Origin: Amphiscolops sp. MND2022
Taxonomy: Eukaryota
Reading direction: 5' to 3'
Length of the DNA: 64,000 bases
NCBI GenBank assembly: GCA_964187785.1
Contig: OZ076409.1
Location: forward strand, 15,316,001 to 15,380,000
Shown: piece after piece, positions 1-64,000 of the stretch
How positions within the stretch are numbered: position 1 is the stretch's first letter
Layout: each line of letters starts with the position of its first letter
The notes under the pieces: generated by a model
The model's database searches: none
Told to the model about the DNA's origin: nothing
Seen by the model: the letters and a program-made list of their open reading frames with translations, nothing else
Position numbers and translations under genes: made by a program

Positions 1-1191
1 CAATTTGATAGTGTAAACGTGGTGGTTTGTAGCGTCATAGAAAGGACCAAACTTTCGGATCATTGTGTAAAATTCAAAGTGAGAATATAAAACTGTGTTA
101 GAGTCAGAATGTTTCCAGTTTGATTCAGATAAAAGATCTTCAATTTTTGTTTTCTTCAGTGGTTGCCCTAGTGAAAACGTCCCTTGAATTTTCTTTTCCT
201 TGTCCAGTAAATTGATGTAACCAGACGTTTGCTGGGTTTTGATCATGTTCTTTTATAGCAGGTAATTCGTTGAAAATTGTTTCTGGTGCCAAAATTTTGT
301 TTAGTTTCTTTTCCAAGAAAAAAGGCTATTCATGCTTTGCAGTTGACTGTTGATCAGTTGTTTGACTTTGGGAAATTTCTGCTGAGAATGTCCATTCAGT
401 TGAGCGATGCATTAGTTCAGGTTTTTGCATAGGAAGTGTATCTTTTTTTTGAGTTGTCAATCCATGGTTCTTCAGTTTCTTCTACGTTGTTATTGCATTC
501 CATTTCAGCACCATCATCGGCCTGCTTTGGCTTCTTTGAAATTGGTTCAGCATCATTTAAATATGACAATTCAGGTTCATTAGATATTGGCTCTGTTTCT
601 GAAGGTTCCATAACGTAGTCTGTTGTTAACTTCTGGTTCTGAGATTTACTGTTTTTCCGTATCTGTTGTTCGTCTGGTAGTTGTTTTGGGCATCTTGATT
701 GTTGATGAGCACTTGGAAGGTTCTCTCTGGCACATAAAAGGCAATCGATGAGTGGGAGACAGCAGCATTTGAAAACAATGCGACTGGATGTAAACGTTTT
801 GTCATATGCATTATTAGCCCTGTTGCCTTATTACCTTTGTTGCGTAAAATTGTAGTTTTGAAAATGGTAATTTCATTGAAATTTAGTCGTTTTTTGACCG
901 TAATAACAGCTTCCACAAACATTGAATCCAGTAATTTGATGTTTTTGAACATGTCAGATGTCAGGGGTAAAGCAAAGTTGGCAATAATTGGTTATTTGTC
1001 CATATTTGAGTTCGATTTCGATAAGCAAACAACTGCATTTTTGTAACAATTTTGTTCAACGCTTTCATTATGATGTTGATCGAGCTCATTCGTGTTCAAA
1101 TTAGTCATTACTTTTGCCACTTTTGTTGCAAAATTTGCAAGATGGCGCTGTGCAAACAAAGTTTGCAGGGTAACAGAATAACGCCGTATCA
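1..1191 (-). other. 1637-bp spacer insert, copy truncated by window start
   Basis: Near-identical to 2543-3733. Confidence 0.85.
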
Positions 1192-1500
1192 CAACAATTA
1201 GGCTAAAAGCAAAGAGTCAATTTTTTGGAGCGCGAGACTCCTATCTGCGGTACTGACTAACCATTACCAGCCAACAACTTGTTTTGAGGAGAAATTCTCA
1301 TGAAAAGACGACGTTTCAAGTTATTGACATCTGATGAAACAAAAATATTCCAGAAAAATTGTGAGAAAGCAAAATTTTGACTCTATTACGAAAATGTATG
1401 CTGAAAAGCATAAATTAGTAAGCTTAAAAATGAAATTCCATGTATTATCAAAAGTCGACTCAGGAGTGTGAAAAACACGTTTTAGGGGTAATTTTGGGCC

Positions 1501-1753
1501 CTCTTTCCAATGCCGTTGTCCGTTTTTTGCTATCTGTTCATTTTGACCCCTTTTGCAAAACTGTCACCGAAGTTAAACCACATTTTGTGAAAATAGTAAA
1601 AATGACATAACTCAATGAAAATTCAAGTGATGGCGGCGAAAATTTCAGCATGGGGGTTTTTTTGGACGCTCTTTCCAATGCCGTTGTCCGTTTTTTGCTA
1701 TATGTTCATTTTGACCCCTTTTGCAAAACTGTCACCGAAGTTAAACCACATTT
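1501..1753 (+). repeat. 85-bp direct sub-repeat (two copies 168 bp apart) in the 5S spacer; present in every unit
   Basis: ctctttccaatgccgttgtcc...tcaccgaagttaaaccacattt at 1501-1585 and 1669-1753. Confidence 0.9.
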
Positions 1754-1763
1754 CTGACAAAAA

Positions 1764-1882
1764 AGGCTACAACACCTGGTGTTCCCAAGCGGTCTCCCAT
1801 CCAAGTACTAACCAGGCCCTATGTTGTTTAACTTCGGTGATCGGACAAGACCCGGTGCGTTCAACATGGTATGGTCGTAGCC
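1764..1882 (-). rRNA. 5S rRNA gene, copy 1 (variant: 3 substitutions vs local consensus)
   Basis: Reverse complement reads GGCTACGACCATACC...GATCACCGAAGTTAAAC...AGTACTTGGATGGGAGACCGC...GTTGTAGCCT, 119 nt, followed by a T-run; typical eukaryotic 5S with box A and box C. Confidence 0.96.
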
Positions 1883-2096
1883 GATCGTTGTAGAATCAGG
1901 TAGCTTTATATGCTTAACAACAAAATTACGTACAATGATACAAAAATTTTCTCGATCAAAACACGCGTAACTTTTAATTTAGTGCAGACTAGCTTGTTCC
2001 TCGTTCGAAAATTGAGATTCAGACCACTTTTGCAGTCAGCTTTCAAATGAAACCTATCAATAGGGTTGGAATCTTACCTATTTAATAAGTTTATCA

Positions 2097-3733
2097 TAAT
2101 ACTTAGGCTTTTGAAGACTATATTGAATGCTGAGGATATACAAGTACAAAGTAATGAAGTCTAAAGTATAGGTATAAATATCTGAGTATATGAGTAATTG
2201 AGGTATGTAAATGAATATGCTTGGTTACTTAATATCAGCGCCAAAATATTTGAGAGTAAATATAAAAAGCGCCAAATTTGAAATGAAGTTGGTATAATGT
2301 AGTTTGGAGAATGTATGAGAAGAGGTTGTTTGCTCCTGGAAGGAGTTTGTTTTGAAATTCAGTTTTTTTTGCACACAGTACTAGTAGTGTTTGAAAAGAA
2401 TCGGGAATTGGGTTGGTTGGTGATGGGCATGTAAAGAAATAGGAATTCGAAACTTCAGTCGAACAATGTCTGAAATTTTTCAGTTTTTGTTTTCATTGTA
2501 TAAGTTTTCAATTGCTGTGAAAACTTGCACTTTTCTATTCTCCAATTTGATAGTGTAAACGTGGTGGTTTGTAGCGTCATAGAAAGGACCAAACTTTCGG
2601 ATCATTGTGTAAAATTCAAAGTGAGAATATAAAACTGTGTTAGAGTCAGAATGTTTCCAGTTTGATTCAGATAAAAGATCTTCAATTTTTGTTTTCTTCA
2701 GTGGTTGCCCTAGTGAAAACGTCCTTTGAATTTTCTTTTCCTTGTCCAGTAAATTGATGTAACCAGACGTTTGCTGGGTTTTGATCATGTTCTTTTATAG
2801 CAGGTAATTCGTTGAAAATTGTTTCTGGTGCCAAAATTTTGTTTAGTTTCTTTTCCAAGAAAAAATGCTATTCATGCTTTGCAGTTGACTGTTGATCAGT
2901 TGTTTGACTTTGGGAATTTTCTGCTGAGAATGTCCATTCAGTTGAGCGATGCATTAGTTCAGGTTTTTGCATAGGAAGTGTATCTTTTTTTTGAGTTGTC
3001 AATCCATGGTTCTTCAGTTTCTTCTACGTTGTTATTGCATTCCATTTCAGCACCATCATCGGCCTGCTTTGGCTTCTTTGAAATTGGTTCAGCATCATTT
3101 AAATATGACAATTCAGGTTCATTAGATATTGGCTCTGTTTCTGAAGGTTCCATAACGTAGTCTGTTGTTAACTTCTGGTTCTGAGATTTACTGTTTTTCC
3201 GTATCTGTTGTTCGTCTGGTAGTTGTTTTGGGCATCTTGATTGTTGATGAGCACATGGAAGGTTCTCTCTGGCACATAAAAGGCAATCGATGAGTGGGAT
3301 ACAGCAGCATTTGAAAACAATGCGACTGGATGTAAACGTTTTGTCATATGCATTATTAGCCCTGTTGCCTTATTACCTTTGTTGCGTAAAATTGTAGTTT
3401 TGAAAATGGTAATTTCATTGAAATTTAGTCGTTTTTTGACCGTAATAACAGCTTCCACAAACATTGAATCCAGTAATTTGATGTTTTTGAACATGTCAGA
3501 TGTCAGGGGTAAAGCAAAGTTGGCAATAATTGGTTATTTGTCCATATTTGAGTTCGATTTCGATAAGCAAACAACTGCATTTTTGTAACAATTTTGTTCA
3601 ACGCCTTCATTATGATGTTGATCGAGCTCATCCGTGTTCAAATTAGTCATTACTTTTGCCACTTTTGTTGCAAAATTTGCAAGATGGCGCTGTGCAAACA
3701 AAGTTTGCAGGGTAACAGAATAACGCCGTATCA
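2097..3733 (-). pseudogene. 1637-bp spacer insert with fragmented minus-strand reading frames (degenerate gene or mobile-element relic, family unrecognised)
   Basis: Absent from 904-bp units; the 66-aa and 108-aa ORFs are in frame across one TAA; further 64-aa and 102-aa fragments follow; minus strand is A-rich. Confidence 0.5.
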
Positions 3734-4305
3734 CAACAATTAGGCTAAAAGCAAAGAGTCAATTTTTGGAGCGCGAGACTCCTATCTGCGGTACGGACTT
3801 ACCATTACCAGCCAACAACTTGTTTTGAGGAGAAATTCTCATGAAAAGACGACGTTTCAAGTTATTGACATCTGATGAAACAAAAATATTCCAGAAAAAT
3901 TGTGAGAAAGCAAAATTTTGACTCTATTACGAAAATGTATGCTGAAAAGCATAAATTAGTTAGCTTAAAAATGAAATTCCATGTATTATCAAAAGTCGAC
4001 TCAGGAGTGTGAAAAACACGTTTTAGGGGTAATTTTGGGCCCTCTTTCCAATGCCGTTGTCCGTTTTTTGCTATCTGTTCATTTTGACCCCTTTTGCAAA
4101 ACTGTCACCGAAGTTAAACCACATTTTGTGAAAATAGTAAAAATGACATAACTCAATGAAAATTCAAGTGATGGCGGCGAAAATTTCAGCATGGGGTTTT
4201 TTTTGGACGTTCTTTCCAATGCTGTTGTCCGTTTTTTGCTATCTGTTCATTTTGACCCCTTTTGCAAAACTGTCACCGAAGTTAAACCACATTTCTGACA
4301 AAAAA

Positions 4306-4424
4306 AGGCTACAACACCTGGTGTTCCCAAGCGGTCTCCCATCCAAGTACTAACCAGGCCCTATGTTGTTTAACTTCGGTGATCGGACGAGAACCGGTGC
4401 ATTCAACATGGTATGGTCGTAGCC
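4306..4424 (-). rRNA. 5S rRNA gene, copy 2 (local consensus)
   Basis: Same 119-nt 5S sequence with T-run terminator. Confidence 0.97.
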
Positions 4425-4638
4425 GATCATTGTAAAATCAATAGCTTTATATGCTTAACAACAAAATTACGTACAATGATACGAAAATTTTCTCGGTCAA
4501 AATACGCGTAACTTTTAAGTTAGTGCAGACTAGCTTGTTCCTTGTTCAAAAATTGGGCAGCAGACCACTTTCGCAGTCTGCTTTCAAATGAAACTTATCA
4601 ATAGGGTTGGAATACTTACCTATTTAATAAGTTTATCA

Positions 4639-6275
4639 TAATATTTAGGCTTTTGAAGACTATATTGAATGCTGAGGATATACAAGTACAAAGTAATGAA
4701 GTCTAAAGTATAGGTATAAATATCTGAGTATATGAGTAATTGAGGTATGTAAATGAATATGCTTGGTTACTTAATATCAGCGCCAAAATATTTGAGAGTA
4801 AATATAAAAAGCGCCAAATTTGAAATGAAGTTGGTATAATGTAGTTTGGAGAATGTATGAGAAGAGGTTGTTTGCTCCTGGAAGGAGTTTGTTTTGAAAT
4901 TCAGTTTTTTTTGCACACAGTACTAGTAGTGTTTGAAAAGAATCGGGAATTGGGTTGGTTGGTGATGGGCATGTAAAGAAATAGGAATTCGAAACTTCAG
5001 TCGAACAATGTCTGAAATTTTTCAGTTTTTGTTTTCATTGTATAAGTTTTCAATTGCTGTGAAAACTTGCACTTTTCTATTCTCCAATTTGATAGTGTAA
5101 ACGTGGTGGTTTGTAGCGTCATAGAAAGGACCAAACTTTCGGATCATTGTGTAAAATTCAAAGTGAGAATATAAAACTGTGTTAGAGTCAGAATGTTTCC
5201 AGTTTGATTCAGATAAAAGATCTTCAATTTTTGTTTTCTTCAGTGGTTGCCCTAGTGAAAACGTCCTTTGAATTTTCTTTTCCTTGTCCAGTAAATTGAT
5301 GTAACCAGACGTTTGCTGGGTTTTGATCATGTTCTTTTATAGCAGGTAATTCGTTGAAAATTGTTTCTGGTGCCAAAATTTTGTTTAGTTTCTTTTCCAA
5401 GAAAAAATGCTATTCATGCTTTGCAGTTGACTGTTGATCAGTTGTTTGACTTTGGGAATTTTCTGCTGAGAATGTCCATTCAGTTGAGCGATGCATTAGT
5501 TCAGGTTTTTGCATAGGAAGTGTATCTTTTTTTTGAGTTGTCAATCCATGGTTCTTCAGTTTCTTCTACGTTGTTATTGCATTCCATTTCAGCACCATCA
5601 TCGGCCTGCTTTGGCTTCTTTGAAATTGGTTCAGCATCATTTAAATATGACAATTCAGGTTCATTAGATATTGGCTCTGTTTCTGAAGGTTCCATAACGT
5701 AGTCTGTTGTTAACTTCTGGTTCTGAGATTTACTGTTTTTCCGTATCTGTTGTTCGTCTGGTAGTTGTTTTGGGCATCTTGATTGTTGATGAGCACATGG
5801 AAGGTTCTCTCTGGCACATAAAAGGCAATCGATGAGTGGGATACAGCAGCATTTGAAAACAATGCGACTGGATGTAAACGTTTTGTCATATGCATTATTA
5901 GCCCTGTTGCCTTATTACCTTTGTTGCGTAAAATTGTAGTTTTGAAAATGGTAATTTCATTGAAATTTAGTCGTTTTTTGACCGTAATAACAGCTTCCAC
6001 AAACATTGAATCCAGTAATTTGATGTTTTTGAACATGTCAGATGTCAGGGGTAAAGCAAAGTTGGCAATAATTGGTTATTTGTCCATATTTGAGTTCGAT
6101 TTCGATAAGCAAACAACTGCATTTTTGTAACAATTTTGTTCAACGCCTTCATTATGATGTTGATCGAGCTCATCCGTGTTCAAATTAGTCATTACTTTTG
6201 CCACTTTTGTTGCAAAATTTGCAAGATGGCGCTGTGCAAACAAAGTTTGCAGGGTAACAGAATAACGCCGTATCA
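4639..6275 (-). pseudogene. 1637-bp spacer insert, further copy
   Basis: Near-identical to 2097-3733 with the same junctions. Confidence 0.5.
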
Positions 6276-6847
6276 CAACAATTAGGCTAAAAGCAAAGAG
6301 TCAATTTTTGGAGCGCGAGACTCCTATCTGCGGTACGGACTTACCATTACCAGCCAACAACTTGTTTTGAGGAGAAATTCTCATGAAAAGACGACGTTTC
6401 AAGTTATTGACATCTGATGAAACAAAAATATTCCAGAAAAATTGTGAGAAAGCAAAATTTTGACTCTATTACGAAAATGTATGCTGAAAAGCATAAATTA
6501 GTTAGCTTAAAAATGAAATTCCATGTATTATCAAAAGTCGACTCAGGAGTGTGAAAAACACGTTTTAGGGGTAATTTTGGGCCCTCTTTCCAATGCCGTT
6601 GTCCGTTTTTTGCTATCTGTTCATTTTGACCCCTTTTGCAAAACTGTCACCGAAGTTAAACCACATTTTGTGAAAATAGTAAAAATGACATAACTCAATG
6701 AAAATTCAAGTGATGGCGGCGAAAATTTCAGCATGGGGTTTTTTTTGGACGTTCTTTCCAATGCTGTTGTCCGTTTTTTGCTATCTGTTCATTTTGACCC
6801 CTTTTGCAAAACTGTCACCGAAGTTAAACCACATTTCTGACAAAAAA

Positions 6848-6966
6848 AGGCTACAACACCTGGTGTTCCCAAGCGGTCTCCCATCCAAGTACTAACCAGG
6901 CCCTATGTTGTTTAACTTCGGTGATCGGACGAGAACCGGTGCATTCAACATGGTATGGTCGTAGCC
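6848..6966 (-). rRNA. 5S rRNA gene, copy 3 (local consensus)
   Basis: Same 119-nt 5S sequence, 2542 bp after copy 2. Confidence 0.97.
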
Positions 6967-7180
6967 GATCATTGTAAAATCAATAGCTTTATATGCTTAA
7001 CAACAAAATTACGTACAATGATACGAAAATTTTCTCGGTCAAAATACGCGTAACTTTTAAGTTAGTGCAGACTAGCTTGTTCCTTGTTCAAAAATTGGGC
7101 AGCAGACCACTTTCGCAGTCTGCTTTCAAATGAAACTTATCAATAGGGTTGGAATACTTACCTATTTAATAAGTTTATCA

Positions 7181-8817
7181 TAATATTTAGGCTTTTGAAG
7201 ACTATATTGAATGCTGAGGATATACAAGTACAAAGTAATGAAGTCTAAAGTATAGGTATAAATATCTGAGTATATGAGTAATTGAGGTATGTAAATGAAT
7301 ATGCTTGGTTACTTAATATCAGCGCCAAAATATTTGAGAGTAAATATAAAAAGCGCCAAATTTGAAATGAAGTTGGTATAATGTAGTTTGGAGAATGTAT
7401 GAGAAGAGGTTGTTTGCTCCTGGAAGGAGTTTGTTTTGAAATTCAGTTTTTTTTGCACACAGTACTAGTAGTGTTTGAAAAGAATCGGGAATTGGGTTGG
7501 TTGGTGATGGGCATGTAAAGAAATAGGAATTCGAAACTTCAGTCGAACAATGTCTGAAATTTTTCAGTTTTTGTTTTCATTGTATAAGTTTTCAATTGCT
7601 GTGAAAACTTGCACTTTTCTATTCTCCAATTTGATAGTGTAAACGTGGTGGTTTGTAGCGTCATAGAAAGGACCAAACTTTCGGATCATTGTGTAAAATT
7701 CAAAGTGAGAATATAAAACTGTGTTAGAGTCAGAATGTTTCCAGTTTGATTCAGATAAAAGATCTTCAATTTTTGTTTTCTTCAGTGGTTGCCCTAGTGA
7801 AAACGTCCTTTGAATTTTCTTTTCCTTGTCCAGTAAATTGATGTAACCAGACGTTTGCTGGGTTTTGATCATGTTCTTTTATAGCAGGTATTTCGTTGAA
7901 AATTGTTTCTGGTGCCAAAATTTTGTTTAGTTTCTTTTCCAAGAAAAAAGGCTATTCATGCTTTGCAGTTGACTGTTGATCAGTTGTTTGACTTTGGGAA
8001 TTTTCTGCTGAGAATGTCCATTCAGTTGAGCGATGCATTAGTTCAGGTTTTTGCATAGGAAGTGTATCTTTTTTTTGAGTTGTCAATCCATGGTTCTTCA
8101 GTTTCTTCTACGTTGTTATTGCATTCCATTTCAGCACCATCATCGGCCTGCTTTGGCTTCTTTGAAATTGGTTCAGCATCATTTAAATATGACAATTCAG
8201 GTTCATTAGATATTGGCTCTGTTTCTGAAGGTTCCATAACGTAGTCTGTTGTTAACTTCTGGTTCTGAGATTTACTGTTTTTCCGTATCTGTTGTTCGTC
8301 TGGTAGTTGTTTTGGGCATCTTGATTGTTGATGAGCACTTGGAAGGTTCTCTCTGGCACATAAAAGGCAATCGATGAGTGGGATACAGCAGCATTTGAAA
8401 ACAATGCGACTGGATGTAAACGTTTTGTCATATGCATTATTAGCCCTGTTGCCTTATTACCTTTGTTGCGTAAAATTGTAGTTTTGAAAATGGTAATTTC
8501 ATTGAAATTTAGTCGTTTTTTGACCGTAATAACAGCTTCCACAAACATTGAATCCAGTAATTTGATGTTTTTGAACATGTCAGATGTCAGGGGTAAAGCA
8601 AAGTTGGCAATAATTGGTTATTTGTCCATATTTGAGTTCGATTTCGATAAGCAAACAACAGCATTTTTGTAACAATTTTGTTCAACGCTTTCATTATGAT
8701 GTTGATCGAGCTCATTCGTGTTCAAATTAGTCATTACTTTTGCCACTTTTGTTGCAAAATCTGCAAGATGGCGCTGTGCAAACAAAGTTTGCAGGGTAAC
8801 AGAATAACGCCGTATCA
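7181..8817 (-). pseudogene. 1637-bp spacer insert, further copy
   Basis: Near-identical to 2097-3733 with the same junctions. Confidence 0.5.
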
Positions 8818-9389
8818 CAACAATTAGGCTAAAAGCAAAGAGTCAATTTTTTGGAGCGCGAGACTCCTATCTGCGGTACTGACTAACCATTACCAGCCAA
8901 CAACTTGTTTTGAGGAGAAATTCTCATGAAAAGACGACGTTTCAAGTTATTGACATCTGATGAAACAAAAATATTCCAGAAAAATTGTGAGAAAGCAAAA
9001 TTTTGACTCTATTACGAAAATGTATGCTGACAAGCATAAATTAGTAAGCTTAAAAATGAAATTCCATGTATTATCAAAAGTCGACTCAGGAGTGTGAAAA
9101 ACACGTTTTAGGGATAATTTTGGGCCCTCTTTCCAATGCCGTTGTCCGTTTTTTGCTATCTGTTCATTTTGACCCCTTTTGCAAAACTGTCACCGAAGTT
9201 AAACCACATTTTGTGGAAATAGTAAAAATGACATAACTCAATGAAAATTCAAGTGATGGCGGCGAAAATTTCAGCATGGGGGTTTTTTTGGACGCTCTTT
9301 CCAATGCCGTTGTCCGTTTTTTGCTATATGTTCATTTTGACCCCTTTTGCAAAACTGTCACCGAAGTTAAACCACATTTCTGACAAAAA

Positions 9390-9508
9390 AGGCTACAACA
9401 CCTGGTGTTCCCAAGCGGTCTCCCATCCAAGTACTAACCAGGCCCTATGTTGTTTAACTTCGGTGATCGGACGAGAACCGGTGCATTCAACTTGGTATGG
9501 TCGTAGCC
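9390..9508 (-). rRNA. 5S rRNA gene, copy 4 (U17A variant)
   Basis: 119-nt 5S sequence; one substitution at 9492. Confidence 0.95.
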
Positions 9509-10288
9509 GATCATTGTAAAATCAATAGCTTTATATGCTTAACAACAAAATTACGTACAATGATACGAAAATTTTCTCGGTCAAAATACGCGTAACTTTT
9601 AAGTTAGTGCAGACTAGCTTGTTCCTTGTTCAAAAATTGGGCAGCAGACCACTTTCGCAGTCTGCTTTCAAATAAAACTTATCAATAGGGTTGGAATACT
9701 TACCTATTTAATAAGTTTATCACAACAATTAGGCTAAAAGCAAAGAGTCAATTTTTGGAGCGCGAGACTCCTATCTGCGGTACGGACTTACCATTACCAG
9801 CCAACAACTTGTTTTGAGGAGAAATTCTCATGAAAAGACGACGTTTCAAGTTATTGACATCTGATGAAACAAAAATATTCCAGAAAAATTGTGAGAAAGC
9901 AAAATTTTGACTCTATTACGAAAATGTATGCTGAAAAGCATAAATTAGTAAGCTTAAAAATGAAATTCCATGTATTATCAAAAGTCGACTCAGGAGTGTG
10001 AAAAACACGTTTTAGGGGTAATTTTGGGCCCTCTTTCCAATGCCGTTGTCCGTTTTTTGCTATCTGTTCATTTTGACCCCTTTTGCAAAACTGTCACCGA
10101 AGTTAAACCACATTTTGTGAAAATAGTAAAAATGACATAACTCAATGAAAATTCAAGTGATGGCGGCGAAAATTTCAGCATGGGGGTTTTTTTGGACGCT
10201 CTTTCCAATGCCGTTGTCCGTTTTTTGCTATCTGTTCATTTTGACCCCTTTTGCAAAACTGTCACCGAAGTTAAACCACATTTCTGAC

Positions 10289-10294
10289 AAAAAA
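10289..10294 (-). terminator. Pol III oligo-T terminator of 5S gene; example copy, T6-T7 after every gene
   Basis: A6-A7 run on plus strand abutting the 5S 3' end. Confidence 0.85.
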
Positions 10295-10412
10295 GGCTAC
10301 AACACCTGGTGTTCCCAAGCGGTCTCCCATCCAAGTACTAACCAGGCCCTATGTTGTTTAACTTCGGTGATCGGACGAGAACCGGTGCATTCAACATGGT
10401 ATGGTCGTAGCC
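10294..10412 (-). rRNA. 5S rRNA gene, copy 5 (local consensus)
   Basis: 119-nt 5S sequence, 904 bp after copy 4. Confidence 0.97.
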
Positions 10413-10433
10413 GATCATTGTAAAATCAATAGC

Positions 10434-10439
10434 TTTATA
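10434..10439 (-). promoter_or_regulatory. Upstream TATA-like element of 5S gene (TATAAA at about -27..-22); example copy, present upstream of all ten genes
   Basis: Plus-strand gctttatatgc lies at a fixed distance from each gene start; upstream TATA-like elements are known for many metazoan 5S genes. Confidence 0.65.
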
Positions 10440-11691
10440 TGCTTAACAACAAAATTACGTACAATGATACGAAAATTTTCTCGGTCAAAATACGCGTAAC
10501 TTTTAAGTTAGTGCAGACTAGCTTGTTCCTTGTTCAAAAATTGGGCAGCAGACCACTTTCGCAGTCTGCTTTCAAATAAAACTTATCAATAGGGTTGGAA
10601 TACTTACCTATTTAATAAGTTTATCACAACAATCATATACATATATAAAGGGAGACCGGACAAATTCGCTGATTGGTTGAGATACGCTCGGTGATACGCG
10701 CTGCTGCACTACAGTTCAAAAGAAGTTTCCGAGATGAGCGGTGAGAAAATCTGTTTCTGACTTTCGAAATAGACGTTTCAGAATCTCCAGATCTAATCAA
10801 CTGTGGATAGCGTAGAGGTTGCGTGTTAGACTTTCAACCCAATGTCTTGAGTTCGATTCTCGCCATCGATTTTTTTTTCAAAAAAATTGTCAGCGTGAAC
10901 AGTCTTTTAAAAGCAATGGCGTTCTTCTTTTTCCTTAATGGTGCGCTTGCAACTACTGTTCAGCAAAAGATCGTGGCCTAGAGGTTGCGTTGGTTGTCAG
11001 GTTCGTCGGGTGTTATTCTGGTAGCTTTGGGTTCCATCCCCAGGATGGACATGGTTCAGCACTTGAATTGATAGTGTTATGGTTTAAACCCAACTTGATT
11101 GTTCATTTCGACACATACCGTATATAGGACTATAAGTTCGTTCATTATTTGAGTTGGGACGCTTATTTTGGAAGCGGCAAACTTTTCAACATAAAGATTT
11201 TTGGACTATTTCCAATAACGTTGTACTTTTTTTCACATCTCATCAACAGTCAATGACGTAGTGGTTGCGTGTTAGATTTCCATTCCAATGTCTTTAGTTC
11301 GATTCCCTCATTCAATTTTTTTAAAAAAACTTTGTCAGCGTGCACAGTCTTTCAAAAGCACTGGATTATTCTTTTCCCTTAGTGGTGCGCCTAAAACCAC
11401 TGTTTCGCAAGAGATCGTGGCCTAGAGGTTGCGTGGTTGTCAGGTTCGTCCGGTGTTATTCTGGTAGCTTTGGGTTCGATCCCCGGGAGGAACATTGTTC
11501 AGCTCTTAAATTGATAGTGTTATGGCTTACTTAAACCAACTTGATTGTTCATTTCGACACATTCCGTATATAGGATTATAAGTTCGTTCATTATTTGAAT
11601 TGGAACGCTTACTTTGGAAGCGGCAAAATTTTCAACATAAGGATTTTTGGACTCTTTCCAATAACGTTGTCGATTTTTTCACATCTTTTCA

Positions 11692-11760
11692 ACAGTCAAT
11701 GGCGTAGTGGTTGCGTGTTAGATTTCCATTCCAATATCTTGAGTTCGATTCCCTCAATCA
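11692..11760 (+). pseudogene. tRNA-like module 1 of the satellite monomer (example)
   Basis: A box TGGCGTAGTGG, weak anticodon-like arm ttaga-tttccat-tccaa, B box GAGTTCGATTC at tRNA spacing; no proper acceptor stem. Confidence 0.6.
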
Positions 11761-13182
11761 TAATTTTTTTTAAACTTTTGTCAGCGTGCACAGTCTTTCA
11801 AAAGCACTGGATTATTTTTTTCAATTAGTGGTGCGCCTAAAACCACTGTTTCGCAAGATATCGTGGTCTAGATGTTGCGTTGGTGGTTAGGTTTGGTATA
11901 GCGTTGCTCTGGTATCTTTGGGTTCGGTCCCCGGGGATGGAATGTTCCGCACTTGAATTGATGGAGTTTTTTTGCTTACACTTAACGTGGTTGTTTAATT
12001 CGACAAAAAGCGAATATAGCTTTCTGGATTCGCCCAAAAATTAGAATTGGAATGCTTAGTTTGGAAGCGGCAAAATTTTTCAACATAGGGATTTTTGGAC
12101 TCTTTCCAATAACGTTGTCCATTTTTTCACATCTTTTCAACAGTCAATGGCGTAGTGGTTGCGAGTTAGATTTCCTTTCCAAAGTGTTGAGGTAGTTTCC
12201 CTCTATCAAAACTTTTTCAAAAACTTAGTCAGCTTGGACAGTCTTTCAAAAGCACTGGATTATTCTTTTCCCTTAGTGGTACGCCTAAAACCACTGTTTC
12301 GCAAGATATCGTAGCCCAGAGGTTGCATTGGTGGTTAGGTTTGGTATAGCGTTGTTCTGGTATCTTTGGGTTCGTTCCCCGGGGATGGAATATGTTCCGC
12401 ACTTGAATTGATAGTTTTATTGCTTACACCCAACTTGGTTGTTTACTTCGACACATACCGAATATAGCATTCTAAATTCGTCCATAATTTGAATTGGAAT
12501 GCTTACTTTGGAAGCGGCAAATTTTCCAGCATAGGGCTTTTTGGGCTCTTTCCATTAACGTTGTCCTGTTTTTCACAGCTTTTCAACAGTCAATGGCGTA
12601 GTGTTTGCGTGTTAGATTTCCATTCCAAATTCTTGAGTTCGTTTCCCTCAATCAAAACTTTTTCAAATACTTAGTCAGCTTGGACAGTCTTTCAAAAGCA
12701 CTGGATTTTTCTTTTCCCTTAGTGGTACGCCTAAAACCACTGTTTCGCAAGATATCGTAGCCTAGAGGTTGCGTTGGTGGTTAGGTTTGGTATAGCGTTG
12801 TTCAGGTATCTTTGGGTTCGGTCCCCGGGGATGGAATTTGTTCCCACTTGAACTGATAGTGTTATTGCTTACACCCAACTTGGATGTTTAATTCGACACA
12901 TACCGAATATAGCATTCTGAATTGGAATGCTTAGTTTGGAAGCGACAAAATTTTCAACATAGGGATTTTTGAACTCTTTCCAATAACGTTGTCCATTTTT
13001 TCACATCTTTTCAACAGTCAATGGCGTAGTGGTTGCGTGTTAGATTTCCATTCCAAAGTCTTGAGTTCGTTTCCCTCAATCAAAACTTTTTCAAAAACTT
13101 AGTCAGCTTGGACAGTCTTTCAAAAGCACTGGATTATTCTTTTCCCTCAGTGGTGCGCCTAAAACGACTGTTTCGCAAGATA

Positions 13183-13262
13183 TCGTGGCCTAGAGGTTGC
13201 GTTGGTGGTTAGGTTTGGTGGAGCGTTGTTCTGGTATCTTTGGGTTCGGTCCCCGGGGATGG
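13183..13262 (+). pseudogene. tRNA-like module 2 of the satellite monomer (example)
   Basis: A-box-like TGGCCTAGAGG and B-box-like GGTTCGGTCC (GGTTCGATCC in some monomers) with longer spacing. Confidence 0.5.
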
Positions 13263-16200
13263 CACTTGTTCCTCACTTGAATTGATAGAGTTTTACTGCT
13301 TACACCCAACGTGGTTGTTCAATTCGACACATACCGAAAATAGCTTTCTGAATTCGTCCAAATTTAGAATTGGAATGCTTACTTTGGAAGCGACAAATTT
13401 TTCAACATAGGGATTTTTGAACTCTTTCCAATAACGTTGTCCATTTTTTCACATTTTTTCGACAGTCAATGGCGTAGTGGTTGCGTGTTAGATTTCCATT
13501 CCAAAGTCTTGAGTTCGTTTCCCCCAATCAGAACTTTTTCAAAAACTTAGTCAGCTTGGACAGTCTTTCAAAAGCACTGGGTTATTCTTTTCCCTCAGTG
13601 GTGCGCCTAAAACCACTGTTTCGCAAGATATCGTGGCCTAGAGGTTGCGTTGGTGGTTAGGTTTGGTGGAGCGTTGTTCTGGTATCTTTGGGTTCGGTCC
13701 CCGGGGATGGCATTTGTATCTCACTTGAATTGATAGAGTTTTACTGCTTACACCCAACGTCGTTGTTTAATTCGACACATACCGAATATGGCTTTCTGAA
13801 TTCGTCCAAAATTAGAATTGGAATGCTTACTTTGGAAGCGGCAAATTTTTCAACATAGGGATTTTTGGACTCTGTCCAATGACGTTGTCCTTTTTTCCAC
13901 ATCTTTTCAACACAGCAATGGCGTAGTGGTTGCGTGTTAGATTTCCATTCCATTGTCTTGAGTTCGTTTCTCTCAATCAAAAATTTTTTAAAAACTTAGT
14001 CAGCTTGGACAGTCTTTCAAAAGCACTGGATTATTCTACTCCCTTAGTGGTACGCCTAAAACCACTGTTTCGCAAGATATCGTAGCCTAGAGGTTACGTT
14101 GGTGGTTAGGTTTGGTATAGCGTTTTTCAGGTATCTTTGGGTTCGGTCCCCGGGGATGGAATATGTTCCCACTTGAATTGATAGTGTTATTGCTTACACA
14201 CAACTTGGATGTTTAATTCGACACATACCGAATATAGCATTCTGATTTCGTCCACAATTTGAATTGGAATGCTTAGTTTGGAAGCAACGAAATTTTCAAC
14301 ATAGGGGTTTCTGAACTCTTTCCAATAACGTTGTCCAATTTTTCACATCTTTTCAACAGTCAATGTCGTAGTGGTTGCGTGTTAGATTTCCATTCCAAAG
14401 TCTTGAGTTCGTTTCCCTCAATCAAAACTTTTTCAAAAACTTAGTCAGCTTGGACAGTCTTTCAAAAGCACTGGATTATTCTTTTCCCTCAGTGGTGCGC
14501 CTAAAACGACTGTTTCGCAAGATATCGTGGCCTAGAGGTTGCGTTGGTGGTTAGGTTTGGTGGAGCGTTGTTCTGGTATCTTTGGGTTCGGTCCCCGGGG
14601 ATGGCACTTGTTCCTCACTTGAATTGATAGAGTTTTACTGCTTACACCCAACGTGGTTGTTTAATTCGACACATATCGATTATAGCTTTCTGAATTCGTC
14701 CAAATTTAGAATTGGAATGCTTACTTTGGAAGCGACAAAATTTTCAACATAGGGATTTTTGAACTCTTTCCAATAACGTTGTCCATTTTTTCACATCTTT
14801 TCGACAGTCAATGGCGTAGTGGTTGCGTGTTAGATTTCCATTCCAATGTCTTGAGTTCGATTCCATCAATCAAAACTTTTTCAAAAACTTAGTCAGCTTG
14901 GACAGTCTTTCAAAAGCATTGGATTATTCTTTTTCCTCAGTGGTGCGCCTAAAACGACTGTTTCGCAAGATATCGTGGTCTAGAGGTTGCGTTGGTGGTT
15001 AGGTTTGATGGAGCGTTGTTCTGGTATCTTTGGGTTCGGTCCCCGGGGATAGCATTTGTTCCTCACTTGAATTGATAGAGTTTTACTGCTTACACCCAAC
15101 GTGGTTGTTCAATTCGACACATACCGAAAATAGCTTTCTGAATTCGTCCAAATTTAGAATTGGAATGCTTACTTTGGAAGCGACAAATTTTTCAACATAG
15201 GGATTTTTGAACTCTTTCCAATAACGTTGTCCATTTTTTCAGCTTTTTTCGACAGTCAATGGCGTAGTGGTTGCGTGTTAGATTTCCATTCCAAAGTCTT
15301 GAGTTCGTTTCCCCCAATCAGAACTTTTTCAAAAACTTAGTCAGCTTGGACAGTCTTTCAAAAGCACTGGGTTATTCTTTTCCCTCAGTGGTGCGCCTAA
15401 AACCACTGTTTCGCAAGATATCGTGGCCTAGAGGTTGCGTTGGTGGTTAGGTTTGGTGGAGCGTTGTTCTGGTATCTTTGGGTTCGGTCCCCGGGGATGG
15501 CATTTGTATCTCACTTGAATTGATAGAGTTTTACTGCTTACACCCAACGTCGTTGTTTAATTCGACACATACCGAATATGGCTTTCTGAATTCGTCCAAA
15601 ATTAGAATTGGAATGCTTACTTTGGAAGCGGCAAATTTTTCAACATAGGGATTTTTGGACTCTGTCCAATGACGTTGTCCTTTTTTCCACATCTTTTCAA
15701 CACAGCAATGGCGTAGTGGTTGCGTGTTAGATTTCCATTCCATTGTCTTGAGTTCGTTTCTCTCAATCAAAAATTTTTTAAAAACTTAGTCAGCTTGGAC
15801 AGTCTTTCAAAAGCACTGGATTATTCTACTCCCTTAGTGGTACGCCTAAAACCACTGTTTCGCAAGATATCGTAGCCTAGAGGTTGCGTTGGTGGTTAGG
15901 TTTGGTATAGCGTTTTTCAGGTATCTTTGGGTTCGGTCCCCGGGGATGGAATATGTTCCCACTTGAATTGATAGTGTTATTGCTTACACACAACTTGGAT
16001 GTTTAATTCGACACATACCGAATATAGCATTCTGATTTCGTCCACAATTTGAATTGGAATGCTTAGTTTGGAAGCAACGAAAATTTCAACATAGGGATTT
16101 TTGAACTCTTTCCAATAACGTTGTCCTTTTTTTCACATCTTTTCAACAGTCAATGGCGTAGTGGTTGCGTGTTAGATTTCCATTCCAAAGTCTTGAGTTC

Positions 16201-19064
16201 GTTTCCCTCAATCAAAATTTTTTCAAAAACTTAGTCAGCTTGGACAGTCTTTCAAAAGCACTGAATTATTCTTTTCCATCAGTGGTGCGCCTAAAACCAC
16301 TGTTTCGCAAGATATCGTGGCCTAGAGGTTGCGTTGGTGGTTAGGTTTGGTGGAGCGTTGTTCTGGTATCTTTGGGTTCGGTCCCCGGGGATAGCATTTG
16401 TTCCTCACTTGAATTGATAGAGTTTTACTGCTTACACCCAACGTGGTTGTTCAATTCGACACATACCGAAAATAGCTTTCTGAATTCGTCCAAATTTAGA
16501 ATTGGAATGCTTACTTTGGAAGCGACAAATTTTTCAACATAGGGATTTTTGAACTCTTTCCAATAACGTTGTCCATTTTTTCAGCTTTTTTCGACAGTCA
16601 ATGGCGTAGTGGTTGCGTGTTAGATTTCCATTCCAAAGTCTTGAGTTCGTTTCCCCCAATCAGAACTTTTTCAAAAACTTAGTCAGCTTGGACAGTCTTT
16701 CAAAAGCACTGGGTTATTCTTTTCCCTCAGTGGTGCGCCTAAAACCACTGTTTCGCAAGATATCGTAGCCTAGAGGTTGCGTTGGTGGTTAGGTTTGGTA
16801 TAGCGTTTTTCAGGTATCTTTGGGTTCGGTCCCCGGGGATGGAATATGTTCCCACTTGAATTGATAGTGTTATTGCTTACACACAACTTGGATGTTTAAT
16901 TCGACACATACCGAATATAGCATTCTGATTTCGTCCACAATTTGAATTGGAATGCTTAGTTTGGAAGCAACGAAAATTTCAACATAGGGATTTTTGAACT
17001 CTTTCCAATAACGTTGTCCATTTTTTCACATCTTTTCAACAGTCAATGGCGTAGTGGTTGCGTGTTAGATTTCCATTCCAAAGTCTTGAGTTCGTTTCCC
17101 TCAATCAAAATTTTTTCAAAAACTTAGTCAGCTTGGACAGTCTTTCAAAAGCACTGAATTATTCTTTTCCATCAGTGGTGCGCCTAAAACCACTGTTTCG
17201 CAAGATATCGTGGCCTAGAGGTTGCGTTGGTGGTTAGGTTTGGTGGAGCGTTGTTCTGGTATCTTTGGGTTCGGTCCCCGGGGATGGCATTTGTTCCTCA
17301 CTTGAATTGATAGAATTTTACTGCTTACACCCAACGTAGTTGTTTAATTCGACACATAACGAATATAGCTTTCTGAATTCGTCCAAAATTAGAATTGGAA
17401 TGCTTTTTTTGGAAGCGGCAACTTTTTCAACATAGGGATTTTTGGACTCTGTCCAATAATGTTGTCCATTTTTTCACATCTTTTCAACAGGCAATGGAGT
17501 AGTGGTTGCGTGTTAGATTTCCATTCCAATGTCTTGAGTTCGATTCCCTCAATCAAAAATTTTAAAAAAAATTTGTCAGCGTGGAAAGTCTTTCGAAAGC
17601 ACTGGAATATTCTTTTACCTTAGTGGTGCGCATAAAACCGCTGTTTCGCAAGATATCGTTGCCTAGAGGTTGCGTTGGTGGTTAGGTTTGGTATAGCGTT
17701 GTTCTGGTATCTTTGGGTTCGGTCCCTGGGGAAGGAATATGTCCCGCACTTGAATTCATAGTGTTATTTCTTACACCCAACTTGGTTGTTCACTTCGACA
17801 AATACCGAATATAGCATTCTGTATTCGTCCATAATTTGAATTGGAATGCTTAGTTTGGAAGCGGCGAAATTTTCAACATAGGGATTTTTGGACTCTTTCC
17901 AATAACGTTGTCCATTTTTTCACATCTTTTCAACAGTCAATGGCGTAGTGGTTGCGTGTTAGATTTCCATTCCAATGTCTTGAGTTATATTCACTCAATC
18001 ATAATTTTTTTTAAAAACTTTGTCAGCGTGCACAGTCTTTTAAAAGAACTGGATTTTTCTTTTCCCTTAGTGGTGCGCCTAAAACCAATGTTTCGCAAGA
18101 TATTGTGACCTAGAGGTTGCGTGGTGGTCAGGTTCGCTCGTGTGTTATTTTGGTACATTTAGGTTCGATTCCCGGGATGGACTTGGATACGCACTTGATT
18201 TGATAGTTTGGTTTTGCTTTCACCCAATTTGGTTGTTCCACACGTCAAGACTCTAAGTGCTTTTATAAACCAAAATCCATGTGCTTTTGGGAAAAAGTAC
18301 GTCCACTATCGCGGAGTTTTAATCAACAACCGATAGCGTAGAGGTTGCGTATCAGATTCTCATTCCAATGTCTAGCGTTCGATCCCCTATATCGATTTGT
18401 TTTTCAAACTTTGAACAATGAACAGTCTTTCAAAAGCACTGAATTTTTCTTTTTTCTCAGTGGTGAGCTAAATGCCACTGTTTCGCAAGATATCGTGGCC
18501 TAAAATTATTTACGTTGGTGGATTGGATCGTTAGAGTTCTTATGTGTTTGTTGTCTAGCTTTGTCTTTTTCGAAGCGCTCTGAAGGAATAGTTAAGATCT
18601 TACAGGCCTTTGAAATCCATGACCTGGGTGTTTTCAGGGGAGATGTCCACCATCATCAACCGATAGCGTAGAGGTTACGTACTAGCCTCTCATTTCAATG
18701 TCTTGAGTTCGATTCTCTCTAGCAACTTTGTTTTTCAAACTTCTCTTTCCCTCATCCAATGGTAAGTCCACTATCACATAGCTGCAACCAACAGTGGATG
18801 GTGAAGAGGTCGTGTACTAGGCTCTCATAACAACTGCTTGAGTTCGAAACCCTCAATCAACTTTTTTTTCGCAGAATGTCATCGTGCTTCTGGAACATTG
18901 TCTGCAAAGTTAAACCACGTTTTTTGACAAAGTCAATAAAGTCCACGAAATCAAGTGCAGACATTCAGTCAACATTCCATAGAAGGCAGAAACAATTTCA
19001 AAGTTCGTGGTAGTTTGAGATTTTTTCCAATGCAGTTATACATTCGTTTCCATTAAATAGGATC

Positions 19065-21985
19065 CTCAATCAAAACTTTTTTAAAGACGTTGTCAGCGTG
19101 GACAGTCTTTCAAAAGCACTGGATTATTCTTTTCCCTCAGTGGTGCGCCTAAAACCGCTGTTTCGCAAGATATCGTGGCCTAGAGGTTGCGTTGGTGGTT
19201 AGGTTTGGTGGAGCGTTGTTCTGGTATCTTTGGGTTCGGTCCCCGGGGATGGCATTTGTTCCTCACTTGAATTGATAGAGTTTTACTGCTTACACCCAAC
19301 GTGGTTGTTTAATTCGACACATACCGAATATAGCTTTCTGAATTCGTCCAAAATTAGAATTGGAATGCTTACTTTGGAAGCGGCAAATTTTTTAACATAG
19401 GAATTTTTGGACTCTGTCCAATAACGTTGTCCATTTTTTCACATCTTTTCAACAGTCAATGGCGTAGTGGTTACGTGTTAGATTTCCATTCCAAAGTCTT
19501 GAGTTCGTTTCCCTCAATCAAAATTTTTTCAAAAAATTAGTCAGCTTGGACAGTCTTTCAAAAGCACTGGATTATTCTTTTCCCTCAGTGGTGCGCCTAA
19601 AACCATTGTTTTGCAAGATATCGTGGCCTAGAGGTTGCGTTGGTGGTTAGGTTTGGTGGAGCGTTGTTCTGGTATCTTTGGGTTCGGTCCCCGGGGATGG
19701 CATTTGTTCCTCACTTGATTTGATAGAGTTTTACTGCTTACACCCAACGTGGTTGTTTAATTCGACACATACCGAATATAGCTTTCTGAAGTCGTCCAAA
19801 ACTGAAAATGAAATGCTTACTTTGGAAGCGGCAAATTTTTCAACATAGGGATTTTTGGATTCTTTCCAATCACATTGTCCCTTTTTTCACATCTTTTCAA
19901 CAGTCAATGGCGTAGTGGTTGCGTGTTAGATTTCCATTTTAATGTCTTGAGTTCGATTCCCTCAATCAAAACTTTTTTAAAAACGTTGTCAGCGTGGACA
20001 GTTTTTCAGAAGCACTGGATTATTCTTTTCCCTTAGTGGTGCGCCTTAAACCACTGTTTCGCAAGATATCGTAGCCTAGAGGTTGCGTTGGGATTAGGTT
20101 TGGTATAGCGTTGTTCTGGTATTTTGGGTTCCGTCCCCGGGGATGGAATTTGTTCCGCACTTGAATTGATAGAGTGTTATTGCTTACACCCAACGTGGTT
20201 GTTTAATTCGACACATACCGAATATAGCTTTCTGATTTCGTCCAAAGTTTTAATTAGAATGCATACTTTGGAAGTGGCAAATTTTTCAACATAGGGAATT
20301 TTGGACTCTTTCCATTCACATTGTCCCTTTTTTCACATCTTTTCAACAGTCAATGGCGTAGTGGTTGCGTGTTAGATTTCCATTTCAATGTCTTGAGTTC
20401 GATTCCCTCAATCAAAACTTTTTAAAAACGTTGTCAGCGTGGACAGTTTTTCAGAAGCACTGGATTATTCTTTTCCCTTAGTGGTGCGCCTTAAACCTTT
20501 GTTTCGCAAGATATCGTAGCCTAGAGGTTGCGTTTGGATTAGGTTTGGTATAGAGTTGTTCTGGTATTTTGGGTTCCGTCCCCGGGGATGGAATTTGTTC
20601 CGCACTTGAATTGATAGAGTGTTATTGCTTACACCCAACTTGGATGTTTTATTCGACACATACCGAATATAGCTTTCTGAATTCGTCCAAAATTAGAATT
20701 GGAATGCTTACTTTGGAAGCGGCAAATTTTTCAACATAGGGATTTTTGGACTCTGTCCAAAAACATTGTCCATTTTTTCACATCTTTTCAACAGGCAATG
20801 GAATAGTGGTTGCGTGTTAGATTTCCATTCCAATGTCTTGAGTTCGATTCCCTCAATCAAAACTTTTTAAAAAACTTAGTCAGCGTGGAAAGTCTTTAGA
20901 AAGCACTGGAATATTCTTTGCCCTTAGTGGTGCGCATAAAACCACTGTTTCGCAAGATATCGTGGCCTAGAGGTTGCGTTGGTGGTTAGGTTTGGTATAG
21001 CGTTGTTCTGGTATCTTGGGTTCGGTCCCCGGGGATGGAATTTGTTCCGCACTTGAATTGATAGAGTGTTATTGCTTACACCCAACGTGGTTGTTTAATT
21101 CGACACATACCGAATATAGCTTTCTGAAGTCGTCCAAAACTGAAAATGAAATGCTTACTTTGGAAGCGGCAAATTTTTCAACATAGGGATTTTTGGATTC
21201 TTTCCAATCACATTGTCCCTTTTTTCACATCTTTTCAACAGTCAATGGCGTAGTGGTTGCGTGTTAGATTTCCATTTTAATGTCTTGAGTTCGATTCCCT
21301 CAATCAAAACTTTTTTAAAAACGTTGTCAGCGTGGACAGTTTTTCAGAAGCACTGGATTATTCTTTTCCCTTAGTGGTGCGCCTTAAACCACTGTTTCGC
21401 AAGATATCGTAGCCTAGAGGTTGCGTTGGGATTAGGTTTGGTATAGCGTTGTTCTGGTATTTTGGGTTCCGTCCCCGGGGATGGAATTTGTTCCGCACTT
21501 GAATTGATAGAGTGTTATTGCTTACACCCAACGTGGTTGTTTAATTCGACACATACCGAACATAGTTTTCTGAATTCGTCCAATTTTTGAATTGGAAAGC
21601 TTACTTTGGAAGCGGCAAAAATTTCAACATAGGGATTTTTGGACTCTTTCCAATAACGTTGTACATTTTTTCACGTCTTTTCAACAGTCCATGGCGTAGT
21701 GGTTGCGTGTTAGATTTCCATTCCAATGTCTTGAGTTCGATTCCATCAATCAAAACTTTTCAAACAACGTTGTCAGCGTGGACAGTCTTTCGAAGGCACT
21801 GGAGTATTCTTTTCTCTTAGTGGTGCGCCTAAAACCACTGTTTCGCAAGATATTGTGGCCTAGAGGTTGCGTGGTGGTCAGGTTCGTTCGGGTGTTATTT
21901 CGGTACATTTGGGTTCGATTCCCTGGATGGACTTGGATACGCACTTGAGTTGATAGTTTGGTTTTGCTTCCACCCAAATTGGTTG
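19065..21985 (+). repeat. ~446-bp satellite, array B of element 1 (~6-7 monomers)
   Basis: Same monomer resumes after an ~820-bp interruption. Confidence 0.9.
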
Positions 21986-24900
21986 TTCAATTTAATTGTT
22001 GTATAATGGTTGTTCAATGGTTGTATAAAAGGAAATTCGTATGATAATTGAACACTAATAATTCCTTCTGACTTTGGCCTTTCCTTTGCTGAATTGCTCA
22101 AACGTCAAGACTCGAAATGCTTTTATAAACCAAAATCCATGTGCTTTTGGGAAAAAGGACGTCCACTATCAAGGAGTTTGAATCAACAACCGATAGCGTA
22201 GAGGTTGCGTATCAGATTCTCATTCCAATGTCTAGAATTCCTCTTTTGTTAAACCTTCCAAACCTTCTTCTGTTAAACATTTGACATTTGTCACTAATGG
22301 AGTTTCACTTGAACTCAGCTTCCAAATCTTTTGATTTTGAATTTTTGAAATCCACGTCGAAAAGATATGTGTAGTTTGTATAAACTAGATAGTTCATATT
22401 GGACACACTTGAAGGACCTGAAGTCAAATCACTTCAGTAACTCTTATTTGCTATATCTGAAATGAAGATGTGATCATCGAAAGACATTTCTTCAGAATGG
22501 AGTCCAGACAACAGACTATAGCGCGGAGGTAACGTAGTTGGCTCTTAGCCAGATGGCATTGTGTTCGAATTCCTCTACCACTTTTTTGTTCAACGATAAG
22601 ATGGAGCACAAGATCACTCTTTAGTCCAGATAAAACAGGCAATTAGTATTCAAAACTGCGTGTATTCGAAGAAGAGACGTCCACTATCACGGATCGCCAA
22701 TCCACCACTGATAGCGTAGAGGTTACGAACTAGGCTCTCATTACAGTGTCTTGAGATCGATTCTCTCTATAACTTTATTTTTCAAAACTTTGTCAGCGTG
22801 AACAACCTTTGAAAAGTTCTCGGGTTGTTTCATTCTTTTAGTGGCCAGACTGCATCCACTGTTTTGCATGATGTCAAGGCCTAGAAGCTGCCTTGGTGAT
22901 CAAGTTCGTTTAGGTATTGTTCGGGTATCTCTGGGTTCGATTCTCAATTGAAGGTATACGTAAACAAAAGTAGAGTCACAAAAACCTATATCCGAACAAG
23001 TTATTGTAAAGTAGTGACTTTTTACATCTGGGTACCTAAAGTCTGTGCTTAAAGTCGGAAACAATCGACATACAGTCGATGCATATTCTCCATGGCGCAC
23101 GTGTTGTCCACTATCACGCAGCTTGAATAAAAAACCGTTAGCGTAAAGGTTGCGTATCAAACGTTGCTTCCAATGCCTTGAGTTTGATCCCCTCTATCGA
23201 TCTTCTTCTTTCAAATATTGTCAGCGTCAACAGTCTTTCAAAAGTACTAATTTCAAAAGACTGCTCTTTTTTCTTAGTGGTTCCCTAACAACCACTGTGT
23301 TTCAAGATATCGTGGCCTAGAGGTTACGTTGGTGGATGATTTTGTTGGAGTGTTGTTCTGGTAGCTTTGTATTCGATCCCCGGGGTGGACATGCATCCAC
23401 ACTTGTGTTGGTACTTTGGTTTTCTTTTCACCCAGCATGGTTATTTAATTTGGCATTAATCATAAAGGCCAAACGCCGTTGAATAATTGAATACCAAACA
23501 TTCCTTTGGACTTTGCCTTTTCCTGTTCTGGATCTCGCAAACGTCAAGACTCTAAGAGCTTTTAGAAACCAAAATCCGGGTGTTTTTGCAAAAGAGGCGT
23601 CCACAATCACGGACCTTCAATCAACAAACAATAGCGTAGAGGTTGCGTGTCAGATTCTCATTCCAAAGCCTTGAGTTCGCTTCCCTCTATCAACATTGTT
23701 TTTCTATTTTTAGTTCACATTTTCCTATGCTAAATTCACTATTACATAGCTGCAATCAACAGGGGGTGGTGCAGAGGTTGTGTACTAGGCTCTCATAATA
23801 ATCGCTCGAGTTCGAAACCCTTTGTTCAACTTTTGTTTGGCAATGAATGCGATCGTGATTCTGCAACAATGTCACCGAAGTTAAACCACCTTTTCTGACG
23901 AAGTTTTCGACAGAAAAGTAATGACAAAATTAATTAACAAAAAAGAAGAGGACAGTCATTGGAAGGCAACACAAATTACAGCATGGAAGTTTTCGTGGAC
24001 ACCCTCGCCAATGGTTTTGTTTATTTTCTCCCATTTCTTCAATTTGACCCACTTTGCAACAGTTTCACTGAAGTTAAACCACTTTTTACGACAAAATGAA
24101 AACATGACATCACTCAGTGAAGATTCGAGTGATGGCGGCAACAGTTTCACCATGGGGGTTTGTTTGGACACTCTTTCCGATGGTGGCGTCCGTTTTTTCC
24201 AGTCTTTTCAATATGACCCCCTTTGCAAAACTGTCACCAAAGTTAAGCCACTTTTCTTGACAAAAACGCTACAACAGCGTAAAAATTTTGATGGAGCCTC
24301 TCTCTAACGTTGTTTTTTACTTTGTTCCATATGTTCAACCTGACTATTTTTGCAACACTGCTCCGATGCTAAAAACTGTTGTTTTGTGTTCTCTATCACA
24401 TAGCTGCAATCAATAATGGATGGTGCAGAGGTTGTGTACTAGGCTCTCATAACAATCGCTCGAGTTCGAGACCCTTTAGTCAACATTTGTTTTGCAAAGA
24501 ACGCGATCGTGATTCTGCAACGAAGGTAAACCACGTTTTTTGGAAAAGTCTAGAAACCACAAAGTTATGACCATACAATTCAACAAAAACGCAGAGAACA
24601 CTCATTGGATGGCACAAAAAAAACAGCATAGAAGGTTTCGTGGACACCCCTTTTCAATGGCAATGTCTATTTTCTTCCATTTGTTTTTCAATTTTACCCA
24701 TTTTGCAGCACGGTCACCTAAATTGAAGCTCACTTTTTGACAAAATGAACTAAGGCATAACTCAGTGAAATTTCCAAAGAACGCAGCAAAACTTTTACCA
24801 TGAGGATTTTACCGCTTTTTCCAATGCTGTTCTCCAATTTTTAACATTTTATCAATTTGACTCACTTTGCAAATCTGTCATCAAAGTTAAACCACGTTTC

Positions 24901-25746
24901 TTGACAAAAACGCTAAAACAGCGTGGGAGTTTTGGTGGACGGTCACTCCAACGTTGTTGTCCACTTTTTTCCATTTTTCTTGAATACTTTTGAAACACTG
25001 CTCTGACGCTAAACTTGTTTTGTGTTCACTATCACATAGGTGCAATCAACAGTGGATGGCGCAGAGGTCGTGTACTAAATTCCCATAACATTCGCTTGAG
25101 TTCGAAACCCTCAGTCAACTTTTGTACTGCAAAGTATTTATACAGGCAAGTAGTATTCAAAATTTGTGTGTATTCGAAGAAGAGACGTCCACTATCACGG
25201 ATCTCGAATCAACGACCGATGGCGTAGAGGTTGCGTGCTAGGCTCTCATTCCAGTGTCTTGAGATCGATCCTCTCTCTCGATTTTTTTCTTTCACATATT
25301 GTCAGCGTGAACAGCCTTTCAAAAGCACTAGGCCACTCTTTTCTTTTAGTGGTTCGCTTACAACCAATGTTTTGCAAGATCTCGTGGCCTAGAGGTTACG
25401 TTGGTGGTCAGGTTCGTTAGAGTGTTGTTCTGGTAGCTTTGGGTTCGATCCCCGGGTTGAACTTGGATCAGCACTTGAATTGATAGTTTGGTTTTCCTTT
25501 AACCCAACTTTTGTTAAATTTGACATTAATCATATAGGGCAAATGTTGTTGAACTATTGAATACCAAAAATTCCTTTGGACTTCGGCTTTTCCTTTTCTG
25601 GATTACTCGAAGGTCAAGACTCTAAATGCTTTTAGAAAGCAATATCCGGATGTTTTCGGAAAAGAGGCATCTACTATCATGGATAACAGTTTGGAATTTT
25701 CTCATTCACTTTTTGATATCTCATATTTAACAAACCTCTTTAATTA
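21985..25746 (+). repeat. 3' region of element 1: mosaic of diverged tRNA-like modules and 5S-spacer-like segments (orthologous to ~45150-48886 in element 2)
   Basis: Repeated ccactatcac...TRGCGTAGAGG...GTTCGA modules at ~22161, 22680, 23106, 23600, 24394, 25026, 25187. Confidence 0.75.
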
Positions 25747-25775
25747 GCCGCCGGAGGCGGCAGCGGGTTTGCTAG
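25747..25775 (+). other. Helitron 3' terminal hairpin and CTAG
   Basis: 6-bp GC stem GCCGCC/GGCGGC with 3-nt loop, 10 nt before CTAG; in element 2 the difference falls in the loop. Confidence 0.85.
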
Positions 25776-26340
25776 TTAGGCTAAAAGCAAAGAGTCAATT
25801 TTTGGAGCGCGAGACTCCTATCTGCGGTACGGACTTACCATTACCAGCCAACAACTTGTTTCGAGGAGAAATTCTCATGAAAAGACGACGTTTCAAGTTA
25901 TTGACATCTGATGAAACAAAAATATTCCAGAAAAATTGTGAGAAAGCAAAATTTTGACTCTATTACGAAAATGTATGCTGAAAAGCATAAATTAGTAAGC
26001 TTAAAATTGAAATTCCATGTATTATCAAAAGTCGACTCAGGAGTGTGAAAAACACGTTTTAGGGGTAATTTTGGGCCCTCTTTCCAATGCCGTTGTCCGT
26101 TTTTTGCTATCTGTTCATTTTGACCCCTTTTGCAAAACTGTCACCGAAGTTAAACCACATTTTGTGAAAATAGTAAAAATGACATAACTCAATGAAAATT
26201 CAAGTGATGGCGGCGAAAATTTCAGCATGGGGGTTTTTTTGGACGCTCTTTCCAATGCCGTTGTCCATTTTTTGCTATCTGTTCGTTTTGACCCCTTTTG
26301 CACAACTGTCACCGAAGTTAAACCACATTTCTGACAAAAA

Positions 26341-26459
26341 AGGCTACAACACCTGGTGTTTCCAAGCGGTCTCCCATCCAAGTACTAACCAGGCCCTATG
26401 TTGTTTAACTTCGGTGATCGGACGAGAACCGGTGCATTCAACATGGTATGGTCGTAGCC
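26341..26459 (-). rRNA. 5S rRNA gene, copy 6 (G99A variant)
   Basis: 119-nt 5S sequence; substitution at 26361. Confidence 0.95.
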
Positions 26460-27244
26460 GATCATTGTAAAATCAATAGCTTTATATGCTTAACAACAAA
26501 ATTACGTACAATGATACGAAAATTTTCTCGGTCAAAATACGCGAAACTTTTAAGTTAGTGCAGACTAGCTTGTTCCTTGTTCAAAAATTGGGCAGCAGAC
26601 CACTTTCGCAGTCTGCTTTCAAATAAAACTTATCAATAGGGTTGGAATACTTACCTATTTAATAAGTTTATCACAACAATTAGGCTAAAAGCAAAGAGTC
26701 AATTTTTGGAGCGCGAGACTCCTATCTGCGGTACGGACTTACCATTACCAGCCAACAACTTGTTTTGAGGAGAAATTCTCATGAAAAGACGACGTTTCAA
26801 GTTATTGACATCTGATGAAACAAAAATATTCCAGAAAAATTGTGAGAAAGCAAAATTTTGACTCTATTACGAAAATGTATGCTGAAAAGCATAAATTAGT
26901 AAGCTTAAAAATAAAATTCCATGTATAATCAAAAGTCGACTCAGGAGTGTGAAAAACACGTTTTAGGGGTAATTTTGGGCCTTCTTTCCAATGCCGTTGT
27001 CCGTTTTTTGCTATCTGTTCGTTTTGACCCCTTTTGCAAAACTGTCACCGAAGTTAAACCACATTTTGTGAAAATAGTAAAAATGACATAACTCAATGAA
27101 AATTCAAGTGATGGCGGCGAAAATTTCAGCATGGGGGTTTTTTTGGACGCTCTTTCCAATGCCGTTGTCCGTTTTTTGCTATCTGTTCATTTTGACCCCT
27201 TTTGCAAAACTGTCACCGAAGTTAAACCACATTTCTGACAAAAA

Positions 27245-27363
27245 AGGCTACAACACCTGGTGTTCCCAAGCGGTCTCCCATCCAAGTACTAACCAGGCCC
27301 TATGTTGTTTAACTTCGGTGATCGGACGAGAACCGATGCATTCAACATGGTATGGTCGTAGCC
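27245..27363 (-). rRNA. 5S rRNA gene, copy 7 (C28U variant)
   Basis: 119-nt 5S sequence; substitution at 27336. Confidence 0.95.
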
Positions 27364-27719
27364 GATCATTGTAAAATCAATAGCTTTATATGCTTAACAA
27401 CTCGGTCAAAATACGCGAAACTTTTAAGTTAGTGCAGACTAGCTTGTTCCTTGTTCAAAAATTGGGCAGCAGACCACTTTCGCAGTCTGCTTTCAAATAA
27501 AACTTATCAATAGGGTTGGAATACTTACCTATTTAATAAGTTTATCACAACAATCATATACATATATAAAGGGAGACCGGACAAATTCGCTGATTGGTTG
27601 AGATACGCTCGGTGATACGGGCTGCTGCACTACAATTCAAAAGAAGATTCCGAGATGAGCGGTGAGAAAATCTGTTTCTGACTTTCGAAATAGACGTTTC
27701 AGAATCTCCAGCTCTAATC

Positions 27720-30700
27720 AACGGTGGATAGCGTAGAGGTTGCGTGTTAGACTCTCAACCCAATGTCTTGAGTTCGATTCTCGCCATCGATCTTTTTTTT
27801 TTAAAAAAATGTCAGCGTGAACAGTCTTTTAAAAGCATTGACGTTCTTCTTTTTCTTTAATGGTGCGCTTGCAACTACTGTTCAGCAAGAGATCGTGGCC
27901 TAGAGGTTGCGTTGGTTGTCAGGTTCGTCTGGTGTTATTCTGGTAGCTTTGGGTTCCATCCCCGGGATGGACATGGTTCAGCACTTGAATTGATAGTGTT
28001 ATGGCTTAAACCCAACTTGATTGTTCATTTCGACACATACCGTATATAGGACTATAAGTTCGTTCATTATTTGAATTGGAACGCTTATTTTGGAAGCGGC
28101 AAATTTTTCAACTTAAGGATTTTTGGACTATTTCCAATAACGTTGTACTTTTTTTCACATCTCATCAACAGTCAATGACGTAGTGGTTGCGTGTTAGATT
28201 TCCATTCCAATGTCTTGAGTTCGATTCCCTCATTCAATTTTTTTAAAAAAAACTTTGTCAGCGTGCACAGTCTTTCAAAAGCACTGGATTATTCTTTTGC
28301 CTTAGTGGTGCGCCTAAAACCACTGTTTCGCAAGAGATCATGGCCTAGAGGTTGTGTGGTTGTCAGGTTCGTCGGGTGTCATTCTGGTAGCTTTGGGTTC
28401 GATCCCCGGGATGAACATGGTTCAGCACTTAAATTGATAGTGTTATGGCTTAAACCCAACTTGATTGTTCATTTCGACACATACCGTATATAGGACTATT
28501 AGTTCGTTCAATATTTGAATTGGAACGCTTACTTTGGAAGCGACAAATTTTTCAACATAAGGATTTTTGGACTCTTTCCAATAACGTTGTACTTTTTTTC
28601 ACATCTCCACAACAGTCAATGGCGTAGTGGTTGCGTGTTAGATTTCCATTCCAATGTCTTGAGTTCGATTCCCTCAATCAAAACTTTTTTAAAAACGTTG
28701 TCAGCGTGGACAGTCTTTCAAAAGCACAGGATTATTCTTTTCCCTCAGTGGTGCGCCTAAAACCACTGTTTCGCAAGATATCGTAGCCTAGAGGTTGCGT
28801 TGGTGGTTAGGTTTGGTAGAGCGTTGTTCTGGTATCTTTGGGTTCGGTCCCCGGGAGTGGCATTTGTTCCTCACTTGATTTGATAGAGTTTCAGTGCTTA
28901 CACCCAACGTGGTTGTTTAATTCGACAAGAACTGAATATAGCTTTCTGAATTCGTCCAATATTTGAATTGGAATGCTTACTTTGGAAACGGCAAAATTTT
29001 CAACATAGGGATTTTTGGACTCCTTCCAGTAACGTTGTCTATTTTTTCACATCTTTTCAATAGTCAATGGCGTAGTGGTTGCGTGTTAGATTTCCATTCC
29101 CATATCTTGAGTTCAATTCTCTCAATCATATTTTTTTAAAAAAATTTGTCAGCGTGCACAGTCTTTCAAAAGCACTGGATTATTCTTTTCAATTAGTGGT
29201 GCGCCTAAAACCACTGTTTCGCAAGATATCGTGGCCTAGAGGTTGCGTTGGTAGTTAGGTTTGGTATAGCGTTGTTCTGGTATCTTTGGGTTCGATCCCC
29301 GGGGATGGAATTTGTTCCGCACTTGAATTGATGGAATTTTATTGCTTACACCTAACGTGGTTGTTTAATTCGACAAAAACCGAATATAACTTTCTGAATT
29401 CGCCCAAATTTGAATTGGAATGCTTACTTTGGAAGCGGCAAATTTTTCAACATAGGGATTTTTTGACTCTTTCCAATAACGTGGTATATTTTTCACATCT
29501 TTTCAACAGTCAATGGCGTAGTGGTTGCGTGTTAAATTTCCATTCCAATGTCTTGAGTTCGATTCCCTCAATTAAAACTTTTTTAAAAACGTTGCCAGCG
29601 TGGACAGTCTTTCAGAAGCACGGGATTATTCTTTTGCCTTAGTGGTGCGCCTAAAACCACTGTTTCGCAAGAGATCATGGCCTAGAGGTTGTGTGGTTGT
29701 CAGGTTCGTCGGGTGTCATTCTGGTAGCTTTGGGTTCGATCCCCGGGATGAACATGGTTCAGCACTTAAATTGATAGTGTTATGGCTTAAACCCAACTTG
29801 ATTGTTCATTTCGACACACACCGTATATAGGACTATTAGTTCGTTCAATATTTGAATTGGAACGCTTACTTTGGAAGCGACAAATTTTTCAACATAAGGA
29901 TTTTTGGACTCTTTCCAATAACGTTGTACTTTTTTTCACATCTCCACAACAGTCAATGGCGTAGTGGTTGCGTGTTAGATTTCCATTCCAATGTCTTGAG
30001 TTCGATTCCCTCAATCAAAACTTTTTTAAAAACGTTGTCAGCGTGGACAGTCTTTCAAAAGCATAGGATTATTCTTTTCCCTCAGTGGTGCGCCTAAAAC
30101 CACTGTTTCGCAAGATATCGTGGCCTAGAGGTTGCGTTGGTGGTTAGGTTTGGTAGAGCGTTGTTCTGGTATCTTTGGGTTCGGTCCCCGGGAGTGGCAT
30201 TTGTTCCTCACTTGATTTGATAGAGTTTCAGTGCTTACACCCAACGTGGTTGTTTAATTCGACAAGAACTGAATATAGCTTTCTGAATTCGTCCAATATT
30301 TGAATTGGAATGCTTACTTTGGAAACGGCAAAATTTTCAACATAGGGATTTTTGGACTCCTTCCAGTAACGTTGTCCATTTTTTCACATCTTTTCAATAG
30401 TCAATGGCGTAGTGGTTGCGTGTTAGATTTCCATTCCCATATCTTGAGTTCAATTCTCTCAATCATATTTTTTTAAAAAAATTTGTCAGCGTGCACAGTC
30501 TTTCAAAAGCACTGGATTATTCTTTTCAATTAGTGGTGCGCCTAAAACCACTGTTTTGCAAGATATCGTGGCCTAGAGGTTGCGTTGGTGGTTAGGTTTG
30601 GTATAGCGTTGTTCTGGTATCTTTGGGTTCGGTCCCCGGGGTGGAATTTGTTGCGCACTTGAATTGATAGAGTTTTATTGCTTACACCCAACGTGGTTGT

Positions 30701-33700
30701 TTAAGTCGACACATACCGAATACAGCTTTCTGAATTCGTCCAAAATTAGAATTGGAATGCTTACTTTGGAAGCGGGAAATTTTTCAACATAGGGATTTTT
30801 TAAACTCTTTCCAATAACGTGGTATATTTTTCACATCTTTTCAACAGTCAATGGCGTAGTGGTTGCGTGTTAAATTTCCATTCCAATGTCTTGAGTTCGA
30901 TTCCCTCAATTAAAACTTTTTTAAAAACGTTGCCAGCGTGGACAGTCTTTCAGAAGCACTGGATTATTCTTTTCCCTCAGTGGTGCGCCTAAAACCACTG
31001 TTTCGCAAGATATCGTGGCCTAGAGGTTGCGTTGGTGGTTAGGTTTTGTATAGCGTTGTCCTGGTATCTTTGGGTTCCGTCACCGGGGATGGAATTTGTT
31101 CCGCAGTTGAATTGATAAAGTTTTATTGCTTACACCCATCGTGGTTGTTTAATTCGACACCGAATATAGCTTTCCGAATTTGTCAAAAATTAGAATTGGA
31201 ATGCTTAGTTTGGAAGCGGCAAAATTTTCAACATAGGGATTTTTGGACTCTTTCCAATAACGTTGCCCATTTCTTTCACATCTTTTCAATGTCAATGGCG
31301 TAGTGGTTGCGTGTTTATTATCCATTCCAACGTCTTGAGTTCGATTCCCTCAACCAAAACTTTTTCAAAAACGTTGTCAGCGTGGACAGTTTTTCAGAAG
31401 CACTGGATTATTCTTTTCCCTTAGTGGTGCGCCTAAAACCACTGTTTTGCAAGATATCGTGGCCTAGAGGTTGCGTTGGTGGTTAGGTTTGGTATAGCGT
31501 TGTTCTGGTATCTTTGGGTTCGGTCCCCGGGGTGGAATTTGTTGCGCACTTGAATTGATAGAGTTTTATCGCTTACACCCAACGTGGTTGTTTAAGTCGA
31601 CACATACCGAATACAGCTTTCTGAATTCGTCCAAAATTAGAATTGGAATGCTTACTTTGGAAGCGGGAAATTTTTCAACATAGGGATTTTTTGACTCTTT
31701 CCAATAACGTGGTATATTTTTCACATCTTTTCAACAGTCAATGGCGTAGTGGTTGCGTGTTAAATTTCCATTCCAATGTCTTGAGTTCGATTCCCTCAAT
31801 TAAATTTTTTTTAAAAACGTTGCCAGCGTGGACAGTCTTTCAGAAGCACGGGATTATTCTTTTGCCTTAGTGGTGCGCCTAAAACCACTGTTTCGCAAGA
31901 GATCATGGCCTAGAGGTTGTGTGGTTGTCAGGTTCGTCGGGTGTCATTCTGGTAGCTTTGGGTTCGATCCCCGGGATGAACATGGTTCAGCACTTAAATT
32001 GATAGTGTTATGGCTTAAACCCAACTTGATTGTTCATTTCGACACACACCGTATATAGGACTATTAGTTCGTTCAATATTTGAATTGGAACGCTTACTTT
32101 GGAAGCGACAAATTTTTCAACATAAGGATTTTTGGACTCTTTCCAATAACGTTGTACTTTTTTTCACATCTCCACAACAGTCAATGGCGTAGTGGTTGCG
32201 TGTTAGATTTCCATTCCAATGTCTTGAGTTCGATTCCCTCAATCAAAACTTTTTTAAAAACGTTGTCAGCGTGGACAGTCTTTCAAAAGCACAGGATTAT
32301 TCTTTTCCCTCAGTGGTGCGCCTAAAACCACTGTTTCGCAAGATATCGTGGCCTAGAGGTTGCGTTGGTGGTTAGGTTTGGTAGAGCGTTGTTCTGGTAT
32401 CTTTGGGTTCGGTCCCCGGGAGTGGCATTTGTTCCTCACTTGATTTGATAGAGTTTCAGTGCTTACACCCAACGTGGTTGTTTAATTCGACAAGAACTGA
32501 ATATAGCTTTCTGAATTCGTCCAATATTTGAATTGGAATGCTTACTTTGGAAACGGCAAAATTTTCAACATAGGGATTTTTGGACTCCTTCCAGTAACGT
32601 TGTCCATTTTTTCACATCTTTTCAATAGTCAATGGCGTAGTGGTTGCGTGTTAGATTTCCATTCCCATATCTTGAGTTCAATTCTCTCAATCATATTTTT
32701 TTAAAAAAATTTGTCAGCGTGCACAGTCTTTCAAAAGCACTGGATTATTCTTTTCAATTAGTGGTGCGCCTAAAACCACTGTTTCGCAAGATATCGTGGC
32801 CTAGAGGTTGCGTTGGTAGTTAGGTTTGGTATAGCGTTGTTCTGGTATCTTTGGGTTCGGTCCCCGGGGATGGAATTTGTTCCGCACTTGAATTGATGGA
32901 ATTTTATTGCTTACACCTAATGTGGTTGTTTAATTCGACAAAAACCGAATATAGCTTTCTGAATTCGCCCAAATTTGAATTGGAATGCTTACTTTGGAAG
33001 CGGCAAATTTTTCAACATAGGGATTTTTTAAACTCTTTCCAATAACGTGGTATATTTTTCACATCTTTTCAACAGTCAATGGCGTAGTGGTTGCGTGTTA
33101 AATTTCCATTCCAATGTCTTGAGTTCGATTCCCTCAATTAAAACTTTTTTAAAAACGTTGCCAGCGTGGACAGTCTTTCAGAAGCACTGGATTATTCTTT
33201 TCCCTCAGTGGTGCGCCTAAAACCACTGTTTCGCAAGATATCGTGGCCTAGAGGTTGCGTTGGTGGTTAGGTTTTGTATAGCGTTGTCCTGGTATCTTTG
33301 GGTTCCGTCACCGGGGATGGAATTTGTTCCGCAGTTGAATTGATAAAGTTTTATTGCTTACACCCAACGTGGTTGTTTAATTCGACACATACCGAATATA
33401 GCTTTCCGAATTTGTCAAAAATTAGAATTGGAATGCTTAGTTTGGAAGCGGCAAAATTTTCAACATAGGGATTTTTGGACTCTTTCCAATAACGTTGCCC
33501 ATTTCTTTCACATCTTTTCAATGTCAATGGCGTAGTGGTTGCGTGTTTATTATCCATTCCAACGTCTTGAGTTCGATTCCCTCAACCAAAACTTTTTCAA
33601 AAACGTTGTCAGCGTGGACAGTTTTTCAGAAGCACTGGATTATTCTTTTCCCTTAGTGGTGCGCCTAAAACCACTGTTTTGCAAGATATCGTGGCCTAGA

Positions 33701-36700
33701 GGTTGCGTTGGTGGTTAGGTTTGGTATAGCGTTGTTCTGGTATCTTTGGGTTCGGTCCCCGGGGTGGAATTTGTTGCGCACTTGAATTGATAGAGTTTTA
33801 TTGCTTACACCCAACGTGGTTGTTTAAGTCGACACATACCGAATACAGCTTTCTGAATTCGTCCAAAATTAGAATTGGAATGCTTACTTTGGAAGCGGGA
33901 AATTTTTCAACATAGGGATTTTTGGACTCTTTCCAATAACGTTGTCCATTTTTTCACATCTTTTCAACAGTCAATGTCGTAGTGGTTGCGAGTTAGATTT
34001 CCATTCCAAAGTCTTGAGGTCGTTTCCCTCAATCAAAACTTTTTCAAAAACTTAGTCAGCTTGGACAGTCTTTCAAAAGCACAGGATTTTTCTTTTCCCT
34101 TAGTGGTACGCCTAAAACCACTGTTTCGCAAGATATCGTAGCCTAGAGGTTGCATTGGTGGTTAGGTTTGGTATAGCGTTGTACTGGTATCTTTGGGTTC
34201 GGTCCCCGGGGATGGAATATGTTCCGCACTTGAATTGATAGTTTTATTGCTTACACCCAACTTGGTTGTTTACTTCGACACATACCGAATATAGCATTCT
34301 GAATTCGTCCGTATTTTGAATTGGAATGCTTACTTTGGAAGCGGCAAATTTTTCAATATAGGGATTTTTGGACTCTTTCCAATAACGTTGTCCACTTTTT
34401 CACATCTTTTCAACAGTCAATGGCGTAGTGGTTGCGTGTTAGATTTCCATTCCAAGGTCTTGAGTTCGTTTCCCTCAATCAAAACTTTTTCAAATACTTA
34501 GTCAGCTTGGACAGTCTTTCAAAAGCACTGGATTATTCTTTTCCCTTAGTGGTACGCCTAAAACCACTGTTTCGCAAGATATCGTAGCCTAGAGGTTGCG
34601 TTGGTGGTTAGGTTTGGTATAGCGTGGTTCTGGTATCTTTGGGTTCGGTCCCCAAGGATGGAATATATTCCGCACTTGATTTGATAGTGTTATTGCTTAC
34701 ACCCAACTTGGTTGTTTACTTCGACACATACCGAATATAGCATTCTGAATTCGTCCATAGTTTGAATTGGAATGCTTAGTTTGGAAGCGACAAAATTTTC
34801 AACATAGGGGTTTCTGAACTCTTTCCAATAACGTTGTCCAGTTTTTCACATCTTTTCAACAGTCAATGTCGTAGTGGTTGCGTGTTAGATTTCCATTCCA
34901 AAGTCTTGAGTTCGTTTCCCTCAATCAAAACTTTTTCAAAAACTTAGTCAGCTTGGACAGTCTTTCAAAAGCACTGGATTATTCTTTTCCCTCAGTGGTG
35001 CGCCTAAAACCACTGTTTCGCAAGATATCGTAGCCTAGAGGTTGCGTTGGTGGTTAGGTTTGGTATAGCGTGGTTCTGGTATCTTTGGGTTTGGTCCCCA
35101 AGGATGGAATATATTCCGCACTTGATTTGATAGTGTTATTGCTTACACCCAACGTGGTTGTTTAATTCGACACATACCGAATATAGCTTTCTGAATTCGT
35201 CCAAAAATAGAATTGGAATGCTTACTTTGGAAGCGGCAAATTTTTCAACATAGGGATTTTTGGACTCTGTCCAATAACGTTGTCCAATTTTTCACATATT
35301 TTCAACAGGCAATGGCGTAGTGGTTGCGTGCTAGATTTCCATTCCAAAGTCTTGAGGTCGTTTCCCTCAATCGAAACTTTTTCAAAAACTTAGTCAGCTT
35401 GGACAGATTTTCAAAAGCACTGGATTATTCTTTTCCCTTAGTGGTACGCCTAAAACCACTGTTTCGCAAGATATCGTAGCCTAGAGGTTGCGTTAGTGGT
35501 TAGGTTTGGCATAGCGTTGTTCTGGTGTCTTTGGGTTCGATCCCCGGGGATGGAATATGTTCCGCACTTGAATTGATAGTGTTATTGCTTACACCCAACT
35601 TGGTTGTTTACTTCGACACATACCGAATATAGCATTCTGAACTCGTCCATAATTTGAATTGGAATGCTTAGTTTGGAAGCGGCGAAATTTTCAACATAGG
35701 GATTTTTGGACTCTTTCTAATAACGTTGTCCATTTTTTCACATCTTTTCAACAGTCAATGGCGTAGTGGTTGCGTGTTAGATTTCCATTCCAATGTCTTG
35801 AGTTCGTTTCTCTCAATCAAAACTTTTTTAAAAACTTAGTCAGCTTGGACAGTTTTTCAAAAGCACTGGATTATTCTACTCCCTTAGTGGTACGCCTAAA
35901 ACTACTGTTTCGCAAGATATCGTAGCCTAGAGGTTGCGTTGGTGGTTAGGTTTGGTATAGCGTTGTTCTGGTATCTTTGGGTTCGGTCCCCGGGGATGGA
36001 ATATGTTCCGCACTTGAATTGATAGTTTTATTGCTTACACCCAACTTGGTTGTTTACTTCGACACATACCGAATATAGCATTCTGATTTCGTCCATATTT
36101 TGAATTGAAATGCTTACTTTGGAAGCGGCAAATTTTTCAACATAGGGATTTTTGGACTCTTTCCATTAACGTTGTCCAATTTTTCACATCTTTTCAACAG
36201 TCAATGGCGTAGTGGTTGCGTGTTAGATTTCCATTCCAAGGCTTGAGTTCGTTTCCCTCAATCAAAACATTTTCAAAAACTTAGTCAGCTTGGACAGTCT
36301 TTCAAAAGCACTGGATTATTCTTTTCCCTCAGTGGTGCGCCTAAAACCACTGTTTTGCAAGATATCGTGGCCTAGAGGTTGCGTTGGTGGTTAGGTTTGG
36401 TGGAGCGTTTTTCTGGTATCTTTGGGTTCGGTCCCTGGGGATGGCATTTGTATCTCACCTGAATTGATAGAGTTTTACTGCTTACACCCAACATGGTTGT
36501 TTAATTTGACACATACCGAATATAGCTTTCTGAATTCGTCCAAAAATAGAATTGGAATGCTTACTTTGGAAGCGGCAAATTTTTCAACATAGGGATTTTT
36601 GGACTCTGTCCAATAACGTTGTCCATTTTTTCACATCTTTTCAACAGGCAATGGCGTAGTGGTTGCGTGCTAGATTTCCATTCCAAAGTCTTGAGGTCGT

Positions 36701-39700
36701 TTCCCTCAATCGAAACTTTTTCAAAAACTTAGTCAGTTTGGACAGATTTTCAAAAGCACTGGATTATTCTTTTCCCTTAGTGGTACGCCTAAAACCACTG
36801 TTTCGCAAGATATCGTAGCCTAGAGGTTGCGTTGGTTGTTAGGTTTGGCATAGCGTTGTTCTGGTATCTTTGGGTTCGATCCCCGGGGATGGAATATGTT
36901 CCGCACTTGAATTGATAGTGTTATTGCTTACACCCAACTTGGTTGTTTACTTCGACACATACCGAATATAGCATTCTGAACTCGTCCATAATTTGAATTG
37001 GAATGCTTAGTTTGGAAGCGGCGAAATTTTCAACATAGGGATTTTTGGACTCTTTCTAATAACGTTGTCCATTTTTTCACATCTTTTCAACAGTCAATGG
37101 CGTAGTGGTTGCGTGTTAGATTTCCATTCCAATGTCTTGAGTTCGTTTCTCTCAATCAAAACTTTTTTAAAAACTTAGTCAGCTTGGACAGTTTTTCAAA
37201 AGCACTGGATTTTTCTACTCCCTTAGTGGTACGCCTAAAACTACTGTTTCGCAAGATATCGTAGCCTAGAGGTTGCGTTGGTGGTTAGGTTTGGTATAGC
37301 GTTGTTCTGGTATCTTTGGGTTCGGTCCCCGGGGATGGAATATGTTCCGCACTTGAATTGATAGTTTTATTGCTTACACCCAACTTGGTTGTTTACTTCG
37401 ACACATACCGAATATAGCATTCTGATTTCGTCCATATTTTGAATTGAAATGCTCACTTTGGAAGCGGCAAATTTTTCAACATAGGGATTTTTGGACTCTT
37501 TCCATTAACGTTGTCCACTTTTTCACATCTTTTCAACAGTCAATGGCGTAGTGGTTGCGTGTTAGATTTCCATTCCAAAGTCTTGAGTTCGTTTCCCTCA
37601 ATCAAAACTTTTTCAAACATTTAGTCAGCTTGGACAGTCTTTCAAAAGCACTGGATTATTCTTTTCCCTTAGTGGTACGCCTAAAACCACTGTTTCGCAA
37701 GATATCGTAGCCTAGAGGTTGCGTTGGTGGTTAGGTTTGGCATAGCGTTGTTCTGGTATCTTTGGGTTCGATCCCCGGGGATGGAATATGTTCCGCACTT
37801 GAATTGATAGTTTTATTGCTTACACCCAACTTGTTTGTTTACTTCGACACATACCGAATATAACATTCTGAATTCGTCCAAAATTTGAATTAGAATGCTT
37901 AGTTTGGAAGCAACAAAATTTTCAACATAGGGATTTTTGAACTCTTTCCAATAACGTTGTCCATTTTTTCACATCTTTTCAACAGTCAATGGCGTATTGG
38001 TTGCGTGTTAGATTTCCATTCCAAAGTCTTGAGTTCGTTTCCCTCAATCAAAACTTTTTTAAAAACTTAGTCAGCTTGGACAGTCTTTCAAAAGCACTGG
38101 ATTATTCTACTCCCTTAGTGATACGCCTAAAACCACTGCTTCGCAAGATATCGTAGCCTAGAGGTTGCGTTGGTGGTTAGGTTTGGTATAGCGTTGTTCT
38201 GGTATCTTTGAGTTCGGTCCCCGGGGATGGAATGTTCCGCACTTGAATTGATAGTTTTATTGCTTACACCCAACTTGGTTGTTTACTTCGACACATACCG
38301 AATATAGCATTCTGAATTCGTCCATATTTTGAATTGGAATGCTTACTTTGGAAGCGGCAAATTTTTCAACATAGGGATTTTTGGACTCTTTCCAATAACG
38401 TTGTCCACTTTTTCACATCTTTTCAACAGTCAATGGCGTAGTGGTTGCGCGTTAGATTTCCATTCCAAAGTCTTGAGTTCGTTTCCCTCAATCAAAACTT
38501 TTTCAAATATTTAGTCAGCTTGGACAGTCTTTCAAAAGCACTGGATTATTCTTTTCCCTTAGTGGTACGCCTAAAACCACTGTTTCGCAAGATATCGTAG
38601 CCTAGAGGTTGCGTTGGTAGTTAGGTTTGGCATAGCGTTGTTCTGGTATCTTTGGGTTCGATCCCCGGGGATGGAATATGTTCCGCACTTGAATTGATAG
38701 TGTTTTTGCTTACACCCAACTTGGTTGTTTACGTCGACACATACCGAATATAGCATTCTGAATTCGTCCATAATTTGAATTCGAATGCTTAGTTTGGAAG
38801 CGGCAAAATTTTCAACATAGGGACTTTTGGACTCTTTCTAATAACGTTGTCCATTTTTTCACATCTTTTCAACAGTCAATGGCGTAGTGGTTGCGTGTTA
38901 GATTTCCATTCCAATGTCTTGAGTTCGTTTCTCTCAATCAAAACTTTTTTAAAAACTTAGTCAGCCTGGACAGTTTTTCAAAAGCACTGGATTATTCTAC
39001 TCTCTTAGTGGTACGCCTAAAACCACTGTTTCGCAAGATATCGTAGTCTAGAGGTTGCGTTGGTGGTTAGGTTTGGTATAGCGTTGTTCAGGTATCTTTG
39101 GGTTCGGTCCCCGGGGATGGAATATGTTCCCACTTGAATTGATTGTGTTTTTGCTTACACCCAACTTGGATGTTTAATTCGACACATATCGAGTATAGGA
39201 TTCTGAATTCGTCCAAAATTTGAATTGGAATGCTTGGTTTGGAAGCGACAAAATTTTCAACATAGGGATTTTTGAACTCTTTCCAATAACGTTGTCCATT
39301 TTTTCACATCTTTTCAACAGTCAATGGCGTAGTGGTTGCGTGTTAGATTTCCAATCCAAAGTCTTGAGTTCGTTTCCCTCAATCAAAACTTTTTCAAAAC
39401 TTTGTCAGCTTGGACAGTCTTTCAAAAGCACTGGATTATTCAACTCCCTTAGTGGTACGCCTAAAACCACTGCTTCGCAAGATATCGTAGCCTAGAGGTT
39501 GCGTTGGTGGTTAGGTTTGGCATAGCGTTGTTCTGGTATCTTTGGGTTCGATCCCCGGGGATGGAATATGTTCCCACTTGAATTGATAGTGTTTTTGCTT
39601 ACACCCAACTTGGTTGTTTACTTCGACACATACCGAATATAGCATTCTGAATTCGTCCATAATTTGAATTCGAATGCTTAGTTTGGAAGCGGCAAAATTT

Positions 39701-42700
39701 TCAACATAGGGACTTTTGGACTCTTTCTAATAACGTTGTCCATTTTTTCACATCTTTTCAACAGTCAATGGCGTAGTGGTTGCGTGTTAGATTTCCATTC
39801 CAGTGTCTTGAGTTCGTTTCTCTCAATCAAAACTTTTTTAAAAACTTAGTCAGCTTGGACAGTTTTTCAAAAGCACTGGATTATTCTACTCTCTTAGTGG
39901 TACGCCTAAAACCACTGTTTCGCAAGATATCGTAGTCTAGAGGTTGCGTTGGTGGTTAGGTTTGGTATAGCGTTGTTCAGGTATCTTTGGGTTCGGTCCC
40001 CGTGGATGGAATATGTTCCCACTTGAATTGATTGTGTTTTTGCTTACACCCAACTTGGTTGTTTAATTCGACACATATCGAGTATAGGATTCTGAATTCG
40101 TCCAAAATTTGAACTGGAATGCTTGGTTTGGAAGCGACAAAATTTTCAACATAGGGATTTTTGAACTCTTTCCAATAACGTTGTCCATTTTTTCACATCT
40201 TTTCAACAGTCAATGGCGTAGTGGTTGCGTGTTAGATTTCCAATCCAAAGTCTTGAGTTCGTTTCCCTCAATCAAAACTTTTTCAAAACTTTGTCAGCTT
40301 GGACAGTCTTTCAAAAGCACTGGATTATTCAACTCCCTTAGTGGTACGCCTAAAACCACTGCTTCGCAAGATATCGTAGCCTAGAGGTTGCGTTGGTGGT
40401 TAGGTTTGGCATAGCGTTGTTCTGGTATCTTTGGGTTCGATCCCCGGGGATGGAATATGTTCCCACTTGAATTGATAGTGTTTTTGCTTACACCCAACTT
40501 GGTTGTTTACTTCGACACATACCGAATATAGCATTCTGAATTCGTCCATAATTTGAATTCGAATGCTTAGTTTGGAAGCGGCAAAATTTTCAACATAGGG
40601 ACTTTTGGACTCTTTCTAATAACGTTGTCCATTTTTTCACATCTTTTCAACAGTCAATGGCGTAGTGGTTGCGTGTTAGATTTCCATTCCAATGTCTTGA
40701 GTTCGTTTCTCTCAATCAAAACTTTTTTAAAAACTTAGTCAGCTTGGACAGTTTTTCAAAAGCACTGGATTATTCTACTCTCTTAGTGGTACGCCTAAAA
40801 CCACTGTTTCGCAAGATATCGTAGTCTAGAGGTTGCGTTGGTGGTTAGGTTTGGTATAGCGTTGTTCAGGTATCTTTGGGTTCGGTCCCCGGGGATGGAA
40901 TATGTTCCTACTTGAATTGATAGTGTTATTGCTTACACCAAACTTGGATGTTTAATTCGACACATACCGAGTATAGGATTCTGAATACGTCCAAAATTTG
41001 AATTGGAATGCTTAGTTTGGAAGCGACAAATTTTTCAACATAGGGATTTTTGAACTCTTTCCAATAACGTTGTCCATTTTTTCACATCTTTTCAACAGAC
41101 AATGGCGTAGTGGTTGCGTGTTAGATTTCCAATCCAAAGTCTTGAGTTCGTTTCCCTCAATCAAAACTTTTTCAAAACTTTGTCAGCTTGGACAGTCTTT
41201 CAAAAACACTGGATTATTCTACTCCCTTAGTGGTACGCCTAAAACCACTGCTTCGCAAGATATCGTAGCCTAGAGGTTGCGTTGGTGGTTAGGTTTGGTA
41301 TAGCGTTGTTCAGGTATCTTTGGACTCGGTCTCCGGGGATGGAATATGTTCCCACTTGAATTGATAGTGTTATTGCTTACACCCAACTTGGATGTTTAAT
41401 TCGACACATACCGAATATAGCATTCTGAATTCGTCCATAATTTGAATTGGAATGCTTAGTTTGGAAGCGACAAAATTTTCAACATAGGAGTTTTTGAACT
41501 CTTTCAAAGAACGTTGTCCATTTTTTCACATCTTTCCAACAGTCAATGGCGTAGAGGTTGCGTGTTAGATTTCCATTTCAATGTCTTGAGTAGGTTTCTC
41601 TCAATCAAAACATTTTTAAAAACTTAGTCAGCTTGGACAGTCTTTCAAAAGCACTGGATTATTCTACTCCCTTAGTGGTACACCTAAAACTACTGTTTCG
41701 CAAAATATTGTATCCGAGAGGTTGCGTTGGTGGTTAGGTTTGGTATAGCGTTGTTCAGGTATCTTTGGGTTCGGTCCCCGGGGATGGAATATGTTCCCAC
41801 TTAAATTGACAGTGTTATTGCTTACACCCAACATGGATATTAATTCGACACATACCGAATATAGCATTCTGAATTTGTCCATAATTTGAATTGGAATGCT
41901 TAGTTTGGAAGCGACAAAATTTTCAACATAGGGATTTTTGAACTCTTTCCAATAATGTTGTCCATTTTTTTCACATCTTTTCAACAGTCAATGGCGTAGT
42001 GGTTGCGTGTTAGATTTCCATTCCAAAGTTTTGAGTTCATTTCCCTCAATCGAAACTTTTTCAAAAACTTAGTCAGCTTGGACAGTCTTTCAAAAGCACT
42101 GGAGTACTCTTTTCCCTCAGTGGTGCGCCTAAAACTACTGTTTCGCAAGATATCGTGGCCTAGAGGTTGCGTTGGTGGTTAGGTTTTGTGGAGCGTTGTT
42201 CTGGTATCTTTGGGTTCGGTCCCCGGGGCTGGCATTTGTTCCTCACTTGAATAGATAGAGTTTTACTGCTTACACCCGACGTGGTGGTTGTTTAATTCGA
42301 CACATACCGAATATAGCTTTCTGAATTCGTCCAAAATTAGAATTGGATTGCTTACTTTGGAAGCGGCAAGTTTTTCAACATAGGGATTTTTGGACTCTGT
42401 CCAATAACGTTGTCCATTTTTTCACATCTTTTCAACAGGCAATGGCGTAGTGGTTCCGTGTTAGATTTCCATTCCAAGGTCTTGAGTTCGATTCCCTCAA
42501 TCAAAATTTTTAAAAAAACTTATTCAGCGTGGACAGTCTTTCGAAAGCACTGGAATATTCTTTTCCCTTAGTGGTGCGCATAAAACCACTGTTTCGCAAG
42601 ATATCGTGGCCTAGAGGTTGCGTGGGTGGTTAGGTTTGGTATAGCGTTGTTCTGGTATCTTCGTGTTCGGTCCCCGGGGAAGGAATATGTCCCGCACTCG

Positions 42701-43190
42701 AATTCATAGTGTTATTTCTTACACCCAACTTGGTTGTTTACTTCGACAAATACCGAATATAGCATTCTGTATTCGTCCATAATTTGAATTGGAATGCTTA
42801 GTTTGGAAGCGGCAAAATTTTCAACATACGGATTTTTGGACCCTTTCCAATAACGTTGTCCATTTTTGCACATATTTTCAACAGTCAATGGCGTAGTGGT
42901 TGCGTGTTAGATTTCCATTCCAATGTCTTGAGTTATATTCCCTCAATCATAGTATTTTAAAAAATTTTGTCAGCGTGCACAGTCTTTCAAAAGAACTGGA
43001 TTATTCTTTTCCCTTAGTGGTGCGCCTATAACCACTGTTTCGCAAGATATTGTGACCTAGAGGTTGCGTGGTGCTCAGGTTCGCTCGTGTGTTATTTTGG
43101 TACAATTGGGTTCGATTCCCGGGATGGACTTGGATACGCACTTGATTTGATAGTTTGGTTTTGCTTTCACCCAACTTGGTTGTTCAACAC
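27720..43190 (+). repeat. ~446-bp satellite, array A of element 2 (~34-35 monomers)
   Basis: Same monomer in continuous tandem. Confidence 0.93.
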
Positions 43191-44019
43191 GTCAAGACTC
43201 TAAGTGATTTTATAAACCAAAATCCACGTGCTTTTGGGAAAAAGTACGTCCACTATCACGGAGTTTTAATCAACAACCGATAGCGTAGAGGTTCCGTATC
43301 AGATTCTCATTCCAATGTCTAGAGTTCGATCCCCTATATCGATTTGTTTTTCAAACTTTGAACAGTGAACAGTCTTTCAAAAGCACTGGATTTTTCTTTT
43401 CCCTCAGTGGTGAGCAAAATGCCACTGTTTCGCAAGATATCGTGACCTAAAATTATTTACGTTGGTGGATAGGATCGTTGGAGTTCCTATGTGTTTGTTG
43501 TCTAGCTTTGTCTTTTTCGAAGCGCTCTGAATGAATAGTTAAGATCTTACAGTCCTTTGAAATCCATGACCTGGGTGTTTTCAGGGGAGATGTCCACCAT
43601 CGTCAACCGATACCGTAGAGGTTACGTACTAACCTCTCATTTCAATGTCTTGAGTTCGATTCTCTCTATCAACTTTGTTTTTCAAACTTCTTTTTCCCTC
43701 ATCCAATGGTAAGTCCACTATCTCATAGCTGCAACCAACAGTGGATGGTGAAGAGGTCGTGTACTAGGCTCTTATAACAACTGCTTGAGTTCGAAACCCT
43801 CAATCAACTTTTTTTTCGCAGAATGTCATCGTGACTCTGGAACATTGTCTGCAAAGTTAAACCACGTTTTTTGACAAAGTCGATGAAGTCCACGAAATCA
43901 AGTGCTTTCAGTCAACATTTAGTCAACATTCCATAGAAGGCAGAAACAATTTCAAAGTTCGTGGTAGTTCGAGATTTTTTCCAATGCAGTTATACGTTTG
44001 TTTCCATTAAATAGGGTCC

Positions 44020-45150
44020 TCAATCAAAACTTTTTAAAAAACGTTGTCAGCGCGGACAGTTTTTCAGAAGCACCGGATTGTTCTTTTCCCTGAGTGGTGC
44101 GCCTAAAACCATTGTTTCGCAAGATATCGTGGCCTAGAGGTTGCGTTGGTGATTAGGTTTGGTATAGCTTTGTTCTGGTATCTTGGGTTCGGTCCCCGGG
44201 GATGAAGTTTGTTCCGCACTTGATTTGATATTGTTATTGCTTACACCTAACGTGGTTGTTTAATTCGACACATACCGAAAATAGCTTTCTGAATTCGTCC
44301 AAAATTTGAATTGGAATGCTTACTTTGGAAGAGGCAAATTTTTCAACATAGGGATTTTTGGACTCTTTCCAATAACGTTGTAGATTTTTTCACATCTTTT
44401 CAACAGTCAATGGCGTAGTGATTGCGTGTTAGATTTCCATTCCAATGTCTTGAGTTCGATTCCCTCAATCAAAACGTTTTTAAAAACGTTGTCAGCGTGG
44501 ACAGTTTTTCAGAAGCACTGGAATATTCTTTTCCCTTAGTGGTGCGCCTAAAACAACTACTGTTTGGCAAGATATTGTGGCCTAGAGGTTGCGTTGGTGA
44601 TTAGGTTTGGTATAGCGTTGTTCTGGTATCTTGGGTTCGGTCCCCGGGGATGGACTTTGTTCTGCACTTGAATTGATAGACTTTTATTGCTTACACCCAA
44701 CGTGGTTGTTTAATTCGACACATACCGAATATACTTTTCTGAATTCGTCCAAATTTTGAATTGGAATGCTTACTTTGGAAGCGGCAAAAGTTTCAACATA
44801 GGGATTTTTGGACTCTTTCCAATAACGTTGTACATTTTTTCACGTCTTTTCAACAGTCAATGGTTGCGTGTTAGATTTTCATTCCAATGTCTTGAGTTCG
44901 ATTCCATCAATCAAAACTTTTCAAACAACTTTGTGAGCGTGGACAGTCTTTCGAAAGCACTGGAGTATTCTTTTCTGTTAGTTGTGCGCCTAAAACCACT
45001 GTTTCGCAAGATATTGTAGCCTACAGGTTGCGTGGTGGTCAGGTTCGTTCGGGTGTTATTTTGGTACATTTGGGTTCAATTCCCTGGATGGACTTGGATA
45101 CGCACTTGAGTTGATAGTTTGGTTTTGCTTTCACCCAACTTGGTTGTTCA
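44020..45150 (+). repeat. ~446-bp satellite, array B of element 2 (~2.5 monomers)
   Basis: Same monomer after the interruption. Confidence 0.88.
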
Positions 45151-48100
45151 ATTTGACAGACTCCGTATAAAAGGAAATTTGTATGATAATTGATCACCAG
45201 TAGTTCCTTTGGACTTTGGCCTTTCCCTTGCTGAATTGCTCAAACGTCAAGACTCTAAATGCTTTTATAAACCAAAATCCATGTGTTTTTGGGAAAAAGG
45301 ACGTCCACTATCACGGAGTTTGAATCAACAACCGATAGCGTAGAGGTTGCGTACCAGATTCGCATTCCAATGTCTAGAGTTCTTCTTTTGTTAAACCTTC
45401 CAAACCTTCTTCTGTTTAACATTTGACATTTGTCACAAATGGAGTTTCACTTGAACTCAGCTTCCAAATCTTTTGATTTTGAATTTTTGAAATCCACGCT
45501 GAAAAGGTATGTGTAGTTTGTATAAACTAGATAGTTCATATTGGACACACTTGAAGGACCTGAAGTCAAATCACTTCAGTAACTCTTATTTGCTATATCT
45601 GAAATGAAGATGTGATCATCGAAAGACATTTCTTCAGAATGGAGTCCAGACAACAGACTATAGCGCGGAGGTAACGTAGTTGGCTCTTAGCCAGATGGCA
45701 TTGTGTTCGAATTCCTCTACCACCTTTTTGTTCAACGATAAGATGGAGCACAAGATCACTCTTTAGTCCAGATAAAACAGGCAATTAGTATTCAAAACTG
45801 CGTGTATTCGAAGAAGAGACGTCCACTATCACGGATCGCCAATCCACGACCGATAGCGTAGAGGTTGCGTACTAGGCTCTCATTACAGTGTCTTGAGATC
45901 GATTCTCTCTATAACTTTATTTTTCAAAACTTTGTCAGCGTGAACAACCTTTGAAAAGTTCTCGGGTTGTTTCATTCTTTTAGTGGCCAGACTGCATCCA
46001 CTGTTTTGCATGATGTCAAGGCCTAGAAGCTGCCTTGGTGATCAGGTTCGTTTGGGTATTGTTCGCGTATCTCTGGGTTCGATTCTCAATTGAAGGTATA
46101 CGTAAACAATAGTAGAGTCACAAAAACCTATATCCGAACAAGTTATTGTAAAGTAGTGACTTCTTACATCTGGGTACCTAAAGTCTGTGCTTATGTAAAG
46201 TCGGAAACAATCGACCTACAGTTGATGCATGTTCTCCATGGCGCACGCGTTGTCCACTATCACGCAGCTTGAATAAAAAACCGTTAGCGTAAAGGTTGCG
46301 TATCAGACTTTGCTTCCAATGCCTTGAGTTTGATCCCCTCTATCGATCTTCTTCTTTTAAATATTGTCAGCGTCAACAGTCTTTCAAAAGTACTAATTTC
46401 AAAAGACTGCTCTTTTTTCTTAGTGGTTCGCTTACAACCACTGTGTTTCAAGATATCGTGGCCTAGAGGTTACGTTGGTGGATGATTTTGTTAGAGTGTT
46501 GTTCTGGTAGCTTTGTATTCGATCCCCGGGGTGGACATGCATCCACACTTGTGTTGGTACTTTGGTTTTTTGTTTTCACCCAGCATGGTTATTTAATTTG
46601 ACATTATTCATATAGGGCAAACGTCGTTGAATAATTGAATACCAAACATTCCTTTGGACTTTGCCTTTTCCTTTTCTGGATCGCTCAAACGTCAAGACTC
46701 TAAAAGCTTTTAGAAACTAAAATCCGGGTGTTTTTGCAAAAGAGGCGTCCACAATCACGGAGTTTCAATCAATAAACGATAGCGTAGAGGTTGCGTATCA
46801 GATTCTCATTCCAAAGCCTCGAGTTCGCTTCCCTCTATCAACTTTTTTTTCAATTTTTAGTTCACTTTTCCCTATGCTAAATTCACTATCACATAGCTGC
46901 AATCAACAAGGGGGGTGCAGAGGTTGTGTACCAGGCTCTCATAATAATCGCTTGAGTTCGAAACCTTTTGTTCAACTTTTGTTTGGCAATGAATGCGATC
47001 GTGATTCTGCAACAATGTCACCGAAGTTAAACCACGTTTTCTTACGAAGTTTTCCACAAAAAAGTTATGACAAAAGTAATTATCAAAAAAGCAGAGGATA
47101 GTCATTGAAAGGCAACACAAACTACAGCATGGAAGTTTTCGTGGACACCCTCGCCAATGGTTTTGTTTATTTTCTCCCATTTCTTCAGTTTGACCCACTT
47201 TGCAACAGTGTCACTGAAATTAAACCACTTTTTACGACAAAATGAAAACATGACAAAACTCAGTGAAGATTCGAGTGATGGCGGCAACAGTTCCACCATG
47301 GGGGTTTGTTTGGACACTCTTTCTGATGGTGGCGTCCGTTTTTTCCAATCTTTTCAATTTGACCCCCTATGCAAAACTGTCACCAAAGTTAAGCCACGTT
47401 TCTTGACAAAAACGCTACAACAGCGTAAAAATTTTGATGGAGCCTCTCTAACGTTGTTTTTTACTTTGTTCCATATATTCAACCTGGCTATTTTTGCAAC
47501 ACCGTTCCGATGCTAAAAACTGTTGTTTTGTGTTCTCTATCACATAGCTGCAAGCAATAGTGGGTGGTGCAGAGGTTGTGTACTAGGCTCTCATAACGAT
47601 CGCTTGAGTTCGAGACCCTTAAGTCAGCATTTGTTTTGCAAAGAACGCGGTCGTGATTCTGCAACGAAGGTAAACCACGTTTTTTGGAAAAGTCTAGAAA
47701 GCACAAAGTTATGACATTATAATTCAACAAAAACGCAGAGAACACTTATTGGAAGGCACAAAAAATACAGCATGGAAGGTTTCGTGAATACCCCTTTTCA
47801 ATAGCAATGTCTATTTTCTTCCATTTGTTTTTCAATTTTACCCATTTTGCAGCACGGTCACCTAAATTGAAGCTCACTTTTTGACAAAATGAACTAAGGC
47901 ATAACTCAGTGAAATTTCCAAGGAACGCATCAAAACTTTTACCATGGGGAATTTACCGTTTTTTCCAATGCTGTTCTCCAATTTTTAACATTTTCTCAAT
48001 TTGACTCACTTTGCAAAACTGTCACCAAAGTTAAACCACGTTTCTTGACAAAAACGCTACAACAGCGTGGGAGTTTTGGTGGACGGTCACTCCAACGTTG

Positions 48101-49479
48101 TTGTCCATATTTTCAACTTGAATACTTTGGAAACACTGCTCTGACGCTAAACCTGTTTTGTGTTCACTATCACATAGGTGCAATCAACAGTGGATGGCGC
48201 ATAGGTCGTGTATTAAATTCTCATAACATTCGCTTGAGTTCGAAACCCTCAGTCAACTTTTGTATTGCAAAGATTTATACAGGCAAGTAGTATTCAAAAC
48301 TTGTGTGTATTCGAAGAAGAGACGTCCACTATCACGGATCTCGAATCAACAACCGATGGCGTAGAGGTTGCGTGCTAGGCTCTCATTCCAGTGTCTTGAG
48401 ATCGATCCTCTCTCTCGATTTTTTTTCTTTCAAATATTGTCAGCGTGAACAGTCTTTCAAAAGCACTAGGCCACTCTTTTCTTTTAGTGGTTCGCTTACA
48501 ACCAATGTTTTGCAAGATCTCGTGGCCTAGAGGTTACGTTGGTGGTCAGGTTCGTTAGAGTGTTGTTCTGGTAGCTTTGGGTTCGATCCCCGGGTTGAAC
48601 TTGGATCAGCACTTGAGTTGAGAATTTGGTTTTCCTTTAACCCAACTTTTTTGTTAAATTTGACATAAATCATATAGGGCAAATGTTGTTGAACTATTGA
48701 ATACCAAAAATTCCTTTGGACTTCGGCTTTTCCTTTTCTGGATTACTCGAAGGTCAAGACTCTAAATGCTTTTAGAAAGCAATATCCGGATGTTTTCGGA
48801 AAAGAGTCGTCTACTATCATGGATAACAGTTTGGAACTTTCTCATTCACATTTTGATATCTCATATTTAACAAACATCTTTAATTAGCCGCCGTAGGCGG
48901 CAGCGGGTTTGCTAGTTAGGCTAAAAGCAAAGAGTCAATTTTTGGAGCGCGAGACTCCTATCTGCGGTACGGACTTACCATTACCAGCCAACAACTTGTT
49001 TTGAGGAGAAATTCTCATGAAAAGACGACGTTTCAAGTTATTGACATCTGATGAAACAAAAATATTCCAGAAAAATTGTGAGAAAGCAAAATTTTGACTC
49101 TATTACGAAAATGTATGCTGAAAAGCATAAATTAGTAAGCTTAAAAATGAAATTCCATGTATTATCAAAAGTCGACTCAGGAGTGTGAAAAACACGTTTT
49201 AGGGGTAATTTTGGGCCCTCTTTCCAATGCCGTTGTCCGTTTTTTGCTATCTGTTCATTTTGACCCCTTTTGCAAAACTGTCACCGAAGTTAAACCACAT
49301 TTTGTGAAAATAGTAAAAATGACATAACTCAATGAAAATTCAAGTGATGGCGGCGAAAATTTCAGCATGGGGGTTTTTTGGACGCTCTTTCCAATGCCGT
49401 TGTCCGTTTTTTGCTATCTGTTCATTTTGACCCCTTTTGCAAAACTGTCACCGAAGTTGAACCACATTTCTGACAAAAA

Positions 49480-49598
49480 AGGCTACAACACCTGGTGTTC
49501 CCAAGCGGTCTCCCATCCAAGTACTAACCAGGCCCTTTGTTGTTTAACTTCGGTGATCGGACGAGAACCGGTGCATTCAACATGGTATGGTCGTAGCC
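49480..49598 (-). rRNA. 5S rRNA gene, copy 8 (U62A variant)
   Basis: 119-nt 5S sequence; substitution at 49537. Confidence 0.95.
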
Positions 49599-50382
49599 GA
49601 TCATTGTAAAATCAATAGCTTTATATGCTTAACAACAAAATTACGTACAATGATACGAAAATTTTCTCGGTCAAAATACGCGTAACTTTTAAGTCAGTGC
49701 AGTCTAGCTTGTTCCTTGTTCAAAAATTGGGCAGCAGACCACTTTCGCAGTCTGCTTTCAAATAAAACTTATCAATAGGGTTGGAATACTTACCTATTTA
49801 ATAAGTTTATCACAACAATTAGGCTAAAAGCAAAGAGTCAATTTTTGGAGCGCGAGACTCCTATCTGCGGTACGGACTTACCATTACCAGCCAACAACTT
49901 GTTTTGAGGAGAAATTCTCATGAAAAGACGACGTTTCAAGTTATTGACATCTGATGAAACAAAAATATTCCAGAAAAATTGTGAGAAAGCAAAATTTTGA
50001 CTCTATTACGAAAATGTATGCTGAAAAGCATAAATTAGTAAGCTTAAAAATGAAATTCCATGTATTATCAAAAGTCGACTCAGGAGTGTGAAAAACACGT
50101 TTTAGGGGTAATTTTGGGCCCTCTTTCCAATGCCGTTGTCCGTTTTTTGCTATCTGTTCATTTTGACCCCTTTTGCAAAACTGTCACCGAAGTTAAACCA
50201 CATTTTGTGAAAATAGTAAAAATGACATAACTCAATGAAAATTCAAGTGATGGCGGCGAAAATTTCAGCATGGGGGTTTTTTGGACGCTCTTTCCAATGC
50301 CGTTGTCCGTTTTTTGTTATCTGTTCATTTTGACCCCTTTTGCAAAACTGTCACCGAAGTTAAACCACATTTCTGACAAAAA

Positions 50383-50501
50383 AGGCTACAACACCTGGTG
50401 TTCCCAAGCGGTCTCCCATCCAAGTACTAACCAGGCCCTATGTTGTTTAACTTCGGTGATCGGACGAGAACCGGTGCATTCAACATGGTATGGTCGTAGC
50501 C
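50383..50501 (-). rRNA. 5S rRNA gene, copy 9 (local consensus)
   Basis: 119-nt 5S sequence. Confidence 0.97.
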
Positions 50502-51286
50502 GATCATTGTAAAATCAAAAGCTTTATATGCTTAACAACAAAATTACGTACAATGATACGAAAATTTTCTCGGTCAAAATACGCGTAACTTTTAAGTTAG
50601 TGCAGACTAGCTTGTTCCTTGTTCAAAAATTGGGCAGCAGACCACTTTCGCAGTCTGCTTTCAAATAAAACTTATCAATAGGGTTGGAATACTTACCTAT
50701 TTATTAAGTTTATCACAACAATTAGGCTAAAAGCAAAGAGTCAATTTTTGGAGCGCGAGACTCCTATCTGCGGTACGGACTTACCATTACCAGCCAACAA
50801 CTTGTTTTGAGGAGAAATTCTCATGAAAAGACGACGTTTCAAGTTATTGACATCTGATGAAACAAAAATATTCCAGAAAAATTGTGAGAAAGCAAAATTT
50901 TGACTCTATTACGAAAATGTATGCTGAAAAGCATAAATTAGTAAGCTTAAAAATGAAATTCCATGTATTATCAAAAGTCGACTCAGGAGTGTGAAAAACA
51001 CGTTTTAGGGGTAATTTTGGGCCCACTTTCCAATGCCGTTGTCCGTTTTTTGCTATCTGTTCATTTTGACCCCTTTTGCAAAACTGTCACCGAAGTTAAA
51101 CCACATTTTGTGAAAATAGTAAAAATGACATAACTCAATGAAAATTCAAGTGATGGCGGCGAAAATTTCAGCATGGGGGTTTTTTTGGACGCTCTTTCCA
51201 ATGCCGTTGTCCGTTTATTGCTATCTGTTCATTTTGACCCCTTTTGCAAAACTGTCACCGAAGTTAAACCACATTTCTGACAAAAA

Positions 51287-51405
51287 AGGCTACAACACCT
51301 GGTGTTCCCAAGCGGTCTCCCATCCAAGTACTAACCAGGCCCTATGTTGTTTAACTTCGGTGATCGGACGAGAACCGGTGCATTCAACATGGTATGGTCT
51401 TAGCC
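51287..51405 (-). rRNA. 5S rRNA gene, copy 10 (C6A variant)
   Basis: 119-nt 5S sequence; substitution at 51400. Confidence 0.95.
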
Positions 51406-51789
51406 GATCATTGTAAAATCAATAGCTTTATATGCTTAACAACAAAATTACGTACAATGATACGAAAATTTTCTCGGTCAAAATACGCGTAACTTTTAAG
51501 TTAGTGCAGACTAGCTTGTTCCTTGTTCAAAAATTGGGCAGCAGACCACTTTCGCAGTCTGCTTTTAAATAAAACTTATCAATAGGGTTGGAATACTTAC
51601 CTATTTAATAAGTTTATCACAACAATCATATACATATATAAAGGGAGACCGGACAAATTCGCTGATTGGTTGAGATACGCTCGGTGATACGCGCTGCTGC
51701 ACTACAGTTCAAAAGAAGATTCCGAGATGAGCGGTGAGAAAATCTGTTTCTGACTTTCGAAATAGACGTTTCAGAATCTCCAGATCTAA

Positions 51790-54700
51790 TCAACTGTGGA
51801 TAGCGTAGAGGTTGCGTGTTAGACTTTCAACCCAATGTCTTGAGTTCGATTCCCGCCATCGATCTTTTTTTTCAAAAAAATTGTCAGCGTGAACAGTCTT
51901 TTAAAAGCAATGGCGTTCTTCTTTTTCCTCAATGGTGCGCTTGCAACTACTGTTCAGCAAGAGATCGTGGCCTAGAGGTTGCGTGGTTGTCAGGTTCGTC
52001 GGGTGTTATTCTGGTAGCTTTGGGTTCGATCCCCGGGAGGAACATTGTTCAGCTCTTAAATTGATAGTGTTATGGCTTAAACCCAACTTGATTGTTCATT
52101 TCGACACATTACCAAAATAGGATTATAAGTTCGTTCAATATTTGAATTGGAACGCTTACTTTGGAATCGGCAAATTTTTCAACATAAGGATTTTTGGACT
52201 CTTTCCAATAACGTTGTCGATTTTTTCACATCTTTTCAACAGTCAATGACGTAGTGGTTGCGTGTTAGATTTCCATTCCAATATCTTGAGTTCGATTCCC
52301 TCAATCATATTTTTTTTAAATTTTTGTCAGCGTGCACAGTCTTTCAAAAGCACTGGATTATTCTTTTCAATTAGTGGTGCGCCTAAACCACTGTTTCGCA
52401 AGATATCGTGGTCTAGATGTTGCGTTGGTGGTTAGGTTTGGTATAGCGTTGCTCTGGTATCTTTGGGTTCGGTCCCCGGGGATGGAATTTGTTCCGCACT
52501 TGAATTGATGGAGTTTTTTTGATTACACCTAACGTGGTTGTTTAATTCGACAAAAACCGAATATAGCTTTCTGAATTCGCCCAAAAATTAGAATTGGAAT
52601 GCTTAGTTTGGAAGCGGCAAATTTTTTCAACGTAGGGATTTTTGGACTCTTTCCAATAACGTGGTACATTTTTCACGTCTTTTCAACAGTCAATGGCGTA
52701 GTGGTTGCGTGTTTAATTTCCATTCCAATGTCTTGAGTTCGATTCCCTCAACCAGAACTTTTTCAAAAACGTTGTCAGCGTGGACAGTTTTTCAGAAGCA
52801 CTGCATTATTCTTTTCCCTTAGTGGTGCGCCTAAAACTACTGTTTTGCAAGATATCGTGGCCTAGAGGTTGCGTTGGTGGTTAGGTTTGGTATAGCGTTG
52901 TTCTGGTACCTTTGGGTTCGGTCCCCGTGATGGAATTTGTTCCGCACTTGAATTGATAGAGTTTTATTGCTTACACCCAACGTGGTTGTTTAATTTGACA
53001 CATACCGAATACAGCTTTCTGAATTCGTCCAAATTTAGAATTGGAATGCTTAGTTTGGAAGCGGCAAAATGTTTCAACATAAGGATTTTTGGACTCTTTC
53101 CAATAACGTTGTCCATTTTTTCACATCTTTTCATCAGTCAATGGCGTAGTGGTTGCGAGTTAGATTTCCATTCCAAAGTCTTGCGGTCGTTTCCCTCTAT
53201 CAAAACTTTTTCAAAAACTTAGTCAGCTTGGACAGTCTTTCAAAAGCACTGTATTATTCTTTTCCCTTAGTGGTACGCCTAAAACCACTGTTTCGCAAGA
53301 TATTGTATCCTAGAGGTTGCGTTGGTGGTTAGGTTTGGTATAGCGTTGTTCTGGTATCTTTGGGTTCGGTCCCCGAGGATGGAATATGTACCGCACTTGA
53401 ATTGATAGTGTTATTGCTTACACCCAACTTGGTTGTTGGCTTCGACACATACCGAACATAGCATTCTGAATTCGTCCAGAATTTGAACTGGAATGCTTAG
53501 TTTGGAAACGGCAAAATTTTCAACATAGGGATTTTTGGACTCTTTCCAATAACGTTGTCCATTTTTTCACATCTTTTCAACAGTCAATGGCGTAGTGATT
53601 GCGTGTTAGATTTCCATTCCAATGTCTTGAGTTCGTTTCTCTCAATCAAAACTTTTTTAAAAAACTTAGTCAGCTTGGACAATCTTTCAAAAGCACTGGA
53701 TTATACTACTCCCTTAATGGTACGCCTAAAACCACTGTTTCGCAAGATATCGTAGCCTAGAGGTTGCGTTGGTGGTTAGGTTTGGTATAGCGTTGTTCAG
53801 GTATCTTTGGGTTCGGTCCCCGGGGATGGAATATGTTCCCACTTGAACTGATAGTGTTATTGCTTACACCCAACTTGGATGTTTAATTCGACACATACCG
53901 AATATAGCATTCTGAATTGGAATGCTTAGTTTGGAAGCGACAAAATTTTCAACATAGGGATTTTTGAACTCTTTCCAATAACGTTGTCCATTTTTTCACA
54001 TCTTTTCAACAGTCAATGGCGTCGTGGTTGCGTGTTAGATTTCCATTCCAAAGTCTTGAGTTCGTTTCCCTCAATCAAAACTTTTTCAAAAACTTAGTCA
54101 GCTTGGACAGTCTTTCAAAAGCACTGGATTATTCTTTTCCCTCAGTGGTGCGCCTAAAACGACTGTTTCGCAAGATATCGTGGCCTAGAGGTTGCGTTGG
54201 TGGTTAGGTTTGGTGGAGCGTTGTTCTGGTATCATTGGGTTCGGTCCCCGGGGATGGCATTTGTTCCTCACTTGAATTGATAGAGTTTTACTGCTTACAC
54301 CCAACGTGGTTGTTTATTTCGACACATACCGAATATAGCTTTCTGAATTCGTCCAAATTTAGAATTGGAATGCTTATTTTGGAAGCGACAAAATTTTCAA
54401 CATAGGGATTTTTGAACTCTTTCCAATAACGTTGTCCATTTTTTCACATCTTTTCGACAGTCAATGGCGTAGTGGTTGCGTGTTAGGTTTCCATTCCAAT
54501 GTCTTGAGTTCGATTCCATCAATCAAAACTTTTTCAAAAACTTAGTCAGCTTGGACAGTCTTTCAAAAGCACTGGATTATTCTTTTTCCTCAGTGGTGCG
54601 CCTAAAACGACTGTTTCGCAAGATATCGTGGTCTAGAGGTTGCGTTGGTGGTTAAGTTTGGTGGAGCGTTGTTCTGGTATCTTTGGGTTCGGTCCCCGGG

Positions 54701-57700
54701 GATGGCATTTGTTCCTCACTTGAATTGATAGAGTTTTACTGCTTACACCCAACGTGGTTGTTTAATTCGACACATACCGAATATAGCTTTCTGAATTCGT
54801 CCAAATTTAGAATTGGAATGCTTACTTTGGAAGCGACAAATTTTTCAACATAGGGATTTTTGAACTCTTTCCAATAACGTTGTCCATTTTTTCACATTTT
54901 TTCGACAGTCAATGGCGTAGTGGTTGCGTGTTAGATTTCCATTCCATTGTCTTGAGTTCGTTTCTCTCAATCAAAAATTTTTCAAAAACTTAGTCAGCTT
55001 GGACAGTTTTTCAAAAGCACTGGATTATTCTTTTCCCTCAGTGGTGCGCCTAAAACCACTGTTTCGCAAGATATCGTGGCCTAGAGGTTGCGTTGGTGGT
55101 TAGGTTTGGTGGAGCGTTGTTCAGGTATCTTTGGGTTCGGTCCCCGGGGATGGAATATGTTCCCACTTGAATTGATAGTGTTATTGCTTACACCCAACTT
55201 GGAGGTTTAATTCGACACATACCGAATATAGCATTCTGAATTCGTCCACAATTTGAAATGGAATGCTTAGGTTGGAAGCAACAAAATTTTCAACATAGGG
55301 ATTTTTGAACTCTTTCCAATAACGTTGTCCATTTTTTCACATCTTTTCAACAGTCAATGGCGTAGTGGTTGCGTGTTAGATTTCCATTCCAAAGTCTTGA
55401 GTTCGTTTCCCTCAATCAAAATTTTTTCAAAAACTTAGTCAGCTTGGACAGTCTTTCAAAAGCACTGGATTATTCTTTTCCCTCAGTGGTGCGCCTAAAA
55501 CCACTGTTTCGCAAGATATCGTGGCCTAGAGGTTGCGTTGGTGGTTAGGTTTGGTGGAGCGTTGTTCTGGTATCTTTGGGTTCGGTCCCCGGAAATGGCA
55601 TTTGTTCCTCACTTGAATTGATAGAGTTTTACTGCTTACACCCAACGTGGTTGTTTAATTCGACACATACCGAATATAGCTTTCTGAATTCGTCCAAAAT
55701 TAGAATTGGAATGCTTACTTTGGAAGCGACAAATTTTTCAACATAGGGATTTTTGAACTCTTTCCAATAACGTTGTCCATTTTTTCACATTTTTTCGACA
55801 GTCAATGGCGTAGTGGTTGCGTGTTAGATTTCCATTCCATTGTCTTGAGTTCGTTTCTCTCAATCAAAAATTTTTCAAAAACTTAGTCAGCTTGGACATT
55901 TTTTCAAAAGCACTGGATTATTCTTTTCCCTCAGTGGTGCGCCTAAAACCACTGTTTCGCAAGATATCGTGGCCTAGAGGTTGCGTTGGTGGTTAGGTTT
56001 GGTGGAGCGTTGTTCAGGTATCTTTGGGTTCGGTCCCCGGGGATGGAATATGTTCCCACTTGAATTGATAGTGTTATTGCTTACACCCAACTTGGAGGTT
56101 TAATTCGACACATACCGAATATAGCATTCTGAATTCGTCCACAATTTGAATTGGAATGCTTAGTTTGGAAGCAACAAAATTTTCAACATAGGGATTTTTG
56201 AACTCTTTCCAATAACGTTGTCCATTTTTTCACATCTTTTTAACAGTCAATGGCGTAGTGGTTGCGTGTTAGATTTCCATTCCAAAGTCTTGAGTTCGTT
56301 TCCCTCAATCAAATTTTTTTCAAAAACTTAGTCAGCTTGGACAGTCTTTCAAAAGCACTGTATTATTCTTTTCCCTTAGTGGTACGCCTAAAACCACTGT
56401 TTCGCAAGATATTGTATCCTAGAGGTTGCGTTGGTGGTTAGGTTTGGTATAGCGTTGTTCTGGTATCTTTGGGTTCGGTCCCCGAGGATGGAATATGTAC
56501 CGCACTTGAACTGATAGTGTTATTGCTTACACCCAACTTGGTTGTTGGCTTCGACACATACCGAACATAGCATTCTGAATTCGTCCAGAATTTGAACTGG
56601 AATGCTTAGTTTGGAAACGGCAAAATTTTCAACATAGGGATTTTTGGACTCTTTCCAATAACGTTGTCCATTTTTTCACATCTTTTCAACAGTCAATGGC
56701 GTAGTGATTGCGTGTTGGATTTCCATTCCAATGTCTTGAGTTCGTTTCTCTCAATCAAAACTTTTTTAAAAAACTTAGTCAGCTTGGACAATCTTTCAAA
56801 AGCACTGGATTATACTACTCCCTTAATGGTACGCCTAAAACCACTGTTTCGCAAGATATCGTAGCCTAGAGGTTGCGTTGGTGGTTAGGTTTGGTATAGC
56901 GTTGTTCAGGTATCTTTGGGTTCGGTCCCCGGGGATGGAATATGTTCCCACTTGAACTGATAGTGTTATTGCTTACACCCAACTTGGATGTTTAATTCGA
57001 CACATACCGAATATAGCATTCTGAATTGGAATGCTTAATTTGGAAGCGACAAAATTTTCAACATAGGGATTTTTGAACTCTTTCCAATAACGTTGTCCAA
57101 TTTTTCACATCTTTTCAACAGTCAATGGCGTCGTGGTTGCGTGTTAGATTTCCATTCCAAAGTCTTGAGTTCGTTTCCCTCAATCAAAACTTTTTCAAAA
57201 ACTTAGTCAGCTTGGACAGTCTTTCAAAAGCACTGGATTATTCTTTTACCTCAGTGGTGCGCCTAAAACGACTGTTTCGCAAGATATCGTGGCCTAGAGG
57301 TTGCGTTGGTGGTTAGGTTTGGTGGAGCGTTGTTCTGGTATCATTGGGTTCGGTCCCCGGGGATGGCATTTGTTCCTCACTTGAATTGATAGAGTTTTAC
57401 TGCTTACACCCAACGTGGTTGTTTATTTCGACACATATCGAATATAGCTTTCTGAATTCGTCCAAATTTAGAATTGGAATGCTTACTTTGGAAGCGACAA
57501 AATTTTCAACATAGGGATTTTTGAACTCTTTCCAATAACGTTGTCCATTTTTTCACATCTTTTCGACAGTCAATGGCGTAGTGGTTGCGTGTTAGATTTC
57601 CATTCCAATGTCTTGAGTTCGATTCCATCAATCAAAACATTTTCAAAAACTTAGTCAGCTTGGACAGTCTTTCAAAAGCACTGGATTAATCTTTTTCCTC

Positions 57701-59660
57701 AGTGGTGCGCCTAAAACGACTGTTTCGCAAGATATCGTGGTCTAGAGGTTGCGTTGGTGGTTAAGTTTGGTGGAGCGTTGTTCTGGTATCTTTGGGTTCG
57801 GTCCCCGGGGATGGCATTTGTTCCTCACTTGAATTGATAGAGTTTTACTGCTTACACCCAACGTGGTTGTTTAATTCGACACATACCGAATATAGCTTTC
57901 TGAATTCGTCCAAATTTAGAATTGGAATGCTTACTTTGGAAGCGACAAATTTTTCAACATAGGGATTTTTGAACTCTTTCCAATAACGTTGTCCATTTTT
58001 TCACATTTTTTCGACAGTCAATGGCGTAGTGGTTGCGTGTTAGATTTCCATTCCATTGTCTTGAGTTCGTTTCTCTCAATCAAAAATTTTTCAAAAACTT
58101 AGTCAGCTTGGACAGTTTTTCAAAAGCACTGGATTATTCTTTTCCCTCAGTGGTGCGCCTAAAACCACTGTTTCGCAAGATATCGTGGCCTAGAGGTTGC
58201 GTTGGTGGTTAGGTTTGGTGGAGCGTTGTTCAGGTATCTTTGGGTTCGGTCCCCGGGGATGGAATATGTTCCCACTTGAATTGATAGTGTTATTGCTTAC
58301 ACCCAACTTGGAGGTTTAATTCGACACATACCGAATATAGCATTCTGAATTCGTCCACAATTTGAATTGGAATGCTTAGTTTGGAAGCAACAAAATTTTC
58401 AACATAGGGATTTTTGAACTCTTTCCAATAACGTTGTCCATTTTTTCCACATCTTTTCAACAGTCAATGGCGTAGTGGTTGCGTGTTAGATTTCCATTCC
58501 AAAGTCTTGAGATCGTTTCGCTCAATCAAAATTTTTTCAAAAACTTAGTCAGCTTGGACAGTCTTTCAAAAGCACTGGATTATTCTTTTCCCTCAGTGGT
58601 GCGCCTAAAACCACTGTTTCGCAAGATATCGTGGCCTAGAGGTTGCGTTGGTGGTTAGGTTTGGTGGAGCGTTGTTCTGGTATCTTTGGGTTCGGTCCCC
58701 GGAGATGGCATTTGTTCCTCACTTGAATTGATAGAGTTTTACTGCTTACACCCAACGTGGTTGTTTAATTCGACACATACCGAATATAGCTTTCTGAATT
58801 CGTCCAAAATTAGAATTGGAATGCTTACTTTGGAAGCGGCAACTTTTTCAACATAGGGATTTTTGGACTCTGTCCAATAATGTTGTCCATTTTTTCACAT
58901 CTTTTCAACAGGCAATGGAGTAGTGGTTGCGTGTTAGATTTCCATTCCAATGTCTTGAGTTCGATTCCCTCAATCAAAATTTTTTTTTAAAAATTGTCAG
59001 CGCGGAAAGTCTTTCGAAAGCACTGAAATATTCTTTTCCCTTAGTGGTGCGCATAAAACCACTGTTTCGCAAGATATCGTGGCCTATAGGTTGCGTTGGT
59101 GGTTAGGTTTGGTATAGCGTTGTTCTGGTATCTTTGGGTTCGGTCCCTGGGGAAGGAATATGTTCCGCACTTGAATTCATAGTGTTATTTCTTACACCCA
59201 ACTTGGTTGTTCACTTCGACAAATACCGAATATAGCATTCTGTATTCGTCCATAATTTGAATTGGAATGCTTAGTTTGGAAGCGGCGAAATTTTCAACAT
59301 AGGGATTTTTGGACTCTTTCCAATAACGTTGTCCATTTTTTCACATCCCTTCAACAGTCAATGGCGTAGTGGTTGCGTGTTAGATTTCCATTCCAATGTC
59401 TTGAGTTATATTCACTCAACCATAATTTTTAAAAAAAACTTTGTCAGCGTGCACAGTCTTTCAAAAGAACTGGATTATTCTTTTCCCTTAGTGGTGCGCC
59501 TAAAACCACTGTTTCGCAAGATATTGTGACCTAGAGGTTGCGTGGTGGTCAGGTTCGCTCGTGTGTTATTTTGGTACAATTGGGTTCGATTCCCGGGATG
59601 GACTTGGATACGCACTTGATTTGATAGTTTGGTTTTGCTTTCACCCAATTTGGTTGTTCC
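51790..59660 (+). repeat. ~446-bp satellite, array A of element 3 (~17-18 monomers)
   Basis: Same monomer in continuous tandem. Confidence 0.93.
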
Positions 59661-60484
59661 ACACGTCAAGACTCTAAGTGCTTTTATAAACCAAAATCCA
59701 TGTGCTTTTGGGAAAAAGTACGTCCACTATCACGGAGTTTTAATCAAAAACCGATAGCGTAGAGGTTGCGTATCAGATTCTCATTCCAATGTCTAGAGTT
59801 CGATCCCCTATATCGATTTGTTTTTCAAACTTTGAACAATGAACAGTCTTTCAAAAGCACTGAATTTTTCTTTTCCCACAGTGGTGAGCTAAATGCCTTT
59901 GTTTCGCAAGATATCGTGGCCTAAAATTATTTACGTTGGTGGATAGGATCGTTAGAGTTCTTATGTGTTTGTTGTCTAGCTTTGTCTTTTTCGAAGCGCT
60001 CTGAAGGAATAGTTAAGATCTTACAGGCCTTTGAAATCCATGACCTGGGTGTTTTCAGGGGAGATGTCCACCATCATCAACCGATAGCGTAGAGGTTACG
60101 TACTAGCCTCTCATTTCAAAGGTCTTGAGTTCGATTCTCTCTAGCAACTTTGTTTTTCAAACTTCTCTTTCCCTCATCCAATGGTAAGTCCACTATCACA
60201 TAGCTGCAACCAACAGTGGATGGTGAAGAGGTCGTGTACTAGGCACTCATAACAACTGCTTGAGTTCGAAACCCTCAATCAACTTTTTTTCGCAGAATGT
60301 CATCGTGATTCTGGAACATTGTCTGCAAAGTTAAACCACGTTTTTTGACAAAGTCGATAAAGTCCACGAAATCAAGTGCAGACATTCAGTCAACATTCCA
60401 TAGAAGGCAGAAACAATTTCAAAGTTCGTGGTAGTTTGAGATTTTTTCCAATGCAGTTATACATTCGTTTCCATTAAATAGGAT

Positions 60485-63400
60485 CCTCAATCAAAACTTT
60501 TTTAAAAACGTTGTCAGCGTGGACAGTCTTTCAAAAGCACTGGATTATTCTTTTCCCTCAGTGGTGCGCCTAAAACCGCTGTTTCGCAAGATATCGTGGC
60601 CTAGAGGTTGCGTTGGTGGTTAGGTTTGGTGGAGCGTTGTTCTGTTATCTTTGGGTTCGGTCCCCGGGGATGGCATTTGTTCATCACTTGAATTGATAGA
60701 GTTTTATGGCTTACACCCAACGTGGTTGTTTAATTCGACACATACCGAATATAGCTTTCTGAATTCGTCCAAAATTAGAATTGGAATGCTTACTTTGGAA
60801 GCGGCAAATTTTTCAGGGATTTTTGGACTCTGTCCAATAACGTTGTCCATTTTTTCACATTTTTTCAACAGGCAATGGAGTAGTGGTTGCGTGTTAGATT
60901 TCCATTCCAATGTCTTGAGTTCGTTTCCCTCAATCAATCTTTTTAAAAAAATTTAGTCAGCGTGGAAAGTCTTTCGAAAGCACTGGAATATTCTTTTCCC
61001 TTAGTGGTGCGCATAAAACCACTGTTTCGCAAGATATCGTGGCCTAGAGGTTGCGTTGGTGGTTAGGTTTGGTGTAGCGTTTTTCAGGTATCTTTGGGTT
61101 CGGTCCCCAGGGATGGAATATGTTCCCAGTTGAATTGATAGTGTTATTGCTTACACCCAACTTGGATGTTTAATTCGACACATACCGAATGTAGCATTCT
61201 GAATTCGTCCACAATTGGAATTGGATTGCTTAATTTGGAAGCAACAAAACTTTCACATAGGGATTTTTGAACTCTTTCCAATAATGTTGTCCAATTTTTC
61301 ACATCTTTTCAACAGTCAATGGCGTAGTGGTTACGTGTTAGATTTCCATTCCAAAGTCTTGAGTTCGTTTCCCTCAATCAAAATTTTTTCAAAAACTTAG
61401 TCAGCTTGGACAGTCTTTCAAAAGCACTGGATTATTCTTTTCCCTCAGTGGTGCGCCTAAAACCGCTGTTTCGCAAGATATCGTGGCCTAGAGGTTGCGT
61501 TGGTGGTTAGGTTTGGTGGAGCGTTGTTCTGGTATCTTTGGGTTCGGTCCCGGGGGATGGCATTTGTTCCTCACTTGAATTGATAGAGTTTTACTGCTTA
61601 CACCCAACGTGGTTGTTTAATTCGACACATACCGAATATAACTTTCTGAATTCGTCTAAAATTAGAATTGGAATGCTTACTTTGGAAGCGGCAAATTTTT
61701 CGAAATAGGGATTTTTGGACTCTGTCCAATAACGTTGTCCATTTTTTCACATCTTTTCAACAGGCAATGGTGTAGTGGTTGCGTGTTAGATTTCCATTTC
61801 AATGTCTTGAGTTCGATTCCCTCAATCAAATTTTTTTCAAAAACTTAGTCAGCTTGGACAGTCTTTCAAAAGCCCTGGATTATTCTTTTCCCTCAGTGGT
61901 GCGCCTAAAACCACTGTTTTGCAAGATATCGTGGCCTAGAGGTTGCGTTGGTGGTTAGGTTTGGTATGGCGTTGTTCTGGTATCTTTGGGTTCGGTCCCC
62001 GGGGATTGAATTTGTTCCGCACTTGACGTGATAGAGTGTTATTGCTTACACCCAACGTGGTTGTTTAATTCGACACATACCGAATATAGCTTTCTGAATT
62101 CGTCCAACAATAGAATTGGAATGCTTACTTTAGAAGGGGCAAATTTTTCAACATAGGGATTTTTGGACTTTTTCCAATAACGTTGTCCCTTTTTTCACAT
62201 CTTTTCAACAGTCAATGGCGTAGTGGTTGCGTGTTAGATTTCCATTTCAATGTCTTGAGTTCGATTCCCTCAATCAAAATTTTTTCAAAAACTTAGTCAG
62301 CTTGGACAGTCTTTCAAAAGCCCTGGATTATTCTTTTTCCTCAGTGGTGCGCCTAAAACCACTGTTTCGCAAGATATCGTGGCCTAGAGGTTGCGTTGGT
62401 GGTTAGGTTTGGTGTAACGTTTTTCAGGTATATTTGGGTTCGGTCCCCGGGGATGGAATATGTTCCCAGTTGAATTGATAGTGTTATTACTTACACCCAA
62501 CTTGGATGTTTAATTCGACACATACCGAATGTAGCATTCTGAATTCGTCCACAATTGGAATTGGATTGCTTAATTTGGAAGCAACAAAACTTTCACATAG
62601 GGATTTTTGAACTCTTTCCAATAACGTTGTCCATTTTTTCACATCTTTTCAACAGTCAATGGCGTAGTGGTTACGTGTTAGATTTCCATTCCAAAGTCTT
62701 GAGTTCGTTTCCCTTAATCAAAATTTTTTCAAAAACTTAGTCAGCTTGGACAGTCTTTCAAAAGCACTGGATTTTTCTTTTCCCTCAGCGGTGCGCCTAA
62801 AACCGCTGTTTCGCAAGATATCGTGGCCTAGAGGTTGCGTTGGTGGTTAGGTTTGGTGGAGCGTTGTTCTGGTATCTTTGGGTTCGGTCCCCGGGGATGG
62901 CATTTGTTCCTCACTTGATTTGATAGAGTTTTACTGCTTACACCCAACGTGGTTGTTTAATTCGACACATACCGAATATAGCTTTCTGAATTCGTCCAAA
63001 ATTAGAATTGGAATGCTTACTTTGGAAGCCGCAAATTTTCCAAAATAGGAATTTTTGGACTCTGTCCAATAACGTTGTCCATTTTTTCACATCTTTTCAA
63101 CAGGCAATGGTGTAGTGGTTGCGTGTTAGATTTCCATTTCATTGTCTTGAGTTCGATTCCCTCAATCAAAATTTTTTCAAAAACTTAGTCAACTTGGACA
63201 GTCTTTCAAAAGCCCTGGATTATTCTTTTCCCTCAGTGGTGCGCCTAAAACCACTGTTTTGCAAGATATCGTGGCCTAGAGGTTGCGTTGGTGGTTAGGT
63301 TCGGTATAGCGTTGTTCTGGTATCTTGGGTTCGATCCCCGGGGATTGAATTTGTTCCGCACTTGACGTGATAGAGTGTTATTGCTTACACCCAACGTGGT

Positions 63401-64000
63401 TGTTTAATTCGACACATACCGAATATAGCTTTCTGATATCGTCCAAAACTGAAATTGAAATGCTTACTTTGGAAGCGGCAAATTTTTCAACGTAGGGATT
63501 TTTGGATTCTTTCCAATCACATTGTCCCTTTTTTCACATCTTTTCAACAGTCAATGGCGTAGTGGTTGCGTGTTAGATTTCCATTTCAATGTCTTGAGTT
63601 CGATTCCCTCAATCAAAACTTTTTTAAAAACGTTGTCAGCGTGGACAGTTTTTCAGAAGCACTGGATTATTATTTTCCCTTAGTGGTGCGCCTTAAACCT
63701 TTGTTTCGCAAGATATCGTAGCCTAGAGGTTGCGTTGGGATTAGGTTTGGTATAGCATTGTTCTGGTATTTTGGGTTCCGTCCCCGGGGATGCAATTTGT
63801 TCCGCACTTGAATTGATAGAGTGTTATTGCTTACACCCAACTTGGATGTTTAATTCGACACATACCGAATATAGCTTTCTGAATTCGTCAAAATTAGAAT
63901 TGGAATGCTTACTTTGGAAGCGGCGAATTTTTCAACATAGGGCTTTTTGGACTCTGTCCAATAACGTTGTCCATTTTTTAACATATTTTCAACAGGCAAT
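60485..64000 (+). repeat. ~446-bp satellite, array B of element 3 (~8 monomers, runs off window)
   Basis: Same monomer after the interruption. Confidence 0.9.

Follow-up and report, generated by a model that had tools for sequence, protein, structure and literature searches.

Helitrons are treated as needing little beyond an AT pair for insertion. The family described here resembles canonical (HLE1) elements such as Helraiser (PMC4778049, PMC11417382), with which it shares a 5′ TC, a 3′ hairpin and CTRR, insertion between A and T without duplication, a Rep-Pif1 transposase, and non-autonomous copies with the same termini. Helraiser, however, inserts at AT genome-wide, with 1,751 mapped sites in AT-rich, promoter-biased DNA (PMC4778049), whereas the present family occupies one nucleotide of one multicopy gene, and introns interrupt its transposase gene.

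Several other systems resemble it in part. The non-LTR retrotransposons NeSL and SLACS/CRE likewise insert into the exon of a multicopy spliced-leader (SL) RNA gene, but are RNA-mediated and use a reverse transcriptase and a restriction-like endonuclease (PMC4640811, PMC8869645); the present family belongs to the rolling-circle DNA transposons, has an HUH nuclease and makes no duplication. Dada, Pokey and CryptonV are DNA transposons that find a safe harbour in repeats or in RNA genes present in many copies, but employ a DDE transposase (Dada and Pokey, with a 6–7-bp duplication in Dada) or a tyrosine recombinase, and the parts of PMC8869645 on target-specific eukaryotic DNA transposons contain neither an HUH or Helitron case nor an SL target. 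IS91, IS200/IS605 and Replitrons share the HUH nuclease and oriented insertion at a motif, usually without duplication, although their targets are 2–4 nt rather than a unique gene position and they have no Pif1 helicase (PMC10288648). DINE-TR1 and the satellite-bearing Helitrons/Helentrons of oysters have conserved ends and expanding internal tandem arrays but are dispersed (PMC12628747), whereas here only targeted copies carry the arrays, whose monomer seems to derive from a tRNA. A target-specific Helitron was not found in the literature searched, from which Repbase Reports and most subscription journals were excluded.

Organization of the three elements

The window is a 64,000-nt stretch of the Amphiscolops sp. 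MND2022 genome (GCA_964187785.1, contig OZ076409.1, positions 15,316,001–15,380,000, forward strand) and carries three Helitrons with the following features.

10633..25775, plus strand: element 1, a 15,143-bp non-autonomous Helitron, from 5′ TC to hairpin-CTAG 3′
27554..48915, plus strand: element 2, non-autonomous Helitron, 21,362 bp
51626..64000, plus strand: element 3, non-autonomous Helitron, 14,272 bp long, of which the last 1,897 bp lie outside the window
10633..10780, plus strand: 5′ terminal region common to autonomous and non-autonomous copies, 19 matches genome-wide
25747..25775, plus strand: 3′ end of element 1 with its GC hairpin and CTAG (counterpart in element 2 at 48887–48915)
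10810..21992, plus strand: satellite arrays of element 1 (10810–18237 and 19064–21992)
27731..45158, plus strand: satellite arrays of element 2 (27731–43184 and 44018–45158)
51803..64000, plus strand: satellite arrays of element 3 (51803–59658 and 60485–64000)
24008..24920, plus strand: two diverged spacer-repeat copies (80%, 72%) in the tail of element 1, oriented as in the flank

The string CACAACAA followed directly by TC is present at three places in the window, the element starts at 10633, 27554 and 51626, and CTAG followed directly by TTAGGCT at two, the element ends at 25775 and 48915, in agreement with the initial annotation, which had read the starts as TC after cacaacaa and the ends as hairpin-CTAG before ttaggct. 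Element 3 ends outside the window with the same hairpin-CTAG/ttaggct junction at the same site, and lacks a unique tail present in elements 1 and 2. A GC stem of 6 bp is located 14 nt before the 3′ end. The empty-site form, CACAACAATTAGGCT, occurs eight times, and neither the junction nor the empty-site patterns are found on the opposite strand of the window. Comparison of filled and empty sites bears out the claimed insertion between A and T without target duplication, and the measured lengths match those first given (15.1 kb, 21.4 kb and more than 12 kb). There is no transposase frame among the 26 stop-to-stop frames of at least 100 aa in the window's elements, and these are therefore non-autonomous. 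The spacer repeats copied in the tail of element 1 are those of the stretch that separates the SL promoter from the 3′ end of 5S.

All three elements contain arrays of a ~448-bp satellite, each monomer of which has two tRNA-like A-box/B-box pairs and scores 24.6 bits against the Rfam tRNA model, under the 29-bit cut-off. ARAGORN reports 0 tRNA genes in the satellite and the Rfam tRNA matches are sub-threshold only, so that real tRNA genes were rejected as its identity. Genome-wide, 198 of 198 matches to a satellite 19-mer fall inside catalogued regions.

The target within the 5S-SL tandem unit

The insertion point and its surroundings are defined by the following features.

9704..9735, minus strand: intact 32-nt SL exon, an empty target, then a GTAAGT donor (others at 26655–26686, 49794–49825 and 50697–50728)
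9630..9638, minus strand: predicted Sm-binding site of the SL RNA gene, after a strong stem-loop
10608..10632, minus strand: 3′ part (25 nt) of the SL exon interrupted by element 1 (equivalents at 27529–27553 and 51601–51625)
25776..25782, minus strand: 5′ part (7 nt) of the SL exon interrupted by element 1, kept on the promoter side (equivalent at 48916–48922)
10294..10412, minus strand: 5S rRNA gene, its start 221 bp away from the point of insertion, one of ten in the window
1764, 4306, 6848, 9390, 10294, 26341, 27245, 49480, 50383 and 51287, minus strand: the ten 5S genes of the window

Insertion is between nucleotides 7 and 8 of the SL RNA exon in the 5S-SL tandem unit, and is antisense to the SL gene in all copies with intact ends. 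Thirty-one nucleotides of the exon are identical to the published acoel leader (PMC9911081), and at the 16 loci read, dispersed leader copies start sharply at the leader and continue into unrelated reading frames. The Sm site is of the AT(4-6)G type and lies 65 nt past the exon, slightly beyond the default distance of 20–60 (PMC7986045); the fold z is −2.1. The target is thus the exon of a candidate SL RNA gene linked to 5S and not anonymous spacer, which corrects the initial annotation, where it was named as 5S rDNA spacer; the nearest parallels are therefore NeSL and SLACS/CRE, not 5S-targeting elements.

Exact target 17-mers number 2,357 in the genome, 1,276 of them with promoter-side AAAA. 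None of the 1,081 without this flank has been used, and recognition therefore needs the promoter side; the flank is present at 16 of 16 3′ junctions (p = 5e-5 if these are independent, 0.007 if they represent only eight events). The genome count of 5S genes by Rfam is a lower bound, 47 of 27,535 candidates having been scored.

The first reading of the window had missed both the location of the site inside the SL exon and a second insertion type at the same exon:

2110..3729, minus strand: 1,620-bp non-autonomous retroelement-like insertion after SL nucleotide 17, between a worn and an exact 17-mer

This insertion is also found at 4652–6271, 7194–8813 and 1–1187 (partial), with a 17-bp duplication, within four near-identical 2,542-bp retroelement-filled units at the window start. 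Its duplication, the nature of its 3′ end and the presence of a CCHC-like frame give it a retroelement-like appearance, and tblastn gave no match at 1e-3 linking its protein to those of full-length L1-like copies. The N-terminal region of a full-length SL-exon retroelement copy matches L1 ORF2p from residue 9 (E 5e-51), while its Exo_endo_phos match is weak and under the cut-off; judged by the N-terminal region of this one copy, the full-length element is probably APE-type and L1-like. The Helitron insertion point falls in the 17 bp duplicated by the L1-like elements, and filled sites lose that target.

Genome-wide placement

The three elements are members of a small family. Across the 1.07-Gb assembly, from which alone the junctions are known, all 16 intact 5′ ends and all 16 intact CTAG 3′ ends lie at the same A/T position, in the same orientation and without target duplication; the proposed search with the element ends and tabulated flanks hence puts all intact ends at one SL position. 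There are 19 matches to the 5′ terminus, with TCAT directly following cacaacaa in 16, and the remaining three (two internal duplications and one 5′-deleted copy) are all within elements at SL sites. The 3′ hairpin has 17 matches, 16 of which end in CTAG ahead of the SL 7-mer and promoter-side flank, while in the 17th a deletion joins the element to the same spacer. The stem is 6 bp, but 4 bp in one old copy, with CTAG after it. Reversed-pattern controls gave 0 matches genome-wide, and only one of the 65 AT dinucleotides per strand in each 904-bp unit is used; placement is therefore not due to chance. No terminus or satellite matches were found outside the arrays in the assembly, DNA searches being lower bounds.

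The first 280 bp of autonomous and non-autonomous copies are 6–8% apart, with the same hairpin-CTAG, and the ends of the family have diverged by 6–26%. A chimeric copy on C917 has an autonomous-type 5′ end and a non-autonomous 3′ end. We note that C917 might be a duplicate of the C12 haplotype, and that tandem arrays can collapse in assembly; 200-N gaps lie near several copies. A search for a second species with an exact SL-plus-TC 21-mer found none: it gave two metagenome matches, neither of them a Helitron junction, one being an SL-variant-headed LINE-like ORF1 and the other a chance match in an mRNA.

The transposase and classification of the family

Three copies carry an intron-split Rep-Pif1 (RepHel) gene between the same termini as other family members, providing an autonomous-type element such as the initial annotation had suggested looking for. 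They are 99% identical and all located in arrays; the next RepHel family is 48% identical. The spliced frame has 1,420 codons in nine exons, with eight GT-AG introns and no stop, and contains PF14214 and PIF1 (PF05970) domains. It matches Helraiser (E 1e-45), with the HUH and YxxxY motifs aligned, and is similar also to plant and insect Pif1-like proteins. The first Tyr is present in two of the three copies, each of which has one indel, and in the uninterrupted C1 copy His stands where Helraiser has Y727; no fully intact transposase was found among the three. The largest exon has a 100% match in the public-record protein P0001, which is possibly not independent of the assembly. No special targeting domain is apparent in the exons tested, and the first core exon matches no Pfam family, its Atlas neighbours all being Helitron-like. 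Other RepHel families, known from positions alone, are spread across many contigs (152 PF14214 matches).

The family thus has the features of HLE1 elements: TC at 16 of 16 intact 5′ ends (as TCAT), a hairpin and CTRR, insertion between A and T without duplication, a predicted RepHel (HUH Rep, two tyrosines, Pif1), and termini common to autonomous and non-autonomous copies. Its assignment as a canonical-type (HLE1) Helitron family is supported by these sequence features, and the original Helitron call stands, with termini common to 16 copies per end and RepHel-coding copies with the same termini. HLE2 (Helentron/Helitron2), with T/T insertion and short terminal inverted repeats, is ruled out by the A/T insertion and the TC/CTAG ends, and Dada, with its DDE transposase and 6–7-bp duplication, by RepHel and the lack of duplication.

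Origin of the copies

Element and flank relationships differ in several ways. First, element 1 and the C917 copy are 1.0% apart over 2,050 bp in flanks that are 10.9% apart, and two autonomous copies are 0.93% apart in flanks 12.0% apart; conversely, elements 18–20% apart occur in flanks 0.7–1.4% apart. Secondly, with 16 copies, AU tests reject each tree (element, flank) on the other's data (p = 7e-91 and 1e-59), and a Mantel comparison of elements with flanks gives rho 0.13 (p = 0.13). Thirdly, near-identical copies are found in different spacer types and on different chromosomes. Two different retroelements have also struck this exon, and a Helitron copy lies in the promoter-side 17-bp duplication of each; these two copies have only ~12 bp of left flank in common with plain units, and Helitron-free siblings exist for both contexts. 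Young copies match adjacent empty units, including array-diagnostic bases at +16 and +20, and old copies differ from their neighbours at 15–24 of 285 flank bases (~8%). C1 and C12 carry parallel subfamily sets, each pair ~1% apart; such sets are also obtainable by exchange between arrays. The incongruent element and flank trees favour the targeting by independent insertions that was one of the two readings originally offered, and we consider it highly probable that the copies reflect repeated target-specific Helitron integration into SL genes, with a molecular basis that we infer below.

An improbable alternative is homing-like spread, in which a break at an empty SL site is repaired from a Helitron-filled unit without RepHel targeting, the break being made, for example, by the endonuclease of the L1-like elements that cut the SL exon. 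The position of the insertion point inside the 17 bp duplicated by these elements, and the loss of that target at filled sites, are as would be expected, as are the recurrence of subfamilies on C1 and C12 at ~1% distance and the chimeric C917 copy, which shows that elements recombine. However, in two copies the left-hand homology to any donor extends over only ~12 bp, donor-type bases at +16/+20 are absent beside young junctions, and the 1,420-codon spliced frame has stayed open while the ends diverged by 6–26%, which points to selection for transposition.

Very unlikely, and in this assembly already largely refuted, is an ordinary AT-inserting Helitron that lands widely but survives, or was assembled, only in the arrays, with a local chromatin hotspot. 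Helraiser does prefer active promoters and AT-rich DNA (PMC4778049), and the DNA searches here are lower bounds, but of the 130 strand-specific AT sites in a unit the family uses just one, in a single orientation though the core AATT is palindromic. Furthermore, neither the termini nor the satellite have matches beyond the arrays, while the other RepHel families, with their 152 PF14214 matches, are scattered.

Tandem arrays evolve in concert, and the four 2,542-bp retroelement-filled units were clearly amplified in this way. A single ancient insertion amplified with the 5S-SL array, its flanks homogenised, was the other reading of the initial annotation, and it is rejected because element and flank divergence and trees conflict and two copies lie inside retroelement duplications. 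The comparison of divergences that the annotation itself proposed gave elements ~1% apart in flanks 11–12% apart, and congruence was not found. Long residence with homogenised flanks is disfavoured, old-copy flanks being ~8% from their neighbours, and the duplication-nested copies refute amplification unless both arose by recombination at 12-bp microhomology, which leaves it scarcely any probability. Least credible of all is an assembly artefact of the repetitive arrays, for which the 200-N gaps could be cited, but many substitutions and structural differences separate the copies, the junctions are canonical at both ends, and P0001 matches the largest RepHel exon at 100%, if perhaps not independently.

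A model for targeting

For target-specific integration, we draw on Helraiser biochemistry: RepHel would peel a single strand off the donor and stop at the hairpin-CTAG, the strand would be circularised, and the circle would be joined to a single-stranded target between A and T, the non-autonomous, satellite-bloated copies being moved in trans. Transiently melted DNA may be supplied by the start site of the active SL gene, and RepHel may read local sequence, including the promoter-side flank, such that nucleotide and strand are fixed. Helraiser cleaves only single-stranded DNA and shows a 7.3-fold enrichment in the promoters of genes with high expression (PMC4778049). As our model of specificity within the targeting explanation we adopt, at about even odds overall, the melted start site together with sequence reading by RepHel. 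The strand joined here is the SL template strand, which is not the one usually thought to be exposed at a start site, and this counts against the melted-start-site model. Each insertion would separate one SL gene from its promoter, which would be cheap with more than 1,200 sites, a safe-haven logic like that of NeSL, SLACS or Dada.

IS608 selects its target by guide pairing. A 13/16 match to the SL exon near the 5′ end (element positions 37–52) could conceivably act as an IS608-like DNA guide, or the tRNA-like satellite as a tether to Pol III-rich arrays, although we think either doubtful. The best match of an SL 18-mer in the first 120 bp of the element has p = 0.024 against 2,000 shuffles, uncorrected, and the SL-like word overlaps what we take to be a CCAAT-like word; guide pairing is a lead only. 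We lean slightly towards a long-lived Helitron lineage whose own RepHel may have evolved strict gene-level targeting, locating the start of SL RNA genes and delivering 6–37 kb of cargo to one nucleotide on one strand, with no duplication.

Implications

If true, the family would be without precedent among eukaryotic rolling-circle transposons in its strict target specificity, and among DNA transposons in aiming at SL genes, and it would share the exon with several putatively APE-type retrotransposon families. A one-nucleotide family makes target choice by the transposase testable: the 2,357 natural 17-mers, with and without the promoter flank, already form a mutational series, and the RepHel can be compared with that of an untargeted family of the same genome. 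The enzyme may integrate tens of kilobases site-specifically, and would lend itself to development into a site-specific HUH integrase for large cargo. The safe-harbour strategy of R2, NeSL, Dada and Pokey would be extended to HUH transposons, and DNA and RNA elements would have converged on the SL exon within one genome.

The Elements and Their Target

The initial annotation had placed three Helitrons in the window, and the junction motifs lie where it put them:

Element 1: 10633-25775, bounded by junction motifs
Element 2: 27554-48915, bounded by junction motifs
Element 3: start 51626, ending 1,897 bp past the window edge at an identical end junction

Throughout the window, and on a single strand, there are three instances of CACAACAA followed by TC, two of CTAG followed by TTAGGCT and eight of the empty site; the ten 5S genes are all on the minus strand. 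A satellite of ~448 bp forms the bulk of every element, and no transposase frame is present within the window. Within the spacer motif at 10015-10290, which is repeated twice, 15 nt are an inverted copy of a stretch inside the 5S gene close to box A, and ~75 bp are 76-78% similar to the satellite monomer's end.

The proposed 5S-spacer insertion stands insofar as a fixed nucleotide of a 5S-linked unit is used, but the site is a spliced-leader (SL) exon and not anonymous spacer. Read along the minus strand, each unit of the array has an exon of 32 nt followed by a GTAAGT donor, then a strong stem-loop and an Sm site, with the 5S gene last. The exon matches an acoel flatworm trans-splicing leader (PMC9911081) exactly over 31 nt, which makes the host very probably an acoel. 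The 17-mer at the insertion site (SL nt 1-17) has 2,357 copies genome-wide, and at the first 16 dispersed loci on contig C1 one sharp end of a ~32-nt leader is seen, with unrelated sequence, often a reading frame, on the other side. Judged from its sequence, the target is a spliced-leader gene; SL and 5S genes are also linked in other animals. The Helitrons lie antisense to the SL and break it between nt 7 and 8, leaving the promoter and 7 nt cut off from the remaining gene.

The dispersed kind accounts for 20 among the first 100 17-mers listed. In fetched regions L174-L189 (dispersed on C1) and L190, SL relics stand at the head of host-gene or LINE ORF1-like frames, the latter presumably PHD-like or coiled-coil, which suggests retrocopies of trans-spliced RNAs and points to trans-spliced LINEs. 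The leaders in L184, L185, L186 and L188 share their first 17 nt, exactly the stretch that retroelements duplicate, and diverge in the last 15 nt; they are probable SL variants. The C1, C12 and C13 arrays divide among them three or more spacer types that diverge by 6-12%, with the SL exon and 5S gene nearly invariant.

Family Census and Autonomous Partner

The 1.07-Gb assembly, in which the window is C1:15316001-15380000, was searched with a 148-bp 5' query, giving 19 matches (19 of 19 candidates scored) on contigs C1, C2, C12, C13 and C917. Sixteen start TCAT immediately 3' of cacaacaa; the others are two internal duplications within copies and one 5'-deleted copy abutting the same exon. All 17 matches to a 28-mer (up to 3 mismatches) fall within this set. 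The 3' hairpin pattern has 17 matches, 16 of them CTAG followed by ttaggct (exact in 12, with a single substitution in four) and then the flank on the promoter side, while in the 17th a deletion joins the copy to the same spacer. A satellite 19-mer has 198 matches genome-wide, all within the 656 kb of fetched regions, so the family has probably been catalogued in full for this assembly. Copies with paired ends span 6 to 37 kb. With termini common to 16 copies per end and each HLE1 (canonical Helitron) feature tested present (PMC11417382), the Helitron call is borne out, and the elements are a real Helitron family.

Individual copies vary. The most diverged (L017, C2:5014167; 22-26% at the 5' end) retains the SL-site start, has LTR-retrotransposon-like sequence 17 bp upstream, and is deleted at its 3' end into the next empty site. 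The C1 autonomous element (L016, C1:15446913) is a 37-kb partial dimer whose first 5' copy breaks off within the RepHel gene start, at a 5'-terminus-like word, with the second 5' end next, reminiscent of the multiple-5'/single-3' arrays known from plant Helitrons. C917, a 62-kb unplaced contig that may repeat a C12 haplotype, holds a chimeric copy (23035-36682) with an autonomous-type 5' part and a non-autonomous 3' part, a product of recombination or mis-assembly.

The autonomous RepHel element that the initial annotation proposed to look for was found: a PF14214 profile has 152 matches over many contigs, including three loci within the arrays, 98.8-99.3% identical over 7.9 kb; a fourth locus, on C13, retains the last 2.2 kb, and the nearest other RepHel family is 48% identical. 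The C1 copy, with splice sites assigned by hand, has nine core exons separated by eight GT-AG introns, 61-186 nt long, and an uninterrupted frame of 1,420 codons, its exons matching PF14214, PIF1 and Pif1_2B. It aligns with Helraiser (E 1e-45) with the HUH and tyrosine motifs in register. The Helraiser Y727 position is His in the C1 copy and Tyr in both C12 copies, each of which has one indel; since each tyrosine is required for Helraiser transposition in cells (PMC4778049), the assembly contains no clearly competent copy, though the family was intact until recently. At C1:73.4-76.5 Mb and elsewhere, open frames of ~2,375 aa that match PF14214 weakly form a cluster, a second Helitron-like family that is apparently young and regionally concentrated.

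The satellite monomer contains two tRNA-like A/B-box pairs (Rfam up to 24.6 bits, below the cut-off of 29). When monomers less than 80% identical are compared, conservation is 84-92% in the four boxes and 75% on average, but other 11-mers are equally conserved. The tails of young, old and autonomous copies carry 70-80% identical spacer-repeat copies in flank orientation. Read-through capture has been described for Helraiser (PMC4778049), and the repeats fit an ancient capture of this kind and long residence here, though copying may have run in either direction.

Probable Independent Insertions

Element ends were compared with 285 bp of flank for 16 copies, and the divergences are discordant, favouring independent insertions. 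Element 1 and a C917 copy differ by 1.0% over 2,050 bp with flanks 10.9% apart, and element 2 and a C12 copy by 1.4% with flanks at 10.6%; the autonomous copies on C1, C12 and C13 are 0.9-1.4% apart with flanks at 6.7-12.0%. The reverse holds for elements 1 and 2 against the C1 autonomous copy, where the last 600 bp diverge by 18-20% and the flanks by only 0.7-1.4%. Young copies have the local spacer type, including diagnostic bases +16 and +20. The most telling evidence is that the C1 and C13 autonomous-type copies are each nested in the promoter-side duplication of a different short retroelement, with left homology to a plain unit of only ~12 bp; one is identical over its first 280 bp to a copy in a plain unit, and both contexts have Helitron-free siblings. 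Retroelement insertion after the Helitron would not give this arrangement, judging from target-primed reverse transcription.

Recombination is also at work, since subfamilies recur on C1 and C12 at similarly small distances and one copy is chimeric. Long residence with homogenised flanks is disfavoured, as 15-24 of the 285 flank bases of old copies do not match the empty units next to them. A single insertion amplified with the array is rejected, the element and flank trees being incongruent (AU tests reject either one when fitted to the other's alignment, at p 7e-91 and 1e-59, from short alignments with some weakly supported branches) and the distance matrices uncorrelated (rho 0.13, p 0.13).

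Among the seven SL bases right of the 3' junction, a substitution is present in 4/16 filled and 6/116 empty sites (Fisher p 0.02), reflecting relaxed selection or error-prone joining.

What Is Recognised

Promoter-side AAAA adjoins 1,276 of the 2,357 17-mers, the other 1,081 being dispersed relics, promoter-less duplication copies and variants. Every one of the 16 intact 3' junctions falls on a promoter-side site, with a probability of 5e-5 if the insertions are independent and of 0.007 if there were 8 events. The two nested copies indicate that the exon from nt 19 on, the intron and the 5S gene downstream are not needed. Of the 65 AT sites on each strand, a single one serves as target, in constant orientation although the AATT core is palindromic. 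Cleavage by Helraiser is restricted to single-stranded DNA, and the element shows a preference for AT in AT-rich surroundings and for active promoters (PMC4778049). The promoter-side bias, the single AT in one orientation and these Helraiser preferences lead us to favour, at about even confidence overall, a model in which DNA melted at the start of an active SL gene would give access and RepHel would read sequence; the joined strand is however the template strand, awkward for a simple exposed-strand model. If the family is targeted, pure sequence reading by RepHel is rather unlikely, and retroelement endonuclease nicks or a DNA guide, taken together, more doubtful still.

Retroelements at the Same Exon

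Many units in the fetched regions contain insertions bounded by a 17-bp duplication of SL nt 1-17, with 5.1-6.0-kb copies (several with two long frames), 1.4-2.0-kb short copies, and at least seven different 5' ends. Examples from the arrays on C1, C12, C13 and C917 are:

L112 (fetched region): 5229-9672
C13: 13186506-13192327
Window: 2110-3729

One long copy matches RVT_1 and, from its N-terminus, L1 ORF2p, and is thus probably APE-type and L1-like; it may be Tx1-like. In a C13 copy the frames are 749 and 1,092 aa long. The 2,542-bp units of the window consist of a 904-bp unit and a 1,620-bp short copy, which has no protein match to the long copies. Tandem short retroelements without intervening 5S, each bounded by the 17-mer (C1:15421498-15427478 and C1:16242148-16243595), reflect repeated insertion at a regenerated target or unequal exchange.

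Relation to Known Systems

In a 2022 survey (PMC8869645), the eukaryotic DNA transposons given as target-specific are Pokey, CryptonV and Dada, and SL exons appear among the targets of non-LTR elements. The HUH elements described have targets of 2-4 nt (PMC10288648), and Helitrons bearing satellites are common (PMC12628747). The available text of a 2026 review treats Helitrons without mention of targeting (PMC13565253), and the literature searched contains no target-specific Helitron, although Repbase Reports, subscription journals and supplements, outside that search, may hold one. Strict targeting of SL RNA genes by this Helitron family is probable. SL-specific elements in the literature such as NeSL encode a restriction-like endonuclease (PMC4640811), whereas the long retroelement here is probably of the APE type, and the 17-bp-duplicating retroelements at the SL exon may be a new finding in their own right.

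Follow-up and report, generated by a model that had tools for sequence, protein, structure and literature searches.

The satellite in the window, meaning the whole 64,000-nt stretch of Amphiscolops sp. DNA analyzed here, is probably the expanded interior of an insertion that splits a spliced leader (SL) RNA gene; the insertion is likely a non-autonomous Helitron, and its arrays likely grew by neutral tandem duplication while the promoter base A58 was being lost. The earlier note on this DNA, in which the monomer was described as a dimer of tRNA-like Pol III promoter modules, overlooked this context: all arrays belong to the interior of a single Helitron-like insertion in an SL gene, and every one of the 209 modules falls within the element (Table 1). 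The locus would unite two known routes of satellite birth, the central repeats of Helitrons and tRNA-derived Pol III repeats, with a history that can be read from old single copies with intact promoters, through edge monomers, to an expanded core with broken B boxes.

Table 1. Positions of the SL-5S genes, element copies, satellite arrays and modules in the window.
Feature	Position	Strand	Remarks
Intact SL RNA gene (empty site)	9600..9734	-	3' end approximate
5S rRNA gene adjoining element copy 1	10294..10412	-	117.5 bits
Split SL RNA gene, 3' part	10500..10632	-	Leader bases 7-31, donor, stem-loops; 3' end approximate
Sm-type site of split SL RNA gene	10535-10542	-	Between stem-loops
Split SL RNA gene, leader bases 1-6	25776..25781	-	Upstream region still attached
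Element copy 1	10633..25775	+	15,143 bp, with arrays and diverged modules; junctions rejoin exactly to empty site
Element copy 2	27554..48915	+	21,362 bp; arrays of ~35 and 2.6 monomers
Element copy 3	51626..64000	+	Cut by window end; arrays of ~18 and at least 8 monomers
Element 5' terminus	10633..10650	+	TC, then TA-rich stretch with TATATAAA; 40 nt identical at 3/3 left junctions
Element 3' terminus	25747..25775	+	6-bp all-GC hairpin 25747-25761, then CTAG 25772-25775
Satellite array 1a	10810..18237	+	~17 monomers (16.7 copies), 446-448 bp
Internal interruption	18238..19063	+	Shared by the three element copies; contains three diverged single-copy A modules and one decayed B
Interruption A modules of copy 1	near 18327, 18657, 18792	+	
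Satellite array 1b	19064..21992	+	~6.6 monomers
Old diverged region	21993..25745	+	Nine A modules (one truncated), three B modules, 5S 3'-flank paralogues
First module A (edge copy)	10803..10875	+	Canonical A and B boxes, T9 run
Typical array module A	13015..13089	+	A box 13022-13032, B box 13065-13073, T58, then T-run
Typical array module B	13179..13257	+	A box 13186-13196, B box 13244-13252, G58
Monomer tail segment	13390..13460	+	Homologous to 5S 3'-flank repeat (73% over 75 bp to 10163-10237)

Inserts interrupt the leader of an SL-5S tandem unit

The SL RNA gene and the 5S rRNA gene lie on one strand and form a 904-bp tandem unit; the window holds ten 5S rRNA genes, all on the minus strand. 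Further intact SL RNA genes have their 5' ends at 26685, 49824 and 50727. The four intact units have the features of SL RNA genes, namely a 31-nt leader identical to the published acoel mRNA leader, a donor in stem-loop I and an Sm site between the stem-loops, and the RNA folds better than shuffled sequences (z -2.1 to -2.4). Of the 10 or 11 units that the window contains, 6 or 7 have a leader interrupted by an insert; three of these inserts are the Helitron-like element and four are a 1.6-kb insert, one of these four being cut at the window start. The 1.6-kb insert is unrelated to the Helitron-like element and breaks the same leader in its four units; its ORFs matched no Pfam family (4 of 4), and an Atlas search gave no usable match. 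The locus documents SL-5S linkage in an acoel, together with two different inserts in one leader exon. We also considered whether the repeat in the 5S 3' flank is a decayed 5S gene and rejected this, as two of 12 alignments gave p values of 0.012 and 0.016 that were nonsignificant once corrected.

The element has Helitron-type ends

The unique parts of the three element copies are 96-99% identical. The insertion point lies after leader base 6 of the SL RNA gene, at an A|T site, and comparison of three left and two right junctions with four empty sites gave exact A|T rejoining, with a one-base ambiguity in register (a 1-bp duplication would read identically). Helitrons insert between A and T without target duplication. 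Their other hallmarks are a 5' TC with a TA-rich start, a 3' hairpin and a CTRR end (PMC13404089, PMC12001565); here, CTAG ends the element at both right junctions and is preceded, 10 nt upstream, by a 15-nt GC hairpin, the typical Helitron hairpin being 16-20 nt (PMC13404089). Among 515 other 40-nt windows taken from the non-redundant element, none reaches six G-C pairs in a stem, and base frequencies give a probability of 8e-5 for A|TC..CTRR|T. The element has no TIR or LTR (end similarity p 0.69 direct, 0.58 inverted). A poly(A) tail and ORFs are lacking as well, the longest stretch free of stop codons being 140 aa. We conclude from these terminal features that the 15-21 kb insertion is likely a non-autonomous Helitron. 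This assignment rests on one site, because no second insertion site or autonomous partner was seen (a metagenome scan for the 3' end gave 0 matches). A literature search, with Repbase and most subscription papers outside its reach, returned no Helitron in an SL exon and no description of this locus.

An origin other than a Helitron, either as a piece of a Pol III cluster placed ectopically by recombination or repair or as a target-specific element (Dada or an SL-targeting non-LTR element), seems highly improbable. There is indeed old homology between the element interior and the 5S 3' flank, at 79% over 270 bp (paralogues in the old region are 67-88% identical), target-specific elements of SL, 5S and tRNA genes are known (PMC8869645), and the same leader received the unrelated 1.6-kb insert in four units. 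However, the homology to the 5S 3' flank is internal and absent at the junctions, and the four terminal hallmarks coincide. Dada, TIR and LTR types were each rejected, since the element lacks the 6-7 bp duplication expected for Dada as well as TIRs and LTRs; the lack of poly(A) and of an ORF likewise speaks against a non-Helitron origin.

The monomer joins two unequal modules to a 5S-flank fragment

The satellite has a period of 446-448 bp and comprises ~86 monomers in six arrays, in agreement with the ~85 monomers of ~446 bp reported earlier; array size differs between element copies (~23, 37 and at least 26 monomers). A profile census of the arrays found 85 A and 88 B modules, 17 of each within 10800-18240, and the resulting 173 bear out the earlier figure of well over 150. 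Their plus-strand orientation opposite to the 5S genes was likewise confirmed: all profile matches (115 to the A profile and 97 to the B profile) are on the plus strand and none on the minus strand, as are all 62 strict A..B pairs in the window. Two A/B pairs per monomer exceed chance, as the monomer consensus contains two relaxed pairs, and dinucleotide shuffles gave at least one pair in 23 of 5000 and two pairs in one of 5000. For monomer comparisons, 78 monomers were cut by anchor spacing, and three below 80% consensus identity were dropped, namely one sequence that is not a monomer and the first monomers, those at 10807 and 27728, leaving 75; the last monomers of the arrays are absent from this set and are included in the profile census.

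The monomer consists of one A-B pair joined to a flank fragment. Modules A and B share ~30 nt around the A box (p 0.003), and to this extent the monomer is a dimer; it is not a symmetric one, as the spacers have no detectable homology (p 0.087) and the T8-T54 distances are 44 and 59 nt. The possibility that the monomer tail hides a third module was tested and rejected. The T-runs described after each pair are close to the B box in module A only: all 85 of its copies have at least four consecutive T within 25 nt of that box, as opposed to 0 of 82 copies of module B; a T-run within 60 nt follows the B box in 44 of the 82.

Module A is related to tRNA

The tRNA-like character ascribed to both modules holds for module A. 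The best match to the Rfam tRNA model (RF00005) is module A at 10808-10863; its 24.6 bits fall short of the gathering score of 29, and all of the matches listed for the model are module A on the plus strand, whereas module B gave no match. A Glu anticodon is found in 9 of 13 diverged A copies, and tRNA geometry is kept. Derivation of module A from tRNA is supported at the sequence level, and its ancestor may have been a tRNA-Glu gene. Functional tRNA genes were rejected given the sub-threshold score, the absence of any tRNA called by ARAGORN in the window and a broken cloverleaf: among the 13 diverged copies, pairing amounts to 94% in the D arm, 21% in the acceptor stem and 51% in each of the anticodon and T stems, 49% of cloverleaf cells are paired, and the covariation score was equaled by 191 of 500 shuffles. 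A conserved RNA fold was rejected as well, since RNAalifold returned only six pairs and no double change for module A and a positive (unfavorable) covariation term for module B.

A SINE2 element comprises a head, a body, a LINE-derived region and a simple-repeat tail (PMC10702118). Module A does not show this organization: the T-run directly follows the tRNA part, ~35 nt of upstream flank are shared between copies and no tail was seen. These common upstream flanks point to duplication at the DNA level rather than retroposition; the older single-copy set was copied in this way from a short unit of tRNA origin, made up of an A box, a B box and a T-run. A metagenome scan for the module-A pattern gave 0 matches.

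Promoter conservation is found in the single-copy modules

The promoter-conservation signal lies outside the array, in the single-copy modules, where the cloverleaf is lost. In 13 diverged copies that are only 69% identical, 12 key positions are 96% conserved against a background of 76%, a level matched by none of 100,000 random column sets, although this column test overstates significance because the module copies are related. A T-run follows C61 by 11-18 nt in 12 of the 13 aligned copies. Upstream there are two blocks with conservation of 0.77 and 0.87, separated by sequence at 0.55. Between element copies, the single-copy modules differ at 2 of 167 key positions where 5.8 differences were expected (P 0.07). 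This gives a hint that the single-copy modules may still be under selection rather than inert cargo.

These features could be read to mean that the single-copy modules are living genes for ~75-nt Pol III RNAs, vault-like or of an unnamed class, or TFIIIC anchors, kept by selection on the promoter only, with the satellite as their decayed outgrowth. A Helitron carrier is compatible with this reading, which would give the cargo a current role; we consider it rather unlikely. An alternative panhandle register pairs 72-75% of cells, compared with 21% for the tRNA acceptor, but the panhandle was drawn from the consensus and its covariation is not above that of shuffles (310 of 500 as high), and the folds of single modules are not more stable than those of shuffled sequences (z -0.43 to +1.06). 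Canonical A and B boxes occur at only 16 of 27 non-array A loci, and box conservation may reflect past rather than present selection. Vault RNAs are 80-150 nt long and have a box A with a typical 3' flank and a panhandle; membership in this family was rejected, since the modules are ~70-75 nt long, their box-A flank differs, the panhandle lacks covariation and the Rfam vault model (RF00006) gave no match at E up to 10.

Most array modules have lost A58

Many B boxes had been called degenerate, which is correct but understated the case: canonical A and B boxes together are present in only 29 of 85 A modules and 14 of 88 B modules of the arrays (3/17 and 1/17, respectively, within 10800-18240). 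In the 75 monomers, position 58 is T in 45 A modules and other than A in 62 B modules, which amounts to loss of A58 in 60% and 83%. Module B also has an internal B-like motif, and 70 of 87 copies carry a mutation in it. A58 is a B-box base whose change would be expected to weaken TFIIIC binding. Most copies have lost it, which makes it likely that the array is carried along as a passenger and does not work as a promoter platform. The spacing of the A and B boxes in the arrays falls inside the usable range of 31-93 bp (PMC11724288), yet canonical boxes are found in a minority of monomers.

The earlier proposal that the arrays supply small Pol III RNAs, or act as a dense platform for TFIIIC binding or insulation among the 5S genes, fared poorly in sequence tests, and we regard selection for such a platform, or for a bulk source of small RNAs, in the service of the 5S cluster as quite improbable. 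Higher conservation of the boxes had been proposed as a test; conservation was 0.958 for the boxes against 0.936 elsewhere in the monomer, which is no excess, since 11% of circular mask shifts reach as much (0.11). Derived alleles are in the majority at 2 of 24 key positions, compared with a neutral expectation of 4.0, and both of these are A58; the remaining 22 are ancestral in the array majority, which, like the 59 canonical B boxes left across 38.3 kb of arrays, would suit a platform. TFIIIC binding is driven mainly by the B box and has transcription-independent roles (PMC11724288), which also fits, and with 59 boxes remaining TFIIIC could bind a minority of monomers. The strict strand uniformity of 173 modules beside ten 5S genes can be accounted for by one insertion plus tandem copying, and many SL-5S units of the window have no adjoining array.

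A bolder version would have a giant Helitron carrying tRNA-derived Pol III mini-genes, kept for the promoter alone as TFIIIC anchors or as genes for short RNAs of a new class, into the acoel SL genes of the 5S cluster, the satellite expanding only after A58 was knocked out in both modules through selection against TFIIIC titration near 5S. We find this distinctly unlikely. Purging of A58 was rejected as a demonstrated effect, as its P value is 0.028 when A58 is taken alone and 0.29 when any of the 12 key positions is allowed, and drift therefore suffices.

A model for the origin of the satellite

In the explanation we favor, expansion within a probable Helitron, an element with Helitron-type ends would have entered the 904-bp SL-5S unit after leader base 6, carrying the module set and the 5S 3'-flank paralogues as host cargo presumably captured from a Pol III gene region. 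One A-B pair together with a flank fragment would have become the monomer, whose arrays came to vary in length between element copies. A single insertion was probably multiplied with the SL-5S unit through unequal exchange, rather than by repeated targeting. Most monomers are predicted to bind TFIIIC weakly and to be silent, and the edge and single-copy modules are possible sources of ~75-nt Pol III RNAs. Since monomers with and without A58 alternate within a single array, the locus offers an internal control for the fate of Pol III promoters in satellites, and the two kinds can be distinguished in ChIP or RNA reads.

Comparison with known systems

Tandem clusters of 5S and SL RNA genes are exemplified by C. 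elegans 5S-SL1 (bioRxiv 10.64898/2026.01.07.698080). The Amphiscolops locus is alike in combining SL and 5S in one tandem unit of ~0.9 kb, and differs in that the two genes share a strand, the host is an acoel and the leader is split in most units.

At the level of the module, the likeness to tRNA genes (RF00005) extends to A/B spacing, D arm, anticodon-like loop and T-run terminator, but the modules score below the gathering value and their acceptor, anticodon and T stems are broken. They resemble vault RNAs in that only box A and box B are conserved, in having a terminator and perhaps in a 5'-3' panhandle, and they differ in being shorter than 80 nt, in their tRNA-type interior and in the lack of covariation.

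Tandem repeats derived from tRNA and associated with Pol III are known in amphibians (Xenopus OAX/satellite I, Rana/polIII and Hy/polIII), and the newt PolIII/TAN repeat, derived from tRNA-Glu and about 360 nt long, has been reported to be transcribed in vitro (PMC10702118). The satellite described here resembles them in its tandem unit of a few hundred bases, its tRNA-related segment and the absence of a known parent SINE, and probably shares Glu ancestry with PolIII/TAN, although transcription of its unit is only predicted. In contrast to the amphibian repeats, it has two modules per unit, most of its B boxes are broken and it is nested in a putative DNA transposon.

Helitrons with central satellites are documented in Crassostrea gigas (Helitron-associated satellites) and Xenopus (Heli1Xen1), and the oyster Cg170 arrays average about six monomers. 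The element shares with non-autonomous Helitrons (HLE1/Helitron1) the TC and TA-rich start, the hairpin with CTAG, a noncoding satellite interior and captured host sequence. Unlike the C. gigas and Xenopus elements, it reaches 15-21 kb with 23-37 monomers, and its repeat consists of tRNA-like promoter modules; compared with known Helitrons, it is set apart by its position in an SL exon and by having been copied along with the SL-5S unit, its own mobility being putative.

Satellite arrays and their modules

Tandem Repeats Finder placed a unit of 446-450 bp in six arrays of the window, with ~86 copies in total. Each unit (the monomer) carries two tRNA-like A-box/B-box pairs, modules A and B, and these motif pairs are real, since two relaxed pairs were seen in only 1 of 5000 dinucleotide shuffles of one monomer. 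A search of the window with profiles from diverged copies located 85 module-A loci inside the arrays and 27 beyond them, and 88 module-B loci inside and 9 beyond, all on the plus strand; the ten 5S genes of the window are on the minus strand. The earlier note's account of two box pairs per ~446-bp monomer, well over 150 modules in the window and an orientation opposite to 5S was therefore borne out, whereas the T-runs that it placed downstream of each module occur within 25 nt in 85/85 copies of module A but 0/82 of module B (44/82 within 60 nt). Since the two modules resemble each other over ~30 nt around the A box (p 0.003) while their spacers do not (p 0.087), the monomer is an asymmetric pair of paralogues.

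Coordinates of features in the window
Feature	Position	Strand	Remark
First satellite array	10810-18237
Element copy 1	10633-25775
Element copy 2	27554-48915
Element copy 3	51626 to window end
Leader 5' pieces, 2542-bp units with 1.6-kb insert	1203, 3745, 6287, 8829	minus
Variant leaders of 2542-bp units	start 2108, 4650, 7192	minus
A-module flank 12-mer	18758, 43705, 60180	plus at 18758	overlaps the A-module family's conserved upstream block
Single 904-bp SL-5S unit	9388-10292 and equivalents
5S 3' flank	9977-10283
Flank-subrepeat paralogues in element	23859-25014, 18887-18931
Sm-like U-run and hairpin	9749-9775 and equivalents	plus

A Helitron-like element in the SL exon

All 209 modules lie inside three copies of a long insertion, which splits the leader in the gene for spliced-leader (SL) RNA after base 6 and whose left and right flanks together restore the empty site exactly. 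The element starts with TC and a TA-rich stretch with TATATAAA; at its other end an all-GC hairpin of 6 bp precedes CTAG. It lies between an A and a T, where Helitrons insert. The chance of its terminal letters is ~8e-5, and such a hairpin was found in 0 of 515 other 40-nt stretches of the element. These terminal features are described for canonical Helitrons (PMC13404089, PMC12001565), and suggest Helitron mobility. No TIR, LTR or ORF >140 aa was found in the element, and metagenome scans gave no matches. An insertion of a non-Helitron kind seems very improbable; for Dada, the reported duplications of 6-7 bp (PMC8869645) argue against it.

Because unique sequence is 96-99% identical among the copies, which also have an 826-bp interruption in common and vary in array length, the copies probably represent one insertion multiplied along with the SL-5S unit, with ongoing unequal exchange. 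Older units in the interruption and the 3.8-kb 3' region are 60-94% alike in local alignments, and among them are a duplication of ~650 bp and sequences paralogous to the repeat in the 5S 3' flank (79% over 270 bp); the monomer joins an A-B pair to a fragment of this repeat (73% over 75 bp). Since the diverged A modules have ~35 nt of upstream sequence in common and end at a T-run, they would have arisen by DNA-level duplication of a small gene, not by retroposition.

The SL-5S host unit

Each 5S gene has an SL RNA gene upstream on its own strand, in which stem-loop I holds the leader and splice donor and an Sm-type site separates a second stem-loop from a third (fold z -2.4 and -2.1). The 31-nt leader of the four intact units is identical to that reported as predominant in the acoel Symsagittifera roscoffensis (bioRxiv 10.1101/2022.08.27.505549, PMC9911081), so that the window probably comes from this species or one closely related to it. 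The basic unit, 904 bp long and homogeneous to 99%, links SL and 5S on one strand; the accessible text of the acoel genome paper does not mention 5S linkage. A 168-bp subrepeat makes up the 5S 3' flank; 15 nt of it, on the plus strand, match the 5S A-box region exactly. The element contains diverged paralogues of the subrepeat, and the homology extends ~10 nt into the 5S 3' end; this repeat could conceivably be decayed 5S in origin. A 12-mer ~60 nt upstream of the SL start (9795, minus strand) also occurs in the upstream flank of one A module, possibly as a promoter element or by chance. Within the SL upstream region, a U-run of Sm-like type and the short hairpin after it are probably coincidental.

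The SL exon that the Helitron-like element splits is also broken in four units (window 1-9000) by a second, unrelated insert of ~1.6 kb. Leader bases 1-17 stand before this insert, and behind it comes a full variant leader that differs at 4-5 positions, as if the leader had been duplicated and diverged, or the insert supplied its own leader 5' end. Minus-strand ORF pieces of this insert (e.g. 2959-3369) contain a C-x2-C-x8-H-x4-C motif reminiscent of SL-targeting retroelements and had no match in Pfam or Atlas.

tRNA ancestry of the modules

ARAGORN found no tRNA in the window. The Rfam tRNA model (E-value mode) matched only module A, with scores of 14.7-24.6 bits, under the gathering score (29); module B had no match. 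The tRNA relation proposed in the earlier note is supported, below threshold, for module A. Module A has tRNA geometry (T8 to T54, 44 nt) and likely descended from tRNA-Glu, since 9 of 13 diverged copies have a Glu triplet at the anticodon position (CTC in eight, TTC in one). Pairing in the 13 copies is 94% in the D arm, 21% in the acceptor and 51% in both anticodon and T stems, and cloverleaf covariation is not above shuffles (191/500 as high); the cloverleaf is not maintained. The module at 22512-22590, with a Lys-type anticodon loop, a better paired anticodon stem and no family upstream block, may come from a different tRNA.

Decay in the arrays and conservation outside them

Canonical A and B boxes together remain in 29/85 module-A and 14/88 module-B array copies (3/17 and 1/17 within 10800-18240), a decay that the earlier description of many B boxes as degenerate understated. 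In an alignment of 75 monomers (78 cut, three with <80% identity removed), position 58 of the B box (tRNA numbering) is T in 45 A modules and non-A in 62 B modules; each of the remaining 22 key box positions keeps its canonical base in at least 92%. A58 is the ancestral allele, retained mostly close to array edges, and its change would weaken TFIIIC binding. A bioRxiv paper (10.1101/2025.06.09.658696) counts A58 as one of the B-box positions that are universally conserved in tRNA, and TFIIIC binding is reported to be driven mainly by that box (PMC11724288). Most monomers are thus predicted to bind TFIIIC weakly, and ~75-nt transcripts might be expected from edge and single-copy modules. Across 27731-43184, module-A base 58 changes blockwise (the first 14 aligned monomers carry A and the last 19 T); in module B, G and A take turns at base 58 along part of the second half, which reveals local higher-order repeats.

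The excess box conservation that the earlier note proposed as a check is absent from the array: box columns of the aligned monomers are 0.958 conserved versus 0.936 elsewhere, equaled by 11% of mask shifts. Of 258 callable columns, 43 have a derived allele in the majority; two of these fall among the 24 key positions, where 4.0 would be expected, and both are A58. Drift suffices to explain this double loss because its P, 0.028 taken alone, is 0.29 over 12 positions; selection against active promoters may still lie behind it. That the array is a selected TFIIIC platform we consider improbable given this lack of signal, although 59 canonical B boxes left in 38.3 kb of array, versus 5 outside elements, count against a purely inert reading.

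The 13 diverged A copies comprise 11 single-copy modules, one edge and one core monomer and average 69% identity. In them, twelve promoter positions picked from tRNA invariants are 96% conserved versus 76% for the rest of the body, a value matched by 0/100,000 random column sets, although the relatedness of the copies inflates this significance. Together with a T-run 11-18 nt past C61 in 12/13, this shows that selection, past if not present, has acted on both promoter and terminator. Key positions of single-copy modules differ between element copies at 2/167 sites versus 5.8 expected (P 0.07), no more than a hint of selection since the element multiplied. A living family of mini-genes selected for their promoter is rather unlikely: a vault-like panhandle pairs at 72-75%, but without covariation and short of the vault criteria given in PMC8824774.

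Interpretation and comparison with known systems

The satellite feature is real and its earlier interpretation is in part supported, for the tRNA relation of module A but not for a functional role of the array. The anatomy, junctions, decay and homologies of element and satellite can be read directly, and suggest capture of Pol III units by the element and neutral expansion of the satellite. With moderate confidence, we favor a non-autonomous Helitron that carried old tRNA-derived Pol III units into the SL exon, where one unit pair would have grown into a satellite with its boxes free of selection, and copying of the SL-5S repeat would have multiplied the entire element.

The satellite is not shown to be a SINE, tRNA or vault RNA. 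Central satellites are well documented in Helitrons (PMC8268682), and amphibian tRNA-derived Pol III tandem repeats include PolIII/TAN (from tRNA-Glu), OAX and Rana/polIII (summarized in PMC10702118). The satellite would work like these amphibian repeats. Its components are thus of known kinds; the new aspect is their combination, which we did not find in open-licence literature, of units with two modules each, a Helitron-type carrier of 15-21 kb, an SL-exon site and 5S co-amplification.

Follow-up and report, generated by a model that had tools for sequence, protein, structure and literature searches.

A segment of non-autonomous Helitrons homologous to the 3' flank of the 5S rRNA gene in a 5S rDNA array of Amphiscolops sp.

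The window analysed here, a stretch of 64,000 nucleotides from contig OZ076409.1 of Amphiscolops sp. MND2022, is an animal-type 5S rDNA array with ten 5S genes, all on the minus strand, and a repeat unit of 904 bp. The genes match the Rfam model RF00001 with 108-117.5 bits, one of them lying at 1764..1882, and the 3' flank of this gene, composed of the spacer sub-repeats A and B and the terminator, occupies together with the gene tip positions 1507..1774 (plus strand). Among eight of the 10 units, differences are confined to 0-15 of about 897 columns; left out of this comparison are the unit at 1198 and a unit with a 30-bp deletion. In the former (1198-2095), 26-33 columns depart from the other units, chiefly within the gene and upstream of it, and its gene is the one with the weakest Rfam match (108 bits). 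The latter starts at 26680, just ahead of the second of the elements described below, and lacks 30 bp at about 27400, approximately 40 nt upstream of the 5S gene. The first units of the array are 1.6 kb longer, the extra DNA being found at 2096-3739 and also at 4638-6281, 7180-8823 and 1-1197. This extra stretch sits at nearly the same spacer site as the Helitrons, its edges form a decayed direct repeat of about 17 bp, it bears no likeness to the elements, and none of the four frames tested had a Pfam match; the 904-bp unit may be derived from the long unit through deletion.

Three elements are inserted at the same base of the 5S spacer (3/3), all in plus orientation: element 1 (10633..25775, 15.1 kb), element 2 (27554..48915, 21.4 kb), with the same ends and the same site in the 5S unit, and element 3 (51626..64000), which shares the 5' end and the site and is cut by the window end. 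The 5' terminal TC follows the target A in all three, and both complete elements terminate with CTAG, a motif of the CTRR type, preceded by a GC stem of 6 bp that ends 10 nt before it; in element 1 this hairpin (stem 25747-25761) and the terminal CTAG occupy 25747..25775 (plus strand). Insertion took place between A and T with no target duplication, the empty site in element-free junctions being equal to the joined flanks of elements 1 and 2. A 5' TC, a 3' hairpin with CTRR and an A|T site free of duplication are the marks of canonical Helitrons in the accessible part of PMC6544945, and all three of these end features are present here. No open reading frame of at least 150 aa exists within the window, hence the elements are non-autonomous, an autonomous Helitron being distinguished by a Rep-helicase frame for which the window offers no candidate of that length. 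A stop-free frame of 140 codons at 23885-24307 and five other frames likewise showed no Pfam match (0/6).

Our alignments revealed an internal segment of these elements that is homologous to the host locus. As the original prediction had it, 24064-24276 of element 1 is colinear with 1564-1774 of the spacer, including the terminator and the last nine or so nucleotides of the 5S gene: 176 of 215 columns are identical in a global alignment and the terminal 9-mer is exact. A longer local alignment joins 24008..24276 (plus strand) to 1507-1774 with 216/271 identical columns and covers the end of a module a, a module b, the terminator run and the 5S tip. Against the 904-bp unit the alignment scores 236, far above the mean of 22 and the maximum of 33 reached in 1000 dinucleotide shuffles searched on both strands, and is therefore significant. 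The segment has the orientation of the element, and in the spacer it lies 301-575 bp downstream of the insertion point. Its orthologues in element 2, which the prediction had also announced, are found in block I (47154..47422, plus strand; 79.6% over 270 columns to the unit) and in block II (47791..48064, plus strand; 72% over 279 columns). A search of 22500-25800 for a 5S gene gave no match at E up to 10.

The alignment enters the 5S gene by 11 nt, where the 9-mer is identical, the preceding base differs and the terminator run is one base shorter. These nine bases (24268..24276, plus strand) are the antisense of the 5S 3' tip and fall within a small hairpin at 24261-24290 (-6.5 kcal/mol). The 9-mer occurs at four places in the elements, always at this junction, three times exactly and once with one change. 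From base frequencies, the chance of its standing at a fixed position is about 2e-6, a value that overstates the case, since module c starts 3 nt inside the tip and a 10-mer of module b (24135-24144) is 8/10 like the junction, so that seven of the nine tip bases can be read as module sequence.

The shared segment belongs to a larger family. A profile of a module of about 168 bp, built from copies in the window, gave 123 matches at E <=0.01, all on the plus strand and all in an element or 5S unit context (123/123): 103 in the three elements and 20, two per unit, in the 5S units. The prediction of one captured fragment thus holds with respect to homology and not with respect to number, the module being a building block of the whole element and the shared segment its best-preserved copy, not a lone captured piece. 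Near the 3' end of element 1 stand two tandem blocks of about 650 bp, in each of which a tRNA-like head precedes modules a, b and c. In block I (23739..24393, plus strand), 24064-24276 corresponds to module b and the start of c. Block II (24394..25029, plus strand) is an old tandem duplicate of block I (491/629 identical), with its own copy of the flank and of the tip (8/9 in element 1, 9/9 in element 2). The array runs on past the 5S tip into module c (24274..24364, plus strand; 3-nt overlap), which is a true family member: a profile built from other copies than c finds it in four of four places with E-values of 2e-10 to 6e-7, that of this copy being 2e-10. A truncated third block, with head, motif and part of a module, was found at 18772..19054 (plus strand). 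The degenerate copies that had been noted near 23860-24060 and 24510-24925 are present at 23809-24094, 24511-24685 and 24648-24919; that list was correct as far as it went and missed the copies at 24274-24364, 24917-25010 and 18880-19054 as well as the satellite pieces of about 76 bp.

The majority of the element matches, 83 in number, are such pieces of about 76 bp within a satellite with units of 446-448 bp, which in element 1 extends over 10810..18237 (plus strand). Each unit contains two tRNA-like heads and one module piece (e.g., 17859-17935), and the copy number amounts to 16.7, 34.7 and 17.7 units in elements 1, 2 and 3, respectively. The module has multiplied within the element: the a-b-c array came first, and later the module was amplified along with entire blocks and within the 446-bp satellite; tandem duplication would have built both the blocks and the satellite. 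The satellite piece is closest to spacer B in 78 of 83 copies, a count that we do not take as support, as these copies have one common origin and the gap is 2-3 sites. The single match of a 20-letter module motif in a metagenome collection showed no further likeness to the window and was set aside as chance.

The tRNA-like heads are of two types, with 115 and 95 matches, all on the plus strand, alternating with the modules; they crowd the elements (10810-25460 in element 1 and the corresponding parts of elements 2 and 3), and none stands in the 5S units. The head that opens block I (23765..23825, plus strand), with A-box-like and B-box-like parts, is identical to that of block II at 56/61 positions. 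On the Rfam tRNA model, whose cut-off is 29 bits, no head scores above 24.6, and ARAGORN finds 0 tRNA genes, so that the heads are tRNA-like and not genes. An A-box pattern and a B-box pattern were both matched by 49/115 and 17/95 heads, and several copies of the first type have what we take to be a Met-like anticodon loop. The alternation of same-strand heads and modules, together with the tRNA likeness of the best heads, is what would be expected if an independent dispersed repeat, such as a SINE-like composite of tRNA and 5S, had entered both the spacer and the Helitron; a putative tRNA-derived SINE has been described from a fish 5S spacer in the available portion of PMC3464664. We consider such a third source quite unlikely, for it leaves the end of the homology in the 5S terminator and tip unexplained, no head stands beside the spacer copies, and inspection by eye found no poly-A tail or target duplication at the module ends. 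We also asked whether remains of an a-type linker or of a tRNA-like head persist in decayed form in the spacer, and dropped the idea, the scores being non-significant: 118-283 of 500 shuffles reached them, and profiles for linker and head on the spacer gave no match or, at 1.7 bits, were equalled in 5/300.

Besides the terminator and the tip, which the original prediction had recognized as 5S-derived, the module bears a second mark of the 5S gene that had been overlooked. In each spacer sub-repeat, 5S nt 43-62 (the box A region) recur in inverted orientation with 19/20 identical positions (10094..10113 in sub-repeat A and 10262..10281 in sub-repeat B, both on the plus strand), whereas 400 Markov-shuffled spacers gave at most 16/20. 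The copy closer to the gene is found 13 nt beyond the gene end, with 70 nt between the arms, and a short inverted copy beside its source would be the expected trace of a local template switch. In the elements, 16 copies of the motif scored 11-18/20 against 5S nt 43-62; motif 3 of the shared segment (24234..24253, plus strand) is a decayed copy with 16/20, and its sister motifs at 23872 and 24065 reach 18/20 and 17/20. At one box A position, both the gene and the module have A. Most animals have G at this position, as do plants. The latter is documented by the plant 5S box A consensus in the consulted part of PMC7215508. Motif 1 was also considered as the remainder of a longer 5S fragment (nt 20-62) and rejected: the 34/48 matches include gaps, and the additional ones are mostly module tail. 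The nearer inverted copy and its surroundings (10262-10370) recur in every unit, where a read-through 5S transcript or a single strand could pair with the internal promoter region.

The presence of two 5S marks in one module favours an origin in the 5S flank. The tip points in the same direction, because the 9-mer continues the alignment unbroken and the element cannot have shaped this end of the gene, which is bound by pairing with the 5' end of the 5S rRNA. Furthermore, the similarity of the spacer copy to the other module types is about equal to or above that of module b (0.68, 0.56 and 0.67 against a, c and the satellite piece, compared with 0.65, 0.53 and 0.65 for b), which fits a slowly changing source. 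We therefore regard it as moderately probable that the segment originated in the 5S flank and is passenger DNA inside a non-autonomous Helitron; the weights given to the four explanations discussed here are judgements and not computed values. The proposal of an old capture from 5S rDNA was thus upheld in its old shared ancestry, and its direction is the likelier one, with neither placement rejected by the module tree.

This tree, drawn with midpoint rooting from copies in the window only and with no outgroup, is also where the evidence for the reverse direction is to be found. Modules group by position (a with a, 99.8/99), and grouping by block is rejected (p-AU 0.0001), which makes the a-b-c array older than the split between the spacer and b; module c is 0.53-0.57 alike to a, b or the spacer, and its two copies are 0.78 alike to each other. 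Judged from these comparisons, the module family is deeper in the element than the spacer's split from it, which speaks against the 5S origin. In the best tree the neighbour of the spacer is module b of block I (80.8/69; 5 sites versus 1 and 2 of 119), the placement expected if the transfer went from the element to the spacer. In the topology test the spacer outside the b pair is not rejected, however (p-AU 0.18 versus 0.72 for the best tree), so that its nesting with block I b is not significant.

On the spacer side, sub-repeats A and B are identical at 90/92 positions, and A is a young copy of B; it matches module b at 74/92 and module a at 66/92 positions and is thus nearer to b. The present-day spacer contains neither an a-type nor a c-type module, and, with A a young copy of B and nearer to b, today's spacer alone cannot have supplied a and c. 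All this would be in keeping with a module native to the element or its ancestor, a piece of the array having become the present terminator and flank of the 5S gene by recombination at a 13/14-nt microhomology with its 3' end and then having been spread by the 5S array. The 103/123 module matches within elements agree with such a course, as does the fact that the array runs unbroken across the junction in the element, whereas in the spacer the gene interrupts it; a transposon origin has been argued for repeats of the 45S rDNA spacer in PMC10319768. The transfer into the spacer would nevertheless presuppose that a long microhomology already existed precisely where the gene stops and that nothing of the former flank survived; the 5S box A copy, whose best-preserved version is that of the spacer, would also need another source of earlier date. 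We see the transfer as a real possibility, though a less probable one than the uptake of flank DNA by the element. For two other stretches of the spacer, 9729-10014 and 10413-10632, the elements contain nothing convincingly similar (best E 0.039 and 0.36, respectively), which also speaks against a 5S origin.

If the 5S flank is the source, the following course may be proposed. The module would have arisen beside the 5S gene, where a short local template switch put the inverted box A copy into the flank. An ancestor of the element, located in or near the 5S array, would then have taken up flank DNA through template switching or gap repair, as in filler-DNA formation; copying would have stopped about 10 nt within the gene, and the tract would have been joined again to a module at a microhomology of 2-3 nt. 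Filler-DNA capture with junctions of 2-13 bp is known from insect Helitrons, and internal tandem repeats are known from Helitrons and Helentrons, as stated in the parts of PMC6544945 and PMC13553610, respectively, that were available. The uptake presumably preceded the duplication of blocks I and II and possibly comprised more than one event; its source may have been a single capture from a spacer then richer in sub-repeats, or repeated pick-up, and the spacer would later have overwritten sub-repeat A with B. A simpler path is end bypass, in which an element at today's site would have continued beyond its 3' end and included the downstream spacer as far as the 5S tip. This path has the strand and the side of the insertion point in its favour and follows a standard Helitron model (PMC6544945). 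It is nonetheless very improbable. The elements lack the 285 bp that immediately follow the site, with which simple read-through from the present site does not fit; the tract is internal, 1.5 kb from the 3' end, and in a fold scan of element 1 a hairpin before CTRR|T was found only at 25775.

Whatever its direction, the exchange long predates the separation of the present elements. The 3' arms of elements 1 and 2 agree at 96.1% of positions (3602/3747), a divergence of 3.9%, whereas the divergence from the spacer amounts to 20-27%, so that the suggested association with this locus well before the present insertions is confirmed as old shared ancestry. In the b region the spacer is 80-82% alike to block I and 73% to block II, and the two blocks are 74-75% alike to each other, according to which the exchange would be about as old as the block duplication. 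The segment probably encodes nothing and would be a record of the long residence of a Helitron lineage at the 5S locus.

Several known systems resemble these elements in part. Like the insect non-autonomous Helitrons of the Hel1 type, they have the terminal TC, the hairpin with CTRR, the A|T site with no duplication and foreign DNA with short junction homology (PMC6544945, in the portion available); unlike them, they share DNA with the flank of the same array that harbours them, have it multiplied into about a hundred internal modules and measure 15-21 kb. Long head-to-tail internal arrays with a copy number that varies between elements are found also in Helitron/Helentron elements whose internal repeats seed satellites (DINE-TR1 and 154TR, cited in PMC13553610); the present elements differ from these in their canonical Helitron ends and in a unit made up of tRNA-like heads and part of the 5S-flank module. 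The Cassandra TRIM, as described in the consulted part of PMC7215508, is likewise non-autonomous, carries 5S-derived sequence and clusters at or near 5S loci; in contrast to this LTR retroelement, whose promoter consists of boxes A and C, our elements have nothing more of the 5S unit than the flank, the tip and 20 nt of box A. A promoter-competent 5S head containing both boxes, as in SINE3 or Cassandra, is absent, the only match being to nt 43-62 on the plus strand. Starships at 5S genes are present as copies at one fixed nucleotide. The same holds for Dada-5S and Pokey, of which several copies occupy one fixed nucleotide of a multicopy RNA gene unit (PMC8869645, available part). Dada-5S, Pokey and the Starships use DDE or tyrosine recombinases and insert inside the gene, while the present elements are of rolling-circle type and lie in the spacer. 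The element belongs to neither Cassandra nor Dada-5S/Pokey and behaves like a non-autonomous Helitron that has acquired and multiplied local DNA.

The list of target-specific DNA transposons in the accessible part of PMC8869645 names no Helitron. Full-text searches of a literature collection with few subscription papers found no Helitron at a fixed 5S spacer site or carrying 5S flank. Three copies at one base of the 5S spacer that contain spacer pieces diverged by 20-45% would be a dated record of long residence at a multicopy locus. If the transfer went from the element to the spacer, this would be a tangible example of a functioning 5S array whose terminator and flank came from a transposon; if the copies descend from one old insertion that the array multiplied and the module is a widespread repeat, the case would be that of an ordinary capture or remnant.

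The common insertion point of the three elements raises the matter of targeting. To our knowledge, Helitrons have no target preference beyond A|T. The homology-assisted targeting that had been put forward found no direct support: the shared segment lies about 300 bp from the insertion point, is 80% alike and the A|T joins are clean. Variants shared between units follow neighbourhood in the array and not adjacency to an element, and the elements, with the divergence given above, are more diverged than the units, a pattern to be expected both from independent insertions and from a single old insertion that unequal crossing-over multiplied during homogenisation of the units. A further and unlikely reading is that a Helitron lineage long resident in 5S rDNA also homes to it, its body being a selected array of pol III promoter mimics (the tRNA-like A and B boxes, the 5S box A copy, and the 5S terminator and tip) that draw it to 5S clusters by TFIIIC/TFIIIA binding or by pairing. 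A hint in this direction comes from the uneven conservation between blocks I and II: heads (56/61 and 52/60), motif 1 (27/30) and motif 3 with the junction (52/57 and 56/57) are 87-98% identical, compared with 65-81% for linkers and tails. The best window of 57 columns, a length chosen post hoc, was reached in 9/20000 permutations for element 2 and 116/20000 for element 1. Gene conversion between tandem blocks could give the same pattern.

Two further observations concern the bodies of the elements. About 280 bp at 22240-22520 (approximately 45390-45660 in element 2) belong to no module; one frame of this stretch was tested and had no Pfam match, 199/200 positions are identical between elements at 22390-22589, and a captured host fragment may be involved. 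Elements 1 and 3 are closest to each other at the 5' end (149/150) and in the middle (97-99%), with element 2 further off, whereas in the first satellite units element 1 is closer to element 2; this mosaic (10633-11240, 18230-19070 and the orthologues) suggests exchange between the copies.
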